Assembly: GCA_036172245.1 (NCBI GenBank)
Contig: JAYWIR010000016.1
Span: 558,001-622,000, forward strand
Source: Raillietiella orientalis
Taxonomy: Eukaryota
Reading direction: 5' to 3'
Length of the DNA stretch: 64,000 nucleotides
Shown here: positions 1-64,000 of the stretch, one piece after another
How positions within the stretch are numbered: the first letter of the stretch is position 1
How the letters are laid out: every line of letters begins with the position of its first letter
The notes under the pieces: generated by a model
Told to the model about the DNA's origin: nothing
Databases searched by the model: none
The model's input: only the letters and a program-made list of their open reading frames with translations
Translations under genes and position numbers: made by a program

Positions 1-559
1 TGCGGCAATGGAGAGGGAGGTCGTGGAAGACGAGCACTTGCGGTGAGGATGCAGGTGAACTTCAGTTTTGCGGCTATCAGAAGGGGTGATTAACTGACTG
101 CTTTCCAGTTGATACTGGAATGATGAAACGATGATGCTGTGGGTGGCTCTCGGGGCGGTGTCAAAGGAAAAGCCAAGGATGCCAACTTTCGGTAGAACGG
201 AATGAGAAATTCGAAACTAAAGTGAGATTCCCTTTTTTTCTTTTTCTTTTTTTTTATTTTACCAGCGCACCACTACACATGAAGTCTCCGATTAGAACTC
301 GTGTGCAGAAGAGTCAACCGCTTTCGAAGCAGCTTCCCGCCTCTGACGTTAAGAAACACACCGAAGCAAAAGCCATCACTGGCTAAAAGAATCTTCTCGA
401 GAAAATTCGCATCTTCTGAGAAACAGAGAGGCTTCTCGTGAAAGGCAAGCTTTGGACCAGACGCACGTTTCGCAGCAGTTCTAACTGATCGCAGTCCAAA
501 GGATTTTCTTGTCAACCGAGGCACACATTGCCCGATCCGACGACAAAAGCCGGGGGGGG

Positions 560-960
560 GGGGGGAGAAGGCCGATCAATTACCATTCCTCATCGGTAAC
601 TGAACATGGTTCTGGAATATCTGTGTCCGTGTCAGGACCAAGGCTGAAGCTTTCCGAACAGTAAAGAATGCTCTGATTTTTTCCTTTGTCTGTCATTAGC
701 CACATCAGGAGGAAGCTGAAGCTGCATTCCTCAAGATCATTCATCTCAAAAGAGATCTTCAAAGCAAGCTGCCGTTTCATCTGCCGCGAGGAGTCCCGAT
801 TCTGATTTCATCTCAGTAATGTCGAACAGGAGGCTTTTCTGTCAGAAGTGTCGGAGTAGTAATTAGGAAGGCGTGCAACTCCGGAAACACAAGAAAGATG
901 CCAACGAAGCGAAAGAAGAATCTCGGCGGCAAATTCAAAAATAAACAGGATGAAAACCAG
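560..960 (-). mobile_element. Decayed RLE non-LTR retrotransposon, endonuclease C-terminus
   Basis: Minus frames give LALKISFEMNDLEE (~IDVTVPFEN..EAF), then SLLFGKLQPWS (~AL.VG.LG.W), in the expected order; frameshifted. Confidence 0.5.
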
Positions 961-1019
961 CGTTACAGATACCTGAGATAATGGTGACCTCTCCAAAAGT
1001 GTAGTCCTTGGTTTTCACC

Positions 1020-1324
1020 GTGATAACTGCCATAAGATGCCGCCACTGTTCCGATACTGCGGAAAGAAACTGACAAGGACACGCGAAACGTGGAAAAATC
1101 AGGACAACGACGCGTGGTCCAGCATGATAAAGAAGGGTCTCTGGGAACTCTTCCACCCCCACCTCCCCCACCCTCAAAGACGGAAACCGAGACGTCTTCC
1201 ACGGGATCCGGGACGTAGACCTGGCACAGCCTACCCACGTATCTCCCTATCTTGAAAAAGATTGAGGATACTGCCCGGGTGAGGGGAACGCCCAACGATC
1301 CCTACTGATCCGAAACTCAAGGCC
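1020..1324. repeat. Left arm of a 305-bp near-perfect inverted repeat (partner 2496-2800)
   Basis: The reverse complement of 1020-1324 matches 2496-2800 almost base for base; the ORF track shows the same peptides on opposite strands. Confidence 0.95.
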
Positions 1325-1479
1325 AGCCAGAAATCCTGACACCTCGTTTTGTAACGACGATGTGTTAGAAACATATGAAAAGTGCCAGTTGTTCCACGCA
1401 ACTATTGTTTTCGTATGTGAGTTGCGTTTAATCGATCCACCCCACCGCTTGTCCGGATGGAGACAGCTGCAGGTCAACC

Positions 1480-2130
1480 GAAGAACAAGCTAGGAACGGC
1501 TTCTGAGACAGTTGGCTCCTGTTTAAGGAAACAGCTTTGACCCAGAGACCAACACTGCATCGAGTTGCTACTGGCATCAGGGTGTTATTAGAAATCGGGG
1601 AGAAGAGCTGGCTGCACCAGATCTCTTCTCCCCGACTCGATGCCCTCTTAACACCCGGATGGAACTCAAGTAGCAAAAAATTCCAAGATCATCTAGATAA
1701 AAAAGAAGTGAGCATACATTGATTGCATGTGAGTGGACAGGAAGAATCTGCAAAGCGATAAACGAATTTGCCAGACCTGCATCCCTGGAAGCACACTTCC
1801 TCAGCGTCTCAATCGCTGAGGAAATTGCTGTGCCATGAGTATGTAGGCTCCCCAAAGCGTCAAGGGTCTTGAATGAGGGACGCCTGCTAGCTAGAAAATG
1901 CTGATGAAGGTGACGGAAGCTGCTCGTGAACCCTAATTAAGCCAACACTAAGGCGATGCTGCGCAATGATGGGGATGTTATGGAGAGCAGTTCCGAGATG
2001 CGGAGAGTCTGAAGCCTGGCATAAGACAGTAACAGAGTGCAAGAACAGCACAAGTGGGAAACCAGCATGGAAGTGTCTTGTAGTCAGGAACTTCCTCAGC
2101 TGCATGGCAGGTGACTTCCGGACTTCCTCT
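1480..2130 (+). mobile_element. Decayed RLE non-LTR retrotransposon, 3' part
   Basis: SPRLDALL (~ARLN.LP), IAEEIAVP (~EN..V), GESEAWHK (~G.LG.W) and KCLVV (~KLMVS) occur in order across frames. Confidence 0.4.
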
Positions 2131-2495
2131 GTAGATGAATGCTCCCCCTAAACGTACGTATCCTCAAACCTTGAAACGGTGCTATCTGTTGTGATGCTGC
2201 TTTAGCGTTTTCAACACGAAGGGGTCGCTCGGAGTTTCAGTTCAGCACACATCCTCGTCTGATCAACGGAAGCTGCAGGCACTCTTTAAGGAACCGTCGA
2301 AAACAAGGTTTCTAACAAACCTGTCCAGAAATAAACGATCCCGCTATCGGACGCGTGGGACACGGGATCTGATGGATCATGGCATCACCTGCTGATTCCG
2401 GAATGCGGCATCCCGCAGCACGGATTCACTTCGGAAGTCGTTCTGGAAAGCAACTTGTGCTGAGCTCACTGTCCGCCATGCTTTCCAGCATGTAC

Positions 2496-2800
2496 GGCCT
2501 TGAGTTTCGGATCAGTAGGGATCGTTGGGCGTTCCCCTCACCCGGGCAGTATCCTCAATCTTTTTCAAGATAGGGAGATACGTGGGTAGGCTGTGCCAGG
2601 TCTACGTCCCGGATCCCGTGGAAGACGTCTCGGTTTCCGTCTTTGAGGGTGGGGGAGGTGGGGGTGGAAGAGTTCCCAGAGACCCTTCTTTATCATGCTG
2701 GACCACGCGTCGTGGTCCTGATTTTTCCACGTTTCGCGTGTCCTTGTCAGTTTCTTTCCGCAGTATCGGAACAGTGGCGGCATCTTATGGCAGTTATCAC
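2496..2800. repeat. Right arm of the 305-bp inverted repeat (partner 1020-1324)
   Basis: Direct sequence comparison with 1020-1324. Confidence 0.95.
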
Positions 2801-2949
2801 TGGTAGCGAACTGCTTGCATTCCCGGATGGTCACTCTCGGCTTCTGGCGCATCCCCTATTGTATCCCATCTCCCGTGTAGTCTTCCAGAAGTGTCTTCAG
2901 ACTTCACTTGGATCCTGCTATTCGACTGATACTGGTTTCTAAGATACCA

Positions 2950-3800
2950 GTTCCTGCGATATCTGAATCTCAAGATGCTGTGCCGATTCTGGTTTCAGAG
3001 AGCGCTCTCGGGGTCAGTTACTAAAACGAAGGAAAGGCAGAGAAGCAATTTGTGCCATTGCAGGGATGGGGAAAACCAATCCGGAGGGAATTTCAAAATG
3101 CCATCAGTGCTCCAGGAGAAAAAAAAAAAAAAGAAAAGAAAAAAACAGGACTTGTTCAAAAGGGACTGACGATCCGGGCACAGAAGCACCCATTTCGATC
3201 AAGTCGACGAAATGGATCCGAACTGCTCATCAATGCTTTGTGTATTGCATTGTTTTTGGTTTCATCTCAGAAGGACTGACGGTCTTCAGCAGTGGATCAA
3301 ATGAAGCATAAGACAGCCATCTGACTAATAGTGAACTCACGGTGATGCGGAACAAAATTATCTTCTTGATCAGATGGTGGATCCGGGAATCCGGCCGGTT
3401 TCCAATGGGTAGCATAAAGATCACGCAGCTCGGAATTGCTCTCTTCTGCGAGCAGTTCCTCAGCTGGGAATGGTTCCATCAAAATTTTCAGTATTTGCAA
3501 ACGGCGTCAGAGCTAGACTGCCGTCCTGGGATGGTGCAAGAGGGATTTTATGCGTTAAGGAAGGGGGATGATTATTCTTCACACAGATGTCTCCTTGATA
3601 GGCAGCCTCCGATGTACGCCGCACGTGTTCAGGAACAAAATCAGGTTTGCCGATTCCCAGCATGCTTCCCAGGTTCCATCCCGCTCTCGACGAGGTGTCT
3701 TTGGGAAAACCCGGGAAGAAAAAAGCACCTTTTCGACCGTCTCTGCGAATGCGGCGGTTCGCGAGTGCCCGGCTGGGGGGGAGGGGAGAGGAGTGCACAC
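2950..3800 (-). mobile_element. Decayed RLE non-LTR retrotransposon, CCHC plus endonuclease
   Basis: EACWESANLILFLNTC (CCHC remnant), then NRPDSRIHHLIKKIILFRITVS (~LRPDIV...KKII.VDVTVS). Confidence 0.55.
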
Positions 3801-4449
3801 CTCCCTGAGAATGTATGCCGATAGTCACTCGGGCTTGGGTAAAGGACTTTTCGGGTTTCGATCCCCATTGAGGGGCATACCCCAAATGTCGCCGCTCGGG
3901 AGGAAAGGAACGGAGTTCCTGACAGCAAGATTGCGAAGCTCGCATACCAAACTTTTTGCGAGGAGCTCTTGGAATGCGCCGATGTAACAACTGGACGTCC
4001 GCTCGTCCCGGCGCAGTAAGCAATTTCGCAGCGACACGAACTCTGAACTGATGATTTCGTTCCGTGTTGTTCCCTATTTTTCAAGAGAAAAATTACTAAG
4101 ACACAGAAACAAATTGAATGCCTAATCCAATTGGTCGATCTCCCTGTCCAAAACACGACTTCATCAGCACGAAACAGTTTGTCCTTCCTCATCTCTCTCC
4201 CTCCTTTTTCCTTTTTTTTCGTCCTGATGCGAATTTCCGTTTTCGCCAGATCGCAGAAGATGAAGAGTCGTCAGGAGGAGGAGGAGATTGCATTCTGCAT
4301 CGCCTTGCAGAACCTTGTCACGGTCTGGAGTGGGGAGAGAGTTATACGTAGCCATCACTCCGTGCAGCCCGGGCGACGGGGTTCCCATTTATTTCGAACT
4401 TTTGTCCTTCATCCCCGAGAACTTTGCCCTGGAAAAATTCTCATCGAAC

Positions 4450-5319
4450 GGAGCTTCGGAAAATGACGCCGATGACGGTTTCTCGTTCGTGGGTCTCACA
4501 CCCCAGGAGACGGTGTCAGCATCCGTTCGCCGTATCGATCACGGCAAGTCAACACGCATGCGGTGTCCATGTGCGTACGCGTGTCCCGTGCGTTCAGTGT
4601 TTGGCACATGCGACCTTGGGAAGCGACTGAGGAGCTCTGATACGCCCAGAGACCAAGATCACCAGTCTGTTGAATAGCCATTACAGGATCCATGGAGACA
4701 TCCGTGAGAAGTGCATTCTTTCCCTTCCGTCCGAAATACTCGTCCTCGGTGGACACTGACACGACTCATTCATCGAGAAAAACCCCGTGGCCAGACCACG
4801 GTGATGTTTTTTTTGGAAATTCCTGCGAGCTTTGGAAGGCTTCAGAGAGCTTCCACAAACCGGGGTGATGGAACTATAGGAAAAGGACGGTTCACAGCTT
4901 CACAAGAACCGAAAAAGAAGATAAATATCAGGAGATCGGCTTACTGCTAAGGAAGAAAGGATTTCAGGATGAGTTCAAGGCTGTGGTAGAGGTCAAGGCT
5001 CAACAGGAACCTGGTGATCCCCGTAACGATAGGGTGATTCGTGAGCTAGGTATCCTGGAGCCATGCGCTGAGAAAATGAGGCGCCTGATGGTGTCCTCCT
5101 CTTGCATGCAGCACAGTAGGGATATCTAATGGACGCACCGTCCAGGGCATCCTCCGGACGACGCCAACAAGCGGCAAGCCCACGGAATGGCTGCAGAAGA
5201 AGGGAGTCTTCCATCAGAGTCGTGAAGAATGAGGAAGCCGCTAGAGAAAGAGAGGAAGATGAGGCAAAGCCATCCAATTTTATTTATTCGTATAGAATGT
5301 AAGAAATGTACGAAACAAC
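4450..5319 (+). mobile_element. Utopia-like (U2-targeting RLE) retrotransposon, 3' remnant
   Basis: Ordered motifs: RIDHGKSTRMRCPCAY..VFGTC (CCHC), RP/EILVL, VMFFLEIPASFGR, KEDKYQEIGLLLRKKGF, GSTGTW/DPRNDRVIRELGI..KMRRLMVSS..SRDI. A short 3' UTR follows and abuts U2 sequence at 5320. Confidence 0.8.
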
Positions 5320-5437
5320 TCCGTTCTTATGAGCTTCATGTCTGATACGCAGCCTGCCTGGCGACCAGCTTATTAAACTACCTTTTGGAAGCGGACGGGA
5401 CGCTTGGAGCTTGCTTCCTCTCCTATCGTGGGACGGC
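5320..5437 (+). pseudogene. 5'-truncated U2 snRNA pseudogene (from about nt 39 through stem-loop III)
   Basis: tccgttcttatgagcttcatgtctgatacg...ttaaactaccttttggaagcggacgggacgcttggagcttgcttcc..tcgtggga is colinear with metazoan U2 (TCTGTTCTTATCAG..TCTGATA...TTAAAC..TTTTTGGA..GGAGCTTGCTCC). The Sm site is mutated. Confidence 0.85.
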
Positions 5438-5523
5438 ATCTCTTCACGTGGGAGGATCCTTCCTAGCGCATCTCGGAAATGCCAACGCAGATCTCACTCA
5501 ACTAGGCAATGCGGCAACTCCCC

Positions 5524-6112
5524 CCATCTCCTCAGCCTGTCTTCTCTCTTCCAGCCGTCCCCATGACGCGGCTGTGATCGAGAGTGGCAGCCCCGTCACG
5601 AGCTGGGGCCGCCTTCGGCCACGGACGGCGTCCCGTCCCATCGTTCCCAACGCGCGTCCCGGCAGCATCGAGCACGTCTCAGCTTCCTCTTCCCACGAGG
5701 CCCGTCCCCCTCTTCCGAATTTCCTGGCACTTGGCCGTTCGACGCATCCCACCGATCCCAGGGATCGCACGAGGAGCGTTCTTCAGTGAGGCGGGAGCTC
5801 CACCGCAGGCGAAGCGGAGAGGCGATCCTCGACAGCTGGTCACCTTCCCCATTCAGTGCTGAGCCTTCACCGAGGGACACGCGACCGTGCAGTACGGCCG
5901 CGTCGGCTTCCTCCCGGAAGAATGGCTTCATCTTCGAGTCCGGCGTAGGCTGGCCGGAGGCCGCCAACTCCGGATGCCTGAGGGCAGGCGGGTGTCCTGA
6001 CCTGGACCAGCGTCTCGGCGCGTCTTCCGGGGATCATGATTTTGCTGTTGGTGTGTGGCGGTCCTGTGGATTCTTGCCGCGGACGAGCGGTGCCACCCGT
6101 GGTGGGAGATGC
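5524..6112 (-). repeat. 589-bp near-identical direct duplicate of 16496-17084 (RLE element post-RT segment)
   Basis: Sequence identity with 16496-17084; the ORF track shows identical ORFs at both sites. Confidence 0.95.
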
Positions 6113-6679
6113 CCCGCAAGGGTATTCGGGAACATTCGACTGGCTCTGCATTTATCGTGGCAGGTCATTTCTCTTAGCGATTCGGCGGCTAGCCTCTCGT
6201 AAAAATATCGAGTACTTGAACAGAGATTTCAGCTTCCTGACCCAGTTTCTAGTCTGATTTCGACCTCACTCGCATCGAGAGATGGCCAGAATGCCGCCAC
6301 TCAGGAAGGAGGGAAGCGAACTTCTGACAGCACAATCACGAAACTCCCATACAGGATTTCTACCGAAGAGCTCTTGGAATTCCTCGTGAGGTTCAAAAGC
6401 ATCCGGCATGGGAAGATTGCAAATCCCTCTTTCTTTTGCTAGAACGAGAACGGATATCGGGACTTTTACGCGAAGAATAAATAACTTAGGAGGAAACCCA
6501 GAGCTTCATCCTTGTCATCCAACCTTTTCTCCAGGTTCGGACGGTATGCGAGGATGCCTCTGTGGGAACCAGGAGATCAAAGATTTGGTTATTTATGCTC
6601 CTTCGCTGTTTCATCTCTAATTTGAATGTTTTCGAATCCTGCGAAGTTTTCCTCCTCAAAGCAGAAGGTGAATGAAGTT

Positions 6680-7300
6680 ATAGGGACACTTCGGTTGGCT
6701 GACACCGTCCAGCAGTCGCGGTTGTGGCTTTATTCAGTCCTTCGACTATTGCATCATGCCTAGGTGTGTATAGGGGTGAGTGCCTCATGCAGTGGTGTGA
6801 GACAATGTCTCATTCCAAGAAGCACCACGTCGGCCTGAGCGATGTTACTCCTCTTCTTGCAACTCCTCGTATGGGAAGCAGATCTAGCCCGGCAGCGTGA
6901 CATGCCTTGCTGAAGAGACTCTACGAGAAGTGGCATTGAAAAAGATACGGACACCACCCTCGGACAAAGACCTTGGCAGATTCGCATCTTTAGTCACACG
7001 TGGAAAATTTGCAAGGCCAAGTGATGAATCAAGAGCATCTGCACGGGAAGAAGACAAGAGCTTCAGAAGCGAACTAGGAGTTTGATGGGAGCACGCCAAG
7101 GATTCGAAGCTTCGAAGAAGAACTGGTGAGTTCCATGATTGCCGTCGCCTACTGCAGTCTAACACACTGTGCGCCGAAGAAGACAACAACGACTCGGATC
7201 GCTTGGAACCAAAGCAGGAAGGAAAAAAAACTTCCTCACGAGTAGTTCTTCTGCATGAATTCATAGCAGCAGTGCTTTGAAACCTCCCTGCTCCTCTCGA
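6680..7300 (+). mobile_element. Decayed RLE non-LTR retrotransposon, 3' part
   Basis: LRLADTVQQSRL (~TRFADW..ARL), CLMQWCETMSH (CCHC), HALLKRL (~RHNAI..RL) and GSLGT (~G.LG.W). Confidence 0.55.
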
Positions 7301-7399
7301 TATGTTAACAAGACAAGCGTCCTTCTTCCGTTGAGGTGTGTGAGGTCCGCTTCTAGCAATGAAGTGAGGAGGAATTTTTTTCCCCCTCCTCTTTTACAG

Positions 7400-8100
7400 C
7401 CTTAGTGCTGGCACCACCGGGTGAAGATGCACAGCACCTCCAGAAACGTTTACACGTGGATGGGACCAGCGTCGCTTTAGAGGACACTTGCAACGTGACC
7501 AGAAACTCAACAAAACCAAATCTTGTTCGCTCTCCTGCCGTCAGTGGCAACGCACCTCGTAACAGATTGCTAAAAGACGATTCCTAGCAGAGAATTGCTC
7601 TGGTTGTTCCTAATAAGTGTATTTCTGGGTAGACCTCGCCAGATGGTATCCATAATAAATGTGACACTTCTTGGAAAGCGGAAGATCGGAATTTCCCTCC
7701 TCAATAAAGTGTGCTGGCAAATGACAAGCAAAATATATCTGGAGAGGATAAAAGCACAATCGTCTAATAAGTAATGTATGGTTCCAAAGTGTTCTAAGTA
7801 GCAGTCTGTTCCAGGAAATGGAAATACAATTCGAGAAGACAAATGGACCATTGCTTACCGAATTGAAAACAATTTCCCGTAAAATCAGAACTGTGTTTGT
7901 GAAGAGCAGAATGCCTCGGGCTGGCCGCTTCACCATAGGCGCTGTAAAGCTGATCTCATGATGGACGGGATAAGGTGGTTATCGGCAAGAGGAATGCCCT
8001 CAGCAGCGCGCAAGATCTCAGGCAATCGGCGGTGCGCGCTCAAAGAGGGCGGGGTATGCCGCACACCTCCGGCTGCAGGCACAGGCGCAGGGCGGAGATG
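7400..8100 (+). mobile_element. Decayed non-LTR reverse transcriptase fragment
   Basis: FWVDLA (~WLDL.NAF), VKSRMP (~GVKQGCP) and LMMDGIRWL occur in order. Confidence 0.4.
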
Positions 8101-9219
8101 GGAGGCTGGACGCGTTCCGAGTGCAGGCTGCCTACGCGAGATTTCCCTATCCCGCCCGACTACGCCCCCCTCTAGCAGAGACTCGGCCGTCACGTGACTC
8201 GGACGTCGCGAGTAAAGGAAAGCAAAAAGTGGTCGCTCATTAAAAACGCTCCATTCCAGCGAAGTAGGGCTTAGGGCTTCCTGCACACTTTACGGAAGGG
8301 GGGAGTGGGTGGAGAGGGGCAACAAGTATTTAATTCCGTTGCCTCAAGGTGATGATGCAATTTAAACGCACGATCGCAGCAGCCAGGCACACTGAAATGC
8401 GTTTCTTAATGAGATTTTTCTACAATAATGATTTTCTTTTCTTTTTCTTTTTTTCCTCTTCAGCGAATTCACGGTAATCAGAATACAAATTAATCGCTCT
8501 AGGAGCACCCGACGGATTCAAAGCAGCAGCATCCAACGGTTTTTTTTTTTTTTTTATCCTTTCTTCCCTCGATGGCATCTCCATCTCGGCCGGAAATCGA
8601 TCGAAATGCCGCAGCGTCTGCAGCGGCGACACAGAAGCGAGTTGACAAGTTTCCCGAGCAAGTGCACTGCGATTAAGAATCCATCCTTAATGGAGCCATT
8701 CTTCAGTGGCAACCGTGGCTCCAGAATCCAGAGCGAATTCATTTCTCCAGTTTCGAGGGAGTGGGGCGGTTTCCGCTTCCGCAGGGGGCGCGCGCGCGCG
8801 CGCTCCCCGGACCTCTTTCCGCAGGAGAAGGCGCACGCCGGGACGGAGGCGGGAGAGTCAGCATCCCGCGTGAGGACCCGCTTTCAGGAAGAAACTGGAG
8901 CGCGCGAGCGTCAAGAAAAATGGAAAACGTAATTCCTAATTAATGAATCCCATAAGCGCGAGCGAAATGCAGCCGGAGGAGGCACTAAAAAGCGATACAG
9001 AGTGTCTGCGAGGAATCTGAAGATTAGCAGACTACACGAATAGTCCCGACAGAAAATTGATAATGCAAAGTAAGAAGCGGGGGATCCCTTTCTCCTGGGG
9101 GGGAGGAGGGAGGGGAGGGACAAAAAATTCATAATTTTCGACGGCGCAATAAAGCCGGACGCGGACCGAAATGAAATTATGGAAATCGTGTCATGACGAC
9201 TGGGGATCGAATCCATTAG

Positions 9220-10650
9220 GCACGATTCCATGTAATTAACTGCCCCCCTTTCGAGTGAGACGTCTTCGAACCCGAAAGGTTACGAGCAGACGCACTGACT
9301 GATGAGACGCGATGTTCTCCCCGGGAAGCGCTGGGTCCACGGGAATCTGAGGTCCTCCCCTCCCCTCCCCCCTCCCAGAGGAGAAAGATCGGGATTTTGA
9401 CCGATTGGAATCGGGCAATCGTGCACGCCCCCGTCCCCAAACAGGGCCTCCCCTAGCTCGGAGCGACGCCGTCCCTCCTCGCGAGAAACAATCTGCCAAG
9501 GGAAGGAGAGTTCGGCTTCCGGGAGCGGCCTCGCCATGGAGTTCCCGAAGGAAGGCCTGTTTTCATCGTGTCCAGTTTCACTGAGTCTTATTTATTTTAT
9601 GTTATTTTATTTTTTCGCTCGGCCTGTGTTGGGAAGGAAGTGTGCGAGTTTCGCTTCTTCGGAGGGGACTCATATCTTGTTCACGTTTCGCTGCCTGAGG
9701 TCGCGTTGGAAGGCAGTAGGGAGGAGAAGGAGTGCGAGCAAACGAAGAGGAGGGAGGCAGGCCACTTGCCTTCTCCAGTCCGTCCTCCTGACTAAGCTGC
9801 GCAGCTCCTGTGAATCACCCATGGTTCCATCGATGTGACGGAGGCAAGGATGGCTCCCACAAGGGGAGCGTCAAAGGCACCCTTGCGACAAGTGCAAGCG
9901 CCTTTCCAAACGGTTCCTCCTTCCCTTCCTCTACTGGGCTCGAAAGGACTCTTGGAAGTGGAGGTATCTCATGTGGTGGCTGGGTTGAGGGTTGCGTCAC
10001 AGCTCCAGAACCAGTTCGTAGCACGGTTTCCAAGGGAGCAGCGCAACGGTTTCAAAAGCACAGCAGCATTCTGGTCTGAACGGTTTGGGCGAGCACCTCA
10101 GGGTCATTCCGCAGAAGACAAATGAGACCGCGGAGGGTGTGAGACCTGCCAAGGAATCCGAAGGAGAGTTCAAATGCTAAACTTCCATACTGCAGGCCCG
10201 TTGGCACACGTGCCCTTAAGAGGAGGGAGGAGCAGATTCCAGGAAGTGGAAGGAGATTAGCAGCATACCTTCACTGCATGAGCGAAACGCCACCAACACC
10301 GAGCGCGCGGTATCCGGTTTCGTTTCCATCTTCAGGATGGACATCGGCATCAGATCGGACCCTCCATCCATCCCCTTTTCAAACAACAAGCGAAGGAGGT
10401 GAAAACGTGCCTCTGGATGCTGGGAACCCTCATGCTTCCTGCAGAAGAATCCTCCGCCACCACGGACCGAGTTGGGGGCTGCATGCGGTGAGCTCGAGCC
10501 CGCAGCGGGCCCTGAGTAAATGGTGTCGACTGCTCCCGCAAAAACACCAAGATCCAAAGCCGGGGTTGGGCCGAAACCGACCTCAAAGGCGTTTAAGCAC
10601 TGCTACGGATGTTTCATCTGGAGATCCTCGTTTCCGTTCTCATGTAAGCT
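9220..10650 (-). mobile_element. Decayed RLE non-LTR retrotransposon, post-RT region to endonuclease
   Basis: PRLWILVFLR, RFHLLRLL (~HAFRLL), LGNRATNWFW, PFGKALALVA (~DQGKA), WVIHRS and ALFGDG (~PFENG) occur in order. Confidence 0.5.
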
Positions 10651-11726
10651 CTAACGAATTGAAGTGTCGTGAGCCGCTTGTGCTGTTTCATCCTCAACGT
10701 GATATGAGGACAGCAATCCTGCACGAGCGATTCTTCATTCACCACTCTTTATTTCTTCCTTTTTTTAAAAATCCCATTTTCGTTAGCAGAGGAGGGACGG
10801 ATTGCAGTTGCCTGAAGTTTGGAACTTTTTCCGAAAGGAGCATTTCGAAGCCGCACACGGAACGGGAACTCTTTGACTGAAGGAAACGGAAGCGGGCGTG
10901 GGAATCGCGGCACCAACTTCCCAGCTTGGTTTCACTTTCCCTTTCGAAGCATCTTCGAAGAGCAGATGCATTGAAAATCTGTGCTGTGAATCCTTTCCCG
11001 GACGCCGACGCTCGTCCCCGTTCCTCCCCTGAGCCGAAAGAACGAAACATCTGAATGGGGTACAAAGGTACGGCCTCCATTCGAAGTCCATTCACATCGG
11101 CGGCTAAGAAGAATTCCATGATCCCGTGCTCGAAGCGGAGAGAAGCAGCGGAAAGAACCGATTCCCTTCCCTCGCTCGGATCGTTTCTTAGGTAAAGAAA
11201 GAAAAAAGCAAAGAAAAAAAAAAAAAAAAAAAAACGACGACAGTCAGCTGTCTCCATAATTTCCAGATTGCAGCACGTGACAGCTGCAAATAGGGAAGAT
11301 ATCGCTGAGAATTATAGTAGAAAACCCACTGCTATGTAGATTGGCCCGTTCATTTGGAGAGTGACGAATGGTCCACACAGCAGCTTCAAATGTAGGCGTT
11401 CCGACGAAATGCTTAGATGTGCAGACCGACATCCAAGCTGACCTTGCAATCAAACTGTACATTAGGGTCCAGCAGACAGAGTGGATGGCAACGAGTGTCG
11501 TTGATGATTAATCAGCTGCAGGCATCCGCAACAGTAGTTCCTACCAACCTTTTTTTTAATTAGCACCATTTGAGATTTCGTTCGTCAGCAACGACAGCGT
11601 TCACGGTCGTTCTAGCCCTACACTTTTGGATGCGGGGATTTGAAGGAACACGAAGTATCGATTGCAGTAGGAGAATCTGGACGTGGAGCGAATCTGCAGG
11701 ACGTCGCCCGCCGCCCTTTTCTATGA

Positions 11727-11963
11727 GGCGCCTTTCGAACGCAAGGGCCGGTCGGATGCAAAGGGAAGGACAAACAAGGGAAACGAAAATGCATTGGTGG
11801 TTTGAAACCATTGCACCCCCATGCCATTTCCCCAGGTGGTGCCATTCTCTCGAATCGTGGAGCCGCTTCTTGAGGTGCACGAGGGAAGACGTGGGAGGAG
11901 GCGAGGCGCCGGGTCGGGACTGAGTGATCTAAAAGTTCCCATTTGATTTTCTGGATTGTCTGG
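11727..11963 (-). repeat. Inverted, internally deleted copy of the mariner 3' region (partner 12171-12541)
   Basis: 11727-11834 is a near-perfect reverse complement of 12434-12541; 11845-11963 is a more diverged reverse complement of about 12171-12292. Confidence 0.85.
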
Positions 11964-11984
11964 AATGTGCGGACAGCAGCAGTG

Positions 11985-12420
11985 CGTGGGACCGAAAGGG
12001 TGTGTGCTTCTGGTGGACTTTATGGAGCCTGGAGCAACCACCACTTCGCAAGGCCGCCGTGTAGAAACACTCTCGAAACTGCCGCGTGCCATTCAGGACC
12101 GACGACATGGAATGCTGAGATCAGGAATCGTTCTTCTCCTTCACGACAACGCGCGCCTTGGCAACGCATGATGTCCCCACGTTCCAGACAATCCAGAAAT
12201 TCAGATGGGAACTTTTTGGTCACCCATCACACAGCCCTGCCCAGTGACTACCACTCCTTCCTGCACCTCAAGAAGTGGCTCCACGATTCGAGGGGAGAAG
12301 TGGAGAGCTGAAGACTGCAGTGCTGCTGGACTGGCTGGACCCCCGGGCGGCGGATTTTGATGCAGACGTTTCCCAAAAAAGCTCGTTCCACGGGATCAAA
12401 AGCGTTGGGAAGGAAAAAAT
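11985..12420 (+). mobile_element. Mariner (Tc1/mariner DD34D) transposase C-terminal remnant
   Basis: KGCVLLVDFMEPGAT..ETLSKLPRAIQDRRHGMLRSGIVLLLHDNAR, KFRWELFGHP, PSDYHSFLHLKKWL, ELKTAVLLDWL..AADF; frameshifted. Confidence 0.9.
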
Positions 12421-12949
12421 GGTGCCCGCCACGTGGGGAAATGGCATGGGGGTGCAATGGTTTCAAACCACCAATGCATTTTCGTTTTCCTTGTTTGTCC
12501 TTCCCTTTGCATCCGACCGGCCCTTGCGTTCCAAAGGCGCCTCGTACTTGGACGCGCGGGCTCGTGTACCAATCTGAATCTAAAAGTGATCACAGTGAAT
12601 GCGCAAATGCAGTTGCTGCTTATTGGTGGCCCCAAGAGAGGCAAACTATCGAAGCAGTTGGAAACATCCCGGGATGTTATCACCTCTCATGACGTGATCA
12701 TCTGGCGATGCAGCAACTTTATGCCCTTAAGTTGAACACTTACATTAAACACCTCATTTATGAATTCTGCTCGAAAAAATGGAACGGATTATTTTTCGTA
12801 AAAACAAATCTGTAGTCTGATACATTCGTAGGGAGAGAAAGAGGGGGAGGGGGGAGAGAGAGAGAAGAAACACACGCACTGGGGTTCGGGATTTAAAACC
12901 AGACTAGCCGATTGCGGAATGTAGCGAGACAGCCTCATTCAGAAGATGA

Positions 12950-15330
12950 TTACCACGTTCAAAGAAAAGTTGCACTGCAGAAATCCAGAGGTTCCAAATC
13001 CAGCAATATTCCATCCAAAGACTGCGGATTCATTGATAAAGCTAGCGAAGATAAGTGAAACTGCGTTCCATGAAACCATCAGCTTGGATAGGTAAGAGAA
13101 TACAATAAGAACAAACCCTCTCCTATAACGATGACTCCGGCTTTTGGTACGCATTGCTGGAAGCCCTACTTAATTTTTGAGTACATTTGTTCATCACTGA
13201 AGCATTGCAAAATGACGAGAAACCCAAGCAGACCTTTGGGAATGCGAGAGCGACATTCATTTTCCCTGTTTGCATGTGTTCCAGAGAACCATCGCATCCA
13301 CATAAGGGTTAAAACACCATGGGTTCGCAGTGTAGCATCAGCCTGCGAGGTCCGTAAACAGGAATGCCAAGCAGCATGTACCAAGAGAAAAAAAAAAAAA
13401 AAAGGCTTCTGACGCAAGAATTATTTAGAATTGCCAAAATATCACAGAAAGGATCGATCGTGCCCGAGAAAAACGATAAACTTGACGGTGGCGCTGCAGC
13501 ATCTGGGTAATTATGGTTTCATAAAAGACCGACAAGTCAGCGGAAACCAAAGATCTTTGCAAGGGAGTGCTAATTTTCAATGCCATCTGGAAACATAAAG
13601 GGATGGGAGAGAAAGCATGTTTCAAGACGTGAGTGCGAACAGACTTGATAAGCATGGAGTGACTACTAAACCGTGCTCTTCGGGGGAGATACTTCAGCTT
13701 CTTTCAATAACTGCATCTTCGCGGGAGGAGCAAGAGATTTTCCGTGGATAAAGCCAATGAAGTATTCCGAAAGGAGGGAGAGAGAGGGAGGGAGAGAAAA
13801 AAGTGCTCATTTTACGCAATAGGGGGTATCCTTATCTCGAAAGAAGCCTTTCATAATTAGTTCAGCAACAACACTGTTCCTAATTCGAGTCCATCTGCTT
13901 CCACATTTATGTGAGAGCTGTTATTAAATACTGTTAGCACATCAAATGCTGAATGCTGAAGATTATACCAATACCGAATATTAACACATACCCAGTTTGC
14001 TCAAAAATATCCTTGAAACAGGGAGCATCAGTATAAGCATTGCAGTCTGAGAACAAATTCTAATGTTCCCCTCCCCCCACCACACACACACACTACCTTT
14101 TCAAAGTGCTATTAAAGTGTGGAGTCTTCCACCATCACAGAGTGACCGAAAAGTCCGATGGAGAGGATTCTGGAAAGAATGCTCGTCAGTGAAGATCGCA
14201 TAATCCGGTGCACCGCAAGTGGGTAGCCAAGGTGAGGCTGTATCTTCGGTCGAATCCGTCGTCAGCACCCCCCTTCCCCCGGAAGCCATAGGTGGCTGAT
14301 GCGCTCACTCTCGAGCACGTCACTTTTCTGGCTTCCCTGACTAAGAAGGCCTGCTAAGTGTGCCCTGAGCTCTTCACGGCTTTAGACTTACGGTGCTACC
14401 AGAAGACCGCACGGAACCACCGGCAGTTGGCAGGAAAGCGTAGGTACGCAGGAAAGATGGCACACTTTCCTCTCGACATATAAACGAAAGGGGAGGGGAT
14501 GAATGAAACAGAATTTCACGAAGGGTCACATGTGATGATGGATTGATCGCACGATCAATCACAGTCATCGAATTTGTGGAGATGGAGCTTTGCCTGCAAA
14601 GCCCACGGAACATCACAGCATTGGCCACTTCTTTTAGATACATGATGGGGGAGCTCCAGGTGCATTCTCACATACGTTACTCAATCGAGGTCACGAACTT
14701 GAGTTTTCTGCATGGTGCGAGTGATGGATGGATGAGGATTTTTTTTTTTTTTTTCCATCTACTTTACTGCACTGCATAATCCATGATCCAAAGATTTCAA
14801 ATATTCCGTCATTTAGAAATAAAGCATCTGCAATCACATGGTCGGAAGAGTGCAACCAACGCAACATGGCGCTGCAGTCCCCGGTCCAGAATTGAAGGTA
14901 TTTCCTTTTGCTTTTCCTTCGTGCACCTAATCTTTTGAGCACTCATCTTTCCCTGTTCCCATCCACCCACAGATGGTGGTGCTCACGATGCACACATCTG
15001 TGCCTACAAAAGGCACCCTCTTGCATATGGAATTGGAGTGGAGCTTCTTGAGAGAGATCAGCTTCCCTGTCTAGACAAGGATCACACACTCCCTCTGCAA
15101 TTTCCTCTGATGGTCGCCATGTTTTGTTGCCAGGCTGGGTTGGTTGGGGTGGCAGAGATGGCACGCGAGGAACTCTTTCTCTGGCTGAGGTGAGGAATTC
15201 ACGTAAATGCTGAAAGCAGTGCGCACCAACCGAAATCGAGTCGGAACTGGGCAGAGGGTGAGACGCTGGAAAGTGCACCTCTGCAGGTGGAGAATTGAGC
15301 TGCTCGAGGGACCTCCTATCGGCACCCTTG
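12950..15330 (-). mobile_element. Heavily decayed RLE element (N-terminal Cys/His region, RT, post-RT)
   Basis: Cys/His clusters near 15000-15250, YLKEVANA (~WLD.ANAF), GADD/VLTTDSTED (RT motif 5) and ADATLRTHGVLTL (~D.A..HAF.LL) occur in order. Confidence 0.35.
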
Positions 15331-16495
15331 GGCAGTTTCCGAAACTAAGCAGCGTTTCATCTGAAACTTCATGGAAACAGAGATTCGGATAAACTATGCG
15401 AACCCAGTATGAGATGATGGCGTCTTAGGCAGGAGGCGAAAGGTTATTTTCGAGAGAGCCGTTTTTCCATCGGACTGGGGCTGCCTCTCGGCTCGCGTCG
15501 GTAAGCAGCGACGACCCGAAACGGCTCAATGGCTGCCTGGGTGACCTCAAGATCTCGCATTGAAGCACTCTAAATGTCTGGAGTCCGAAAATCGAACAGG
15601 ACTGCACCATGCCGATTCATATCTACCCATCTTGGCGTGTCTAAATCCCCTGTCTCCGATCCGGCCTTCGATGCTTTCCTTTTTTTTTTCTACGAGACAC
15701 ATCTCAGCGCCTCGAAAGGCGCGTGACGATTTGAGCCAATCAGAAACACAGGTCGCTCGCTCTGATGTTTCCACGAACGAAATCTGGACCACTTTGGTAG
15801 CCGAATATTTTTGCGCCAGAGTTTGGATAGAAAAACAGGTATTCCACTCAGGGGGGGGACCCGTGTGTGTCCTCCTCCCTTAGATGGCAAATGGCAGTTA
15901 AGAGCAATGCTGTGTTTATTGCAGGAGGAACATCTCCTCCTGTGTTGCCGTCTGCAAAAAATCAGAAGGTGGACGATTTCACCCGTACCCCCCTTTTCTC
16001 AGTGTCACAGATTGCCACACGAACACGGGAAGGTAGAACCAACGCCATCTGCGATTCGATGATGAAGGAATGAGACGTGGTTGTCATGGAAGTTCAGTAG
16101 GGTGAGTCGCTCAGTTGCGCTCTCATCGGTGAGGTGCAAACTTTGCCCATTCGTGGAAGAGCGACCGAAGGTATGATGTCACTAACGGTAGGTGTAACTT
16201 CCTACAAACTGCTTCATTAAAGGCTTCTTTCGGGTTCGCCGTTCTTGTCTGTTAGATAGAATGCACGACCCAGCAAAGGTACATTCGATTCTTCTACTTC
16301 TATTGACAATCCGAGCGTTTCATGAAGGGTTTCCAAATTTTCCCTTAAGGAATTCATTAGTCTCTAGTCCCGGCTAAAGCATCGAAGACTTCATTGGTCA
16401 GCAAGACAAACCCCGAAGACAACTTTCATTCGTACTTTGTAGATGACGTCCGTGTTAAGAAAGAGGGTACACTTCAATCAGGAGAGGAATTGCTA

Positions 16496-17400
16496 CCATC
16501 TCCTCAGCCTGTCTTCTCTCTTCCAGCCGTCCCCATGACGCGGCTGTGATCGAGAGTGGCAGCCCCGTCACGAGCTGGGGCCGCCTTCGGCCACGGACGG
16601 CGTCCCGTCCCATCGTTCCCAACGCGCGTCCCGGCAGCATCGAGCACGTCTCAGCTTCCTCTTCCCACGAGGCCCGTCCCCCTCTTCCGAATTTCCTGGC
16701 ACTTGGCCGTTCGACGCATCCCACCGATCCCAGGGATCGCACGAGGAGCGTTCTTCAGTGAGGCGGGAGCTCCACCGCAGGCGAAGCGGAGAGGCGATCC
16801 TCGACAGCTGGTCACCTTCCCCATTCAGTGCTGAGCCTTCACCGAGGGACACGCGACCGTGCAGTACGGCCGCGTCGGCTTCCTCCCGGAAGAATGGCTT
16901 CATCTTCGAGTCCGGCGTAGGCTGGCCGGAGGCCGCCAACTCCGGATGCCTGAGGGCAGGCGGGTGTCCTGACCTGGACCAGCGTCTCGGCGCGTCTTCC
17001 GGGGATCATGATTTTGCTGTTGGTGTGTGGCGGTCCTGTGGATTCTTGCCGCGGACGAGCGGTGCCACCCGTGGTGGAAGATGCGGGTCAAATGGTTCTC
17101 AGTGGGCGAAGCGGCGCAGGTTTCGAAGACGCAGTCGGGCATACCGATGTGTACCTGCGTCCCGTGCTGAGTGATGACGGAAGAAAGCTGGAAGATTCCC
17201 AGCATCTCCGAAACATCAGGTTCATCTCAAATCGAGGCCTGGTCCACACACCCGAACGGGCTGCTTCAGGTAAGGACCGATACCCTTGGAAGCGATACTG
17301 ATCTTCGGAAGGCACCCGTGATTGTATTTGCGTGATCCCGGGTCACGTGGCTCAGTGTTTCCCATAGCGCTCACCTCCCAATCCTTACCCGCGCGAGGCG
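16496..17400 (-). mobile_element. Decayed RLE element, RT end and post-RT region
   Basis: EDQYRFQG (~Y.YLG), PSSLSTGRR (~SLLAPWQK), PACPQAS (~LP.RAS), EEADAAVLHG and RRARCCRDARWERW (~W.RAR.A..RL..W). Confidence 0.5.
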
Positions 17401-17499
17401 GAAAATCTAACGGAGCGAACAAAAGTAACAAAAGATGCTTCATGAGCTTTTCAGACTTCCGTCCCACAGTCTTGGCTTCTGCAGAGAGGAGCAGTTTGG

Positions 17500-17860
17500 G
17501 TGCTTTCCAAAGATCTTCAGCGTTGCGTATTCATGGAGCTGGAAACGTGCGAGCGAATAAAACAATAACCGGAAGGGAGTGATCGGGAGCGATTCCCGAG
17601 CAATAGGAGTTCCCAGCTTCCCCGGAATCAGCGAGAATTCGCCCAGGTGAAGTTTTGCTTGGAAGGCGGAATTTTTTCCGTTTGCACGAATCCCGCGGCT
17701 GTCGTCCAATGAAATTCGAGGTTCATCACCGGGTCCTCCAGGGACACTCATTGAAACCAATAAGCTTGAATTTTTTTTTTGTAAAAAAAAAGCAGTAGCA
17801 ACATCCGTCCGATTATTCAAGAGGAAAACACATGCCGGCTCGAGGTTATTCATGCAAAGC
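17500..17860 (-). mobile_element. RLE endonuclease remnant, probably the continuation of 20009-22800
   Basis: NRTDVATAFFLQKKNSSLLVSMSVP (~RPD.V..K..I.DV.VP) and SLIPGKLGT (~AL..G.LG.W). Confidence 0.45.
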
Positions 17861-17872
17861 ACCCCTGCACCA

Positions 17873-18783
17873 TTTTCACCCGGTTCTTCCAGGACGTTTA
17901 TTTCCCGAAAATAAGCAAAAAATAAACAGGCATGTGGGTTACCAAATGTGGATTGGTAGGTCCAGCAGTCTATAAAAAATCCAAGGGGAGGAGAAAAAGC
18001 GAGAAAAAACAAAACGCCGACTCGCGCCGACCGACCACACAGAAGGACAGGAAAGGTGTAGGAGAGGAGACAATAAATAAATAAATAAATAAAAGGGGAG
18101 GAAGGGACAGGGGTCATCGGTCACGCTCAACGCGTCTGCCGAAACCTGAGTGCGACGCAGGTGGCGTCCTTGAAAGGACATTCGCCGTCACTGCGGAGTT
18201 GAAGCGTGCCGTCCTCCTTCCCTGCTGACTCCCCCCTCCTCAGTGTTCTCCGGGAGGTCACGATCCTCCGGACGCGACGCAGGTTCGGCGTAGCAGGCGA
18301 AGAAGGCCCGTCCTGCGAACAGCAGTTCGGCAGAAGTCCTTCCGGGATGTCCTCGGGTCGAGGTGAAGCAGCTGCGAGGCGTGTCCACGCGCTTCCACGA
18401 GGGTCACCGCGTTCCATCAGCAGGCGCGCGAGAGATCCCATTTCTCCGCCGCTGGCTCTCAGTCGGCAGGGACGCTTCTCATCCACGTCCAGCGATGCCG
18501 CCGCTATGTGTGGTTGCGCGAAGAGGCGCGGTGCACGGACGGCGAAGCCTCTTCGTGGGGTGCCATGTGAGGGGGGAGGATGGAACTGTCCAGGCACAGG
18601 GGAGGGGTCACGATCCGCTGCGGCGGAATGTCCAGATGTTCTTCCCGACGGAGCAGCGCTTCGGGGCGCTCTCTGGGTGTCTCCGCGTCAGACAGAGAGC
18701 CCGAGTCCTACTCGCTCGTCAGTTTCGTCGCTCCTGCTACGAGGTCACCCACTCTGCCGGCTGGCAACCATCGTTTCTCTCCC
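17873..18783 (-). mobile_element. L1/Tx1-like LINE 3' remnant
   Basis: Near-identical to about 45161-45885. Contains a decayed zinc knuckle PCRLRASGGEMGSLARLLME, a T-rich 3' UTR with (TTTA)n, and a terminal hairpin plus AAAA. Confidence 0.7.
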
Positions 18784-20008
18784 GTAGGGAGGACAGCGTT
18801 GCGGCTAGAAAGGTAGCAGTGGCTACGGGCCCCTTTGGGTTGCTTTACACTCCCTCCAAGGAGGCTGCTCCCAGGTTGCTGATGGGATGTGTCAACTCTG
18901 CGTCAGTGCGCACGATGCGAGTGCAGATGCCCACTCCTCCCGCCGCCAAGCGTTGTTGCCTTCAGGGTGGCAGAGATCCACGAATGTCCTTCCCATAGGA
19001 CAGCGATCTGCCTCGGTGGCAACGCGAGCTCCTCCACGAGGTCTTGGTTGCCAGGTTGCAGCGACGCCGTGCCCTTGCAACCGTCCGCGCGCCATCAGGA
19101 TTTCTCCCGCAAGTGGCGGCACCAATACAGCATCCAGTTCTCGGCCACCAAGGCCATCGTTCTAAACTGCAGCTGCAGACCCATCTTCAGCGTGAGGATG
19201 CTGAGTCCTTCATCTTGCACCACTGGCCCAGGGAAGGGTGGGCCCGAACTTTGGCAGGTGCGGAGAAAGCGAGACCTTCCTGCACCTGCATATGGGCAGT
19301 CTCCTCCCCTGCACCCTTCCTGTCCTTCTGCGTGGCCTGCCAGCGAGTCGGCGTGTTTTTTTCTTGCTCTTCGGCCGCTTTGGATACGTTTCGAGACGAC
19401 CCTTCGGATTCCCATTGGACGACTTCAGGGACGTTGTTAAGCGTCTCTTTTTTTGTGTGATGCACTGCCGTCAGCCGCGTCCTTAGCAGCTCTTGGCCGA
19501 CTTCGCGGGTTAGTGGCAGCCTGGAGCGCCGCTTGAAGAGGAAAAAACGAAAGAGTTGTCATCCCCTGCAAGAACTTCTTCATGGGGATCGCTACGAGAT
19601 GGTCTCTCCTGAGAGGCATCCAAAGGGAACTTGCTGACATTCCAGCAGAGGATGAACAGGACGACACGGAACATAACGTGGTTCTTTCACGAACCCCCTA
19701 TAGAAAGTTTTTTTTGTTCATATTTATTTATTAACTTTTTTGATTTGTAATTTTTTCTGGTTAAGATAGTGTTTATTGTTCCCTTTGCTGTGTTTCTAAA
19801 GAAGACAGTCTCCTCCCTACACCCTTCCTGCCCTTCTGTGTAGCCGGCAGGCGAGTTGGTGGTTTTCTTTCTTGCTTTTCTGTCTTTCTCCTCCCCTTGG
19901 ATTTTTTATAGACTGTTGGACTTACCAATCCACATTTGGCAACCCACATGCCTGTTTATTTTTTGCTTATTTTCGGGAAATAAACGTTCTGGAAGAACCG
20001 GGTGAAAA
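18784..20008 (+). mobile_element. L1/Tx1-like LINE 3' remnant
   Basis: LLYTPSKE (~LP..EGG), ILHHWPREG and GRCGESETFLHL (zf-RVT-type knuckle), followed by a 3' UTR ending aaacgttctggaagaaccgggtgaaaa. Confidence 0.7.
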
Positions 20009-22800
20009 TGGTGCAGGGGTGCTTTGCATGAATGACCCCAGAGCAACATTAGCAGCGTCGACTCCTTCAACCTTAAGTGGAGAGTGGAACTGTCCGTTCT
20101 TATCGCTGGCAGCTACGGATCTTCCGGAGCAAGGTCCAGCACCTGGGCCAGGCGAAGCAGTCCTTTTGGTTTCAAGTCTGAGGCTGGGCGTCTTGGCTTC
20201 TACATAAGCGGAGTAGTGCTTCCAGTAGGGTGATTTTTTCTTCGTAGCTGCTGCAGCAAGCTCTTTCGCCGGTTGAAAGATTAGCTAACAGTATAGTGGA
20301 CGCTATCATACATCCCGTTCTGTCATCCGGATGTCCGGACCAACCTCCAGGCACGAATCGGAATCCTGCAGCATGCAGCGCTGCTGGTGCGAGGGCTCGC
20401 CTCTGCGCAAAGCACAGGTGCGTCAAACAGAGGGAGCAGCTGGAAGGAAACGGTCTCTTGGGTGGATGAATTTCCCAGTCCCGTCCCTGTTCCCGAGATT
20501 CTTTCCTGAGACTCGATCATGCAGCTGTTTTCTCGTTGCTGTTACGTGCGGTTGCGTCTTGCATTTAGCTTAAACGCGATGCTTCGAAGGCACCGGAAGA
20601 TTAATGACTGGGGATGCGAAATGATTTTGCTTCTTGCCACGAGCCTTCCCAAGTGCCTGAAACGCTTCCAAGAGATGGAGCATTTCTCTCCGTGACAGAG
20701 GGAGAAGAAAGTTCTCTAATCTGCCCAGAAGTGCTTCGGCCCTATTGACTGCATCCGGCTGAAGGAAGGCAAAACCGCCGAGCACGTGCTGGTCGCGGGC
20801 TCCGATGCGGTTTCTTGCAACGTAGGCTCTCCGAGACCCCGTCTGTTCAAGCACACAGATGACTTCAGGTATCCTGCCTTCTCTGCAGCCTCAATGTGCG
20901 CTGAATCTGCAACAGTAATTGAAGACAGACAGGTCCTCCAGAAGATTAGATTAATACGGATGAAACAGTGATTTATTACACCTAAGCGGAAGACAATCTG
21001 CTCCGCAGCTCGGCAACTGCTTTCCGCTTTGATGAATTCGTTTCTGATTAATGACGAGGAAGGAAAAAACGGTGCACTGGCCGGGTCACCTTGAATCCTA
21101 AGAAGAAATGGCGGAGAGATTATCCTCTTTCATTCTTTGTATGGCGCCGCTTTTATTCAGCGCTGACTCGGCAAAAGGTACGTAGATTTTCTCCCGGATT
21201 AAAGAAAGCTCCTTCAGGAGCAACGTTCTTCACTTCTGGCTCTCCATCTCTGATGCCGTCCCCCCACATTTGTTTTTTCTTCTTTTCTTCGCGACCTCTG
21301 CAGGACGATCTCCACTCCCCCACGCCCGAGAGGCGAGCGGATCGGAGAGTTTGGGGAATCGATGGATAGCTAATAAGTGGGATGATTCTTTTTGAGGGGA
21401 ACCTCCCAGAATGATGGGTTAGAGCTCCTGAGAAAGCGCGACGGAACTGTTTGTTTTGAAGAGCTCCGGAACGCAAGAAGGAATCGGAAGAAGGAATGAA
21501 ATTCCATTCTATTTTCGGCTGCTGCTCCCATTTTCACCTCTCAGTGGCGCTCTCCGGGAAGACACGACGTTGATCCCAATGCTGATGGATTCGGAGAAAG
21601 AACGCGACACCGGATGCCACCAGGAAGAGTCCATCATTCTCCAAGTTCTTCCACACAGAGCATCTACACAGGAAGTGGCTTTTTTTGTTGTGGTTCCGCA
21701 GATTCAACAAACCGTCGGGAGCACTTACTGATGCAACACAAAGTGTTCCGGCGGTCTTCTTCACGGCCCCGTGAAAAAAAAAAAAAATTGCTTTCAAGGA
21801 ATTCTCACGCGCACCAACGGCCCTTCGTGAGTGTTGGAAGAGTTTGCCCACGAGGAAGACCGCATGGTGCAAAATGCCACGTGGGGCGTGTTTACAAAAA
21901 CCGTTTCCAAGGCAAACACTGACCCCGCAATTCGGTTGCCCAACGGAGACTTTCCGTTCGTGAGATTCCTAATTAACGATTCGCGTATCCTCAGCAGCGC
22001 CACGAGGAGCTGCAGGATGTCCCTTTCAAGAAAAGAAGTGCACACTCGCCACAGCATCGTCATCCACGGTACCAATCAGCCGCAAGCCAAGTTCCCTGCA
22101 CGTTCAACCTGCAGGGAACTTTGCCGTTCGCTCTACACTTCCAGAGTGGCAAACCGAGGATCCAGAAAAGTTCGTCGTCCGCGCCTTCGAGGAACTCTGA
22201 GAAGCGAAACCTCCACGCCTATGCCCAGAGAGCCATGCCGACTGCGCACGGTTCCATGGATACAGAAATCTGGGCGTTTCAGTGCAACGTAGAAGAGAAT
22301 TTGCGAGCTTCTGAAGAGGACGCAGGACACTTTTTCTCGTAGCTTCCTTCAAAGAATCTCTTCACGAATACCTTCAAATGTTAAACGTTGTCCTCGACAT
22401 GCTGGAGTCACTCTGCAATTTTAGCCCCTCATATCTTTATTGAGGGGACGAATCTTCAGGGGGAGCTGAAACGTAGTGTAGCAACGGTCGCTTAACTTAT
22501 TCTGAAGTATCTCCTTCCCTGCTGGTCCCTGCCACCTGAGTCTTTCGACCTCCAGACAAGATGGATCTGCCGCATTCCTTGCTAGGAACCTCTTGGTTCC
22601 TCCAGGGCCACTTCTTCCATCGCCAATCTTGAGATTCCGTCCACAAATGGAGCAGCAGACGAAGTTGAGATGGGACAAGATTCGGCCTCTTTGGTGGGTA
22701 TGGTGCAACTTCATAGTGGTCTCTACCGTCGGTGAACTGGAGCACTTCTTTCCCGCAGCTGAGGGAAAGATTCGATTTGATTTCCCGTGTCGACACAATT
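20009..22800 (-). mobile_element. Long decayed RLE element (zinc-finger-like N-terminus, RT, post-RT, CCHC)
   Basis: FVCCSICG; LRPLQKL; EGADDELFWIL (~EG..EH.F.L); DDAVASV (~NAFGSV); HVLGGFAF..LENFLLP (~YLG.P.GF..SLLAPWQK); SFQLLPLFD (~AF.LL..D); SRRC*CC..H..C. Confidence 0.5.
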
Positions 22801-24329
22801 CCTACGCAAGCAAACGCCGCGGTGCATGTCTTTTTTTTCTTTTTCTTTTCAGATTCTGCAGCATTTCATCCACTAGAAGGAAAGAGATTGTTCTAGAAGA
22901 GATACAGAATCGAAACTCGTTGTTTGCTCACGCACAGTTACCTGCAACACGCAGCAACACCTGTGTTTCGAAGGGAACGGCGCTCAGAGGAACAACCACA
23001 TCCGACTGGGCATGCCGAACAAAGAGTACATACCTACGGATTTGATCTGCATGTCGAATGCGTATACAAAAGCGACGGCGTGCTCCCAATGGGAAGCTGC
23101 TAACTGAAGCTTCTTATTCCTGAAGTCGCCTTTTTGCCTTGTGGACGTCGCCCTGGGATCGCGGATCCCCCCCTCTCCCCTTCCCCGCGGTTCCCGGACC
23201 ACGCACGGAATACGGAAAAGCCGGGACTGGAACCCGACGTGGACTGCCGATTCACAAACCAGAGGACAAAATGGAGGTGCGAATAAAGTGCCCCGGAGAG
23301 GGCACAGATCGAAACGCCGTGAGCCACAAGCCCAGGGCGGGATTCCAGCTGGAATCCGCAACAGGTGTTTTCCTTTTTCCAGCGGATCGGCCAGGAGGAA
23401 ACTGGTCATGAAATTTCCTTCCCGTTTCCATTTGTTCGAATGCTTCCCTGTGATCCGATCGAAAAGTCTTCGTTGTTTGCGCCCTTAGCTCGATTGAGGA
23501 ATAACATTGATTAATACGATGGCCTTTGCTGCATCAGATTCCTCGTGGACCGTTGCAGAAGTTTGCTTGGCCCGAATTTCCTTCTCGTTCCGTTGTTTGG
23601 AACTTCCATAAATTTTGCTGATATCCGTTTCGACCCGGCAGTACCCCTTCGGCCAGCGCACGATTCCCTGGCAATAAATTACGTAAATAATTAGGTGAGC
23701 AGGGAAGACGAGAAATTCGAGACACTACCTAGAGCGAGGAATTAATTTTTGTTTTTTTTTTTCTAATCAGTGTTCTCACTGATTTGAATCTCATTTGCTA
23801 TGAGCCACAGCATCCTGAGAGAGGATTCGTTTCCGTAGATGATTGCAATTAAAGGAGCGTGAAAATATCCTTATTGTGTGATAAATGATCTGCCCTGAGG
23901 ATCCTCAGGAAAAAATCTTCGTTCGAAAAACTCTTTCTTTGCAGAGGCGACTTCCAGAGTTTCGTTGAGAAAACTCGAAAATAAATTGCCACGAGCGGAG
24001 GGCCAGCCAACTGACAAAAAAATGGCTCCCCGGTTTTCTATCCCGAGGACAAAAAATGAAAGAAAAAAATGAGATAGCATCGTGGTTTCCATAGAGTGAG
24101 ATCCCAGCGTGCTCTTGAAGATTTCCAGATCATCTGCGTTTTCAGATTGTGCTGCGTGTCACCCTACCCTGAAATAGGGAACTGGAAGACTGCGCCGCCC
24201 TACTGTTTCCTCTCACACAAACTCTCAAGGAAGACGAAAGGAATGGTGGGGCCCCAAAACATATTTTCAGAAAACACTTAGACAGAACTTGTGATGCTTG
24301 TCTGGGGAGAATCCATCTCCATTTTCACT

Positions 24330-25300
24330 ATCCTGTCATCCCGCTGACAGCTGGTCATCCTGGACGGTGACCTACAATACGTTCCCAGAGCATGCCTGGA
24401 TGCTGGAGACACGCCCATCCTTTGCTTCAGGTGTTCTGCCGGAACGCGGGAGCTCCCGAATTCTCTGAGCACCTCGTCGCTTCTCGGGCTTTTGCCGAAG
24501 GCGAAAGTGTGGCACCTCATGCGCCCGGGGAGCGGCACTTTGAAGCAAAAGTCACGACGGTGCTGCTGAGCTTCCGTAGGTCCGACTGGTTCTTTCCAGA
24601 TGGACGAACAGCAAACCCTTTGCGGAGCCCACGAAAAAAGTCGGAAGCTGCGTCGATCGTTGCGGAGCACGCCGACACGGAATGCTCTTTTGCGAGTGTT
24701 CCCAGAAAATCTGGTGTGGAGGCGCTTGTACTGAGGTCTTTCCGTTGCCTCCACGGTCGCCTGTGGGACAAATGCAAGGTGCAGGTCAAAACCCGCCGCA
24801 CACTCCTTCCCACTATTGCGCATCCCTCACTACGGAGTACTTGTGCCCAGAACTTTGAGGCTGCTAAACTGACCAGCTTCCAGCCGCCGCGCTGCATCCT
24901 TTCCGGACTCCTGAACGGGAACAAGGATGCGAACTTCCACGCACATTCCCTGTTCATCGCCTCTGTTTTCCTTGGAAAGCCTCCCGGAAGCGGGGGAAAC
25001 CACGTCTCTCATCTGTTGGTTCCTGGAAATTCGACGCAGGAAGTTTTCAGGAGTTCGGATCCAGTGGGAGACAGGCACGCGGATCCGTTTCCGAAGACCC
25101 CCCATCCCTGGTTTGACGTCAGTGACGCCGACCTCTGCGACTGCTCCATCTCTCGAATAGGTTAATTCCGTTCGTAGTGCGCCATTCTCTTCGGTTCCCA
25201 CATGGACCGGGTGGCGCGCGCTTTGCAGAATTCTTCGAATTCGTTGCGAGTGGCAAGAGCTCATATCGCGGCTCTCCAGGCCTGTTCGGAGGGAACAGGG
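24330..25300 (-). mobile_element. Utopia/NeSL-like RLE element, 3' remnant
   Basis: EQGMCVEV (~DQGK), GGWKLVSLAA (~DWRFIHRAR), GCAIVGRSVRRVLTCTLHLSHRRPWRQR (CCHC+RH), ATIDAASDF, SPRSDEVLREFGSSR..KQRMGVS. Confidence 0.7.
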
Positions 25301-25774
25301 ACTTCTGGAGTGCGGCGCGGAAGTTCAGGAGGAGGAGGAAGGGGAGAAGAACGGAAGATTCACGCAGAGATTTCTTCCGTGTGGATTCTTCGGGCGAAAT
25401 TCGAACGCGTGCAGCAAGACTTGAGTGACGAAAACAGGTAGCGTCTCCAGATCCTGCAGGACAGAGCCTTTGTCCCACCTACCCGCACTATTCGCCAGTT
25501 TGTCCGCTAGGAGCTCAATGTAAAGGGTAAGCGGGAGCGAGACAAAAGGACCCGCATCTCGATTTCAGCTTGGGGCACTTGCCAGCAGCCTCCATTCCAG
25601 TCTCCAGTGGCTACGTGTATGCTGCCTTTCCTCCGTAACAGTCAACATCCCGCTCAAAATTAAAAATTCACGTACTGTAGTTACCTTCTCATTCGAAGCC
25701 TCCTTTCATTCATCCTCATCCTTATTTGATGCCAGACTGTACAAGCTGTACACGAGCCCACTTTGTGAGCCTTC

Positions 25775-27590
25775 ATTGGATGGCCGTAGGGCTACGGCTG
25801 CTGCAAGAGGCACCTATTGTCGTGGGTTCGAATATCCGTAAAGGATCGACGCCACGAAGGCCGCACGGAGCTGAGAGGGAAGCTGCAAGAGACATCGAGT
25901 CGCGCGCGAAGAGGCACAGAAAAAAAACCCTTTTCCGTTGCCCATCGGGAGTGGGGGGGTCGCAACGGAGCGTTTCCAGTTACTCGGGAGGGCAGCACAA
26001 TCCAGCAACAGGTGCGGGAAATTCTCCCGTTTCCCACACCTGGCACAGTCTGAGGACTACATCCCCTCTTGTCCAACGGTGGACCCATGCGTTGCATGGG
26101 ATCGCCCTGTGCAGCGACTGCAATGCCGAGTCCTGCCATTCCAGGGGAAGCGTGGAGCTGTCCACAAACACCGGGGGTACTTCTCTCTCTTCAGGAAGAA
26201 CGTGCAGGAGTTGAACCCAGTGAGGAATCCCTTTGGGGAGAGCGGCAGGGGTGCATTCTTCAGCCAGCTGACCCGCCGTATAGTATCCCAGCTTCCCTCG
26301 CAGCTCCGTGAGGCCTTCGTGGGATCGTGGCGGCGAGAAGCTGCCCCGAAAGGCCACTCGAGTGATGAGGTCATCCCAATCGTCTGCTCCTTCGTGAGGA
26401 AGGCCGCATCTCTCCAGCAAGAGGAGCAAGTTGCCAACGTCCTCCGGAGGGTGCTGAGGACGCCAGGAAGAAATCCTCGATCCCTTCCCCCTCACATTTT
26501 TTAAGACTCAACTTTTGTGCGTATGTTTTTTTGTTTTTGTTCACCCCTTCCCCCACTCCTCCTGTGCGGACCTCAGCGGGGAGCTGCCCACGTGAAGCAG
26601 CGCCTCCGCGGCGGCATTTCCCTTCGCAGTGGTGATGTGCAGCCACTACGAAGAAGGGCATTTTTATATTTTATATGACTTTTTTACAACCAACGCCCCG
26701 GAGTGACCGGGCGAAAAAAAAGGATCGACGCCAGGACTGCATGGGTCGCGGGTTTTTCCCCCACGCGGGACGCTGATTGGCTCGCAAGGCTTCGGGTGAA
26801 GCACTGGAAAGTGTCCCCGGGCTTGGGGCCGTCGGAGACCGGGTGCGTCTCGTCGAGACGGACCAGAATCCGGAGTGGAGGATCCTCCGGGATCCACTCC
26901 TTTTCCCGGCTGTCGCGCCGGTTCCCCGGTTCGCGACTTCTTCATTTTGTCCTTAGGAATGAAACCCCCGGAGCGCGAAGCAAACGGCTCCAAGGTTTTA
27001 GGAACTCCGAAAGTCCCTTTCGCCGCGACAGGGGCGGCAGGAGCACCGGCGGCGGGATGCTGGGAGTGCAAAGTCATTTCGACAGCGCTCGCCACTCGGA
27101 AAGAGCCGTCGGCACACGGGGTGCGGATAACGACCAGAGGGGGAAGCGTGCCGTCTTCCCCTTTAGTTCGAGCCCAACGCCTAAATCTTGAGCGTCTGAC
27201 CGGCTCAAATTCGAACGAAGTGGGGCCATCTGAATCCAAAACTGGGAAGAGGAAAAAAAGTACCTCGGAAGCTCCGAGGGTCCCCAAACCCGCCACATCT
27301 CGCTTATGCGTGCTTTCTCTGCTGCAGCTGCTTAGCATTCCACGTGACGTTTGTGTGCAATCCAAAAGTAAATACCTTGGACAAAATGCAAAAGCGGTTT
27401 GAGGGAGGTCACGTGCTTTTTCGCAGTTTGGTAGCGATAGCTCGAGCAGGACTACTCAGGGACTCACCAGAAACCACCACGGAACACCTGGAAGGGACAC
27501 CCCACCCACCATCTAGTCAGCTGCTCTCCCCCACGGCAGGCACGTTCCCGCTCGTTGCGCCGGACCTCCAGGAACGGTGTCGGAAATCAA
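25775..27590 (+). mobile_element. tRNA-headed SINE-like repeat, interrupted by a LINE at 25855-26718
   Basis: The head has tggccgtaggg (A box-like) and gggttcgaat (B box). The body after 26733 aligns with the copies at 31420-31918, 40205-40975 and 59040-59570. Confidence 0.7.
25855..26718 (+). mobile_element. Tx1-like LINE with 5' inversion and 15-bp TSD
   Basis: TSD aaaggatcgacgcca at 25840-25854 and 26719-26733. 25855-26293 is antisense and 26289-26718 is sense relative to the copy at 62331-63693. Knuckle CARCGKRENFPHLLLDC; terminal hairpin plus A tail. Confidence 0.9.
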
Positions 27591-28229
27591 CCCAGGATGC
27601 TGCCAATTGGAAATCCGAGGACGGAGGCGCCCGAGTTGTTTTGTTTCTTGAGTGTGTGCACAGTTTGTTTTGAGAAGCTGACTCCGTCTCGAGTCGAGTC
27701 AGCTTCTCAAAATAAAGATGCTTACTTATTGAAGCAGCTCGCTTCGGGTCGTCATCCCCGGTTGAGGGTTCCTTCTTCCCAGCGTTTTCGGAATCGAGCG
27801 TAGAGTGTTCAGAGACACTTTTGAGTCACTCGAGTGCCTCTGCATGGGAGTAAAGTGTTGAAGCGCCGACGGCGCCTGAGTCCGTTTTGGTCGATAAAGC
27901 AAACCCGTGGATGAAGATTCAAATGAATCGTCGAGATGATCGACGTGTTATCGAATGCACAAAGGACGATGGAGTACTCTTAATGTTTCCATTTGTATTA
28001 ATTCATCCGTTCCCTTCTAAGGACACCGAATTTCGGAGCCATTCCGTTAACTAACACATTTGTGAGCTCGTCTCACTTGGCAACCGCGAAACAAATCTCA
28101 AGTACGGAATAAAAATGCTATTTCCTCCTTCCTCCGAAACGAAATACAGTCGTGCCTCGGTACTCGACGGTTTCGGAACTCGAAAAACCGTCGTATTCTG
28201 AAGAGCAAAAAATGTTTCGACACTCGGCG

Positions 28230-28800
28230 CATGCTCGGAACTCGACACCCCACTCATGATGGAACGAGTGAACGCTTTCGTCTCGTGGTAGCCTGCGAAC
28301 GATGCCGAACACTTCCGGATACTTCCCCCTTTTTTTGTGTGCTTTATGTGCATTTTAAGCGTTAATCGTGGATCCTGAAATGGCTAAAAATAATGCCACG
28401 AAACCTAGAAAGGAACTCGTTCGGTACTCGTCGGTTTCGGCACTCGTCGCGAGTTCCGGAACCAATTGCCGACGAGTACCGAGCTACAGTGAGAGGTCCA
28501 TCGCAACTTCCGGTCACGGTGGGACTTGCAATAGCTGTTTTTTGCCTTTTGCATTCTGTGTGTACTTGTGTACGCGTGAGAACTCTTTGAGATTTCGAGA
28601 TCAAGAAGATCTCATCCTGATGGCAGCAAACTGCACGCCACGATGCGCGACTACCACGTCTCATAATCTGCAAGTCACGATGAACGTGCAAGGTGTTCAT
28701 CGTGTCTTGCATATCGATGTCCTCGACACTTCCGACACACACCCAGAGTTCTGCCGAGATGCGGTTCGAGTTCCCCAAGTGCTGGGAAAGGGTGCAGTTG
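28230..28800 (-). mobile_element. Mariner transposase N-terminal (HTH/linker) remnant
   Basis: RISAELWVCVGSV..HRDLQIMRRGSRASW (~IA.ELGIS.GSV..IH.DL.MRKV.ARWVP), NEFLSR and HETK. Confidence 0.6.
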
Positions 28801-29394
28801 CTTGCTGGATTCCGTTTATCGCGGTGGTTTTTGACAATTGCCATGGCAACCGAGCAAGACGTTTATGATTCCAGGTTGATTCCCATCTTGCGTTCCTCTA
28901 AATGTCCCAATAAATGCACTTTTGCATGATGCAATTTCAACAAGAGTTTCTATTCGCATTTGCAGTTAACTGCTCACGATCTCATTCAAGATTGTGGATG
29001 CAACTAAATATATCCCAGGCTAAGCGTATCCCAGCAGAGAACTCACAGTTTCCAGGAGCCGCACAGTTTCCTAAAAATTGTACTGCTATTAAGAGGTTTC
29101 TCACAGGGGCAGATGGTGTTGGCGCGAGGCGTTCGAAATTTACGATCTTGATCTAATAATACGCACGGTAGCTACTATGAGATAGGTTGTCTGGGCAACC
29201 AGCTAGCTGTTATCCCCGAACAAAGCGGGCTGATTTCCTGGAAGTCCTTTTCGTGTCAAATGCTCAGGAATTACGCGGGGGTTCAGCGCCCGGTGCATGC
29301 ACCTTTTGGTCGGCATGTGTGACGACCAACGGTCAAGGCTTCCTCTTGGAATCCGTCGGGAGAATTTATCTGGATGCAAGCCTTACTCGGGTCA

Positions 29395-30450
29395 CCTTCT
29401 CATTCCCGACTTCCAGGTCACTAATTTAAAACCATGTGGAGTTAAAATAGTACCGACATGGGCCTATTCCAAACCAAAGGGATTACCTCCACGGGAGAGG
29501 AACCAGGAATGCGTTGGGGGAGAGGAGGACAGTAAGTGAATAAATAAATAGGCAATAGGGAGGACTGGCCTCACCGCACTCATCATAGCTCTCGAGTCGG
29601 ACGGAAGGCGGGTGGGAAGGGGGAGAGGGGGAACGGGGTGCGCTCAACGGCGTCCGATGGTTCTCCTTTGCACCCCACGTCCCGGATTGAGGCCGTTTAA
29701 GCGCCCCTCCGCACGCAAGCGTTGGCGATCCCAGGCGGCCTCCCGGGATGGCGGCCATTCCTTTTCTCCATTTTGCAGGTCGCCGCTGCTCGCGCCGCCC
29801 GTGCCACCAGGACACGGGATGGTCGGCGCTTCCTTCGGCTTTTCGGGCCGAAAACTTGCCCTAGCTCCCGCCGTCATCTCCGCACATCCATCCAGGAAAC
29901 GCCCTAGAGTGCAGCGATAAAAACGCATTTGCTGCCAATCAGCTGATAATCTCTCCACGCTGCTACCCCCACGCCGCGGGCCCCTCGCCCCCGTGAGATT
30001 TATGTTTCAGAACAGCGGCGAGCGAAAAAAAAAAACATATTCCTGCAAGGATGTCGTTCCTCCTTCATTCTCAGGGAAACCCGCAGTCAGCGCGACCTCA
30101 CGAAAATTTCACCTCATAGGGGTCCCTCCCAGCCCCAGTAGGTCCGAGCAGGGCAGACCAAACCGGAAGAACACCCAGCGCGATCCCGTGGAAGAAGGTG
30201 GCTTGCCAGGGCAGACAAAGGTGCGCGCGTATCGAATTGCGTCACAGCATCGAAGAGGTCGCATCTTCCGAGCCGATGTGACCAGTGATAAGAGAAGAAG
30301 ATGTTTCTTTTTTTTTTTTCGTTTGCTGCTAACGTGCGGCCCCAGGTGTGCACTGCACACACCGTGTGCCCACGGCGTTTTCGACTTCGATGATATCCAG
30401 AATGACAATCACTGCATCTCGTTCACCAAGCGCTAGACCATGGGGTTGTG
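29395..30450 (-). mobile_element. L1/Tx1-like LINE 3' remnant
   Basis: WGRTLAAN (~LS..GR.LV.N), IFFSYHWS (~F.FLW) and LSADWQQ/FLSLHSRA, matching LPLEWQDSALQSLHRA of the 62-63 kb copy; similar 3' UTR (ggagaggag..aataaataaata on the plus strand). Confidence 0.6.
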
Positions 30451-31419
30451 AGCCATGAATCGCCTCAAGCCGTCAGCATCTAACAGTGATGACATGGGAA
30501 GGAGCAACGAAAACTCCGCTCTTCGAAAATGCCTCCTGCGAAGCTTTTGAGTGCCTTCAACGAACGCAAACAAAAACCAGAAAAGAGTTGTCTCGGACAC
30601 CCTTCCTCACACGAGACGCGAAATTCGATTCAGGAGTTCAGAGAAAAAGAACCGATGCACGGTTGGCTTAGCGAATTTCTCAAATGATTTATTTTTGTAT
30701 GTTGATCATCGAAGACGGAGGAGCCCATCTTCGGATAAAGAGGGCCGTATGTGTATGCCTGCACGTCACTTGCAGATTGTTTAAGAAATATTCGAATTTC
30801 CCTTATAACCAGCTCGGTGTTCTCAATGGAGCTCAGCACGTGGCTGCAGCAACGGTTCTTGAGAGATTATGGCAATCTGGAAAGCTGCGCATATTAGCAG
30901 TTAGCAGAAATTCCAGCATTGATCATTTCCTCGTAATTATCCGATGCAGCTCGTGCTTCTCCGCACACCTCGGCATCCTCTTCTCGGACGTGTCTGTCCG
31001 TTCCACCCCTGCCTTCGCTCATGGGTGATTCGAACGATTGCCCTTGACTGTAAGGATTGCACTTCTTTTCCCCAAAGAGCACCACCGTCCAACTTGTAAA
31101 GAAGCGCCTCCTGACGAACGAGGAGTGTCCCCCCGCGCGCCTAAAGTCCAGGGGGTAAAATCGTCAGAGTGCGTCGGCGGTCACGTGATGCAGGAGGACC
31201 GAGGCATGACCCCCGAGGGGCTGGCCCCTCGGTCATGCCAGGTCATCGAATGGGGTTCGCGAGGTTCGGTTCTTACATCTTTAAGACCACCAGCACCATG
31301 GTGAAGACCAGGAAGTAGTGCAGGATTCGCGGGAGCTGTGTGGACACGGTGGTTTCTGGGAAAGCGTGCCCGGGTAGTCATGGAGAAGCAGCGAGCCGTC
31401 CAGGGAGGCTCCGGAGGAA

Positions 31420-31918
31420 GGAATCCGTTCCTTGGTAAGGGGAACGCCAGAAGGGAACCCTCTCTCCTTCGTTGTCTCCGGAGGGACCACCCGCGAGGGG
31501 ACCGCTCCTTGTTTACTCCCCTGAAGAGAACCCGGAAGGGACGCTTCCCGTTTTCTCTGAAAGGCGCTCCCCGAAGGGGACAGTGCGCTTCTTCATCACA
31601 CTCTGGCAGCTCCATGGGGAGCGATGGAGGGCGGTTCCATTTTACAACCGGAAGGGAGCCCCGGTGGGAACGGGCTCCTTAACGTCCTCCTGGAAGGACC
31701 CCGTAGAGTCAACTCACAACCTTGGCCGGTCAGCGGGGCATGCGGTTTCCGGCTTCCGCCAATGCCGTACCCGAAGCCAGCCAGCGTCATCTTGCGGAGG
31801 GGGCTCGAAACCCACGACCCACCTTCCGTTTCCCGGCTCGATACTCCACGTGGGGATTCGAACCCACGCGCTCAGTGTAGCTGCGGTGGCCACGTGGCCG
31901 CCAACTCGGGCCACAGGA
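31420..31918 (-). mobile_element. tRNA-headed SINE-like repeat (uninterrupted)
   Basis: The minus strand reads tggcccgagttgg (A box) ... gggttcgaatccc (B box), followed by the shared body. Confidence 0.8.
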
Positions 31919-32849
31919 TTTGTGGATTTGTGGGAGGTGATACGGTGGCTTCTAAAGAGAGTGTCCGAGTAGCCACAGCAACGCAGCCGCCCAGGTCTTT
32001 AACTTAGCCATCACGGTGGCATTTCTGACAAAAATTACGAAAATTCAAAATCATTGGAAATTCCTCCTTATAAAACGGCTCGTAGAATTTTCTCCAAGTT
32101 GGTACGGAGATACGTCTTCTTGGAGGACTCGTTGCAATCTGGAATCCTCTGTCCACCACTCTGACCGCGTCGTCCGACGATCTCTGCCTCCCATCCGCGT
32201 TTCCTTTTTCCCAGAACGTTCCGCCTATCTTGAAAATCAGACGTGTGCTGTAGAATCGAGCAGCCACGAGTGTGCCACGAGCGAGGAAGATTCAGAACCC
32301 AAGAGGCAAAGGGGTGGATGAGGTTCAACCCAGGTTGAGTGAGGATGCGCCCGCCTTTATTTCCAAAAGTGCCCTTCGGAGTGGCCTTCATCCCGCCCTT
32401 CGGTCGCCTGCATCATTCAATATTCATTGAATCGTTCAGTTTGCAACACGAACCGTAGGGACCAGGAATGGGAAAAATACATGCAGAGCAGGTTTCCAGG
32501 AAAAGTGTTTGGACAGCAACGGGAGAACTGCACGTAAAGAGAATCACGAGTTATCCTCGGAACGGCCAGGTCTTTTCGTAGAAATTTTCCTCCTTTTACG
32601 TATCCCGAAAGCCTGTATTCATTCCGATATAAAACTTTATGTTGGTCGTACGTTCGAGGAGCACAGAAACAGGTATGGGGGTAAGAACCGACCCTCGAAG
32701 ATCTAGAAAATGCAAACCGTGAGAACGTTGTTAATGGGTATTCATCTCGGTGCGTCCTCCGTTTTCACGTTGCTTTTCCGATGGCTCCCGAAGATGTGAT
32801 TTCGTTCAGGAAGGAAAATCAACCGGACTCGTAAAGTTCAACTGTTAGG

Positions 32850-33600
32850 TCAACTGATGGAAAGGCCACTTCCATTTGGCGTCTTCAGGACACGGGGCTC
32901 GGCTGGCGATGCATCCCCACGGCAGAATTCCGTGAGCGAGGTCGGTTGGATCCTGTCGCGTCGCAGCGATCCGAGAGACCACGAAAATTTAGGATGCTTT
33001 GGGGTCAGCCTTGCGATCGCACCTGTAAACACTCCTGGCTGAATCCATCCATTTTGAACTCACTGAGCTGCATTTGCGACTTCCGGGACAACGTGCTCGG
33101 GTGAAGAACCGGATGAGCTTTTTTCTAGCGAGTCGGAAAAAGTTCACTTGCGCTCATTTGCGTCGGCTCTTGCTCCACAATCATCTGCACCGCCGGAGAG
33201 AATCAGTAACCAGTTCATTCGATGAGGGTAGGTCCACTTGTTTCAATCCTCGCAGACGGAGGGGGGAGGGAGAGGGAGGATTGCAGCTACCTGGGGGGGG
33301 ACGAAAAATTACAGCAAAAAAGCAAAAAAGCAAAGCAGCTGAGCAAAAAATTCTTCCATAGGAGTAATCGTGAAGATCTCCCGGTATGGAATTCACCTGA
33401 GATCAGCTGGTGGCCGAGCTCTCCTCGGTCTGCATCCAAGGACGAACGGAAATGCAATTAGAGCTCCAGCCGAGGGAGGAAGCAACGCAGCTCTAGGAGC
33501 TAAAACTAAAAGAGAAGGAAGAGTGAAATCGTCATTCCAGCTCCCTACTTCATCCCGACCCAAGAAAGTTACCACGGTAACGCAGAGAGCTGTTTCGTGG
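32850..33600 (+). mobile_element. Decayed RLE element, 3' part
   Basis: LHNHL (~RHN.I), KSKKAK and GGRALLGLHPRTN (~VG.LG.W.P.N). Confidence 0.35.
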
Positions 33601-33949
33601 AAGCACACACATGCGTGGACCAGCGTAAGAAGGCGTTTGTACGGTGCTCTCATCAATACCACAGGTTTTGATGCTTAACGTAAGAATAATGGCATCTACT
33701 TTTGGAACCGATGATTCATTTCAGGAGAACACTATGATCTCATCCGATTCCACGATTCACAGCCTCCAAGTCTCACCTACCCAATTCAGCCCAACTGAGT
33801 GTTCGCTTTGTTCTTTAGAAATCAGCAGTGTATGTAATTACGTGCACTCCAGATGTGCCGAAAAAAATGGCAAGCAAACAAGGGGCATCTGTGAACGGGA
33901 GCGAACAGCTCATCTTCTCGATCATAGGAGTCACTTTCCCCGGCATAAA

Positions 33950-34800
33950 AATCTCGACAAACTGTGCTTTTCCATTTGAGGGTTTCCTTGACCCTGCGTC
34001 CTCCCCTTTGACTGCGACTTTCCCCCCCTTTGCGAGCGGCTCTGCAGGGAAGCTGCTGGCACAAAGTTGTTCTTTGCGTCACGATCGCAACCACCAAACC
34101 ACGTCCGACCATGAGCACGATTTTTAGCAATGAGGTCCAACGGTGTCCAACGGTGTTCCAGCAGAACTCTTCTTTTGGTAACGTGGCTTCAGCTTTTGCT
34201 CCTCTTGTCTTTCGAGGTCGTGCACGCAATTTGTGCCTTTTTTTTTTTTTTTTTTTGAGTTCGAACAAGCTCTGCGGGTTGTGTTTCACATGCCGCGGAG
34301 CCTGAAGCGGAAGCAAAGAGATCAGCAGCGGGGAGATGGGGAATTCCTCGGATCTCTTATCATACGGGATCTGCTATGCACTTGGAAGAACCAAGAGCAT
34401 TCGGTAACTTTGCCGCATTCGACAACTGGCTTAAGGCAAAAACTCAGCGGTCCACGGAGAAGATCGCATCTGTGAGAATCGGATGCGTAGAGAAATCATT
34501 TTATCGGGAACGGGAAGAGCGTTTGCGGCGTGCAGCCGGCTCGTTTGGCCACCGACCTCTCAAGACAAAAATTGGAAATGGAGCTGCTGCAGGTACCTCA
34601 CCGAAACTTCCATTCCACCCAAATTCAAGCTGTGTGTGCCGCAGACAACGGAAGGGGCTGTGGGATCGAAGCAGACACCCGTGGTTCCCGAATTCTTATT
34701 GGCCAGCCGCAGTCACCAGGACGTCCAGCTTCCTCAACAGGCTGTTCAAAGGTATCCATCTTAAAGAAATGGGATGCGTTTGCAGCGTGTTTCTTTTCCT
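33950..34800 (+). mobile_element. Decayed non-LTR reverse transcriptase
   Basis: HLEEPRAFGN/LPH (~WLDL.NAFGS.PH), KIGNGAAAGTSPK (~I..GV.QG.PLSP) and ILIGQPQSP. Confidence 0.55.
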
Positions 34801-35239
34801 CCTTGATTTGCTAAATTATTCTTCCTGAATCATGAAGAGACTTTCTTGCTAAAGTGTCCACTCCCAAAACTCTGGTACGACTCGATCTGGAAAATACACA
34901 CTGCACATCCCAATGACGTAATGAATTGCATATACAAACGTACGTATTTGGGGTTTATTCTTGGCCTAACCGATAGATCTCGATGGGACTGTGTATTTAT
35001 TTAATGAAACATTATTTGGTGTACAACGCATCGTTTTGAAAATGAGAATTTCATGTTTTCTCCCTTACGACCTTACGTTGGCTACTAAATTTTCCGATGG
35101 AATAATAATAGGCCATCATTCGTAACAGCAACGCAAATCACTTAAGTGTGTAATTAAAGAAGCGAACTGCTTCGATCACATTCATCAATTACGTCACTCA
35201 AACTCCGTTTCATTTTTTTTGGCGCTCTCGTGGAGGTCA

Positions 35240-35420
35240 TTCGTCGCGTCTCGCATTGCTCGTCGAATGACGGTTCGTGAGCTTTTCGTAGATGCTCCCG
35301 TAAGCATCCCGGAAACCGGCACGAAACGGCAGAAAGACCAAAGGATGGATGGCCTCGGGCACCAGGCGGCAGAGGGTGAAATGTCCAACGTCAGAAAGAT
35401 TTCAAACGTCAAAGGTCACG
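35240..35420 (+). mobile_element. Internally deleted mariner remnant
   Basis: RRMTVRELFVDAPVSI is joined to PETGTKRQ (~RR.TVREL..IS / PETKRQS). Confidence 0.55.
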
Positions 35421-35519
35421 ACAGGACGCAAAGGGACGGGCGGTCTCAGACATCCGGAACAGAAAAGGAATACTCGAAGAGCAAAGAGTGTGTATTTTTT
35501 ATTTACAATCCATCTCTAA

Positions 35520-36000
35520 AGATCACTCCTTTTCAAGGGGTGGCCATGGGCGACGTACCAGAAGAAAAGTGAGAGAACCGCAGAGGGTGTTCGAGGGACC
35601 TTAGGAGAATTCAACGAGTATCCAGGCGGGGCACCCGGAAATGATGTCCTGGAACAAAGTGAAGAGCAACAGCTGCGATTTCACTTGCTCTGGGAAAATC
35701 GCGCAAACAAGCAACTGTTTACGTCTCAGTGCATCGCAGACGGTTGGTGTGCTTCCTCATTTCAGAGCCAAGAAACTGAGTGGCCAAGGGCGAATCAAAC
35801 TGCACGACAGGATCTCTCATCTCCCTTTTTGATAGTAATAAGAACCACATCCAGTTGCAGTGAGAGTACGGAAAATCTGGACTCCGAAATTCCCCTCCAG
35901 AGGAACTCCAAAGCAGCAGGAAAGCTAGCTTCCCTGCTACTTTGGAAGAAACCCATTGGATGGGTGGGGCACAACTGACGTATACAAAACTCACCCATAT
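35520..36000 (+). mobile_element. RLE endonuclease remnant
   Basis: DFTCS/WENR (~DVTCPFENR), FRAKKL and PIGWVGHN (~I.WS..IY). Confidence 0.45.
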
Positions 36001-36049
36001 GATTCAGGTGAGAGGCACTTTTCTGATACCTTTTCACATTTATGATGAT

Positions 36050-36620
36050 AGCCATGATTTATGATACCCTCATATTCCATATACTTATACCTCTCCATGT
36101 GTAGGGCTACGTGATGCTATATGAAGCACAAAAGGGCCCATAGGCCTGCATGCTATACAACTTGCTATACAATCCTGCGCACTTCTGTCTTGCCGTTTCA
36201 TTACAAGTCGCTCGTGTTCTATTTATCAATGTACTCGTCTCCTCATCCCGTAACGCAGTTCAAATACAGTTGACCCTGATCGAATTTGTTGAACCATGCG
36301 GTCATTTCGTGCCGTACAATATTGCTGTGCCACAACCGTACAGTATCGTATCGTATCCTATTGCACGGTCGTATCGCCTAGCACTGCTTTACCAGATTAC
36401 ATAACCTCTTCCAATGCCATGAAATACTACTGTATCCGGCCACACCATACTACCGGCTATGTATACATTACGGTATCACATGCAACGCAGTGGGATTTTG
36501 CATTGATTTGAAATTATTCTCACTTCACGTGCTTTATTAAAGTATGCTATCATTGCATTATGGCGGTGTCATTATAATATCATGTCATAGAAGACTGCAC
36601 ATATGTCACTCTACGACGCT
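36050..36620. repeat. Degenerate AT-rich pentamer-like low-complexity tract
   Basis: Recurrent tatcg/tacag/catac/tatgc units, e.g. gtatcgtatcgtatcc. Confidence 0.4.
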
Positions 36621-36799
36621 GCCCAGCTATCTTTTTTTTTTTTTTTTGACTGGCAGGAAACCGTGAAAGACAAATGAATTTAGGATTCATGATTTTTGAG
36701 CCTTCTTCCCTTAGATGAAACCGTTTCAGAAGCCTTTTCCGGATAAACGCTCCAGATGCTGTGGGCGCAACCGGAGTTTAAAGTGTCATTGGATAGCGA

Positions 36800-37480
36800 A
36801 ACGCGTGACAAGGGAAATTGTCATCAAGGGTCTTAGAGCACGAGAGCACATTGGGGAGTACTCATGAACAGTCCAAGGGCAACATTCCCACAGAGGGCAC
36901 AGTTGGAACACACATGAGAGTGCCAATCTGAGCGAGGGGGGCACGAACAGGGGGTCAGGTCGTCCAGGCTCGACTTTGACTACTTTACAGAGTGAACATG
37001 CTCGTGAATCCACCCCGAGGAATCCGTGATTCTCTTCCAGGGAATCATCGCCGGAGTTGTTCCTGCAGCTCAGAGTCAGCAAAGGGAGAGTAGAAATTGC
37101 CTTTCAGCAGCTGAAGGATTCGAAAGTCTGAGGTTTCCCATGGCAGCTGACACCAAAGCATAAGGCGCAGAAGAAGGAGATTCTCTCCACGCTTTTGGCT
37201 GCAAGTGGGGTGGCAGAGAATTTTGTTTTCCCTACAAAATGGGTCCTGAAGATGGAGCCAGGATGCTTCGAACCAGAACGAAAGCAATCGACCAAGTCGG
37301 CAGCACGCAAGTTCTCCAAGAAGTTCTTCGTCTCCTTGCTGGACGGCACTCTCTTCCGGAAGTTGGGACGCCTTTCCCTGCCGCACTGCGGAAGGGAAAA
37401 GCCTGGCAGGCTTCTCGGACGATCCCGACCATTTCAGGCAAAAAGGGACATTACTCTTGAATATCCGCTGAGGGTCAGAC
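36800..37480 (+). mobile_element. Decayed RLE element, 3' part
   Basis: HSHRGHSWN (~FIHRARLN), QLTP..KKEIL, SLQNG (~PFENG), DGTLFRKLG and KRDITLEY (~SRDIYVEH). Confidence 0.5.
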
Positions 37481-39149
37481 GTCCACCAACAACGACGGAG
37501 GTGAACACCTCGAAGCAGTGACTCGATAACAGCATGCACGGAACACGCCTGAAGAAAGGGAAAGGTGCGGGGTGTATCTTCGTTAGTCGATGGCACGAGG
37601 AAGCACCATCGATGAACCACGCAGCCCGAATTAGGATCCATTTATGGACGAAAAAAATGAGGAATTTATTGAAGAGATGAAAAGATGAAATCCGACGTCC
37701 TCGCACGGTTCTGTCGCATCGCAGTTTAGTGTTGTATGGTCATATCGTATGCTACTATGCTGCCATATCTCAGGAGGTCCGGCTGTTTGTCTGTATGATC
37801 TTACTGTTACCTCCCCCTCCGGTAACACCTGTGATTGTAATACTTTAGCTGTAATACCTGTGAAATTGCTTCAATCCGGGAATGCTCCAGCGAACCAAAG
37901 CACATCCTTGCAGCTGAGCGATCGCATTTGAGCGGCGCGAGTTCGGATGTCTTCGTAGAATAAGCATTCGGGTGGATCTTCGGAAATGGGGGGGGGGGAG
38001 GGATAGGGACTTCAGCTTGGTAGCAAGGGAAAAGCAGATTTCAACACAGGGATCCTAGGCTTCCTCTCTTAATCAATCTGTTGGGGGAGATAAACAGCTG
38101 ACAGGTAGTCAGTCTTTTAAGCGATTATTCTATATCACACCGTCCTGTGCATCCCGTGAAAACGTTTTTCCCTAAAATCTTCCTGGAGCTAGGAAAGTCC
38201 GAGAGAACCTTCCATAAATTTTCTCATTCTTATGCCGCGGGAAACACACACACACTTCCTTATTGCCTCGTGTCCAACCGCTCATTTTCCATTGATCAAA
38301 CTGAGCCCTTCAGAACTCACAATTAATCGTACCTCCCATAGAGTAATCGGGACGATGGGGAGGAAGTGAAATGGGTGAGTGTAAAACACACGTGGAACTA
38401 TTCCTCAAGTGCAGACTTCTGACCTGTGAATTCCTGTTCATCTTCGGAGTGTCAGAATACGAGACTTCCCCTTCCGACTCGTGTGTTCGGCTGGGTGCTT
38501 TGAGGACCTCCCTGCAGGGTGCATCTTTCTGAAGACTTCAGTCTCTTACATTACAGAGGCAAATGATCGCCCGCGGCACTCAGGCACAAGTCCGAAAGCG
38601 CTTTCTGTTTGCTTTTCAGCAAATTGAATAAAGAATTCCGTAGGCGGCGATTGAGTAGATTTCCTCACCGATAATGACCAACACTAAAAACATTAAGGTG
38701 TACCTTGCATGTTGAACATGTTGAGCTGCAAAAGCAGTACGAACTTGCCTTCTGTCTTAGATCGGAATCTCAGCATCGGTCTGCAAAGCAAGTAGGTATC
38801 TCATTAGATACCAGAGATGTGTTTGTGGTTGTTGTTGTCGTTGTTCTCTACTCCACTACGTAAGCAAGGGTCAAGATTCCTGCTTGAAACTGGATGCAAA
38901 ATATCGTCCTTTCATACTTTGGGAGGAGCCCCTCAACAGCAGGCATCTTTTGTACTCGTTCCAATACAGGATAACGAAAGCGAAGCAAGCCAGCAATGTC
39001 AAGGTAACCATGCAAGGCGACTTTTGCTGCTTTTTTTTTATTTTATTTTTTTATCATCCATTTAAATCCTCATCTGGCACAGAATCCGTCCAATAAACAC
39101 ATCCCGTTCCTCTCCACTTGTTGCATATTCAGGCATCTCAGATACGTTC

Positions 39150-39720
39150 TTGCAAATACATCAAGGAATGCGTATGTATCCTGCATGAGGCCCATCCTCC
39201 TAAATTGATCATCCCATAGGGAATATCGTTACTAACCACTTTGCGAACTTGGGTCGTTCAAGGGGTTCTCGCATTTCGGAAGCACCCCTAAACTCTCATC
39301 CTATAGGGATGTGTTTAAGACTCCTCTCCCGTTCTCCGACAAGGAAAAGGGAACAATAAAGTCGATAATTGGCTGTCTCCTTATGTATCCCAGCCTCTCC
39401 CGAATAGGAGAGTTGATTCCTGACTCACTGATTATCGTTCGCATTCTCTGGATTCATCCACGAAACATGTCTTACCAATGAGGCCATGTCGTGCAAGAAC
39501 ATAAGGCAATCAAGATTCCTACTTCATCACACTCGATGCGTCATGTGAAATCACGCAGCCTTGTTTATGCATCCATACATTCTTCCCTCTTGGCTTTAGA
39601 AGTCTTGGCTTTAGGAAACTCTCCTTGGGGACCTAAATCAGCTTCACTTATTGGGAAAGTGGAAAATCTTTCACATAGAAAGCATCTCCTCATTAGATAG
39701 TTTCTGGAACATATTTTAAA
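39150..39720 (+). mobile_element. Decayed RLE element, 3' part
   Basis: CELG..FSH, PDSLIIV and VLALGNSPWGPKS (~V.ALG.W.P.N). Confidence 0.35.
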
Positions 39721-40204
39721 AAAAGGAAAAAAAGTGGATAAAGGGACCATAGGTACGAGTTTATGGGGTCGAAGAGCATTTTTGCTACGCATGAGCTGCT
39801 CGAACTCAGAGGACAAAAAATATCAATTAATGTGTCTTAGGAGCCGTTGCGTTCCTCTTGGATCCCAAACAAAAGTGCCCATCGGAAGAAAACACAGCCC
39901 ACACATGCGATAGGGATGTGTGGGTTCTGCTTTCTCTGGGAGAAGGAGCTTCGACGCTGCTTGCATGTGCTACTGGTGTGATGTTTGTTGAAGGAGTCTT
40001 TTTCGACTTTGGCCGCTACCGCACACGGGGGATTTCCGAGCAGAAGAGACCTACAAGATCCAAAATCACAGACCTACAAGCGTGTTGTTCCGAAGGGAGT
40101 GTTTACTTGAATTCGTTGGCTGTGTCTTGTGTTCAGGAAAGGATTTGATTGAGGAGGCATGATCACTCCAGTAGGGAGTGTTTAGTGAAGAATCAAAGGA
40201 ATGA

Positions 40205-40975
40205 AATTCAAGGTGCTCCGAAGCACCGCGCAGGATGATGGAATTCCTTTCTTTTCTGTCTTCGCAGTTCTTCGACACCGTTCCAGGCCACCTGATGGTG
40301 GGTAATTCTTCAAGATAGGGGGTATCCCGGGAGGGGTCCGTCCTATAAATCCAGTTCGGAGTTCGTTCCTCTCGCGCATGGGGGAATGGAGATCACCTCT
40401 AGCCTGGTTGTCTCCGAAGGGGCATCCCGAAGGGAATCCTCCTTCCTTATTCTTTCCGGAAAACCCCCTGGGGGGTCCGCCCCGTCCTTTCTTCTCTGAA
40501 GGGAACCGAAAAGGATCCGCCCCTGGAATTTCTCCTCCGGAGGGATTCCATGCAAGGGATCCGCTACTGTTTTCACTCTTTTGAAGAGAACCCAGAAGGG
40601 ATGTTTCCGAAATTCAGAAGGACGCAGCTTCCTCGAAGGGATCGGCTCGCTTCTCTGCACTCTCTGGAGAGGTGGTGGCGACACACCTACTCCATCAGTA
40701 CCACGCGGAGGGTCCGCTCCTTCACAACCAGAGGGGGAACTCCCCACTCCTCGATTCCTGGAAGGACCCGGAGGTCGACTCCCATTTGTCCCGGCCCTCA
40801 TCGGAGGCATCCGGTTTGAACCGCTACCAGTGCCGCCCCTAATGAATGGAGGCCGGCCAGCGTCATGTTGTGGGGTGAACTCGGAACCCACGACGCACTG
40901 CGTCGATTCCTTTCGGAGCATTCGAACCCACGACGCATGGTGCCACGGGCGGAGACCACCGTGAGCACACGGCCT
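40205..40975 (-). mobile_element. tRNA-headed SINE-like repeat, most complete copy
   Basis: Minus strand B box gggttcgaat is followed by the empty target aaaggaatcgacgca. The body aligns with the other copies; a ggtgct/agcacc hairpin lies at 40212-40227. Confidence 0.8.
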
Positions 40976-40979
40976 CCTA

Positions 40980-41133
40980 CCCGGGTGCGCCCTATGAATC
41001 CAGGAAGGACTCGGAGTCCGTTCCTCTCGCGCATGGGGAGGAATTCCCGGAAATGGAGATCACCTCCACCCTGGTTGTCTCCGAAGGGGAATCCAGAAGG
41101 GAATCCTCCTGCCTTATTCTCTCCGGAGTACCT
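40980..41133 (-). repeat. Additional internal fragment of the same SINE-like family
   Basis: Aligns with about 40330-40465 and with the reverse complement of about 53020-53165. Confidence 0.8.
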
Positions 41134-43249
41134 GGAATGGAAGAGACTCGTTCGGTGGCAGCAAAGCAACTGTGGCAGGTGCTCCCATCGACAATCTGAT
41201 TCGACCGACACTGTCTCATAGAGATGAGGGTCGAGAAACGCAAAATTTCGGTGCGAAAATCGATGAAAATACGGTTTGCTGCTGCACCAACTACGTCAAA
41301 AAATCATATTGAAAGAAAATCACAGTACGGTGAACCTGTACAAAGCACCACCTTTAGGGACAGACAGCAATCCCTGACCAACAAGTTTAACAACACCTTA
41401 AAGGAAAGGTTTCCACCAATTGCACATCGCTGGAAGAAAGCTGCTTAACTCTATTAGAGGTTAAGCATCGAACTCGAAGCTCAGTAAGAGCAAAGCCAAA
41501 GGAGTAGGCTCAACCGAGTTGGACGGAAATCCCCATTTCCAATCGATACACTTGAGAGCGAACAGATGAGAGGAGAGATGACGGAGATCAATTACGGATT
41601 CACGGCTCCATCAGCACCAGCAATTGCCATCACGTTTCCTTTTCACCAGATCTATGATCTACAGAGCGGACAGCCATTTTTCCGTTTTTGGTCAAAGATT
41701 GTGTGTTCTTCTGTTCCATTGAACTGAAGAATGGTAATCCTGTAATCCTGTTTCATCGTGCCCCCACACTAACATGAAAAATAGAAGAGCAGCACCTTTA
41801 TGGAATGTGAATCCAATCATTGCATTCGTGGAGGTCCCAGATTTCGAAATAGTTGCACGCGGTATCTGGAAGAAAAAAACACGGCGCAGCTCCGGCAGAG
41901 TCTCGAAGGCATCAGCTGATTCATGAAAAAGCGAGAGCTTCACATTTCGAAACGAATTCTTCCCCCTTTTCCTGGAACTTCCATGATGCCTTCGGTCAGG
42001 AATCAGCAGTTCTTATGTAAATGCAGAGTTTCATGACTTATTGGAGTCGAAGACTTCAGACATGCTGATGGGAAGAATTCTTTTTTCGTAGTCACTGCCA
42101 TCCTTAAGGGGTTTCCGTAAACGTGATCGTTGTGCAGAGTTGTTGATGTATAGTTACTTTAGCTACGTACACACTCTCGCATATACAAATACGCAACACT
42201 CACCGAAATAAAGCTCTCATGTGTGGAAAAGTTTTCCATAGGCCAAATAGAAGAAGAAAAGAAAAGGATCTGTTTAAGGTCATGTCGGGTACATAGAACG
42301 CTGAAGCAGTGTATAGTTTGCAATGGCAATTATTGCCGAAAGTACCTTCGAGTGGGCAGCAACTCCTCAGCGCCAGGAGGAAGGTCATTCGTCCCAACTT
42401 TCCGATCTCACGAAATGGAGACGAAAATTCATCCCCACCGTTTGGTGGTTTTTCCAAGACGCCGAGGTATTTTCCGGAAAAGGGAAGAGCTGCCGTGAAA
42501 AAATCACGCAGCGCCCTCAAAGATCCACGCAAACTCTCCTTCGCCCACTTCTCAAGAGGACGCTTTCATCCATTCGTTCATTACTATTTGAAAATTCGCT
42601 ACGAACGGTTTCGCGCATTGCATCATCAGTTCTGGAAGCTGCGAACTGCAGCCGCGGCGAAAGGGATTAAACTGCGTGAGATGCGCTCGTAAATTTTGGC
42701 TCTAAAAGATGCTTGCAAGATAGCAACAACCGTAATCACGGTAAGGCTTTTTCTACCTCTAAAGGTTCCATCAGAATCACGAAAACGCTCTGCGGAAATC
42801 CGAAAACAGCATTTTAATTCGGAACCAAAAAAAAAAAATCTCAAAGCTGCAGCTTTCGCAGCGTCCCGTGAGAATTTGGCAGGATGTTCTGCGTCTCACA
42901 AGAAAGCTCAAAGCCGAACGCTGAACTTTTTTTTGAGCCGAATTCGACACGACCCCTCACAGAGATGCTAATTGAGAACAACCGTTGTTGCTACTGATTC
43001 TCATCCACATTGCTCGTACGAGCGCGTGGAAGAGGGAAAAAAAAGCTCATACATATTCATTTCGCAGATGTGAGGGAAATTTCTGCCTCCACAGCATCCC
43101 CATCAATGAACCACTCGAGATCTACGCGATCGATTTAGATGTGTTGACTCTGAAAAGTAGCGAAGCTGTTCAAACAGATCTTAACTTCGGTAGGGGGGGA
43201 GGGGGTTGAATCCAAGCATCCTCGGATGTAATGCTCCTAATTATCTTCA

Positions 43250-46200
43250 CACGGGGTCTGTCTTGAGGAGGAATCATTTGCGCCCCTTTAATCGGGATGC
43301 CAAAACGCAGGAAAGCACGATTTGCTGGAGCATCATCAATATTCCCATAGTTCTTGCCGGTTGACAGGAAGCTGGCCGCCCATTAGCTTTGGCCATGTCG
43401 AAGGTTCCCCCGTTTTCACCTTCTCCAAGAGCTTCCTGGTGAGGTCCGTTGCGAGTCTCTGATGACGGTGTCTCATGCGGTCCATTCCCAGTTGAAGAAC
43501 TCGAAATAGGCCACTGGGGCATGAAGGGAATAGATCTTCTCTGGGAGAGAAGCATGACACAGAAATACACAAAACCGTTAGAGCGGAGAGGCACTTCACT
43601 CTCGAGTTGCAGCTGGTATCAGGGAGCACACGTACCAGGGGAACAGTTCATCTGAACGATCCACTTTGAGACCCCGGATCCCAGTCCATCGTGTTGCGAT
43701 CCGGGAATGTTTGCAAGGAACGTTTCGGCAATGCCGTCGTGGGTCCTCGCCATGGAAGATCACCAGCGTGAGTTCAGAACGAGAACTGTGAAGCAATGAA
43801 AAATGGGATGCTTTCCCTTCTCCCGAGATGACTGCACGAGTCCTTTGGCACGGAAGAAAAAGTTGATGCTCCCCCGATTTCGCTCCGTCAGCAAGGAAGT
43901 TTATTCGGCTCGCCGTCGGCTGAGAGTCTAAAGTGTACTTCGGTTGTACACGGCGAGTAGAAGTTCGGCGGGGAGGGATTTTACGAGCAGAGTCCGAGCA
44001 ATTTTTTTTTTTTTTTTACAGAAGTTGAACTTTGGTCCACGCCTGGTACGCTACATTACTCTGCGGGTCGATGCCGAGCTCGGCGATCTGTTGTTTGGGG
44101 CCTGCATCCGCCCGGAGGACATCCTCCCTCACGTTTCATCTAGAGACGGTTTAGCTTACATTATAGAAGCTGCAACCATTCTATCCGACTGTTCCCTTTC
44201 AATCCAGGGTAATTTGCGGCACGTGAGTGAATGACAAATATCCGAAAATAGATCACGCTGGGAATAATTGGGATTCTACGTGGTCCTCATCCTGAATTAT
44301 TGATGAGGCTAAGATGTTAGGAAAACGCGGGCAAATCCTTCGCACCTGAGTGGAAACTTTGACGGACGCCACTGACCGGCGTGTTCGGCTCAGATGATGG
44401 AGAACATCCAGAAGCAAAGAGCTTTGAGTGGTGTCCAATTAGCTCTCGAACCGGAAGCTTCTCGAAAACAGCTGCAAATGCCACGGAGTGAATCCCTGAG
44501 CATTTTTCGAATGATGGCAATCAGGGATGCTAAATGCCTATAATGACTGTTTCAGAAGAACCGTGTGCTCGAGGCTTCAGCTCTCTGAGGGAGGACTGAC
44601 CACGCTCCAGCCCTGCATCCGATTTCACCTGAGATAATGATTATTATTTTGGGTGCCCTAAGCGTGACTTTCCTTCTCGCTTGCCTTTCGATCTTTGTTG
44701 CCTTCTGGTTATGCCGGAGGCGGTATCTCAGAGGCTCGTTTGAGATCCACCGCAGTTGCCATCTGCAAAAAGCACGAAGGCGTACGTAAGAAGGGGTTCA
44801 CTTAGGTGTAGTGTGCCCGATCGGCAGAATGGAAATAGGGAAGCACCTGTTTGGGGAATCCCATGTTGTGTGTGCCCAAGTGACCCGGTGCACTCAGGAA
44901 TCGCATGAGTGGCTTCAGACGTTCCATCAGGGACTTTAGACGAACTTTTTCCGATTACCTTGCTGCATTTTATTGCATCAAATTTGCACGGTTGTCTCGA
45001 AGATCTAGATGATGAACACATCCGTGTTGATCAAACTTCATCCTTTTACATCCATTCATGATCATTTTTCACTCTGCATTGTTTCTATTTCAAAGGTTGG
45101 TCATCGGGGTCTCCCTGTAGGGCCACCCGGAGACAAGCGATTTCATTCGGGTGTTTTGCTGGGAGAGAAACGACGGTTGCCAACCGGCAGATTGCTGGGT
45201 GACCTCGTAGCAGGAGCGACGAAACTGGCGAGAGAGTGGGACTCGGGCACGCTGTCTGACGCGGAGACACCCAGAGAGCGCCCCGAAGCGCTGCTCCGTC
45301 GGGAAGAACATCTGGACATTCCGCCGCAGCGGCGGCATCGCTGGACGTGGATGAGAAGCGTCCCTGCCGACTGAGAGCCAGCGGCGGAGAAATGGGATCT
45401 CTCGCGCGCCTGCTGATGGAACGCGGTGACCCTCGTGGAAGCGCGTGGACACGCCTCGCAGCTGCTTCACCTCGACCCGAGGACATCCCGGAAGGACTTC
45501 TGCCGAACTGCTGTTCGCAGGACGGGCCTTCTTCGCCTGCTACGCCGAACCTGCGTCGCGTCCGGAGGATCGTGACCTCCCGGAGAACACTGAGGAGGGG
45601 GGAGTCAGCAGGGAAGGAGGACGGCACGCTTCAACTCCGCAGTGACGGCGAATGTCCTTTCAAGGACGCCACCTGCGTCGCACTCAGGTTTCGGCAGACG
45701 CGTTGAGCGTGACCGATGACCCCTGTCCCTTCCTCCCCTTTTATTTATTTATTTATTTATTGTCTCCTCTCCTACACCTTTCCTGTCCTTCTGTGTGGTC
45801 GGTCGGCGCGAGTCGGCGTTTTGTTTTTCCTCGCTTTTTCTCCTCCCCTTGGATTTTTTATAGACTGTTGGATTTACCGATCCACACTGCCTGTTTATTT
45901 TTCCTTTTTTTGGAGGAAGGAAAACAAACGCCCCGACGTAATCGGGTGAAAATGATGAATATGTCCGTGCTGGAGAATCTTCATCCTTTACATCCAATCT
46001 ATGATCATTTTTCAAGTTGCATTCTTTCTGTTTCAGCGTGGGGTTGACGAGGAGCCGTTCTTCCACACCAGAATGAAAGCGGGTTATCCCGTTGAATCAA
46101 CTCAGCTCCATCCTTGAACTGTCGGAAAGCGGGGTGATTTCAGATCGGTCATCGGGCTTTCCCACAGTAGGGCCATCTCCGAGTCAGGCGATTTTACTCG

Positions 46201-46250
46201 GATTTTCTGCTTCCTCAGACAGACTCGCAGAGCCTCCCCGCAGGAAAAAA
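43250..46250 (-). mobile_element. Decayed RLE element interrupted by a LINE at 45093-45951
   Basis: VQGWS, TDIFII/TDVFII (RT motif 5 region), KFDAIKCS (~FN..KC), HGIPQTG (~LG.P.G), LFRVLQLGMDRMRHRH (H..C+RH) and NIDDAP. Confidence 0.45.
45093..45951 (+). mobile_element. L1/Tx1-like LINE 3' remnant flanked by 84-bp imperfect direct repeats
   Basis: The body is near-identical to 17955-18783 (reverse complement) except for a ~110-bp deletion. It ends aaacgccccgacgtaatcgggtgaaaa; the flanking repeats are 45009-45092 and 45952-46035. Confidence 0.75.
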
Positions 46251-47149
46251 GATGAGAGAGAGAGAGAACAGCGGCTGCAAACCACACGAGCGGATGATTC
46301 CTTTTCACGGCCCCGCACCAGCTGTAATCTGCTTCGTTCAAAGGACGGGGGTGGTTACACGGGCGGTGGTTACACCAGCTTCTGTGAGCAACGATGTGAG
46401 GACGAGGCCCCGTCGGCTCCCGCACGGAGGACTCGATCTTCCTCAAGTGCTGCACCAGCAGGGTGTACTCAGTGGAAACAAAAACCAAAGCAAAATCAGG
46501 TCAAATGGCGGGCTGCTTCGAGGCACGGTTCGGTGAAGAAGCACAAATTGACGCACAGTGCGAGGGTGCGCATTCACAGTACCACAAACACGTGCCGTGT
46601 TTTTTTTTTTTTTTTTTTGTCACGCGTCCGGAAACCTCCCAAATGCAGTACTCCCGGCACGCGATAGTTCGTTTGTGGAACTGCCGTTTCCATGGCAGGA
46701 TCAATGGGAACGATCGGAGGGCTCTTGTGGCGCCGTCGTTCCGGATGTACGAAGGGCCCACGTTGCCCTACGGAACTCTGGCTGTCCCGAGAATTCGTCG
46801 AGAAAAGATGCCTCCGTGCGAGTGCGCTTGAGATGAGATCGGAGAGGTACCAGCGCGAAATTGGCTCGAGAAGGCGCGGATCGGCAGTTTGCGCAGCCTC
46901 GGAGAGAGCAGCCGCGTGTCTTCCGATGATCCGAGATCACGGTTTGGTGGAACCCAAGGATCAGCCCCCTCCGCACGTGGGCCAACTCCTTTGTGAGGCT
47001 CGGATGCGACGGGGGACACAAACGGGGTCATGAAACGCTCTCTCCGCCTGCGTTGCAGCTGATCCTTCCGTTCGGAATGGATCGCGTTCTTTCTGGCATC
47101 TCGTTATCACAGCGTGCCATTACAATCTGGATGTTAATCCGATTTGGCA

Positions 47150-49550
47150 CTTAATAGAGTCTTTAGCGGGAGTTGAGCCCTACTAAAAAGGACTCGGCTC
47201 ATGAAATTCGACAGCTACAGCGATCCCTACAACTCCGATAAATATGCGCGCGATGTGGCAAGCACTTGGCAGGTGCCCAAGTCGAGCCATATTGTTCCCC
47301 AGGCAGAAGACGTTTCATGCTGAGGGAACCAGCCTCATTGCTTGTAGCTTCTATTTCGTGCCCGTGTCTTAGCAACCCTTCTGGGTTTGCAGCTCCTGAT
47401 TTATTGCATCAAGCTTTTTCATTAGGTTCCGGATTTTCACTCAGAAATACGTGCGGCAACTTGCAAGTTATCAACATGGCAATCTCAACATGCTGGGATG
47501 TGGATGCTGATCAGACGTTCATGGAGACTTCGAAAACCACACGCAGAAGAATGTGCAAACAGCAAAGAAATCATGAAGGATGCACACGAGGTTGCACCGC
47601 AGGAAGCCAGGAGCGATAACAGCCTAAGGACATTTCTCATTTCGCTTTCTCTTCCTCATTCGCATTCAGCTTCCCCTTCCTTCCCAAGGACTCGAGAACT
47701 TGGCTCCTTCCTCGTTTCCTGCTTCCAGAAACTCACCCGAAACCCATCAGCAAAATCCCGTCTCCAATACGATCTTCCTTTCCGCCAGCACGTCTGCTGG
47801 GAGCGTCTCCCTGACGCCGCGGCCTGGCTCGCGGCGGACGGCGGGAGACTGCGGGGGAGATCGCAGACGCACGATCGAGCATCCCGCTGCAGCCACATCC
47901 CAGCCGCTCACCTCCGTGGTGCGCATGCCACGCGGAGTCCCGGAGTTCCGTCTTCCCCGCAGCGCGCAGGCAGGTTGCTTCTCTCCCGACGGGAGGGAGG
48001 GTTGAACCGGGCGGAACACCCGCTCTTTCGACGTCTTCAGCCTCCGGGATGCGGCATCCAGCTGCAGCCCGTCTTGAACACGCGGTACTCGTCGCCGAGC
48101 AACAGAACTCTTTCCGCCTGAGTGCTCACGCCGTCGCCTCGCCTCTGCCGGCAGTCTCATCTTCCTGGCCCGCCTCGAAACCTCCCACGGAAACACCTCA
48201 GCGCACCGTCGAACTCGCGCGTTCGTGCCTTTTTCTCGCCCGCGTACGGAGGAGGGCAGCTTTCGTCTTCCTGGAGGTCGTTTTCGAGGAGCTTCCACGC
48301 CCCTCAGTTCTTCTCAGTCTCTGGGACACGCCCGGACTTCGGATTCGGAAGCGATTCCGACCCGCGCGCACGGAAGAGCCCCACGGTGGAAGCGGCGGCG
48401 TCGACGACTCCCTCGACCTGGAGTCCGTCCGCAGCGCCGGGCGAGCGTCGTCGTCTCTCACGCGGACGCGCACCAATGAAAGATGCCGCGCCTCCGAATC
48501 GGCGTCGGTGGACGACCTATCGACCCGTCTGCAAAGATCCGCATCTTGGGAGCGGACGCTCCTCGTTACGGCCCCGGCCGTCCTTTCGCCGCAAGAGGGG
48601 ACGGCCCGACGAGCGAGGCATTCACGTTGCTCGTCCTCTCTTGGTCTCGTACGACCACACGCGGCCGCTCCGGGCCCCCTTCTTCCTCCCCTTCCCCCCT
48701 CACCCTCCTTCCTCGTTCGAAACGCTGCGGAGAAACGTCCTCTTGCCCTGGAGGGGGCGAACACTGGATGCGGTGGATCTTCGCTCGAGGGGCGGTCGGT
48801 CCAACATCCCATAGCGAGACGGGGAGAGTCGTCTGCTCGCGTCCTCGGTGCCACCTGCAAGCACCCCGGATGTGCACGACCGGGGAAGCACCTCGGTGGC
48901 AGCGGAGCGTGGCGCGCCCGCTTCGGGGCGAGCACTGGAAACCCGAGGCGAGCACACGGCGCGGTGCCGAGGGAGCCAAAGCCAGACCCTTCCGAGCGAA
49001 AGCGGGCCACTTCGGAAGAGAAACGGTCCGAAGGCTGGGCCACCGACTGGTGCAGGAGACATCCTGAGGACCACAATCCCGGTGTGGAGGAGGGCTGGGC
49101 GGTGCGGGGTGACTCCAAGGTGGAAACGGCAGGCGGTCCCCGCTGCCGCGGACCGCATGCTCCACAAACATGCGCTGCAGTCAGCGAGAGAGAGAATTAA
49201 GAGTCGCCGTGCAAGACAGGTCGAATTGGGGGGGGGGGGGGGGGGAATTCGCTTCCAGGTGGACGCCGCAAGCGCTGGGTTCCTCCTGTTTCCCATGTGC
49301 TGCTGGCTACTGGTCGCCAGCGAACCGGTTCTGCTGGCGGCTCCAAGACAGCTTTGGTGGGGCTGTTTTCTCATGTACCTCATGCGTTCAGAAGGAGGAT
49401 GGGGTGAAAGCGTGGGATCCAAGCGAGAACGCTGATCTCACGGTGTTCATTCCGTTCGTGTGATGCAGGGTGGTGTTTAAGGGGATGTTGGGAAGGAAAG
49501 AGTCTCGAAGGCACGATTGGTCAGCTCGAGGTGTGAGGATGTAGGAGGCA
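47150..49550 (+). mobile_element. Decayed Utopia/NeSL-like element, RT to C-terminus (GC-rich)
   Basis: SPGRRRFMLRE (~SP.QKGFM..E), HIPAAHLRG, PQRAGRLLLSRREGGLN, SFRL, SLWDTPG, RGRTL (~QGK) and GVKAWDPSEN (~LGAWDP.NE). Confidence 0.65.
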
Positions 49551-49949
49551 GCGATGGAGGGCGCGAGAGACGCGGTTCTTCTCTGTCGGCGAAAGGCAAG
49601 CACTGCCCTTCCCCATACAAGTAACTGGAATTCGCTCACAGGACCTCGACGGCCCAACATTAAGGTCCTACCATCGACCTTGACCTTGATGTCCACACTC
49701 AGCGTGCAGCTGAGCTTCCCAGCTCTTGCTGTTCGACAGAGAACAAACGGTGATGTTCATCCACGAAAGGCAAGACATCCGTGATTTTTCCACATAACAA
49801 AGCTGGGAAGGGTTGACGGAGTGCCGATTTTCCGCTGCCAAAATCTTTTATCCTCCCAGCTGGGTCTTGCTGTACCGCTCCCCAGGTTGCCTCAGGTTCC
49901 AAGAATAGGCCATCCATGACAAACAGCAAGAGGGCAGACTTATTTCATC

Positions 49950-51200
49950 TCTGGGCGAGCAGCATCGGAACATCGCTGCGAGGGTGTCGTGACTTCCTTT
50001 GCGGGCCTCCTCGTGGACCAGAGAAGAAGGAACGGCGAATAAATGAAGATAGGCTCGCTCCGACGCTGGAAGCACTTTCTCATCCTGATTCTGAGGAGCG
50101 ACGGAAAGCTCGGCAGATTTCCCATCCAATAAAGGGAAGAGAATAGCAACCGGAATCAGCGAAGAGGAAGATGCCTGGCGACTAGGTCCTCTGGCGGCTC
50201 CGGCAACGGACGCGGAAGGCAAGAGACGCGAATATGAAATTCCGGTTTGAAGCAGCAGAGAACAAGAGTCGCGTCTTTCTGGAGCCCAGCTCCGAGAACC
50301 GTCCCGGGAAAGTAGTTGAGGATGACGGTGACGATGGAACTGCTTAGCTTTCTGCCTGAGGGGAATCTCTTTGCTTGGGGATGGTAGTTTCCTGGATAGC
50401 TGTGCGGCCAAGAGGTGATGCCATGGGAGGAAAGGCTCCGGGAGGAGCTCGTGCGGATCAAATTCCAGCGCTGCTAGGCATCCCGCTGTCTCAGTTTGTC
50501 GATGAGGTTTCCCGAGCCTGCGGTGGCGCGGTGGCAGCAGGGAGTGCGCGATTGCATGGTGCCTCCACCCAGACTCTCCTGAGGGACTTCGAGTCCCAAG
50601 ATGCCTCGGCTGGCAATTGAGGTTTTCTCCCTCGCTTATCTTTGGCTCCTTCCCCTTTCTTTAGCCGCGTGGGATCCCGTTCTCTCACTGAAGTGCCGGA
50701 ATCCACTGGCAGAATGCGTCCTTTTCCATCCTGTGATCCACTGCCACCGCAACCGTTGCCACGAGGAAGAGAAATTCTAATAAATCCCCATGAACTCCGA
50801 TGGCCTGATCAGAGGGAAGCAGCCTACACCCAGGGTTGTTTCTCTGCAAGCTGAGGGACGCGTCGCCACCGTCGATGACGGTCTTGGAGAAAGAGAGGAA
50901 TTGGAAAAAAAGCAAATACCATTGACGGAGTTGTCAGCTCTTCATCTTGTCCCTCATCCTTCATCTTGTCCCGAGGGGGAAAGGAGCGTCAGAATCGGTA
51001 TGGGCACTTGCCCTGGAACCTCTAGGATCCTGGGGCCCACGGAACGACGCAGCACTGAGAGGCCAGGGTACTGGCAAGACGTCAGGAAGAAGACGATGCA
51101 TCCCAACATTCAGGGTTTTTTCGACCACCGCTGAGGGCATCGGAAGAATCATCCGGAGCTGTGACGGGAGTATCTCAGAAGGGAACCACCCTCGTTGACC
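49950..51200 (+). mobile_element. Decayed Utopia/NeSL-like element, 3' part
   Basis: DRLAPTLEAL, KCR..HPVIHC, GRVATVDD..EREELEKK, ALALEPLGSWGPRNDAALRGQG and VTGVSQ. Confidence 0.65.
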
Positions 51201-51559
51201 GCAGCCTCGACAGGCTGACTGTGTGGAGGGGAAGAACGTGGTGATACGGTGGAGAACGTCTCTGCCACGTGTCTGAAACTTCCTTTTCCTTCTCCCTTTT
51301 TTTTGTAATAACTGAAGGGTGATAGAAGGACTTCTGTCCTTCTATCAACCTGGGGGCAGTCATGGGCAAATGCAGCTTCGATGAAAGAACAGAGAGCAGC
51401 CTCAGAAGTTCTCCTCCGCAGTAAGTAGAAAAGACTCTGCATCTCCGGCTGAAGTATGTATTCTCTCGCTGCTGAGAGCACTTCAAGAGTTGTCAGAGGG
51501 AGGTAGGGTCCTTCTTGGACGTCTACCATCAGGAAGAGTCCTCAAAATTTGGAGGAAGC

Positions 51560-52820
51560 GGGGAGCATCTCAGGCAAGGCTCTCTCGTGAGTTCACATCC
51601 GGTCTGTGGACCACATCGCCTTTGGATCTTTCATGAGAGCGACCCCGGGCGGGAACTGTGGCCCTGGAAGAGGTGGAGCATTCATCACTCGCTCAAAGCT
51701 AAAGGTCGTGCCTGGGTCCAATCGTTGAGCGATCTCATGGGCTGAACTTCCTTTTCTGCTGCTGGACAGCAGCGTCTGGTGGGAAACCGTCTGTTCGATC
51801 GTTTCGACTCTCCCTCCTCCGCCGCCTCATGGACCGTTCGTCCATTTGGGGAAGGAATGAAGCCCACAGAGGATATGGGAACAGATGTGCAGGATGCTCT
51901 TCCGGAGTCGTGCGCTAGGCGGTGTCGGAAGTCCGTTCACGACCGATACAGGCAATTTGCTTCGGATTCGCGGATACATGTCATTCCGGGAGAAACCCCT
52001 GAAGGCAGGGGTGGGTGAGTAGGGGGGAAACGCCTCGATGACTCTTAGAGGAAGAATTTTTGAAGATGTTCATCGGAAGCTCGCAGCACAGCACAAATTC
52101 CTCCGGAAGCAGAGATGCGAATCCGTGAGGGGTTCTCCCCCATCCCGGCGGTCGGATACCTCGTTTTCGCCTGCAGCGGCTGGTCACGCCTACGCCGCCG
52201 CAGTGATGGCAGTCGTCAGGTCTGCGCAGAGGACGTGAAGTTTCAGCCACCTCCTCGAGCATCGAGAGGAGGAGCAAGAGAGGCAAAGTATTCATCCCGA
52301 AGACTGGCATCTTCATCCAGGACTCTGAGGATGTGTCCCGCAAGCCCAGGCTCCTCAAGACAAGGAAGTTCTCCGCCGTTCGAGCGTTGCCGAGAAGGAA
52401 CTGCTGGCGCTGCGCTCCGATGCGATAAAGACGTTCAGGAGCGAGTGAGGTTCCTGCTGAACAACCTGACCGACAACCAGAATCGCCTTCAAAGTGGTCA
52501 TTACAGCACGTCTTCTGACAGAGCGAAGAGGAGCTCAAGGTGTGCGGTGTAGTTCAACGATTGAAGGGCTGGAGACCCTTAAGGTCAACGGTTCAAGCAG
52601 AGGGAAACACTTCCTGTGAGCATCGTCGAAGAGCACGAGGCGATGAGGGTCTCTGCGTGCTGGGGAGCACCGGAGCGAAGATCTGCAGCAAGACGTCGGG
52701 TTCCCAGCGTGACGTGCCCCGCACAGGGTTTGTTGATCTCGGGGAGCTGTGTTACCTGAGAGACATCATCAAAGCGCACGGGACGAGACTCTCAATGGTC
52801 AGGAACGCGCAAGCGGAGTG
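51560..52820 (+). mobile_element. Decayed RLE element, RT and post-RT region
   Basis: LRQGSLVS (~VRQGCPLS), SLSDL (~ADDL), FEDVHRKLAA, PPRAS, RFLLNN and DRAKRSSR (~W.RAR.ASR). Confidence 0.6.
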
Positions 52821-53009
52821 AAAATGCATTTTCCGGGAGGTGCTACGCCCGCTAGCGACTCAATAGGCATTTCCTTCTCTCCTTTCTCCCCCTCCCCCCG
52901 TGATGACCCGAGGGGGAACTCCCCACGGATGATGGAAATTCTTGGGTTCTTTTTCTCCTGTATTTGCCGTTTTTTCCTTTCAGCTCTTTTTTTTCTTTTC
53001 AGAGCGGAT

Positions 53010-53510
53010 TGCCTGGGGTCCTCCGGAGAGAATAAGGAAGGAGGATTCTCTTCTGGATTCCCCTTCGGAGATAACCAGGGTGGAGGTGATCTCAGTGTCC
53101 GGGGATCCCTCCCCAGGACTGAGAGGAATGGACTCCGAGTCCTTCCTGGATTCATAGAACAAACCCCTCCCGGGGTACCCTCTATCTTGAAGAATTACCC
53201 ACCCTCGGGCGGCGTGGAACCGTGTCGAAGAGCTGCGAAGACAGAAAAGAAGGATTTCCATCATTGCACGACCGGAGGGGGAACTCCCCACTCCTTGATT
53301 CTTGGAAGGACCCGAAGATTGACTCTCATTGTTCCGGTCTTTATCGGGGACATCCGGTTTGAAGCGCTACAGGTGCCACGCCCGAATGTTTTGTCCAACC
53401 AGGAGAAACTCGGAACCCAACGACGCAGTGGTGTCAGTTTCTGCCAGAGTATTCGATCCCGCGACGCATGGTACCACGCGCGGAAGCCTTAACCACAAAG
53501 CCTCCGATGT
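53010..53510. mobile_element. Rearranged SINE-like copy (3' body on +, tRNA head on -)
   Basis: 53010-53263 is the reverse complement of about 40235-40475, whereas 53264-53500 is direct to about 40720-40960. The head (minus strand) reads gtggttaagg..gggatcgaat. Confidence 0.8.
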
Positions 53511-53859
53511 GGGCGATCTGACTCCTAAGAGGATCCCTCAACGCGGTTCTTGTCCCGTCCGCGAACTTAGGGCGACCGGTGCGGAGCCCAGCCTCCCATT
53601 CCCTCTGCTCCACAGAGCATCTCATTTCCCTCTCTTCCTTTCCTGAACCTACTCGACTGCCTCAAACTCCCCCTGACCCGTCGACTCAACTTGCTCAGAA
53701 GCGCAGATGAGGAGGCGGCACAATCGGACATCAGTTTCATCCGTGAGCAGCGCCGTGGAGATAACGACGCGATGCTGCTGCAGCCTCCGTATCTTGACCA
53801 ACCTCGACCTCGGGGAAGCTTGGCAAAGCATCGCTGAAAGAGCTGAAGGAGAAATACAT

Positions 53860-54700
53860 TTTTATGATTTCAGTAGCATTGAGCGTGTCCAGGAGCAGCG
53901 ATAGGAGGATTCCTGCCATGCTGCGAGGTTTTGCTTTGGATTCCACTTCGTAATATGACCGAGCTCCAGCACTCGCAGGCATGGATCCACCTCATCCAGC
54001 GGAGCACGGGATCCTAGTTTCACGAACAGGAGAGCCCATTGGATGACGGCCGCTACTTCAGAGGACGCGCACACTCGGACTCGTGATCATCCCTTTACCA
54101 ACCACAGGGTGCGGCAGCTGCTTCCTTTCCCGTCAACTCGGCAAATCCCGGGCTGCGCACTTCCTGATTCCGATGGCGATCCATTTCGCCGTGGCTGAGC
54201 AACCAGCTCCGTTTTCCCTGGTGGCATCTCCAGTCGTCTCCGGCGCTACGAGCACCCGTCCCACGCCGGCAGGAGGAAGAATAGGTGGAATCTCCAGCAG
54301 GGTGGGAAGTGGCGAGAAAGCAGGAACACCGTGTCCACCTCTCGATGGCAAACGGCGCGGAGAGGCACCTGGCGCGCCGAGCCGCTTCCTAAGTCTTTGT
54401 CTGGAGCATGAAAACGTGCACCACGGGTGGCTGCCTGCTTCCTCCTCCTCGCCTCCCTGCTGGTGCCTCACTCGCTCCAAACGGGCAGCGTCCTCAAGGA
54501 ATGCACCCACTGCGGAGAAGGACGGTGTTGCGGCGTCCCTTGAGCTGCTCGCGCCGCTGTTGGGGCGAGACGGAGGCCTCGGCAAGCAGAGGTGCTGCGA
54601 CTTTCCCATGATGGCCCACAGGACCCACCCGGTAGCGCACCCGCCTCCTCGGACTCTCCAGCCGCCTCCCTGCTGGCAATTCTTCCACATGTGAGCAGCG
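53860..54700 (-). mobile_element. Decayed RLE element, 3' part
   Basis: HHGKV, FLEDAARL, VHVF, RVLVAPETT..RENG, ALLFVKLGSRAPLDE..LRVLEL and WTRSM. Confidence 0.6.
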
Positions 54701-55699
54701 AGGGTCGCCGAAACGGAAGAGGGGCGTGGCTGCACTGCAGGGAGCCGTCTCCCTCACGTGATGGGGAAGGGAGGCGGCAGGCGGCGGCGGCATGGTCTGA
54801 ACTGGGATGTGGAACCTCAGGGAGATCGTCGTTGGCAGACCGAGGGGAAATCCCTCTCTGCACCCCACCCCCTCGCCTTCTGCCCCCTCCCTACTCGGAC
54901 CCGCGGGACGACCGAGTCTGTCACTGTGAAGTCGACCTATCCTATCGCCCCGCACTTTATTTATGGGCCTTCCCCTCTCCTTTCCTTGGATGCGTTTTCA
55001 GTGGCGTTCGTGTCCTTCCGTTTGGGATCCGAAAATGGCTAACCCTCGTTATTTTTATCTTTCAATTATTCATTTAATCACGAATGACGAACTGTAGGTG
55101 GTTGCAACATCCCTTCTGCGCTGCTCCCCAGAGAAAACTTATTCTCCATCCAGAATGCCATGGATATGCGGGATTCCAGTGAAGGACAAAGGGAAGAGGG
55201 AGGATTCCTCTCCAGCACGTTTTCCCATCTTTTTACTCAACGGCTTCAAATGGGAAACCTTAGAGCTCTGAGACCAGGCGGCTTGTCAGGATCAGAGATA
55301 ACGAAGAAATGGGAATGTTGACCTGGACGCTTCACATGCTGCAACTCGTCAATGAAGGTCATACCAGCAGAAGTAGTGGAAGAGTTAGCGTGGTATGAAT
55401 GGTTGTTTTCCCTGTTTAATCCTGGATATCCCTTCACGCAACAGGAAACAACAATAGGTCTCTCATCAGACTCTCTGATCCTGAAACTCCTCCCTGCTTA
55501 GAAGATGAGCTCAGTGGGCGCTCCAGCATTTGAGACACGGAGGACACGCACAGATGTGCAAAAATGCCAGCCGCAAGAAAATTCAGAAATCGTGACTGCA
55601 CGCTTCCAGAAACCCTTTGGTGAACTTTAAATACCAAGTTCTCCTGGTCAAAGCTCGAAGAAACAGCTGCATTAAAAAGGGCAACGTGTACCGGATACC

Positions 55700-56760
55700 A
55701 GGGATGACTTTCTGTTCTCCGCAGTCAATGAAATGTGATGGTTTGAAGGAGTGAAAGGAACCCTGTCATCCTCTGCGTTGGTGAAGAAAAGTTCTTCTGC
55801 ACCTTCTGCCAAAAGAGGTGGTCGACGGTCCAAACGTGCTGACAGCTGCTGAAGCTGCGCTTGGTTTCATCTCTGCAGAAAATTCACACCACGGATGCGC
55901 TCTTAGAGGAGGGTGCAAACCCGCATGGGCGAAGAAGGATGAACAGAAATCAAGGTACCTGGCAAGGGCGTTCCTTTGCGAGTCTGCGCAAGTTTGCAGT
56001 CAGGAAAAGAGTTCCATCTTCGCACAAGGTTCCATCTCCGTGTGCTAAGGCGGTAGAATCGTGTGCCATGGGTTTCACAGATACGCGCTCCGAGTCTTCT
56101 GATCTACAGAGACAGGTCTCCCTCACCGTGTGTGGCACTTCCTTTTTCGATGCCCCACTGAACCGAGGTCGAGGCTACAGCTTTTCCAGGCTTCCTTAGG
56201 CAAACCTGCATCCTGGATTTCCCAATCCGATGGAAACCTCTGCGGACAGCCCACTGCCTCTCTGTTCAGCAGCTGTTTCCTGGCCCTCAGAGGACAAGAG
56301 GTCTTGTCGTTGCAGAGATCACTCAAACTTCTGAAAACGTGTGGGCAGTGGCGGTGGAGTGCAGGAGCATGGACCGCGGTCCGCTGTCGATTCTGCCGTT
56401 CGGATCTCAGAAAGGCGTGGCTTCGAACGGGGCGAAGGATCGCTGCGATGAACGCTGCGTACCTCCCCCCTTTCCCCAAATGGCCCCGGTAACGGTTCGG
56501 TGAGGTCTTGTCGCAAGACGTCCCAGGGATCCCTCGACACTGAGCCTGCCTGGGCATGTTGCCCTCGGAAACCGCTCCTCCTTGGCTGCGACCGCGCATG
56601 TGCGGGATCTCCGGCGTTCGAGATGACCACTGCAAAGGGGAGCAGGAGTGGAGTTCGAGTCGAGTCTGCTGCTCCCCTCGGATTGCGGCTCTTTCTGGCA
56701 GAACGAGGCGGGTGATCCCAGGACCATTGCACGAGGTTGTCTCGAACAAAAAGAGGTCCT
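55700..56760 (+). mobile_element. Decayed RLE element, 3' part
   Basis: WHFLFR..FQASLG..LCGQPTASLFSSC (HF..ARL..CCHC), then RSDL..RIAAMNAAYLPPF/NG (~RPDL..DV..PFENG). Confidence 0.55.
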
Positions 56761-56879
56761 TTCTACGCTCTTCCCCAACGCCTCTTCCTGGAACCCAGGG
56801 ATGAAGCCAGAGAAGAGAAGGACTGTTCTACAAGGGCGTGCAAACTGTTGTCAGCACCCTATCTAAGTTTCCTCTGGAG

Positions 56880-57135
56880 CGTCTTCTTTGGTAGCCGAGC
56901 GCAGCTGTGCATGTGTGTTCCCACCGAGCTGTTCAACGAACTTCCTCCAGGCATCGCGACTTCCCAGACGGAGTGGTGCGTCCGACCACGGACAGCGAAC
57001 TGGATGCCGCTGCTTGGCCTTGCGGTCCCGGATCCAAGGTGCTTCCGGAACGCCTTTTCCGTCTGCGAACATTCGCAGTTTTGGCGGTGTACGAGCAGTC
57101 ACTTCCTTCGAGACGATGAAACGGACTAATGGTTT
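56880..57135 (+). mobile_element. Short RLE element fragment
   Basis: LQASRL, then TSSHFLRDD (~ASNHFLRDG). Confidence 0.4.
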
Positions 57136-57479
57136 TGTCCCTAACAACGTGCTCTTCGAAACGAAAAGCACTGGCAATTACGAATTGATTTTTTTTCCTC
57201 CCCTCGTCTTCCTCGGAGGAAATGCCGTGATGCCAGCATTGCAGCTGCTAATCATATTTACGACTATGGATTTCATCTCTTTCCTCCTTATCAAAAGCTC
57301 CACTGTTCTGAGACTTTCAGAACAAGAGTAACCAGTGATTGCATTTGAGGGAAGCTCAGATCTTTGCTAACTTTCGGGGCGCTCTCTATTCGTTAGGAGA
57401 TTCTTTTTCTCCCTTCTTCAAGATGAAGCTGCCGTGGTTGGAATGTCATAGCAAGCCAAGCTATTCGCAACGACGGATG

Positions 57480-58800
57480 CTCGGAATTTGTTCACCTACG
57501 TCCCTTTGGCACTACTTTGTGATGATTCCCGGGCACTTGCTTTACCCCTGCACCGCGTCTCATGGCTGCACTCGCGGGGTACAGCCGGGGAAGTCCGAAA
57601 TCCAGAGACCACGGCTGCGCTCTGGTTGCCTCCTGATATGAATGGTTTGCTCCAAAATGCACGTGGCTTCTGCGCACTGGATGCTGTCCCTTGGACCCTC
57701 ACATGTTTGTCGCGCACCCCCGTGTGGGGAGGGGCTGCACGCCTGCATGACGCCTCTGCCCTCTTCGTGCGAAGCGTGCACCTCCTCCTGCCTCGGCGAC
57801 GGCAGCTCTCTTCTAGCTCCGTGGCACAGTCACGGCACCAAACGGCGCCGAAGAAGGACGGGATGGCAAAGCCGTCGGATGCTTCCTGCGATGAACCTCG
57901 GAAGGAAGAAGAAAGTTCGATGTTTTCGCACGTTCATTCTTGTGCTTCCCTGTGCATCTCTCTTCTTGCAGCTTCGGCTGGTGCGGTGCAGCCTGATCCT
58001 CGCGAGAGCCACAGCAGGAGTCTGAACGTTCGGAACAGTCCACGTGGCATGTGCACTCTGCGAGCAGTCAGCGGAAGCGCTGACGGCAACTTCTTCGCAG
58101 CTGGTTTCCCCGCTCTCCATCCCGGAAGCTGTCTGTTGACAAGAAACAGCTCCGGAGAGACTGACATGCTACTGTCAACAGACAAACCATGTCGCGATTC
58201 GAAGCGACTCCAGCCAGAGACGAAGCACTCTCCATCGTCGAAGGCAGGCGAAGATTCTTAGGAATTCATCAGCAGGTAAGGAGGGAATCGGACGAAAAGG
58301 ATGACGGAGGCGTGCCAAAATAGGGCAGGAATCGAGAGAAACCAAACTCATCGCAAATCTTTGAAAGATTGCCGGATGAGAGCCATCAAGTGTATCGGTC
58401 TTCATGGGAGTGTGGTCCACCGATCCAAAAAGCCCGCCAGAAGCGGAGTGGACTGCACCACACAAGCACCTACTCTTCGCATTTGTTTCCTTCTCAGAGA
58501 AGAAGAATCCATACTTTTTGAGGAGGAAGACCAGATGGCCCTGCCATGGAAAACTTGAAGAGGAGCTCGCAGGTACCTTCACAAGATGAGGAAGGCTTCG
58601 GGAGACCACCTGTGACTACTTCCTCCCCAAGATTCTCCAGCACGTGGGAATTTTCTTTCTTCCTTCTCCCGACCTTCTCCAAAGGGGAGCTCGTGGCACG
58701 CGCTCTGGCTTAGCGGCAGCTGCCGTCGGACTACCCGGAATTACAGGGGGAAGGCTGATTTCGGACGTTGCTTGTCTTTTTTTCCTTTCGACGATAAGCC
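57480..58800 (+). mobile_element. Decayed RLE element, post-RT region to C-terminus
   Basis: RVSWLHSRG, WGGAARLHD..VHLLL, CQ..LKDC, LHGSVVHRSKK (~RHNAIV.RLKK), LRICFLLREEESIL..LPWK and RLISDV. Confidence 0.6.
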
Positions 58801-59039
58801 CTTCGTTTTTCTGGGCGCCAGCAACACGGCGCTGCCATTTCCAAAGCGGCCTCATCTCCTCCGCAGCCGAGAGGAAGCGGAAGTAGAGGAGCTATCGGTT
58901 TTCCCAGTCCTGAACCAGAACTTCAGCACGCGCCATGCATCAACGGGAGGACCACCGTAGGCGAGAGCGGCGGAACAAAACAGCACGCCGCACATGACTT
59001 TTGACGACCCCATTGAGAATCCGGCTGAAGTCTTTTTCT

Positions 59040-59570
59040 GGGAGAGCCCAACACTTGGCACGTCCACGTGGGGAGATCCCTACGTGGAGGATCAACGCCA
59101 AGAAATGGGTTTCGAGGCCCTCATGCAGGAGGACGCCGTCTGGCCTGTAGGCTTCGGGTGCGGCACCGGTGGAAGCAGCTAGATTGCAATTTGACCCTCC
59201 GGGGTCCTTCCAGGAATCTAGGAGCCCTCATGGTTCCCCTCCGGTTGTGAAAATGGAGCCGTTCCTTCCCTAAGGAGGGACCCTCTATCGAGTGCCATGG
59301 AGCTGGTTGATATCCTCTTCGGGGAGTTGCCTCTTCAGAGTGTCAGAAGCGCACTGATCCTTTCCGTGAGCGACCCTTCAGCGAAATTCGGAAGCGCCCC
59401 TTCGGAATTCTCTTCAGAGGTTCCCTTGCTGGTTCCCTCCGGAGAAGAAATTCCAAGAGCGGATCCGTTACGAGTTTCTTTCGGAGAAAAAGCGAGGAGG
59501 AGCGACTCCCTTCCGGAAGTTCCCCTGGAGGGAGGGAGGAGGAATAGGTTCCCTTCGGGGTTCCCTGCCA
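59040..59570 (+). mobile_element. SINE-like repeat copy (uninterrupted, decayed head)
   Basis: The body aligns with the reverse complement of 31420-31870 and 40430-40830; the empty target variant aggatcaacgcca lies near 59088-59100. Confidence 0.75.
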
Positions 59571-60249
59571 AGCGTAAGAGGCGGAAACGACTTCTAAGAG
59601 GAGGTGGGCAAGAAAAAGAGAACGAGAGAGGAGGCGACTGCGGTCTTGCTCAAAGCGGCGTCAAGGTTCCGATGCTCCATCTCAGTCATGCAGGGAGCAG
59701 TGTCCTCCAGGAACTTCGAACCTCCAGCTGAAGAACTGCAAGAGCAAAGCAAGGAAGAAACCAACCATCGTCCCGTTCTCGACATTCGTGGAGTACGCAA
59801 GCTCGCGCGAGATCGAGGAAGGGGGGAGAGGAGGAGGGGGGAGACATAGATCAAGATTTACTTCTCCGCTGATCGAAACAGGCCCGCCCTTCCCGTTTCC
59901 CAGCCGAAGCCACGCCCTTGACCTATCCCCTCGCATCTACCCGAGATGTGCTCTTCTGCCCTAGCAACTCCCGCAAACACATCCGTATTAGTCTCTTAGG
60001 TACTGAGCAAGGCATGTGAAAGGATCGTTTCCAGGACTTGGGGGAAGAAGCTATTTGACGAAGAGGAAAAAGAAAGCCAGCAGCTCTCATGACCGGCGGG
60101 AGGTAGAAGATGCGAAAACTGTGGAGCTCAGTTATTAGAACAAACAAATGGAAAGATAAGCTGAGCCTCTGCAGGCTCGTAGAGTAATCGCAGGGAGGCG
60201 TTTCCCGGCAGCTGAAGAATTGGCTACTGGACCTGAAGTCAACGCGAGG

Positions 60250-60780
60250 CGGCACCTCACTCTCTTGTGCTTCCGAGCCCAACTAATGGGCGATGAAGTC
60301 TATGGAGACAAGTGCTTCCATAAGGCAACCGCGAACAAGAGGTAGGGGATTATGGGGCGTAATTAATGGCTGCAATTTGGGGAAAATCAGGAAGCTGGAG
60401 AGACGGTCTGTTTGGAACCCTTCTCAAGAGTTGGTGGGGGTTCTGTGAAACCCAATAAATAGTTTGCGCGGGCGGAATGCTGACGATGTCGGACAATGGA
60501 TCGATACGTCGACAACCAAACAGCGCCCTTCGAGATCCAGACGGAATCCTCATCATCCATCTGGGTAAGATCTACATTCGAAAAGAAAAATAAATACGAT
60601 GAATTCATTGCTTGCAAATGGCAAGATATTTACTGGAATGGAAACTGGGTCCTTCCCGTTTCCATGGAAAGTTTCAGAGGGCTCTTGAAAGGACTCTGCG
60701 AAAGGCTACACAGCAAACCATTCCATTAATCGGATGAGTAGGCACAGATAGTACTCGAAAGAATTGCAAATACAAGAGAA
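60250..60780 (+). mobile_element. RLE endonuclease remnant of a different subtype (Hero/CRE-like)
   Basis: VINGC (~H.LNGC), LRDPDGILI and FEKKNKYDEF..VLPVSMESFRGL (~ERK..KY..V.PVE.G.RG). Confidence 0.4.
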
Positions 60781-61239
60781 AGAAGATTTGCATTCCTGCA
60801 GAGCTGTCATAAGAGAATATGATGAAGATCTAAGAAGGAGGAGAAGAAAATCCACTACGTGAGGAGCGAAAAGAAAATTGATATTCGCCAATTAGCAGAT
60901 TAATCAAATTGCCAAGGCTTGAATTGATTTCTCCCAACACGGGAAAAGCGGGAGGCTGCAGTCTAGGAAGGAACTCGAGACTCTGAGGCTGCAAACATCA
61001 ACTTGCAGTACGGAAAGCAGCAGCCTTTTTTCATCCTCATCCTAAGAGATATCTCGAACGAGTTTCAAAAAGATCTTCAGGAGTAGGGAAGCGTCTTTTC
61101 AAACACGAATTCGAAGGCATCGGATGCAATGGGCTACAGAAGATCGCAGACTAAATGTGCAGCTTGTGCGATCGTGGGTCTGGATTAATGGGATTCCAAG
61201 GTGAGAAATAAGGGATCGTTGTAATCAACCCCACGACCA

Positions 61240-61800
61240 AGCTCTTCCCTGCTGTCAAGACGGCGATCTCCACAAGGACAAAAATTCCCAACGAGGAGAC
61301 TCGTCTCCCTTTGTGAGATCAGGCAATGTCTTCTGTACCATCATCTCCGTACTCACTGAAACATTCGGAACAGCATGCATCAGGGAGGGAATTCAGGAAT
61401 TTCTCAGCAGGTGCGAATGGAAACCTGTGACATTTTCGAAACGCTGCCAGCTCTTCTTTCGGGAACCATTTCTAACTGGTTCCATGTCCCTTCTGGTCCA
61501 TGCTTCGCTATACCTGCTCTTTTTAAGAGCCAGGAATGTAACCTCAGTCCTCGGACGCTTTTTCGAGCCATCACGATTAATCAATCGTGATGGCTCCCTG
61601 GAGGTGTGCAATACGACTCGAGGACACCGCAACACTCGAGGTGGCGTGCCATGGATTGGGTGCTTGCGAAATGTTCTTTTAAGCGGGACAGATCCTCACC
61701 AACATTCACTGCTGTCAGTGGGAATATCAAAGTCACTGACTCCAGTTCAGAGGAAGCACAAAGAGAAGGAAAAGCGCGCTATGGAATTTTTCTGCAAGTC
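61240..61800 (+). mobile_element. Decayed non-LTR reverse transcriptase, N-terminal half
   Basis: RLVSL/GNVFCTII, IQEFLSRC (~QKGF..G) and PWIGCLRNVLLS..PH..SLLSVGI (~WLD..NAF.SV.H..L..G). Confidence 0.45.
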
Positions 61801-61874
61801 TGATGACATGACCCCTTGCCACGACACAGCCACTCGCCACTTGCGTTACTTCGCAAAACTACCGTATCGTCACA

Positions 61875-63775
61875 CCATGTCTCCCCTTTCTCCTTTTCCG
61901 GAGGGACCCACGGAAGGAGCTTCTCCTAATTTCTTCTCCGGAGGGAACCCCGAAAGGACTCTCCCTGTTACTGCTCTGAAGAAAACCCCGAAGGGACATT
62001 TCCGAATTCCTATGAGGGACGTTCCCCGAAGGGAGCATCGCGTTTCACTCAGGAGAGGCAACCCCGAGGGGGGTATCCAACTTCATGTTGGAAGGTCTCC
62101 CTCCGAGGGGACGGTTTTATTTTCACAACGGAGGAGAACCTCAAAGAGAACCGACTCCTTGATCCCTGGAAGGACCCCGGAGGGCCCACTTCCAATCCAG
62201 GGCAGTCAACGGGGACATCCGGTTTCTGACTTCCACCAGTGCCGCACCTGAAGCTTGAAGTCCAAGAAGCATCATCCTCTAGGAGGGGAATCGAAACTTG
62301 CGACACACCCTTTTTTCAGCTTCATCCTTTCTTTTCGCCCGGCCACGCCGGAGCGTTTGTTGCAAAAAAATATTTACCAAAAAAACAGTGACATCAAAAA
62401 TGTCCTTCTTTTTAGTGGGTACACATCACCACTGCGAAGGGAAATGCCGCCGCGGAGGAGCTGCTTCACGTGGGCAGCTCCCCGCTGAGGTCCGCACAGG
62501 AGGATTGGGGAAGGGGTAAACAAAAACAAAAAAACACACGCACAAAAGTTGAGTCTTAAAAAATGTGAGGGGGAAGGGATCGAGGATTTCTTCCTGGTGT
62601 CCTCAGCACCCTCCGGAGGACGTTGGCAACTTGCTCCTCTTGCTGGAGAGATGCGGCCTTCCTCACGAAGGTGCAGACGATTGGGACGACCTCATCACTC
62701 GAGTGGCCTTTCGAAGCAGCTTCTCGCCGCCACGATCCCACGAAGGCCGCACGGAGCTGCGAGGGAAGCTGCAGGAGACATCGAGTCGCGCGCGAAGAGG
62801 CGCAGAAAAAAACCTCTTTTCCGTTGCCCATCGGGAGTGGAGGGGTCGCAACGGAGCGTTTCCAGTTACTCGGGAGGGCAGCACAATCCAGCAACAGGTG
62901 CGGGAAGGTTTCCTGTTTCCCGCACCCGGCACAGTCTGAGGACTACATCCCCTCTTTTCCAACGGTGGACCCGTGCGTTGCTGGGATCGCCCTGTGCAGC
63001 GACTGCAATGCCGAGTCCTGCCATTCCAGGGGAAGCGTGGAGCTGTCCACAAACACCGGGGGTACTTCTGTCTCTTCAGGAAGAACGTGCAGGAGTTGCA
63101 CCAGTGAGGGGTTGTCTTGCTCTCCCTTTGGGGAGAGCGGCAGGGATGCATGCTCCAGCCAGTTGACGCGCCTTCCAGCATCCCAGCTGCTTCTTTTTTC
63201 CCACGATCTCGCAGAATACTTCCTATGTCGGAACTCCATCTCCATTTTGTTGGATTTTGATGAATCTAGGTGCAAGTGGATTGCTCAGTGCTCAGGTGGT
63301 CTTCCGTGCACAGTCCATGATTTCCTGCAACGAGCAGCGAGCGCAATTCGAGAATCACAGGCGTCGCGATGGCTCAGGTCCCACGCCTGAACTGTTTCCT
63401 GTCTTCAGGAGGCACAGTTGGCGGGCGGCAGGAAATCCATCTGTTCTCTTGGACCAAAGCAATCATTTGCCGGTAGCCGTACCGGGGCAGCTCTCGGTGG
63501 CCATGCACGAGGAGCGTACCCAGTCCCTCGGCGCCGACATGCTCGCTTGGAAAGAAGTCTGGCTGGAGCGCACCAGCGGGTGATCCAGAACTTCACCGCT
63601 AGGGCTAATCTTCTACACTGGAGCATCCGCTCCATCCTCTCCAGAGCCGAGTCCGGCGTCCCGACATGGAGCACACAAACCCTTCAAACGATAGGCGTCG
63701 AACCTTTACGGGTATTCGAACCCGCAACGCTTGGTACCATGAGCGGAGAGAGCAGCCACGAGGCAGCCAACGCGC
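61875..63775 (-). mobile_element. tRNA-headed SINE-like repeat, interrupted by a LINE at 62331-63693
   Basis: The minus-strand head ..gcgggttcgaatacccgtaaaggttcgacgcc ends at 63694. The body resumes at 62330 (aaaggatgaagc..gcttcaggtgcggcactggtggaag..ggggtccttccagg). Confidence 0.8.
62331..63693 (-). mobile_element. Tx1-like LINE, 5'-truncated (~1.36 kb)
   Basis: ERMERML..FW, LPSEHVGAEGLG (~LP..GGLG), WQDSALQSLHRAIP and CAGCGKQETFPHLLLDC (zf-RVT-type); the 3' end reads aaacgctccggcgtggccgggcgaaaa. Confidence 0.85.
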
Positions 63776-64000
63776 ATTCTCTCCCCTTTCTCCGATTACC
63801 GTGATGATCCCTTCTGAATTGTGTGATTGAGAACCATCTCCCTTCTGGGGAACAGAGCGGCTTTAACTGTTTTCCTTCTCTGAGGCAAGACAAGCTGCCT
63901 CTCTAGAGGCATGATCCTTGATCATTCTCCAAAGCAGGTATCAACATGGAAAAATCCCTCGATCATTCTGAGTGCTGAACTGACCCCACATCTCCAACTC

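Follow-up and report, generated by a model that had tools for sequence, protein, structure and literature searches.

A decayed Utopia 3' end joined to a U2 snRNA fragment in Raillietiella orientalis, one of dozens of element/U2-tail copies in the genome

Introduction

Utopia elements are non-LTR retrotransposons of the NeSL clade that encode a restriction-like endonuclease (RLE) and occupy U2 snRNA genes (Kojima and Jurka 2015, PMC4640811); nicking of U2 followed by target-primed reverse transcription is established for the family (PMC4640811). The junction is printed for aphid, beetle, tick, centipede and fly Utopia in S1 Fig of that paper, where the aphid and beetle copies exhibit 20-base U2 tails followed by unrelated sequence. 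Disrupted U2 genes of Phytophthora are also reported there without an upstream 5' fragment, and a 20-bp duplication is given for reptile, not arthropod, families (PMC4640811). Many further NeSL/Utopia elements have been mined by Fell et al. 2025 (as cited in PMC13580325).

Other described systems share single features with the locus analysed here. Keno elements (Tx1 clade) use the same U2 insertion point but carry an APE endonuclease, whereas the present element encodes an RLE. Tailless snRNA retropseudogenes and snRNA/L1 chimeras (PMC5322556, PMC4494074) likewise comprise U2 5' fragments with flanking repeats and pieces of snRNA joined to truncated retroelements; the cases in those two papers come from therian mammals and lizards, where L1 is the enzyme, whereas here the host is arthropod-like and the RLE element targets U2 itself. 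R5, LIN9, LIN24 and LIN26 (NeSL clade, flatworm 28S rDNA) and R2 insert into 28S, as does a sister lineage described below; LIN9, LIN24 and LIN26 are drawn against the antisense strand in S6 Fig of PMC4640811, and LIN24 and LIN26 join about 75 bases further along, whereas our sister lineage replaces 28–29 bases.

Here we analyse a locus within a 64-kb stretch of the Raillietiella orientalis genome (the window, to which positions refer unless a contig is named). It resembles Utopia as described in the sources cited in the order RT, CCHC finger and RLE of its fuller relatives, in an A-rich end joined to TCTGTTCTTATCAG, and in the genomic setting: an arthropod-type host, co-existing families, some copies outside U2, and more disrupted than intact U2. 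It differs from those descriptions in that U2 tails of variable length are spread over at least 38 contigs, some units exhibit target duplications, and no intact U2 was found in this assembly. Among the papers listed in our literature searches we found none on carried U2 tails or on the 28S site of the sister lineage, although Repbase and Fell et al. 2025 could hold either.

Results

The element remnant in the window

The feature spans 4896–5433 on the forward strand, as delimited by a DNA profile and a U2 profile, and consists of a decayed Utopia 3' end and a U2 piece. The decayed end of the Utopia ORF (RLE C-terminus, KEDKY onward; 4896–5225, forward) was traced by reading frames, tblastn and DNA and protein profiles; it contains a premature stop at 5127–5129, and the original ORF stop probably lies at 5223–5225, as judged from reading frame 3903 (both forward). 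The initial annotation had read the peptide DPRNDRVIRELGI..MRRLMVS..SRDI as an RLE C-terminus. This reading was borne out: the peptide is in frame at 4869–5126, in the order EKEDKY...GDPRNDRVIRELGI...SRDI, stop and then WTHRPGHPPDDA; the RLE ORF of a better-preserved copy (L054) matches the window by tblastn with E 3e-18, and the window peptide scores 85.9 bits on a protein profile built from genome copies. The PD..D catalytic residues are missing, the remnant being the KEDKY stretch and the part downstream of it. The copy, 74% identical to its nearest relative, is dead: it is 5'-truncated and carries an in-frame stop.

At the DNA level, a profile built from 23 element 3' ends matches 4896–5318 with 255.7 bits, and the matched stretch runs directly up to the U2 piece; junction comparison and the DNA profile place the 3' UTR with its decayed A-rich (AATAAA-type) end at 5226–5319 (forward). 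The element ends at 5318/5319, in agreement with the element end proposed earlier at 5319. The proposed start at 4450 had to be abandoned, as homology begins about 445 bases later, at 4896: 4300–4895 gave no match to the element DNA profile and nothing above 0 bits on the protein profile, and a genome search with 4250–4900 returned only the self-match. Because homology starts at 4896 and nothing upstream matches, the feature is defined as 4896–5433, and the stretch 4450–4895 formerly assigned to the element (no strand) has no detectable homology with the element, U2 or the U2 upstream region. A start at 4806, produced by tblastn extension, is unsupported by either the DNA or the protein profile.

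Further decayed pieces of the same family lie at 6681–7028 and 50815–51062, the former with adjoining segments in opposite orientation around 6895, resembling a 5' inversion. The window also holds an inverted repeat (1020–1324/2496–2800; 305 bases, 99.7% identity) around 1.2 kb, and others at 17868–18505/45328–45957 and 25852–26725/62324–63188.

The U2 piece and its junction

U2 sequence begins at 5320 with TCCGTTCTTAT, directly after the element end at 5318/5319, as had been claimed. The fragment occupies 5320–5433 (forward; 114 bases) and corresponds to host nt about 40–152, counted from host U2 pieces, with stem-loops IIa and IIb, the Sm site and stem-loop III. Searching with the Rfam U2 model gave a divided answer: a match to U2 is present, at 5282–5470, but it scores 30.2 bits (E 4e-4) against a gathering score of 46, and at the gathering threshold there is no match anywhere in the 64 kb. 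Within this sub-threshold match, good alignment begins only at model position ~39, equivalent to window 5320. A profile built from 21 U2 tails of the host, in comparison, gives 5320–5433 a score of 91.4 bits (E 4e-30), and 94 of 113 columns are identical to the best-preserved U2 tail. U2 homology ends at about 5433, short of stem-loop IV, and a profile of the U2 3' flank found no match after the piece. A continuation past 5433 into stem-loop IV and the shared 3' flank, considered by eye and from a forced global cmscan alignment to 5470, was rejected on the host-profile search.

The element meets U2 at TCTGTTCTT (nt 39 when counted as in human U2), which agrees with the arthropod Utopia junctions in S1 Fig of PMC4640811 and sustains the claim of a canonical insertion point. 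The absence of the U2 5' end upstream of the junction also stands: U2 nt 1–39 were not found there, the sole head-like U2 match in the 64 kb being a decayed 5' fragment at 24480–24509 (forward). The shared U2 upstream region gave no profile match within the window, and no target duplication is detectable at the copy. A functional U2 gene would combine a promoter, nt 1–39 (U6-pairing and branch-site regions), an intact Sm site, stem-loop IV and a 3' box; the locus does not show this set. With neither U2 head nor upstream region at the locus, the junction is no proof that an element inserted into a U2 gene here. The initial annotation had also named results that would speak against it, namely no U2 match, U2 homology continuing upstream or a better fit to a non-Utopia clade; we looked for all three and encountered none.

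Assignment to Utopia rather than Keno or R2

The window copy is, in our judgement, almost certainly Utopia joined to U2. By homology the peptide belongs to the C-terminus of an RLE, which excludes Keno, and it groups in a Utopia-like clade, an indirect indication of clade membership. The better-preserved L054 exhibits the full motif set of CCHC finger and RLE (PD..D/ExK) after the RT, and its RLE ORF matches solved R2 proteins over their C-terminal region with E 3e-14. The N-terminal zinc fingers and RT are absent from the truncated window copy; they occur in pieces in its clade-mates L157/L211, L189/L210 and L215, all with stops or frameshifts. Across the 210 Mb and 491 contigs searched, the RLE query gave 150 scored matches among 2041 candidates.

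A quick maximum-likelihood tree of 77 rows (LG+G4, SH-aLRT support only; no R2 rows and no named Utopia proteins) was calculated from which genome fragments shorter than 330 residues were excluded, save the window and four others. The window row, which fills 13% of the columns, falls inside a 19-row clade of genome copies (SH-aLRT 100) in which U2-flanked and non-U2 copies are mixed. This clade is part of a 44-row clade (SH-aLRT 100), together with a second genome clade (9 rows, 100) and 16 spider, tick, aphid, beetle and unnamed proteins; DNA similarity gave the same relatives for the window copy as the tree. In database searches the closest proteins were those of spiders, ticks, aphids, a beetle, Ladona, Drosophila teissieri and nematodes, some of them bearing a Ulp1 protease; as far as sequence similarity goes, these neighbours would fit the Utopia/NeSL host list and the NeSL domain given in PMC4640811.

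In case of Keno, the 3' junction would be identical (PMC4640811) and L1/Tx1-like elements do exist in this genome, but the peptide aligns to RLE domains, including those of solved R2 proteins via the better-preserved relative, and no APE domain was found in the long ORFs of the related sister lineage (clade B). RLE coding and tree placement refute this identity, to which we give a negligible probability. The earlier preference for Utopia over Keno is therefore upheld by a coding remnant of RLE rather than APE type, by clustering with U2-flanked RLE elements and by a junction like that of arthropod Utopia. Nor does the window copy fit R2 (Myb before the RT, sense insertion into 28S), as it is joined to U2; one clade B ORF aligned with R2 structures only over the RT and, weakly, over a zinc finger.

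U2 heads and promoter-bearing loci

The U2 head has 163 exact matches in the genome against 0 for the control. All 20 sampled heads (L120–L139) end at nt 33–37, none of them is followed by sense-strand element sequence within the next 1.5 kb, and a flanking repeat was found at 11 of the 20, compared with 41 of 380 control pairs. These 5' fragments with flanking repeats resemble the tailless retropseudogenes of mammals and lizards.

A GC-rich upstream stretch of ~860 bases, likely the U2 promoter, is common to only 4 of the 40 heads examined: two on contig C30 (2717800–2731900), one on C389 and one on C482. A genome-wide exact motif of this region recovered the same 4 loci. A 280-base profile gave no additional locus in 1.05 Mb of sequence, the window included; being built from these 4 related loci, it might overlook a second type of U2 promoter that has diverged. 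All four keep U2 nt 1–33 to 1–37 at the 5' junction and none continues into an intact U2: element-derived sequence follows in three, and a TG-rich, element-5'-UTR-like stretch in C482. Downstream of the head at C30:2726586 lies clade B element sequence in opposite orientation. Thus, the genome does contain genuine U2 genes that are interrupted, and with nothing of the kind in the window its copy is not recognisably one of them.

Three patterns and Rfam retrieved no intact U2 from the assembly; since only 47 of 5640 candidates were scored with Rfam and the assembly may lack arrays that collapsed, this does not equal absence from the organism. U1, by contrast, gave 37 matches above the Rfam cut-off. 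Inspection by eye of 7 U1 upstream regions revealed no promoter motif common to U1 and U2 loci; a TGCAAAG-type motif, a putative 3' box, is common to the U1 and U2 3' flanks. Host U2 carries an extra A, as does the fly U2 printed in PMC4640811, and one host gene found its best matches in insects, at about 40% identity; on these two grounds we take the host to be arthropod-like.

U2 nt 40–59 precede a TG-rich stretch at L157/L211 (C19), L189/L210 (C9), L147 and L180, and in L157 and L189 this stretch leads into the zinc fingers and RT of a full-length-type element. Such 5' ends resemble the reptile 20-bp duplication (PMC4640811) and suggest a 20-base duplication in some families (L157, L189 type). 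A uniform 20-bp duplication across the family is not supported, as C482 joins at about nt 37.

U2 tails are dispersed and variable in length

The genome search proposed earlier for element/U2 junctions returned many copies: a 16-mer of the U2 tail start (at most 1 mismatch) has 69 matches on 38 contigs, compared with 7 for the reversed control, and the window copy is one of dozens of element/U2-tail copies. Junctions were counted over 64 distinct tail hits, with 20 further U2-tail loci outside the count. RLE coding lies within 1.2 kb upstream in 29 of these, with no RLE coding hit in the other 35; at least 5 A occur in the last 8 element bases at 56; and U2 nt 31–39 are kept directly before the junction in 2. 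The tails range from ~20 bases to beyond the end of U2. Tails stopped before profile position 150 in 30 of 61 cases, and the missing part resumed downstream in 2 of those 30 (mostly ~1.5 kb searched). Dispersed, variable tails together with the bracketing duplications described below are suggestive of tails that were carried with the element. Convergent pairs of U2 tails with a common spacer of ~100–130 bases occur at several loci (L037, L038, L039, L044, L152, L206).

Direct repeats bracket units of element and U2 tail

Twelve heads, promoter-less or promoter-bearing and chosen by eye from 40, sit on truncated elements, with element homology 2–20 bases past the head in nine and short 3'-UTR pieces in three. 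Among units with a defined 3' end, a direct repeat of 14–16 bases brackets 3 of 8, compared with 2 of 56 mismatched control pairs: L143 and L208 consist of U2 head, element end and U2 tail, with the repeat overlapping the tail end in L208, and L173 consists of head and element. The head-less L142 exhibits a repeat (14 of 16 bases) that brackets the element and a 71-base U2 tail and overlaps the Sm site. In L143 a 5' piece that we take to be U6 lies after the U2 tail and inside the repeat, and a similar, presumably U6-derived 5' fragment lies beside a U2 piece at L136. The target duplications around element and U2 tail in L142, L143 and L208 imply that tails can travel on RNA, and the bracketed units and variable tails fit reverse transcription of read-through RNA primed in the tail.

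Insertion into an older U2 retrocopy fits the units of head, element and tail equally well, and accounts for L143 and L208 too. Applied to the window, this would mean that a promoter-less retrocopy of U2, reaching from nt 1 to about 152, was already present when Utopia inserted precisely at its target within it. U2 retrocopies are numerous, as the exact heads and their flanking repeats indicate; yet every sampled head ends before the insertion point, head-to-tail U2 sequence gave 0 matches (the junction itself has 3 exact matches, all lacking stem I), and the window has no head, so that we consider this origin improbable for the window copy.

Origin of the window copy

Given that no U2 front end or promoter lies nearby, the window copy is likely a stray that brought its U2 piece along rather than the marker of a U2 gene at this locus. 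We moderately favour an origin by reverse transcription of a read-through RNA, with the U2 piece travelling with the element. In such a process Utopia would nick U2 genes before TCTGTTCTT and insert by target-primed reverse transcription; a Utopia copy inside a real U2 gene would be the source, its transcripts crossing the element end into the remaining U2 and 3' flank. These read-through RNAs would then be primed at variable points within the U2 tail, via short homology, at non-U2 sites, and at the window copy synthesis would have halted early, after ~420 bases of element. For this copy itself we infer the carried tail with the same moderate confidence. Against it, head-less truncated copies exhibit a repeat in 1 of 12 compared with 4 of 132 control pairs, which is no enrichment, and the window is among the 11 without.

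The contrary reading, that Utopia entered a genuine U2 gene here, whose head and promoter were deleted or lost and whose U2 3' end was replaced by other DNA, draws on the canonical junction, on the existence of real interrupted U2 genes in the genome and on the published reading of the Phytophthora genes that lack an upstream 5' fragment (PMC4640811). The window copy is moreover old, at 74% identity to its nearest relative, so that any U2 head and promoter once present could have been lost through decay or deletion, and the region is rearranged, as 5381–6184 was recently duplicated. Against this, the 4 promoter-bearing loci have all kept nt 1–33 to 1–37, the window has neither head nor promoter, and promoter loss would be demanded at dozens of dispersed U2 genes; we regard a genuine gene at this locus as rather unlikely, though worth keeping in view.

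The same duplication bears on a further alternative, in which the junction was copied at the DNA level, as an orphon or segmental duplication from a disrupted U2 array. The duplicate of 5381–6184 lies about 100 kb before the window (L007) at 98.9% identity, and the convergent U2-tail pairs recur as a unit at several loci. The duplicate begins inside the U2 tail, however, and does not include the junction; there is no array spacer beside the window copy, and its nearest junction relative is only 74% identical. We consider copying as DNA very improbable, and the reading that we prefer for the window copy is a U2 tail carried on RNA. Within the window, 5524–6112 is also duplicated at 16496–17084 (99.8%).

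A sister lineage in 28S rDNA

Clade B RLE elements lie antisense in 28S rDNA at L170 (C81:70800–80700), L171 (C83:276300–286200) and L226–L230, the last five being junctions to clade B RLE ends. A 28S 18-mer has 9 genomic matches, 7 after an element end and 2 intact. L170 and L171 share an identical 5' junction, and in comparison with the intact L231, 28–29 bases are replaced; we take the R2 site to lie within these bases. L170 comprises two elements in series, a 1249-aa ORF without RLE followed by a 924-aa RT-RLE frame. One U2-flanked copy with promoter belongs to clade B (L070), its pairing with L170a resting on 70 columns. Searching metagenomes for the 28S junction gave 2 matches, both element-free rDNA fragments. 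Three clade B copies (L172, L176, L177) end in AATAAA directly followed by GGCA in a repeated context, two of them with an L1/Tx1-like ORF upstream; this context is a possible third target, perhaps the end of another element.

Discussion

The locus preserves a fossil element whose class has been described before and is already known from this phylum. Taken together, the data can be read jointly as follows, a picture that we hold to be an even bet: U2 genes would act as launch pads for Utopia, and transcripts driven by the U2 promoter or reading through the element (head of nt 1–33 to 37, variable tail) would be retrocopied genome-wide, most junctions, including that in the window, being transduced tails; the same radiation would have given rise to the sister lineage that sits on the 28S antisense strand and deletes the R2 site.

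The value of the locus is as one data point on how RLE target choice varies among close relatives within one genome. If U2 tails ride on RNA, then junction counts are no proof of strict U2 targeting, and if U2 genes are indeed launch pads, counts of 'disrupted U2 genes' overstate site specificity. In the latter case the genome would also provide a natural series of targets (U2, U2-like, another repeat, 28S) for studies of RLE retargeting, and the antisense 28S sister lineage would be a tractable example of how a target is switched within the enzyme class behind RNA-only gene insertion.

Follow-up and report, generated by a model that had tools for sequence, protein, structure and literature searches.

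Two copies of one LINE family lie in the 64,000-nucleotide stretch of Raillietiella orientalis DNA analysed here (the window), each embedded in a copy of the same dispersed repeat, and the locus raises the question of whether this LINE has used that repeat as a specific target. A sequence-only reading had proposed as much, naming the element a Tx1-like LINE and the repeat a tRNA-derived SINE. The coordinates, 5' flanks and short A-rich 3' ends which it quoted agree with the sequence.

LINE copy 1 (25855-26718, 0.86 kb) carries an inversion, while copy 2 (62331-63693, minus strand, 1363 bp or 1.36 kb) is 5'-truncated, colinear throughout and ends in GGGCGAAAAG. With gap positions excluded, the two are about 93% identical (398/429 and 410/437 positions). 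Self-BLAST of the window matched 25852-26293 to 62738-63188 in +/+ orientation (91.2%) and 26289-26725 to 62771-62324 in +/- orientation (91.5%). Based on this pattern, copy 1 was determined to consist of a colinear 3' segment of 430 bp (26289-26718, plus strand, 398/429, ending in GGGCGAAAAA) and an inverted upstream segment (25855-26288, sense on the minus strand), which equals approximately 62741-63188 of copy 2; the claim that the 5' structures of the two copies are unlike is thus borne out. Within copy 2, positions 62331-63188 are backed by the second copy and 63189-63693 were counted as LINE by contiguity only. The 134 nt past its 5' junction showed no similarity to the repeat downstream of the target, since 49-273 of 300 shuffles, depending on the comparison, reached the observed score. 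Both copies share the short 3' end GGGCGAAAA[A/G], with an A-run of 4-5 nt.

The insertions were found to have target-site duplications (TSDs), an A-rich 3' end and a 5' truncation or inversion differing between the copies, which are the hallmarks of LINE integration. Copy 1 is bounded by a perfect duplication, with AAAGGATCGACGCCA at 25840-25854 and its second unit at 26719-26733 (plus strand, 15/15). The 5' unit of copy 2, AAAGGTTCGACGCC, was read from the sequence at 63694-63707 (minus strand), and its putative decayed 3' unit is AAAGGATGAAGCTG at 62317-62330 (minus strand), which matches 63707 to 63694 at 7/14 positions ungapped and at 10/13 in a hand alignment with one gap. Both TSDs are therefore 14-15 bp long; the perfect one stands as claimed, while the diverged one is weaker than had been implied. 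Its decay exceeds what the divergence of the LINE itself would lead one to expect (4 events, P about 0.015), and the 3' junction of copy 2 is less certain for this reason. In copy 1, microhomology marks both joints of the inverted 5' segment, as in twin priming: CCA (3 nt) where it meets the TSD, and CAGCT at 26289-26293 where it meets the 3' segment. Inverted-repeat arms are present at 25847-25885 and 26289-26327, and 31-34 nt of the LINE are common to both arms of the inversion.

Six copies of the host repeat, two of them filled and four empty, are present in the window. A profile built from the four empty copies was used in nhmmer searches. In host 1 the 5' flank matched profile positions 12-93 (25774-25853, E=7.5e-4) and the 3' flank positions 78-156 (26719-26808, E=5e-3); in host 2 the corresponding matches were to positions 10-90 (63774-63695, E=6e-5) and 88-495 (62311-61893, E=8e-58). 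The profile coordinates on either side of each insertion thus abut or overlap at positions 78-93. Outside the TSDs, host 1 comprises a 5' part at 25774-25839 (plus strand), a head with the B-box GGGTTCGAAT at 25824-25833, and a recognisable 3' continuation at 26734-26808 (plus strand). Host 2, on the minus strand, comprises a head with B-box at 63708-63774 and a body at 61893-62316. That the repeat resumes 3' of the LINE was confirmed for both hosts by the profile search, although in host 1 it is recognisable for only about 90 nt. Sequence reading likewise confirmed that both LINE copies begin right after the B-box motif. The four empty copies were delimited by repeat comparison and the profile: A (40485-40987, minus strand), with the free target AAAGGAATCGACGCA at 40913 to 40899; B (31424-31915, minus strand), with the free target region at about 31849 to 31835; S5 (59043-59495, plus strand), with a partly deleted B-box and the free target GGAGGATCAACGCCA at 59086-59100; and S6 (53036-53518, minus strand), with the free target region at about 53445 to 53429. 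The empty sites of A and S5 had been named beforehand, and those of B and S6 are additional to them.

The description of the repeat as a tRNA-derived SINE fared less well. The exact box GGTTCGAA was identified in four of the six copies, with GGATCGAA in S6 and a deletion in S5; the sequence downstream of the B-box at the insertion target is CCGTAAAGGATCGACGCC. ARAGORN at default settings called no tRNA in the window or in any of the six repeat heads, and under relaxed settings (-ps85) gave a tRNA-Arg-like call in two of the six. Rfam yielded no match at the gathering score across the window, and no tRNA at E<=10 in the two heads examined. Taken together, these results lend weak support to a tRNA origin. 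About 500 bp are common to the repeat copies according to the profile, and the body consists of degenerate units, each some 35-40 bp long; among the copies in the window neither a common 3' end nor a TSD of the repeat itself was definable.

An open frame with one in-frame TAG (62559-63284, minus strand), ending in PPHIF and a stop in both copies, was taken as the C-terminus of ORF2. A CCHC motif, CAGCGKQETFPHLLLDC, is located at 62883-62933 (minus strand) and follows the pattern C-x2-C-x7-H-x4-C in both copies; the TAG just upstream of it and a frame ambiguity, also upstream, are likewise common to both. For the 242-aa read-through product the sole Pfam family listed was zf-RVT, at E=0.09 and 13.9 bits, under the cut-off of 27.5. 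Eleven of 30 Atlas matches fell in a cluster set with zf-RVT in 25% of its members, to be read as a lead only, and protein searches found no homologue. Neither LINE copy contains reverse transcriptase (RT) or endonuclease sequence, and none of the 608 ORFs of at least 60 aa in the window passed a curated Pfam threshold, with no RVT family among those listed. RT is not to be expected in these copies because the 5' truncation leaves each with no more than the final 1.4 kb or so. The L1/Tx1 class and clade are accordingly putative, and an APE-type endonuclease is deduced from TSD length and twin priming only; "Tx1-like", like "tRNA-derived", is a label and not an observation.

Both family copies in the window (2/2) occupy the same nucleotide of the repeat in the same orientation. 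Over the 30 nt that run up to the insertion point, the hosts agree at 28 positions. Past the core of the B-box the hosts agree at 18/20 positions (P=0.0036 at a background identity of 0.6), and in the 50 nt upstream of this identity island at 22/50 (44%). This suggests that the LINE picks the repeat as its landing site, judging from n=2 in one window. The claim that a LINE targets a SINE is plausible in the light of the common nucleotide and the 28/30 island, against which stand the sample of two and the generic nature of a TTT^A preference; that the element is a new target-specific LINE is, at n=2, likewise plausible.

Our preferred reading, to which we assign a probability of roughly 0.6, is that an L1/Tx1-type non-LTR retrotransposon entered the repeat in two independent events of target-primed reverse transcription, both times at one nucleotide and in one orientation, with its endonuclease reading the site. 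Recognition of the sequence around the site by this enzyme would be the most likely reason for the shared insertion point. From the anatomy of the insertions, the bottom strand would be nicked at 5'-CCTTT^ACGG-3', which reads CCGT^AAAGG on the complementary strand and lies five bases past the B-box, whereupon the TTT-3'OH would pair with the A-run at the 3' end of the RNA and prime the cDNA. The top strand would be cut 15 nt downstream, after ...GACGCCA, and in copy 1 this end would have primed a second cDNA within the RNA, resulting in the inversion. By analogy with Tx1 and R1 elements, the putative APE-class endonuclease may possess real sequence specificity, and the repeat would, on our assumption, serve as a harmless landing pad. 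Mammalian L1 elements are known for a TTTT/A nick preference and for twin priming; their TSDs measure about 15 bp, their copies end in an A-run and are truncated at the 5' end, and the joints of their 5' inversions show microhomology together with a small duplication. The present copies resemble them in TSD length, in the terminal A-run, in truncation at the 5' end and, for copy 1, in the inversion with its microhomology and short duplication; L1, however, is not site-specific and has a long poly(A) tail, whereas here the A-run is 4-5 nt and both copies sit at one repeat site.

The two LINE insertions are separate events in two old, diverged repeat copies. Identity between the host repeats is only 60% in the 5' part (83 aligned columns) and 46% in the 3' part (323 columns), much lower than the value of about 93% between the LINE copies, which argues for independent insertions and not for a duplicated composite. 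Furthermore, host 2 has closer relatives in B and S5 (69%) than in host 1, so that the hosts are not mutual nearest relatives among the six copies. Together with the unlike 5' structures, this upholds the earlier claim of independence. It is very unlikely that a single ancestral insertion was copied, through gene conversion or a segmental duplication, and afterwards rearranged. Such a history would account for the same in-frame TAG and frame ambiguity in both copies and for the near identity of the 30 nt 5' of the LINE; the TAG could equally have been supplied by the source element, however, and beyond the 30-nt island the flanks fall to 44-60% (5') and 46% (3') against about 93% for the LINE. 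Moreover, the inverted segment of copy 1 directly adjoins an intact TSD and has microhomology to it; twin priming predicts this arrangement, whereas a later rearrangement would have to mimic it by chance. More improbable again is that no insertion took place and that the filled and empty forms are long and short variants of a composite element, the short form having arisen by deletion between the 15-bp direct repeats. A direct repeat does flank the extra segment of copy 1, and one unit is present in the empty forms, but the extra segments have a common A-run 3' end with unlike 5' ends, which is a signature of LINE integration, they carry an ORF2-like CCHC tail, and a related family is found elsewhere without the repeat.

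Independent insertion could also have been achieved by an ordinary, low-specificity L1-like LINE needing only TTT^A; the repeat is abundant and GC-rich, and the site would then be a hot spot for such a LINE or have been hit twice by chance. A TTT^A nick is a generic preference of unspecific L1-type endonucleases, and the nick deduced above fits it. TpA is strongly depleted (0.46 observed/expected; CpG is not depleted), and of 322 TTTA/TAAA sites in the window only six fall within the 2.6 kb of repeat, two of these being occupied. All three copies in the window of a related, diverged LINE family lie outside the repeat, and with very many windows scanned rare coincidences are bound to appear. 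Against this, a random choice among the 322 sites would place one insertion at these two sites with a probability of 0.6% and both with 1.9e-5, and both anywhere in the repeat with 2.9e-4. The 14-15 bp TSDs in both copies indicate that the top strand was also cut at one place, and an identity island of 28/30 is unexpected if TTTA alone matters. We consider this explanation unlikely. Less likely still is targeting by position, in which RNA polymerase III factors bound to the B-box would hold the LINE's integration complex and so set a short, constant spacing between box and insertion, by analogy with the Dictyostelium TRE elements. TRE5-A and TRE3 are non-LTR elements that rely on TFIIIC/TFIIIB to integrate at a set spacing from Pol III genes, and TRE5-A is reported to target this complex some 50 bp upstream of tRNA genes (PMC3159450). 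In the window both insertions lie 5 nt past an intact GGGTTCGAATA box and in its orientation. Copies A and B, however, are empty despite an exact GGTTCGAA box, the identity between the hosts reaches 20 nt beyond the box (18/20), and the binding of Pol III factors to old repeat copies is an assumption. The reuse of the exact nucleotide is also tighter than is known for TRE elements.

The preferred reading, insertion by a sequence-reading endonuclease, has several known counterparts. Tx1L of Xenopus laevis inserts into the piggyBac-type DNA transposon Tx1D (PMC4494074) and is likewise a LINE using a specific site in another interspersed repeat; its target is a DNA transposon, whereas here it is a SINE-like retroposon and membership of the clade is putative. 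The crocodilian families Tx1-Mar, Tx1-9_AMi, Tx1-8_Crp and Tx1-4_AMi make the targeting of another transposable element by a LINE an established pattern, and the main-text passages of that report name no SINE among their targets (PMC4494074). Their specificity was derived from many copies and an RT phylogeny, compared with two copies and no RT here. In zebrafish, Dewa is found in the tRNA-Leu spacer, Keno in U2 and Mutsu in 5S (PMC3706591), Keno being stated to be absent outside animals (PMC4640811). These LINEs land in or beside multicopy sequences of Pol III or snRNA type, comparable to the 3' edge of the tRNA-like head; their targets are functional multicopy genes or arrays, whereas those described here are dispersed, decayed repeat copies.

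The value of this two-insertion case is that of a precise lead which is cheap to test. From target-specific LINEs one can learn how the endonuclease of a retrotransposon may be tuned to a single DNA site, and such elements are also studied as tools for targeted gene insertion. It is conceivable, though doubtful, that the element represents an undescribed sequence-specific LINE lineage whose putative endonuclease reads some 20-30 bp where the tRNA-like head of a SINE family gives way to its body. LINEs are already known to target DNA transposons, LTR elements, microsatellites and small-RNA genes; a LINE landing in a SINE would, if true, add a new target class with an odd ecological twist. SINEs ordinarily live off LINEs, and this parasitic relation would be reversed, the SINE copies serving as safe landing pads for the LINE.

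Two copies of one LINE family lie in the window, copy 1 at 25855-26718 and copy 2 at 62331-63693 on the minus strand. A self-BLAST of the window matched 25852-26293 to 62738-63188 in the same orientation (91.2% identity) and 26289-26725 to 62771-62324 in the opposite orientation (91.5%), from which copy 2 was recognized as a colinear 1363-bp minus-strand piece (63693 to 62331). Copy 1 consists of an inverted segment, equivalent to LINE positions about 410-857 counted from the 3' end, followed by the last 430 bp of the LINE in plus orientation, with ~31-34 nt of LINE common to both arms (inverted repeat I1). The outer part of copy 2 (63189-63693, minus strand) was assigned to the LINE by contiguity only; it is unlike repeat sequence, and the possibility that 63693 to 63560 is repeat sequence, which would shift the copy-2 junction, was rejected since shuffled sequences gave local alignments just as good. 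With gaps left out, the copies are identical at 398/429 and 410/437 positions. Based on the substitution counts (34 transitions, 24 transversions) and a codon-position split of 14/7/12 without an excess at the third position, the differences look like neutral decay after insertion.

The structural hallmarks of LINE insertion are present. The target-site duplication (TSD), the A-run 3' end and the differing 5' ends given in the sequence-only reading were recovered, and copy 1 shows twin-priming anatomy. Both copies end in GGGCGAAAA[A/G], lacking a long poly(A) tail, and their 5' ends are unlike. In copy 1 the inverted segment meets the 5' duplication via CCA microhomology and the 3' segment via CAGCT microhomology. 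The TSD of copy 1, AAAGGATCGACGCCA, is a perfect 15 bp (25840-25854 and 26719-26733). That of copy 2 is decayed, as had been claimed, but matches at only 7/14 positions ungapped, or 10/13 with one gap in a hand alignment, and copy 2 has a less secure 3' junction than copy 1. Approximately 4 events are required in this TSD vs roughly 1 expected from the divergence of the LINE itself (P about 0.015), a difference that the two CpGs of the site and a greater age of copy 2 may explain. Both TSDs are 14-15 bp long, hence the second-strand cut appears to be shared too.

The repeat carrying these insertions was defined with a profile of its four uninterrupted copies, A (40987 to 40485, minus strand), B (31915 to 31424, minus strand), S6 (53518 to 53036, minus strand) and S5 (59043-59495, plus strand). 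Run over the window, the profile recovered, in register, the flanks on either side of each LINE copy. In host 1, the repeat carrying copy 1, profile positions 12-93 precede the LINE and 78-156 follow it, the overlap being the duplication; in host 2, which carries copy 2, positions 10-90 precede and 88-495 follow. Six copies therefore span the target region, two filled and four empty, and the alignment bears out the earlier claim that empty sites exist. Beyond the LINE in host 1 just ~90 nt are recognizable as repeat (E=5e-3). An extra 16 nt after the target in copy B was considered as a tiny LINE remnant and rejected; S5 and the flank of host 2 also have this segment, which makes it a subfamily feature. 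Derivation of the repeat 3' tail from this LINE was likewise discarded, there being no significant similarity. Reverse-complement pieces of the repeat body lie on both sides of copy A (40246-40446 and 40976-41132), where the repeat locally forms long inverted arms.

The description of the host as a tRNA-derived SINE held in part. The repeat head holds a B-box-like GGGTTCGAAT, and some copies have a T-arm-like hairpin, but the tRNA identity is thin: ARAGORN made no tRNA call in the window or the repeat heads at default settings and gave a tRNA-Arg-like fold in 2/6 heads at 85% stringency, while Rfam, run on two of the heads, listed no tRNA at E<=10. The body comprises degenerate ~35-40 bp units, and a common 3' end of the repeat copies could not be defined. 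"SINE-like repeat with a B-box" is the safe label; "tRNA-derived SINE" is only plausible.

A shared insertion site could also arise if a single composite of repeat and LINE had been duplicated, in which case the flanks would be as alike as the LINE copies. Away from the insertion site, identity between hosts 1 and 2 is only 60% over 83 columns of the 5' part and 46% over 323 columns of the 3' part, against ~93% between the LINE copies; host 2 has more in common with B and S5 (69%) than with host 1. Given the diverged flanks and the differing 5' structures, two separate integration events are the only comfortable reading of these alignments, and the independence of the insertions put forward by the sequence-only reading is upheld. 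Coincidence of two separate insertions was weighed against the site itself. The 30 nt leading up to the insertion are identical between the hosts at 28/30 positions, and the 20 nt past the B-box core at 18/20 (P=0.0036 assuming 0.6 background identity), compared with 22/50 in the 50 nt upstream; the four empty copies vary more at the 30-nt site positions. The window contains 322 TTTA/TAAA sites, 6 of which lie within the 2.6 kb of repeat, and 2 of those 6 are occupied. Under uniform choice among such sites, the probability of one insertion at these columns is 0.6%, and that of two insertions anywhere in the repeat is 2.9e-4, the case for target preference standing on two insertions only (n=2). 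We infer a first nick at 5'-CCTTT^ACGG-3' on the bottom strand; a TTT^A-type nick site is also favoured by the unspecific L1-type enzyme.

Under the proposed mechanism an endonuclease, probably APE-class, would make its bottom-strand nick after CCTTT, at a point five bases past the B-box, and the T-run would anneal to the short A-run of the RNA 3' end and prime cDNA synthesis. Cleavage of the top strand would follow GACGCCA, 15 nt further downstream, and in copy 1 the resulting end ...CGACGCCA would anneal to an internal part of the RNA with partial complementarity (6/8 bases, read by eye) and prime a second cDNA, producing the inversion. Alternatively, Pol III factors bound at the B-box might tether the integration machinery there, without the enzyme itself reading the site; copies A and B are empty despite an intact B-box, which favours sequence reading.

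Protein evidence that this is a LINE is sparse. A putative ORF2 tail runs from 63284 to 62559 (minus strand), open except for one TAG. It carries CAGCGKQETFPHLLLDC (C-x2-C-x7-H-x4-C), then ...W, and terminates ...PPHIF-stop in copy 1 and copy 2 alike. One codon ahead of the SSDC...CCHC motif the two copies share an in-frame TAG, at 62943-62945 in copy 2 and at the corresponding position within 25855-26288 in copy 1, and a second open frame (…HRWKRGDVVLRLC…) spans this TAG/CCHC stretch in both; the source element was perhaps defective to begin with, or there may be a shift of the true frame near the TAG. The sole Pfam family listed for the ORF2-tail frame was zf-RVT (E=0.09, 13.9 bits, cut-off 27.5). 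Eleven of 30 Atlas neighbours of the uninterrupted 128-aa ORF fall in a cluster set with zf-RVT in a quarter of its members, a weak lead only, and a single-sequence AlphaFold model of this ORF was unusable (mean pLDDT 45.9). Word-based searches with the 242-aa read-through of the ORF2 tail gave no match among longer or similar-length proteins, an exhaustive phmmer search of 1.84 billion representatives gave none at E<=0.001, and PDB sequences gave chance matches only (E>1). No exact match to a 25-mer of the LINE or a 30-mer/26-mer of the target was found in metagenome_contigs, genome_contigs or viral_contigs. Neither copy holds reverse transcriptase or endonuclease sequence; the LINE is a putative member of the L1/Tx1 type, and "Tx1-like" is a candidate label only.

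A much more diverged relative, family 2, was located using nhmmer with copy 2 (E=5e-14 to 1e-9) at 18783 to 17873 (minus strand), 45161-45957 (plus) and 19232-20037 (plus), with a further piece at 20008-20153 (minus). None of the three copies lies within the repeat. Their 3' end is ...CCGGGTGAAAAT, and the CCHC motif is not kept. The copies at 18783 and 45161 have a common 5' end (GGGAGAGAAACGA...), as would be expected of a non-autonomous or uniformly truncated subfamily. Two copies form a tail-out inverted pair within 17844-20037 (17844-18071 vs 20037-19808, 88%); ~36 nt beyond the GAAAAT end are common to both before the flanks diverge, which may reflect inverted duplication, or a true 3' end that lies further out. 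An 84-bp direct repeat (45009-45092 and 45952-46035, 81%) encloses the copy at 45161-45957, the downstream unit beginning at the LINE 3' end and the upstream unit lying 68 nt before the 5' end; its units are too diverged for a fresh TSD, so the LINE copy may sit inside another repeat. Marginal matches to copy 2 at 57968-58159 and 58523-58691 (plus strand; E=0.01 and 0.08), upstream of S5, could be what is left of a very old LINE or arise by chance.

In overall character the window resembles gene-poor eukaryotic DNA. Its GC content is 0.46-0.58, and its dinucleotides show strong depletion of TpA (observed/expected 0.46) but not of CpG (0.90) and an excess of GA/TC and AA/TT (1.22-1.29). A repeat-rich coccidian source would be a guess, drawn solely from this composition and from PMC4337577. 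It contains no tRNA genes and no Rfam families at gathering score, no ORF among the 608 with at least 60 aa passed a Pfam cut-off (UNC80_N and DUF6600, E of about 0.008, are sub-threshold and at chance level for 291 queries), codon-periodicity ranking revealed no clear exon, and a protein search with the 461-aa ORF at 47815-49197 gave no match. A 589-bp direct duplication (5524-6112 vs 16496-17084, 99.8%, 11 kb apart) is either far younger than the rest of the window or an assembly artefact. Inverted pairs at 1020-1324/2496-2800 (305 bp, 99.7%) and 11722-11978/12169-12546 (118-bp arms, 96.6% identical, plus ~130 bp at 77%), each pair with a short spacer, resemble foldback or MITE-type structures.

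The Tx1 and R1 clades are the home of target-specific LINEs with APE-type enzymes (PMC4640811). Reported targets are the piggyBac-type Tx1D for Tx1L, U2 for Keno, microsatellites for Kibi and Koshi, and Mariner, Harbinger and LTR elements for crocodilian Tx1 families (PMC4494074), with 5S for Mutsu and a tRNA-Leu spacer for Dewa (PMC3706591). LINEs that land in other repeats thus form an established pattern. A literature search turned up no account of a SINE-specific LINE; such a family may be recorded in Repbase, Dfam or the supplementary figures of PMC4494074. Judged from the two insertions, the SINE-like repeat as a LINE target would likely be a new case within this established pattern.
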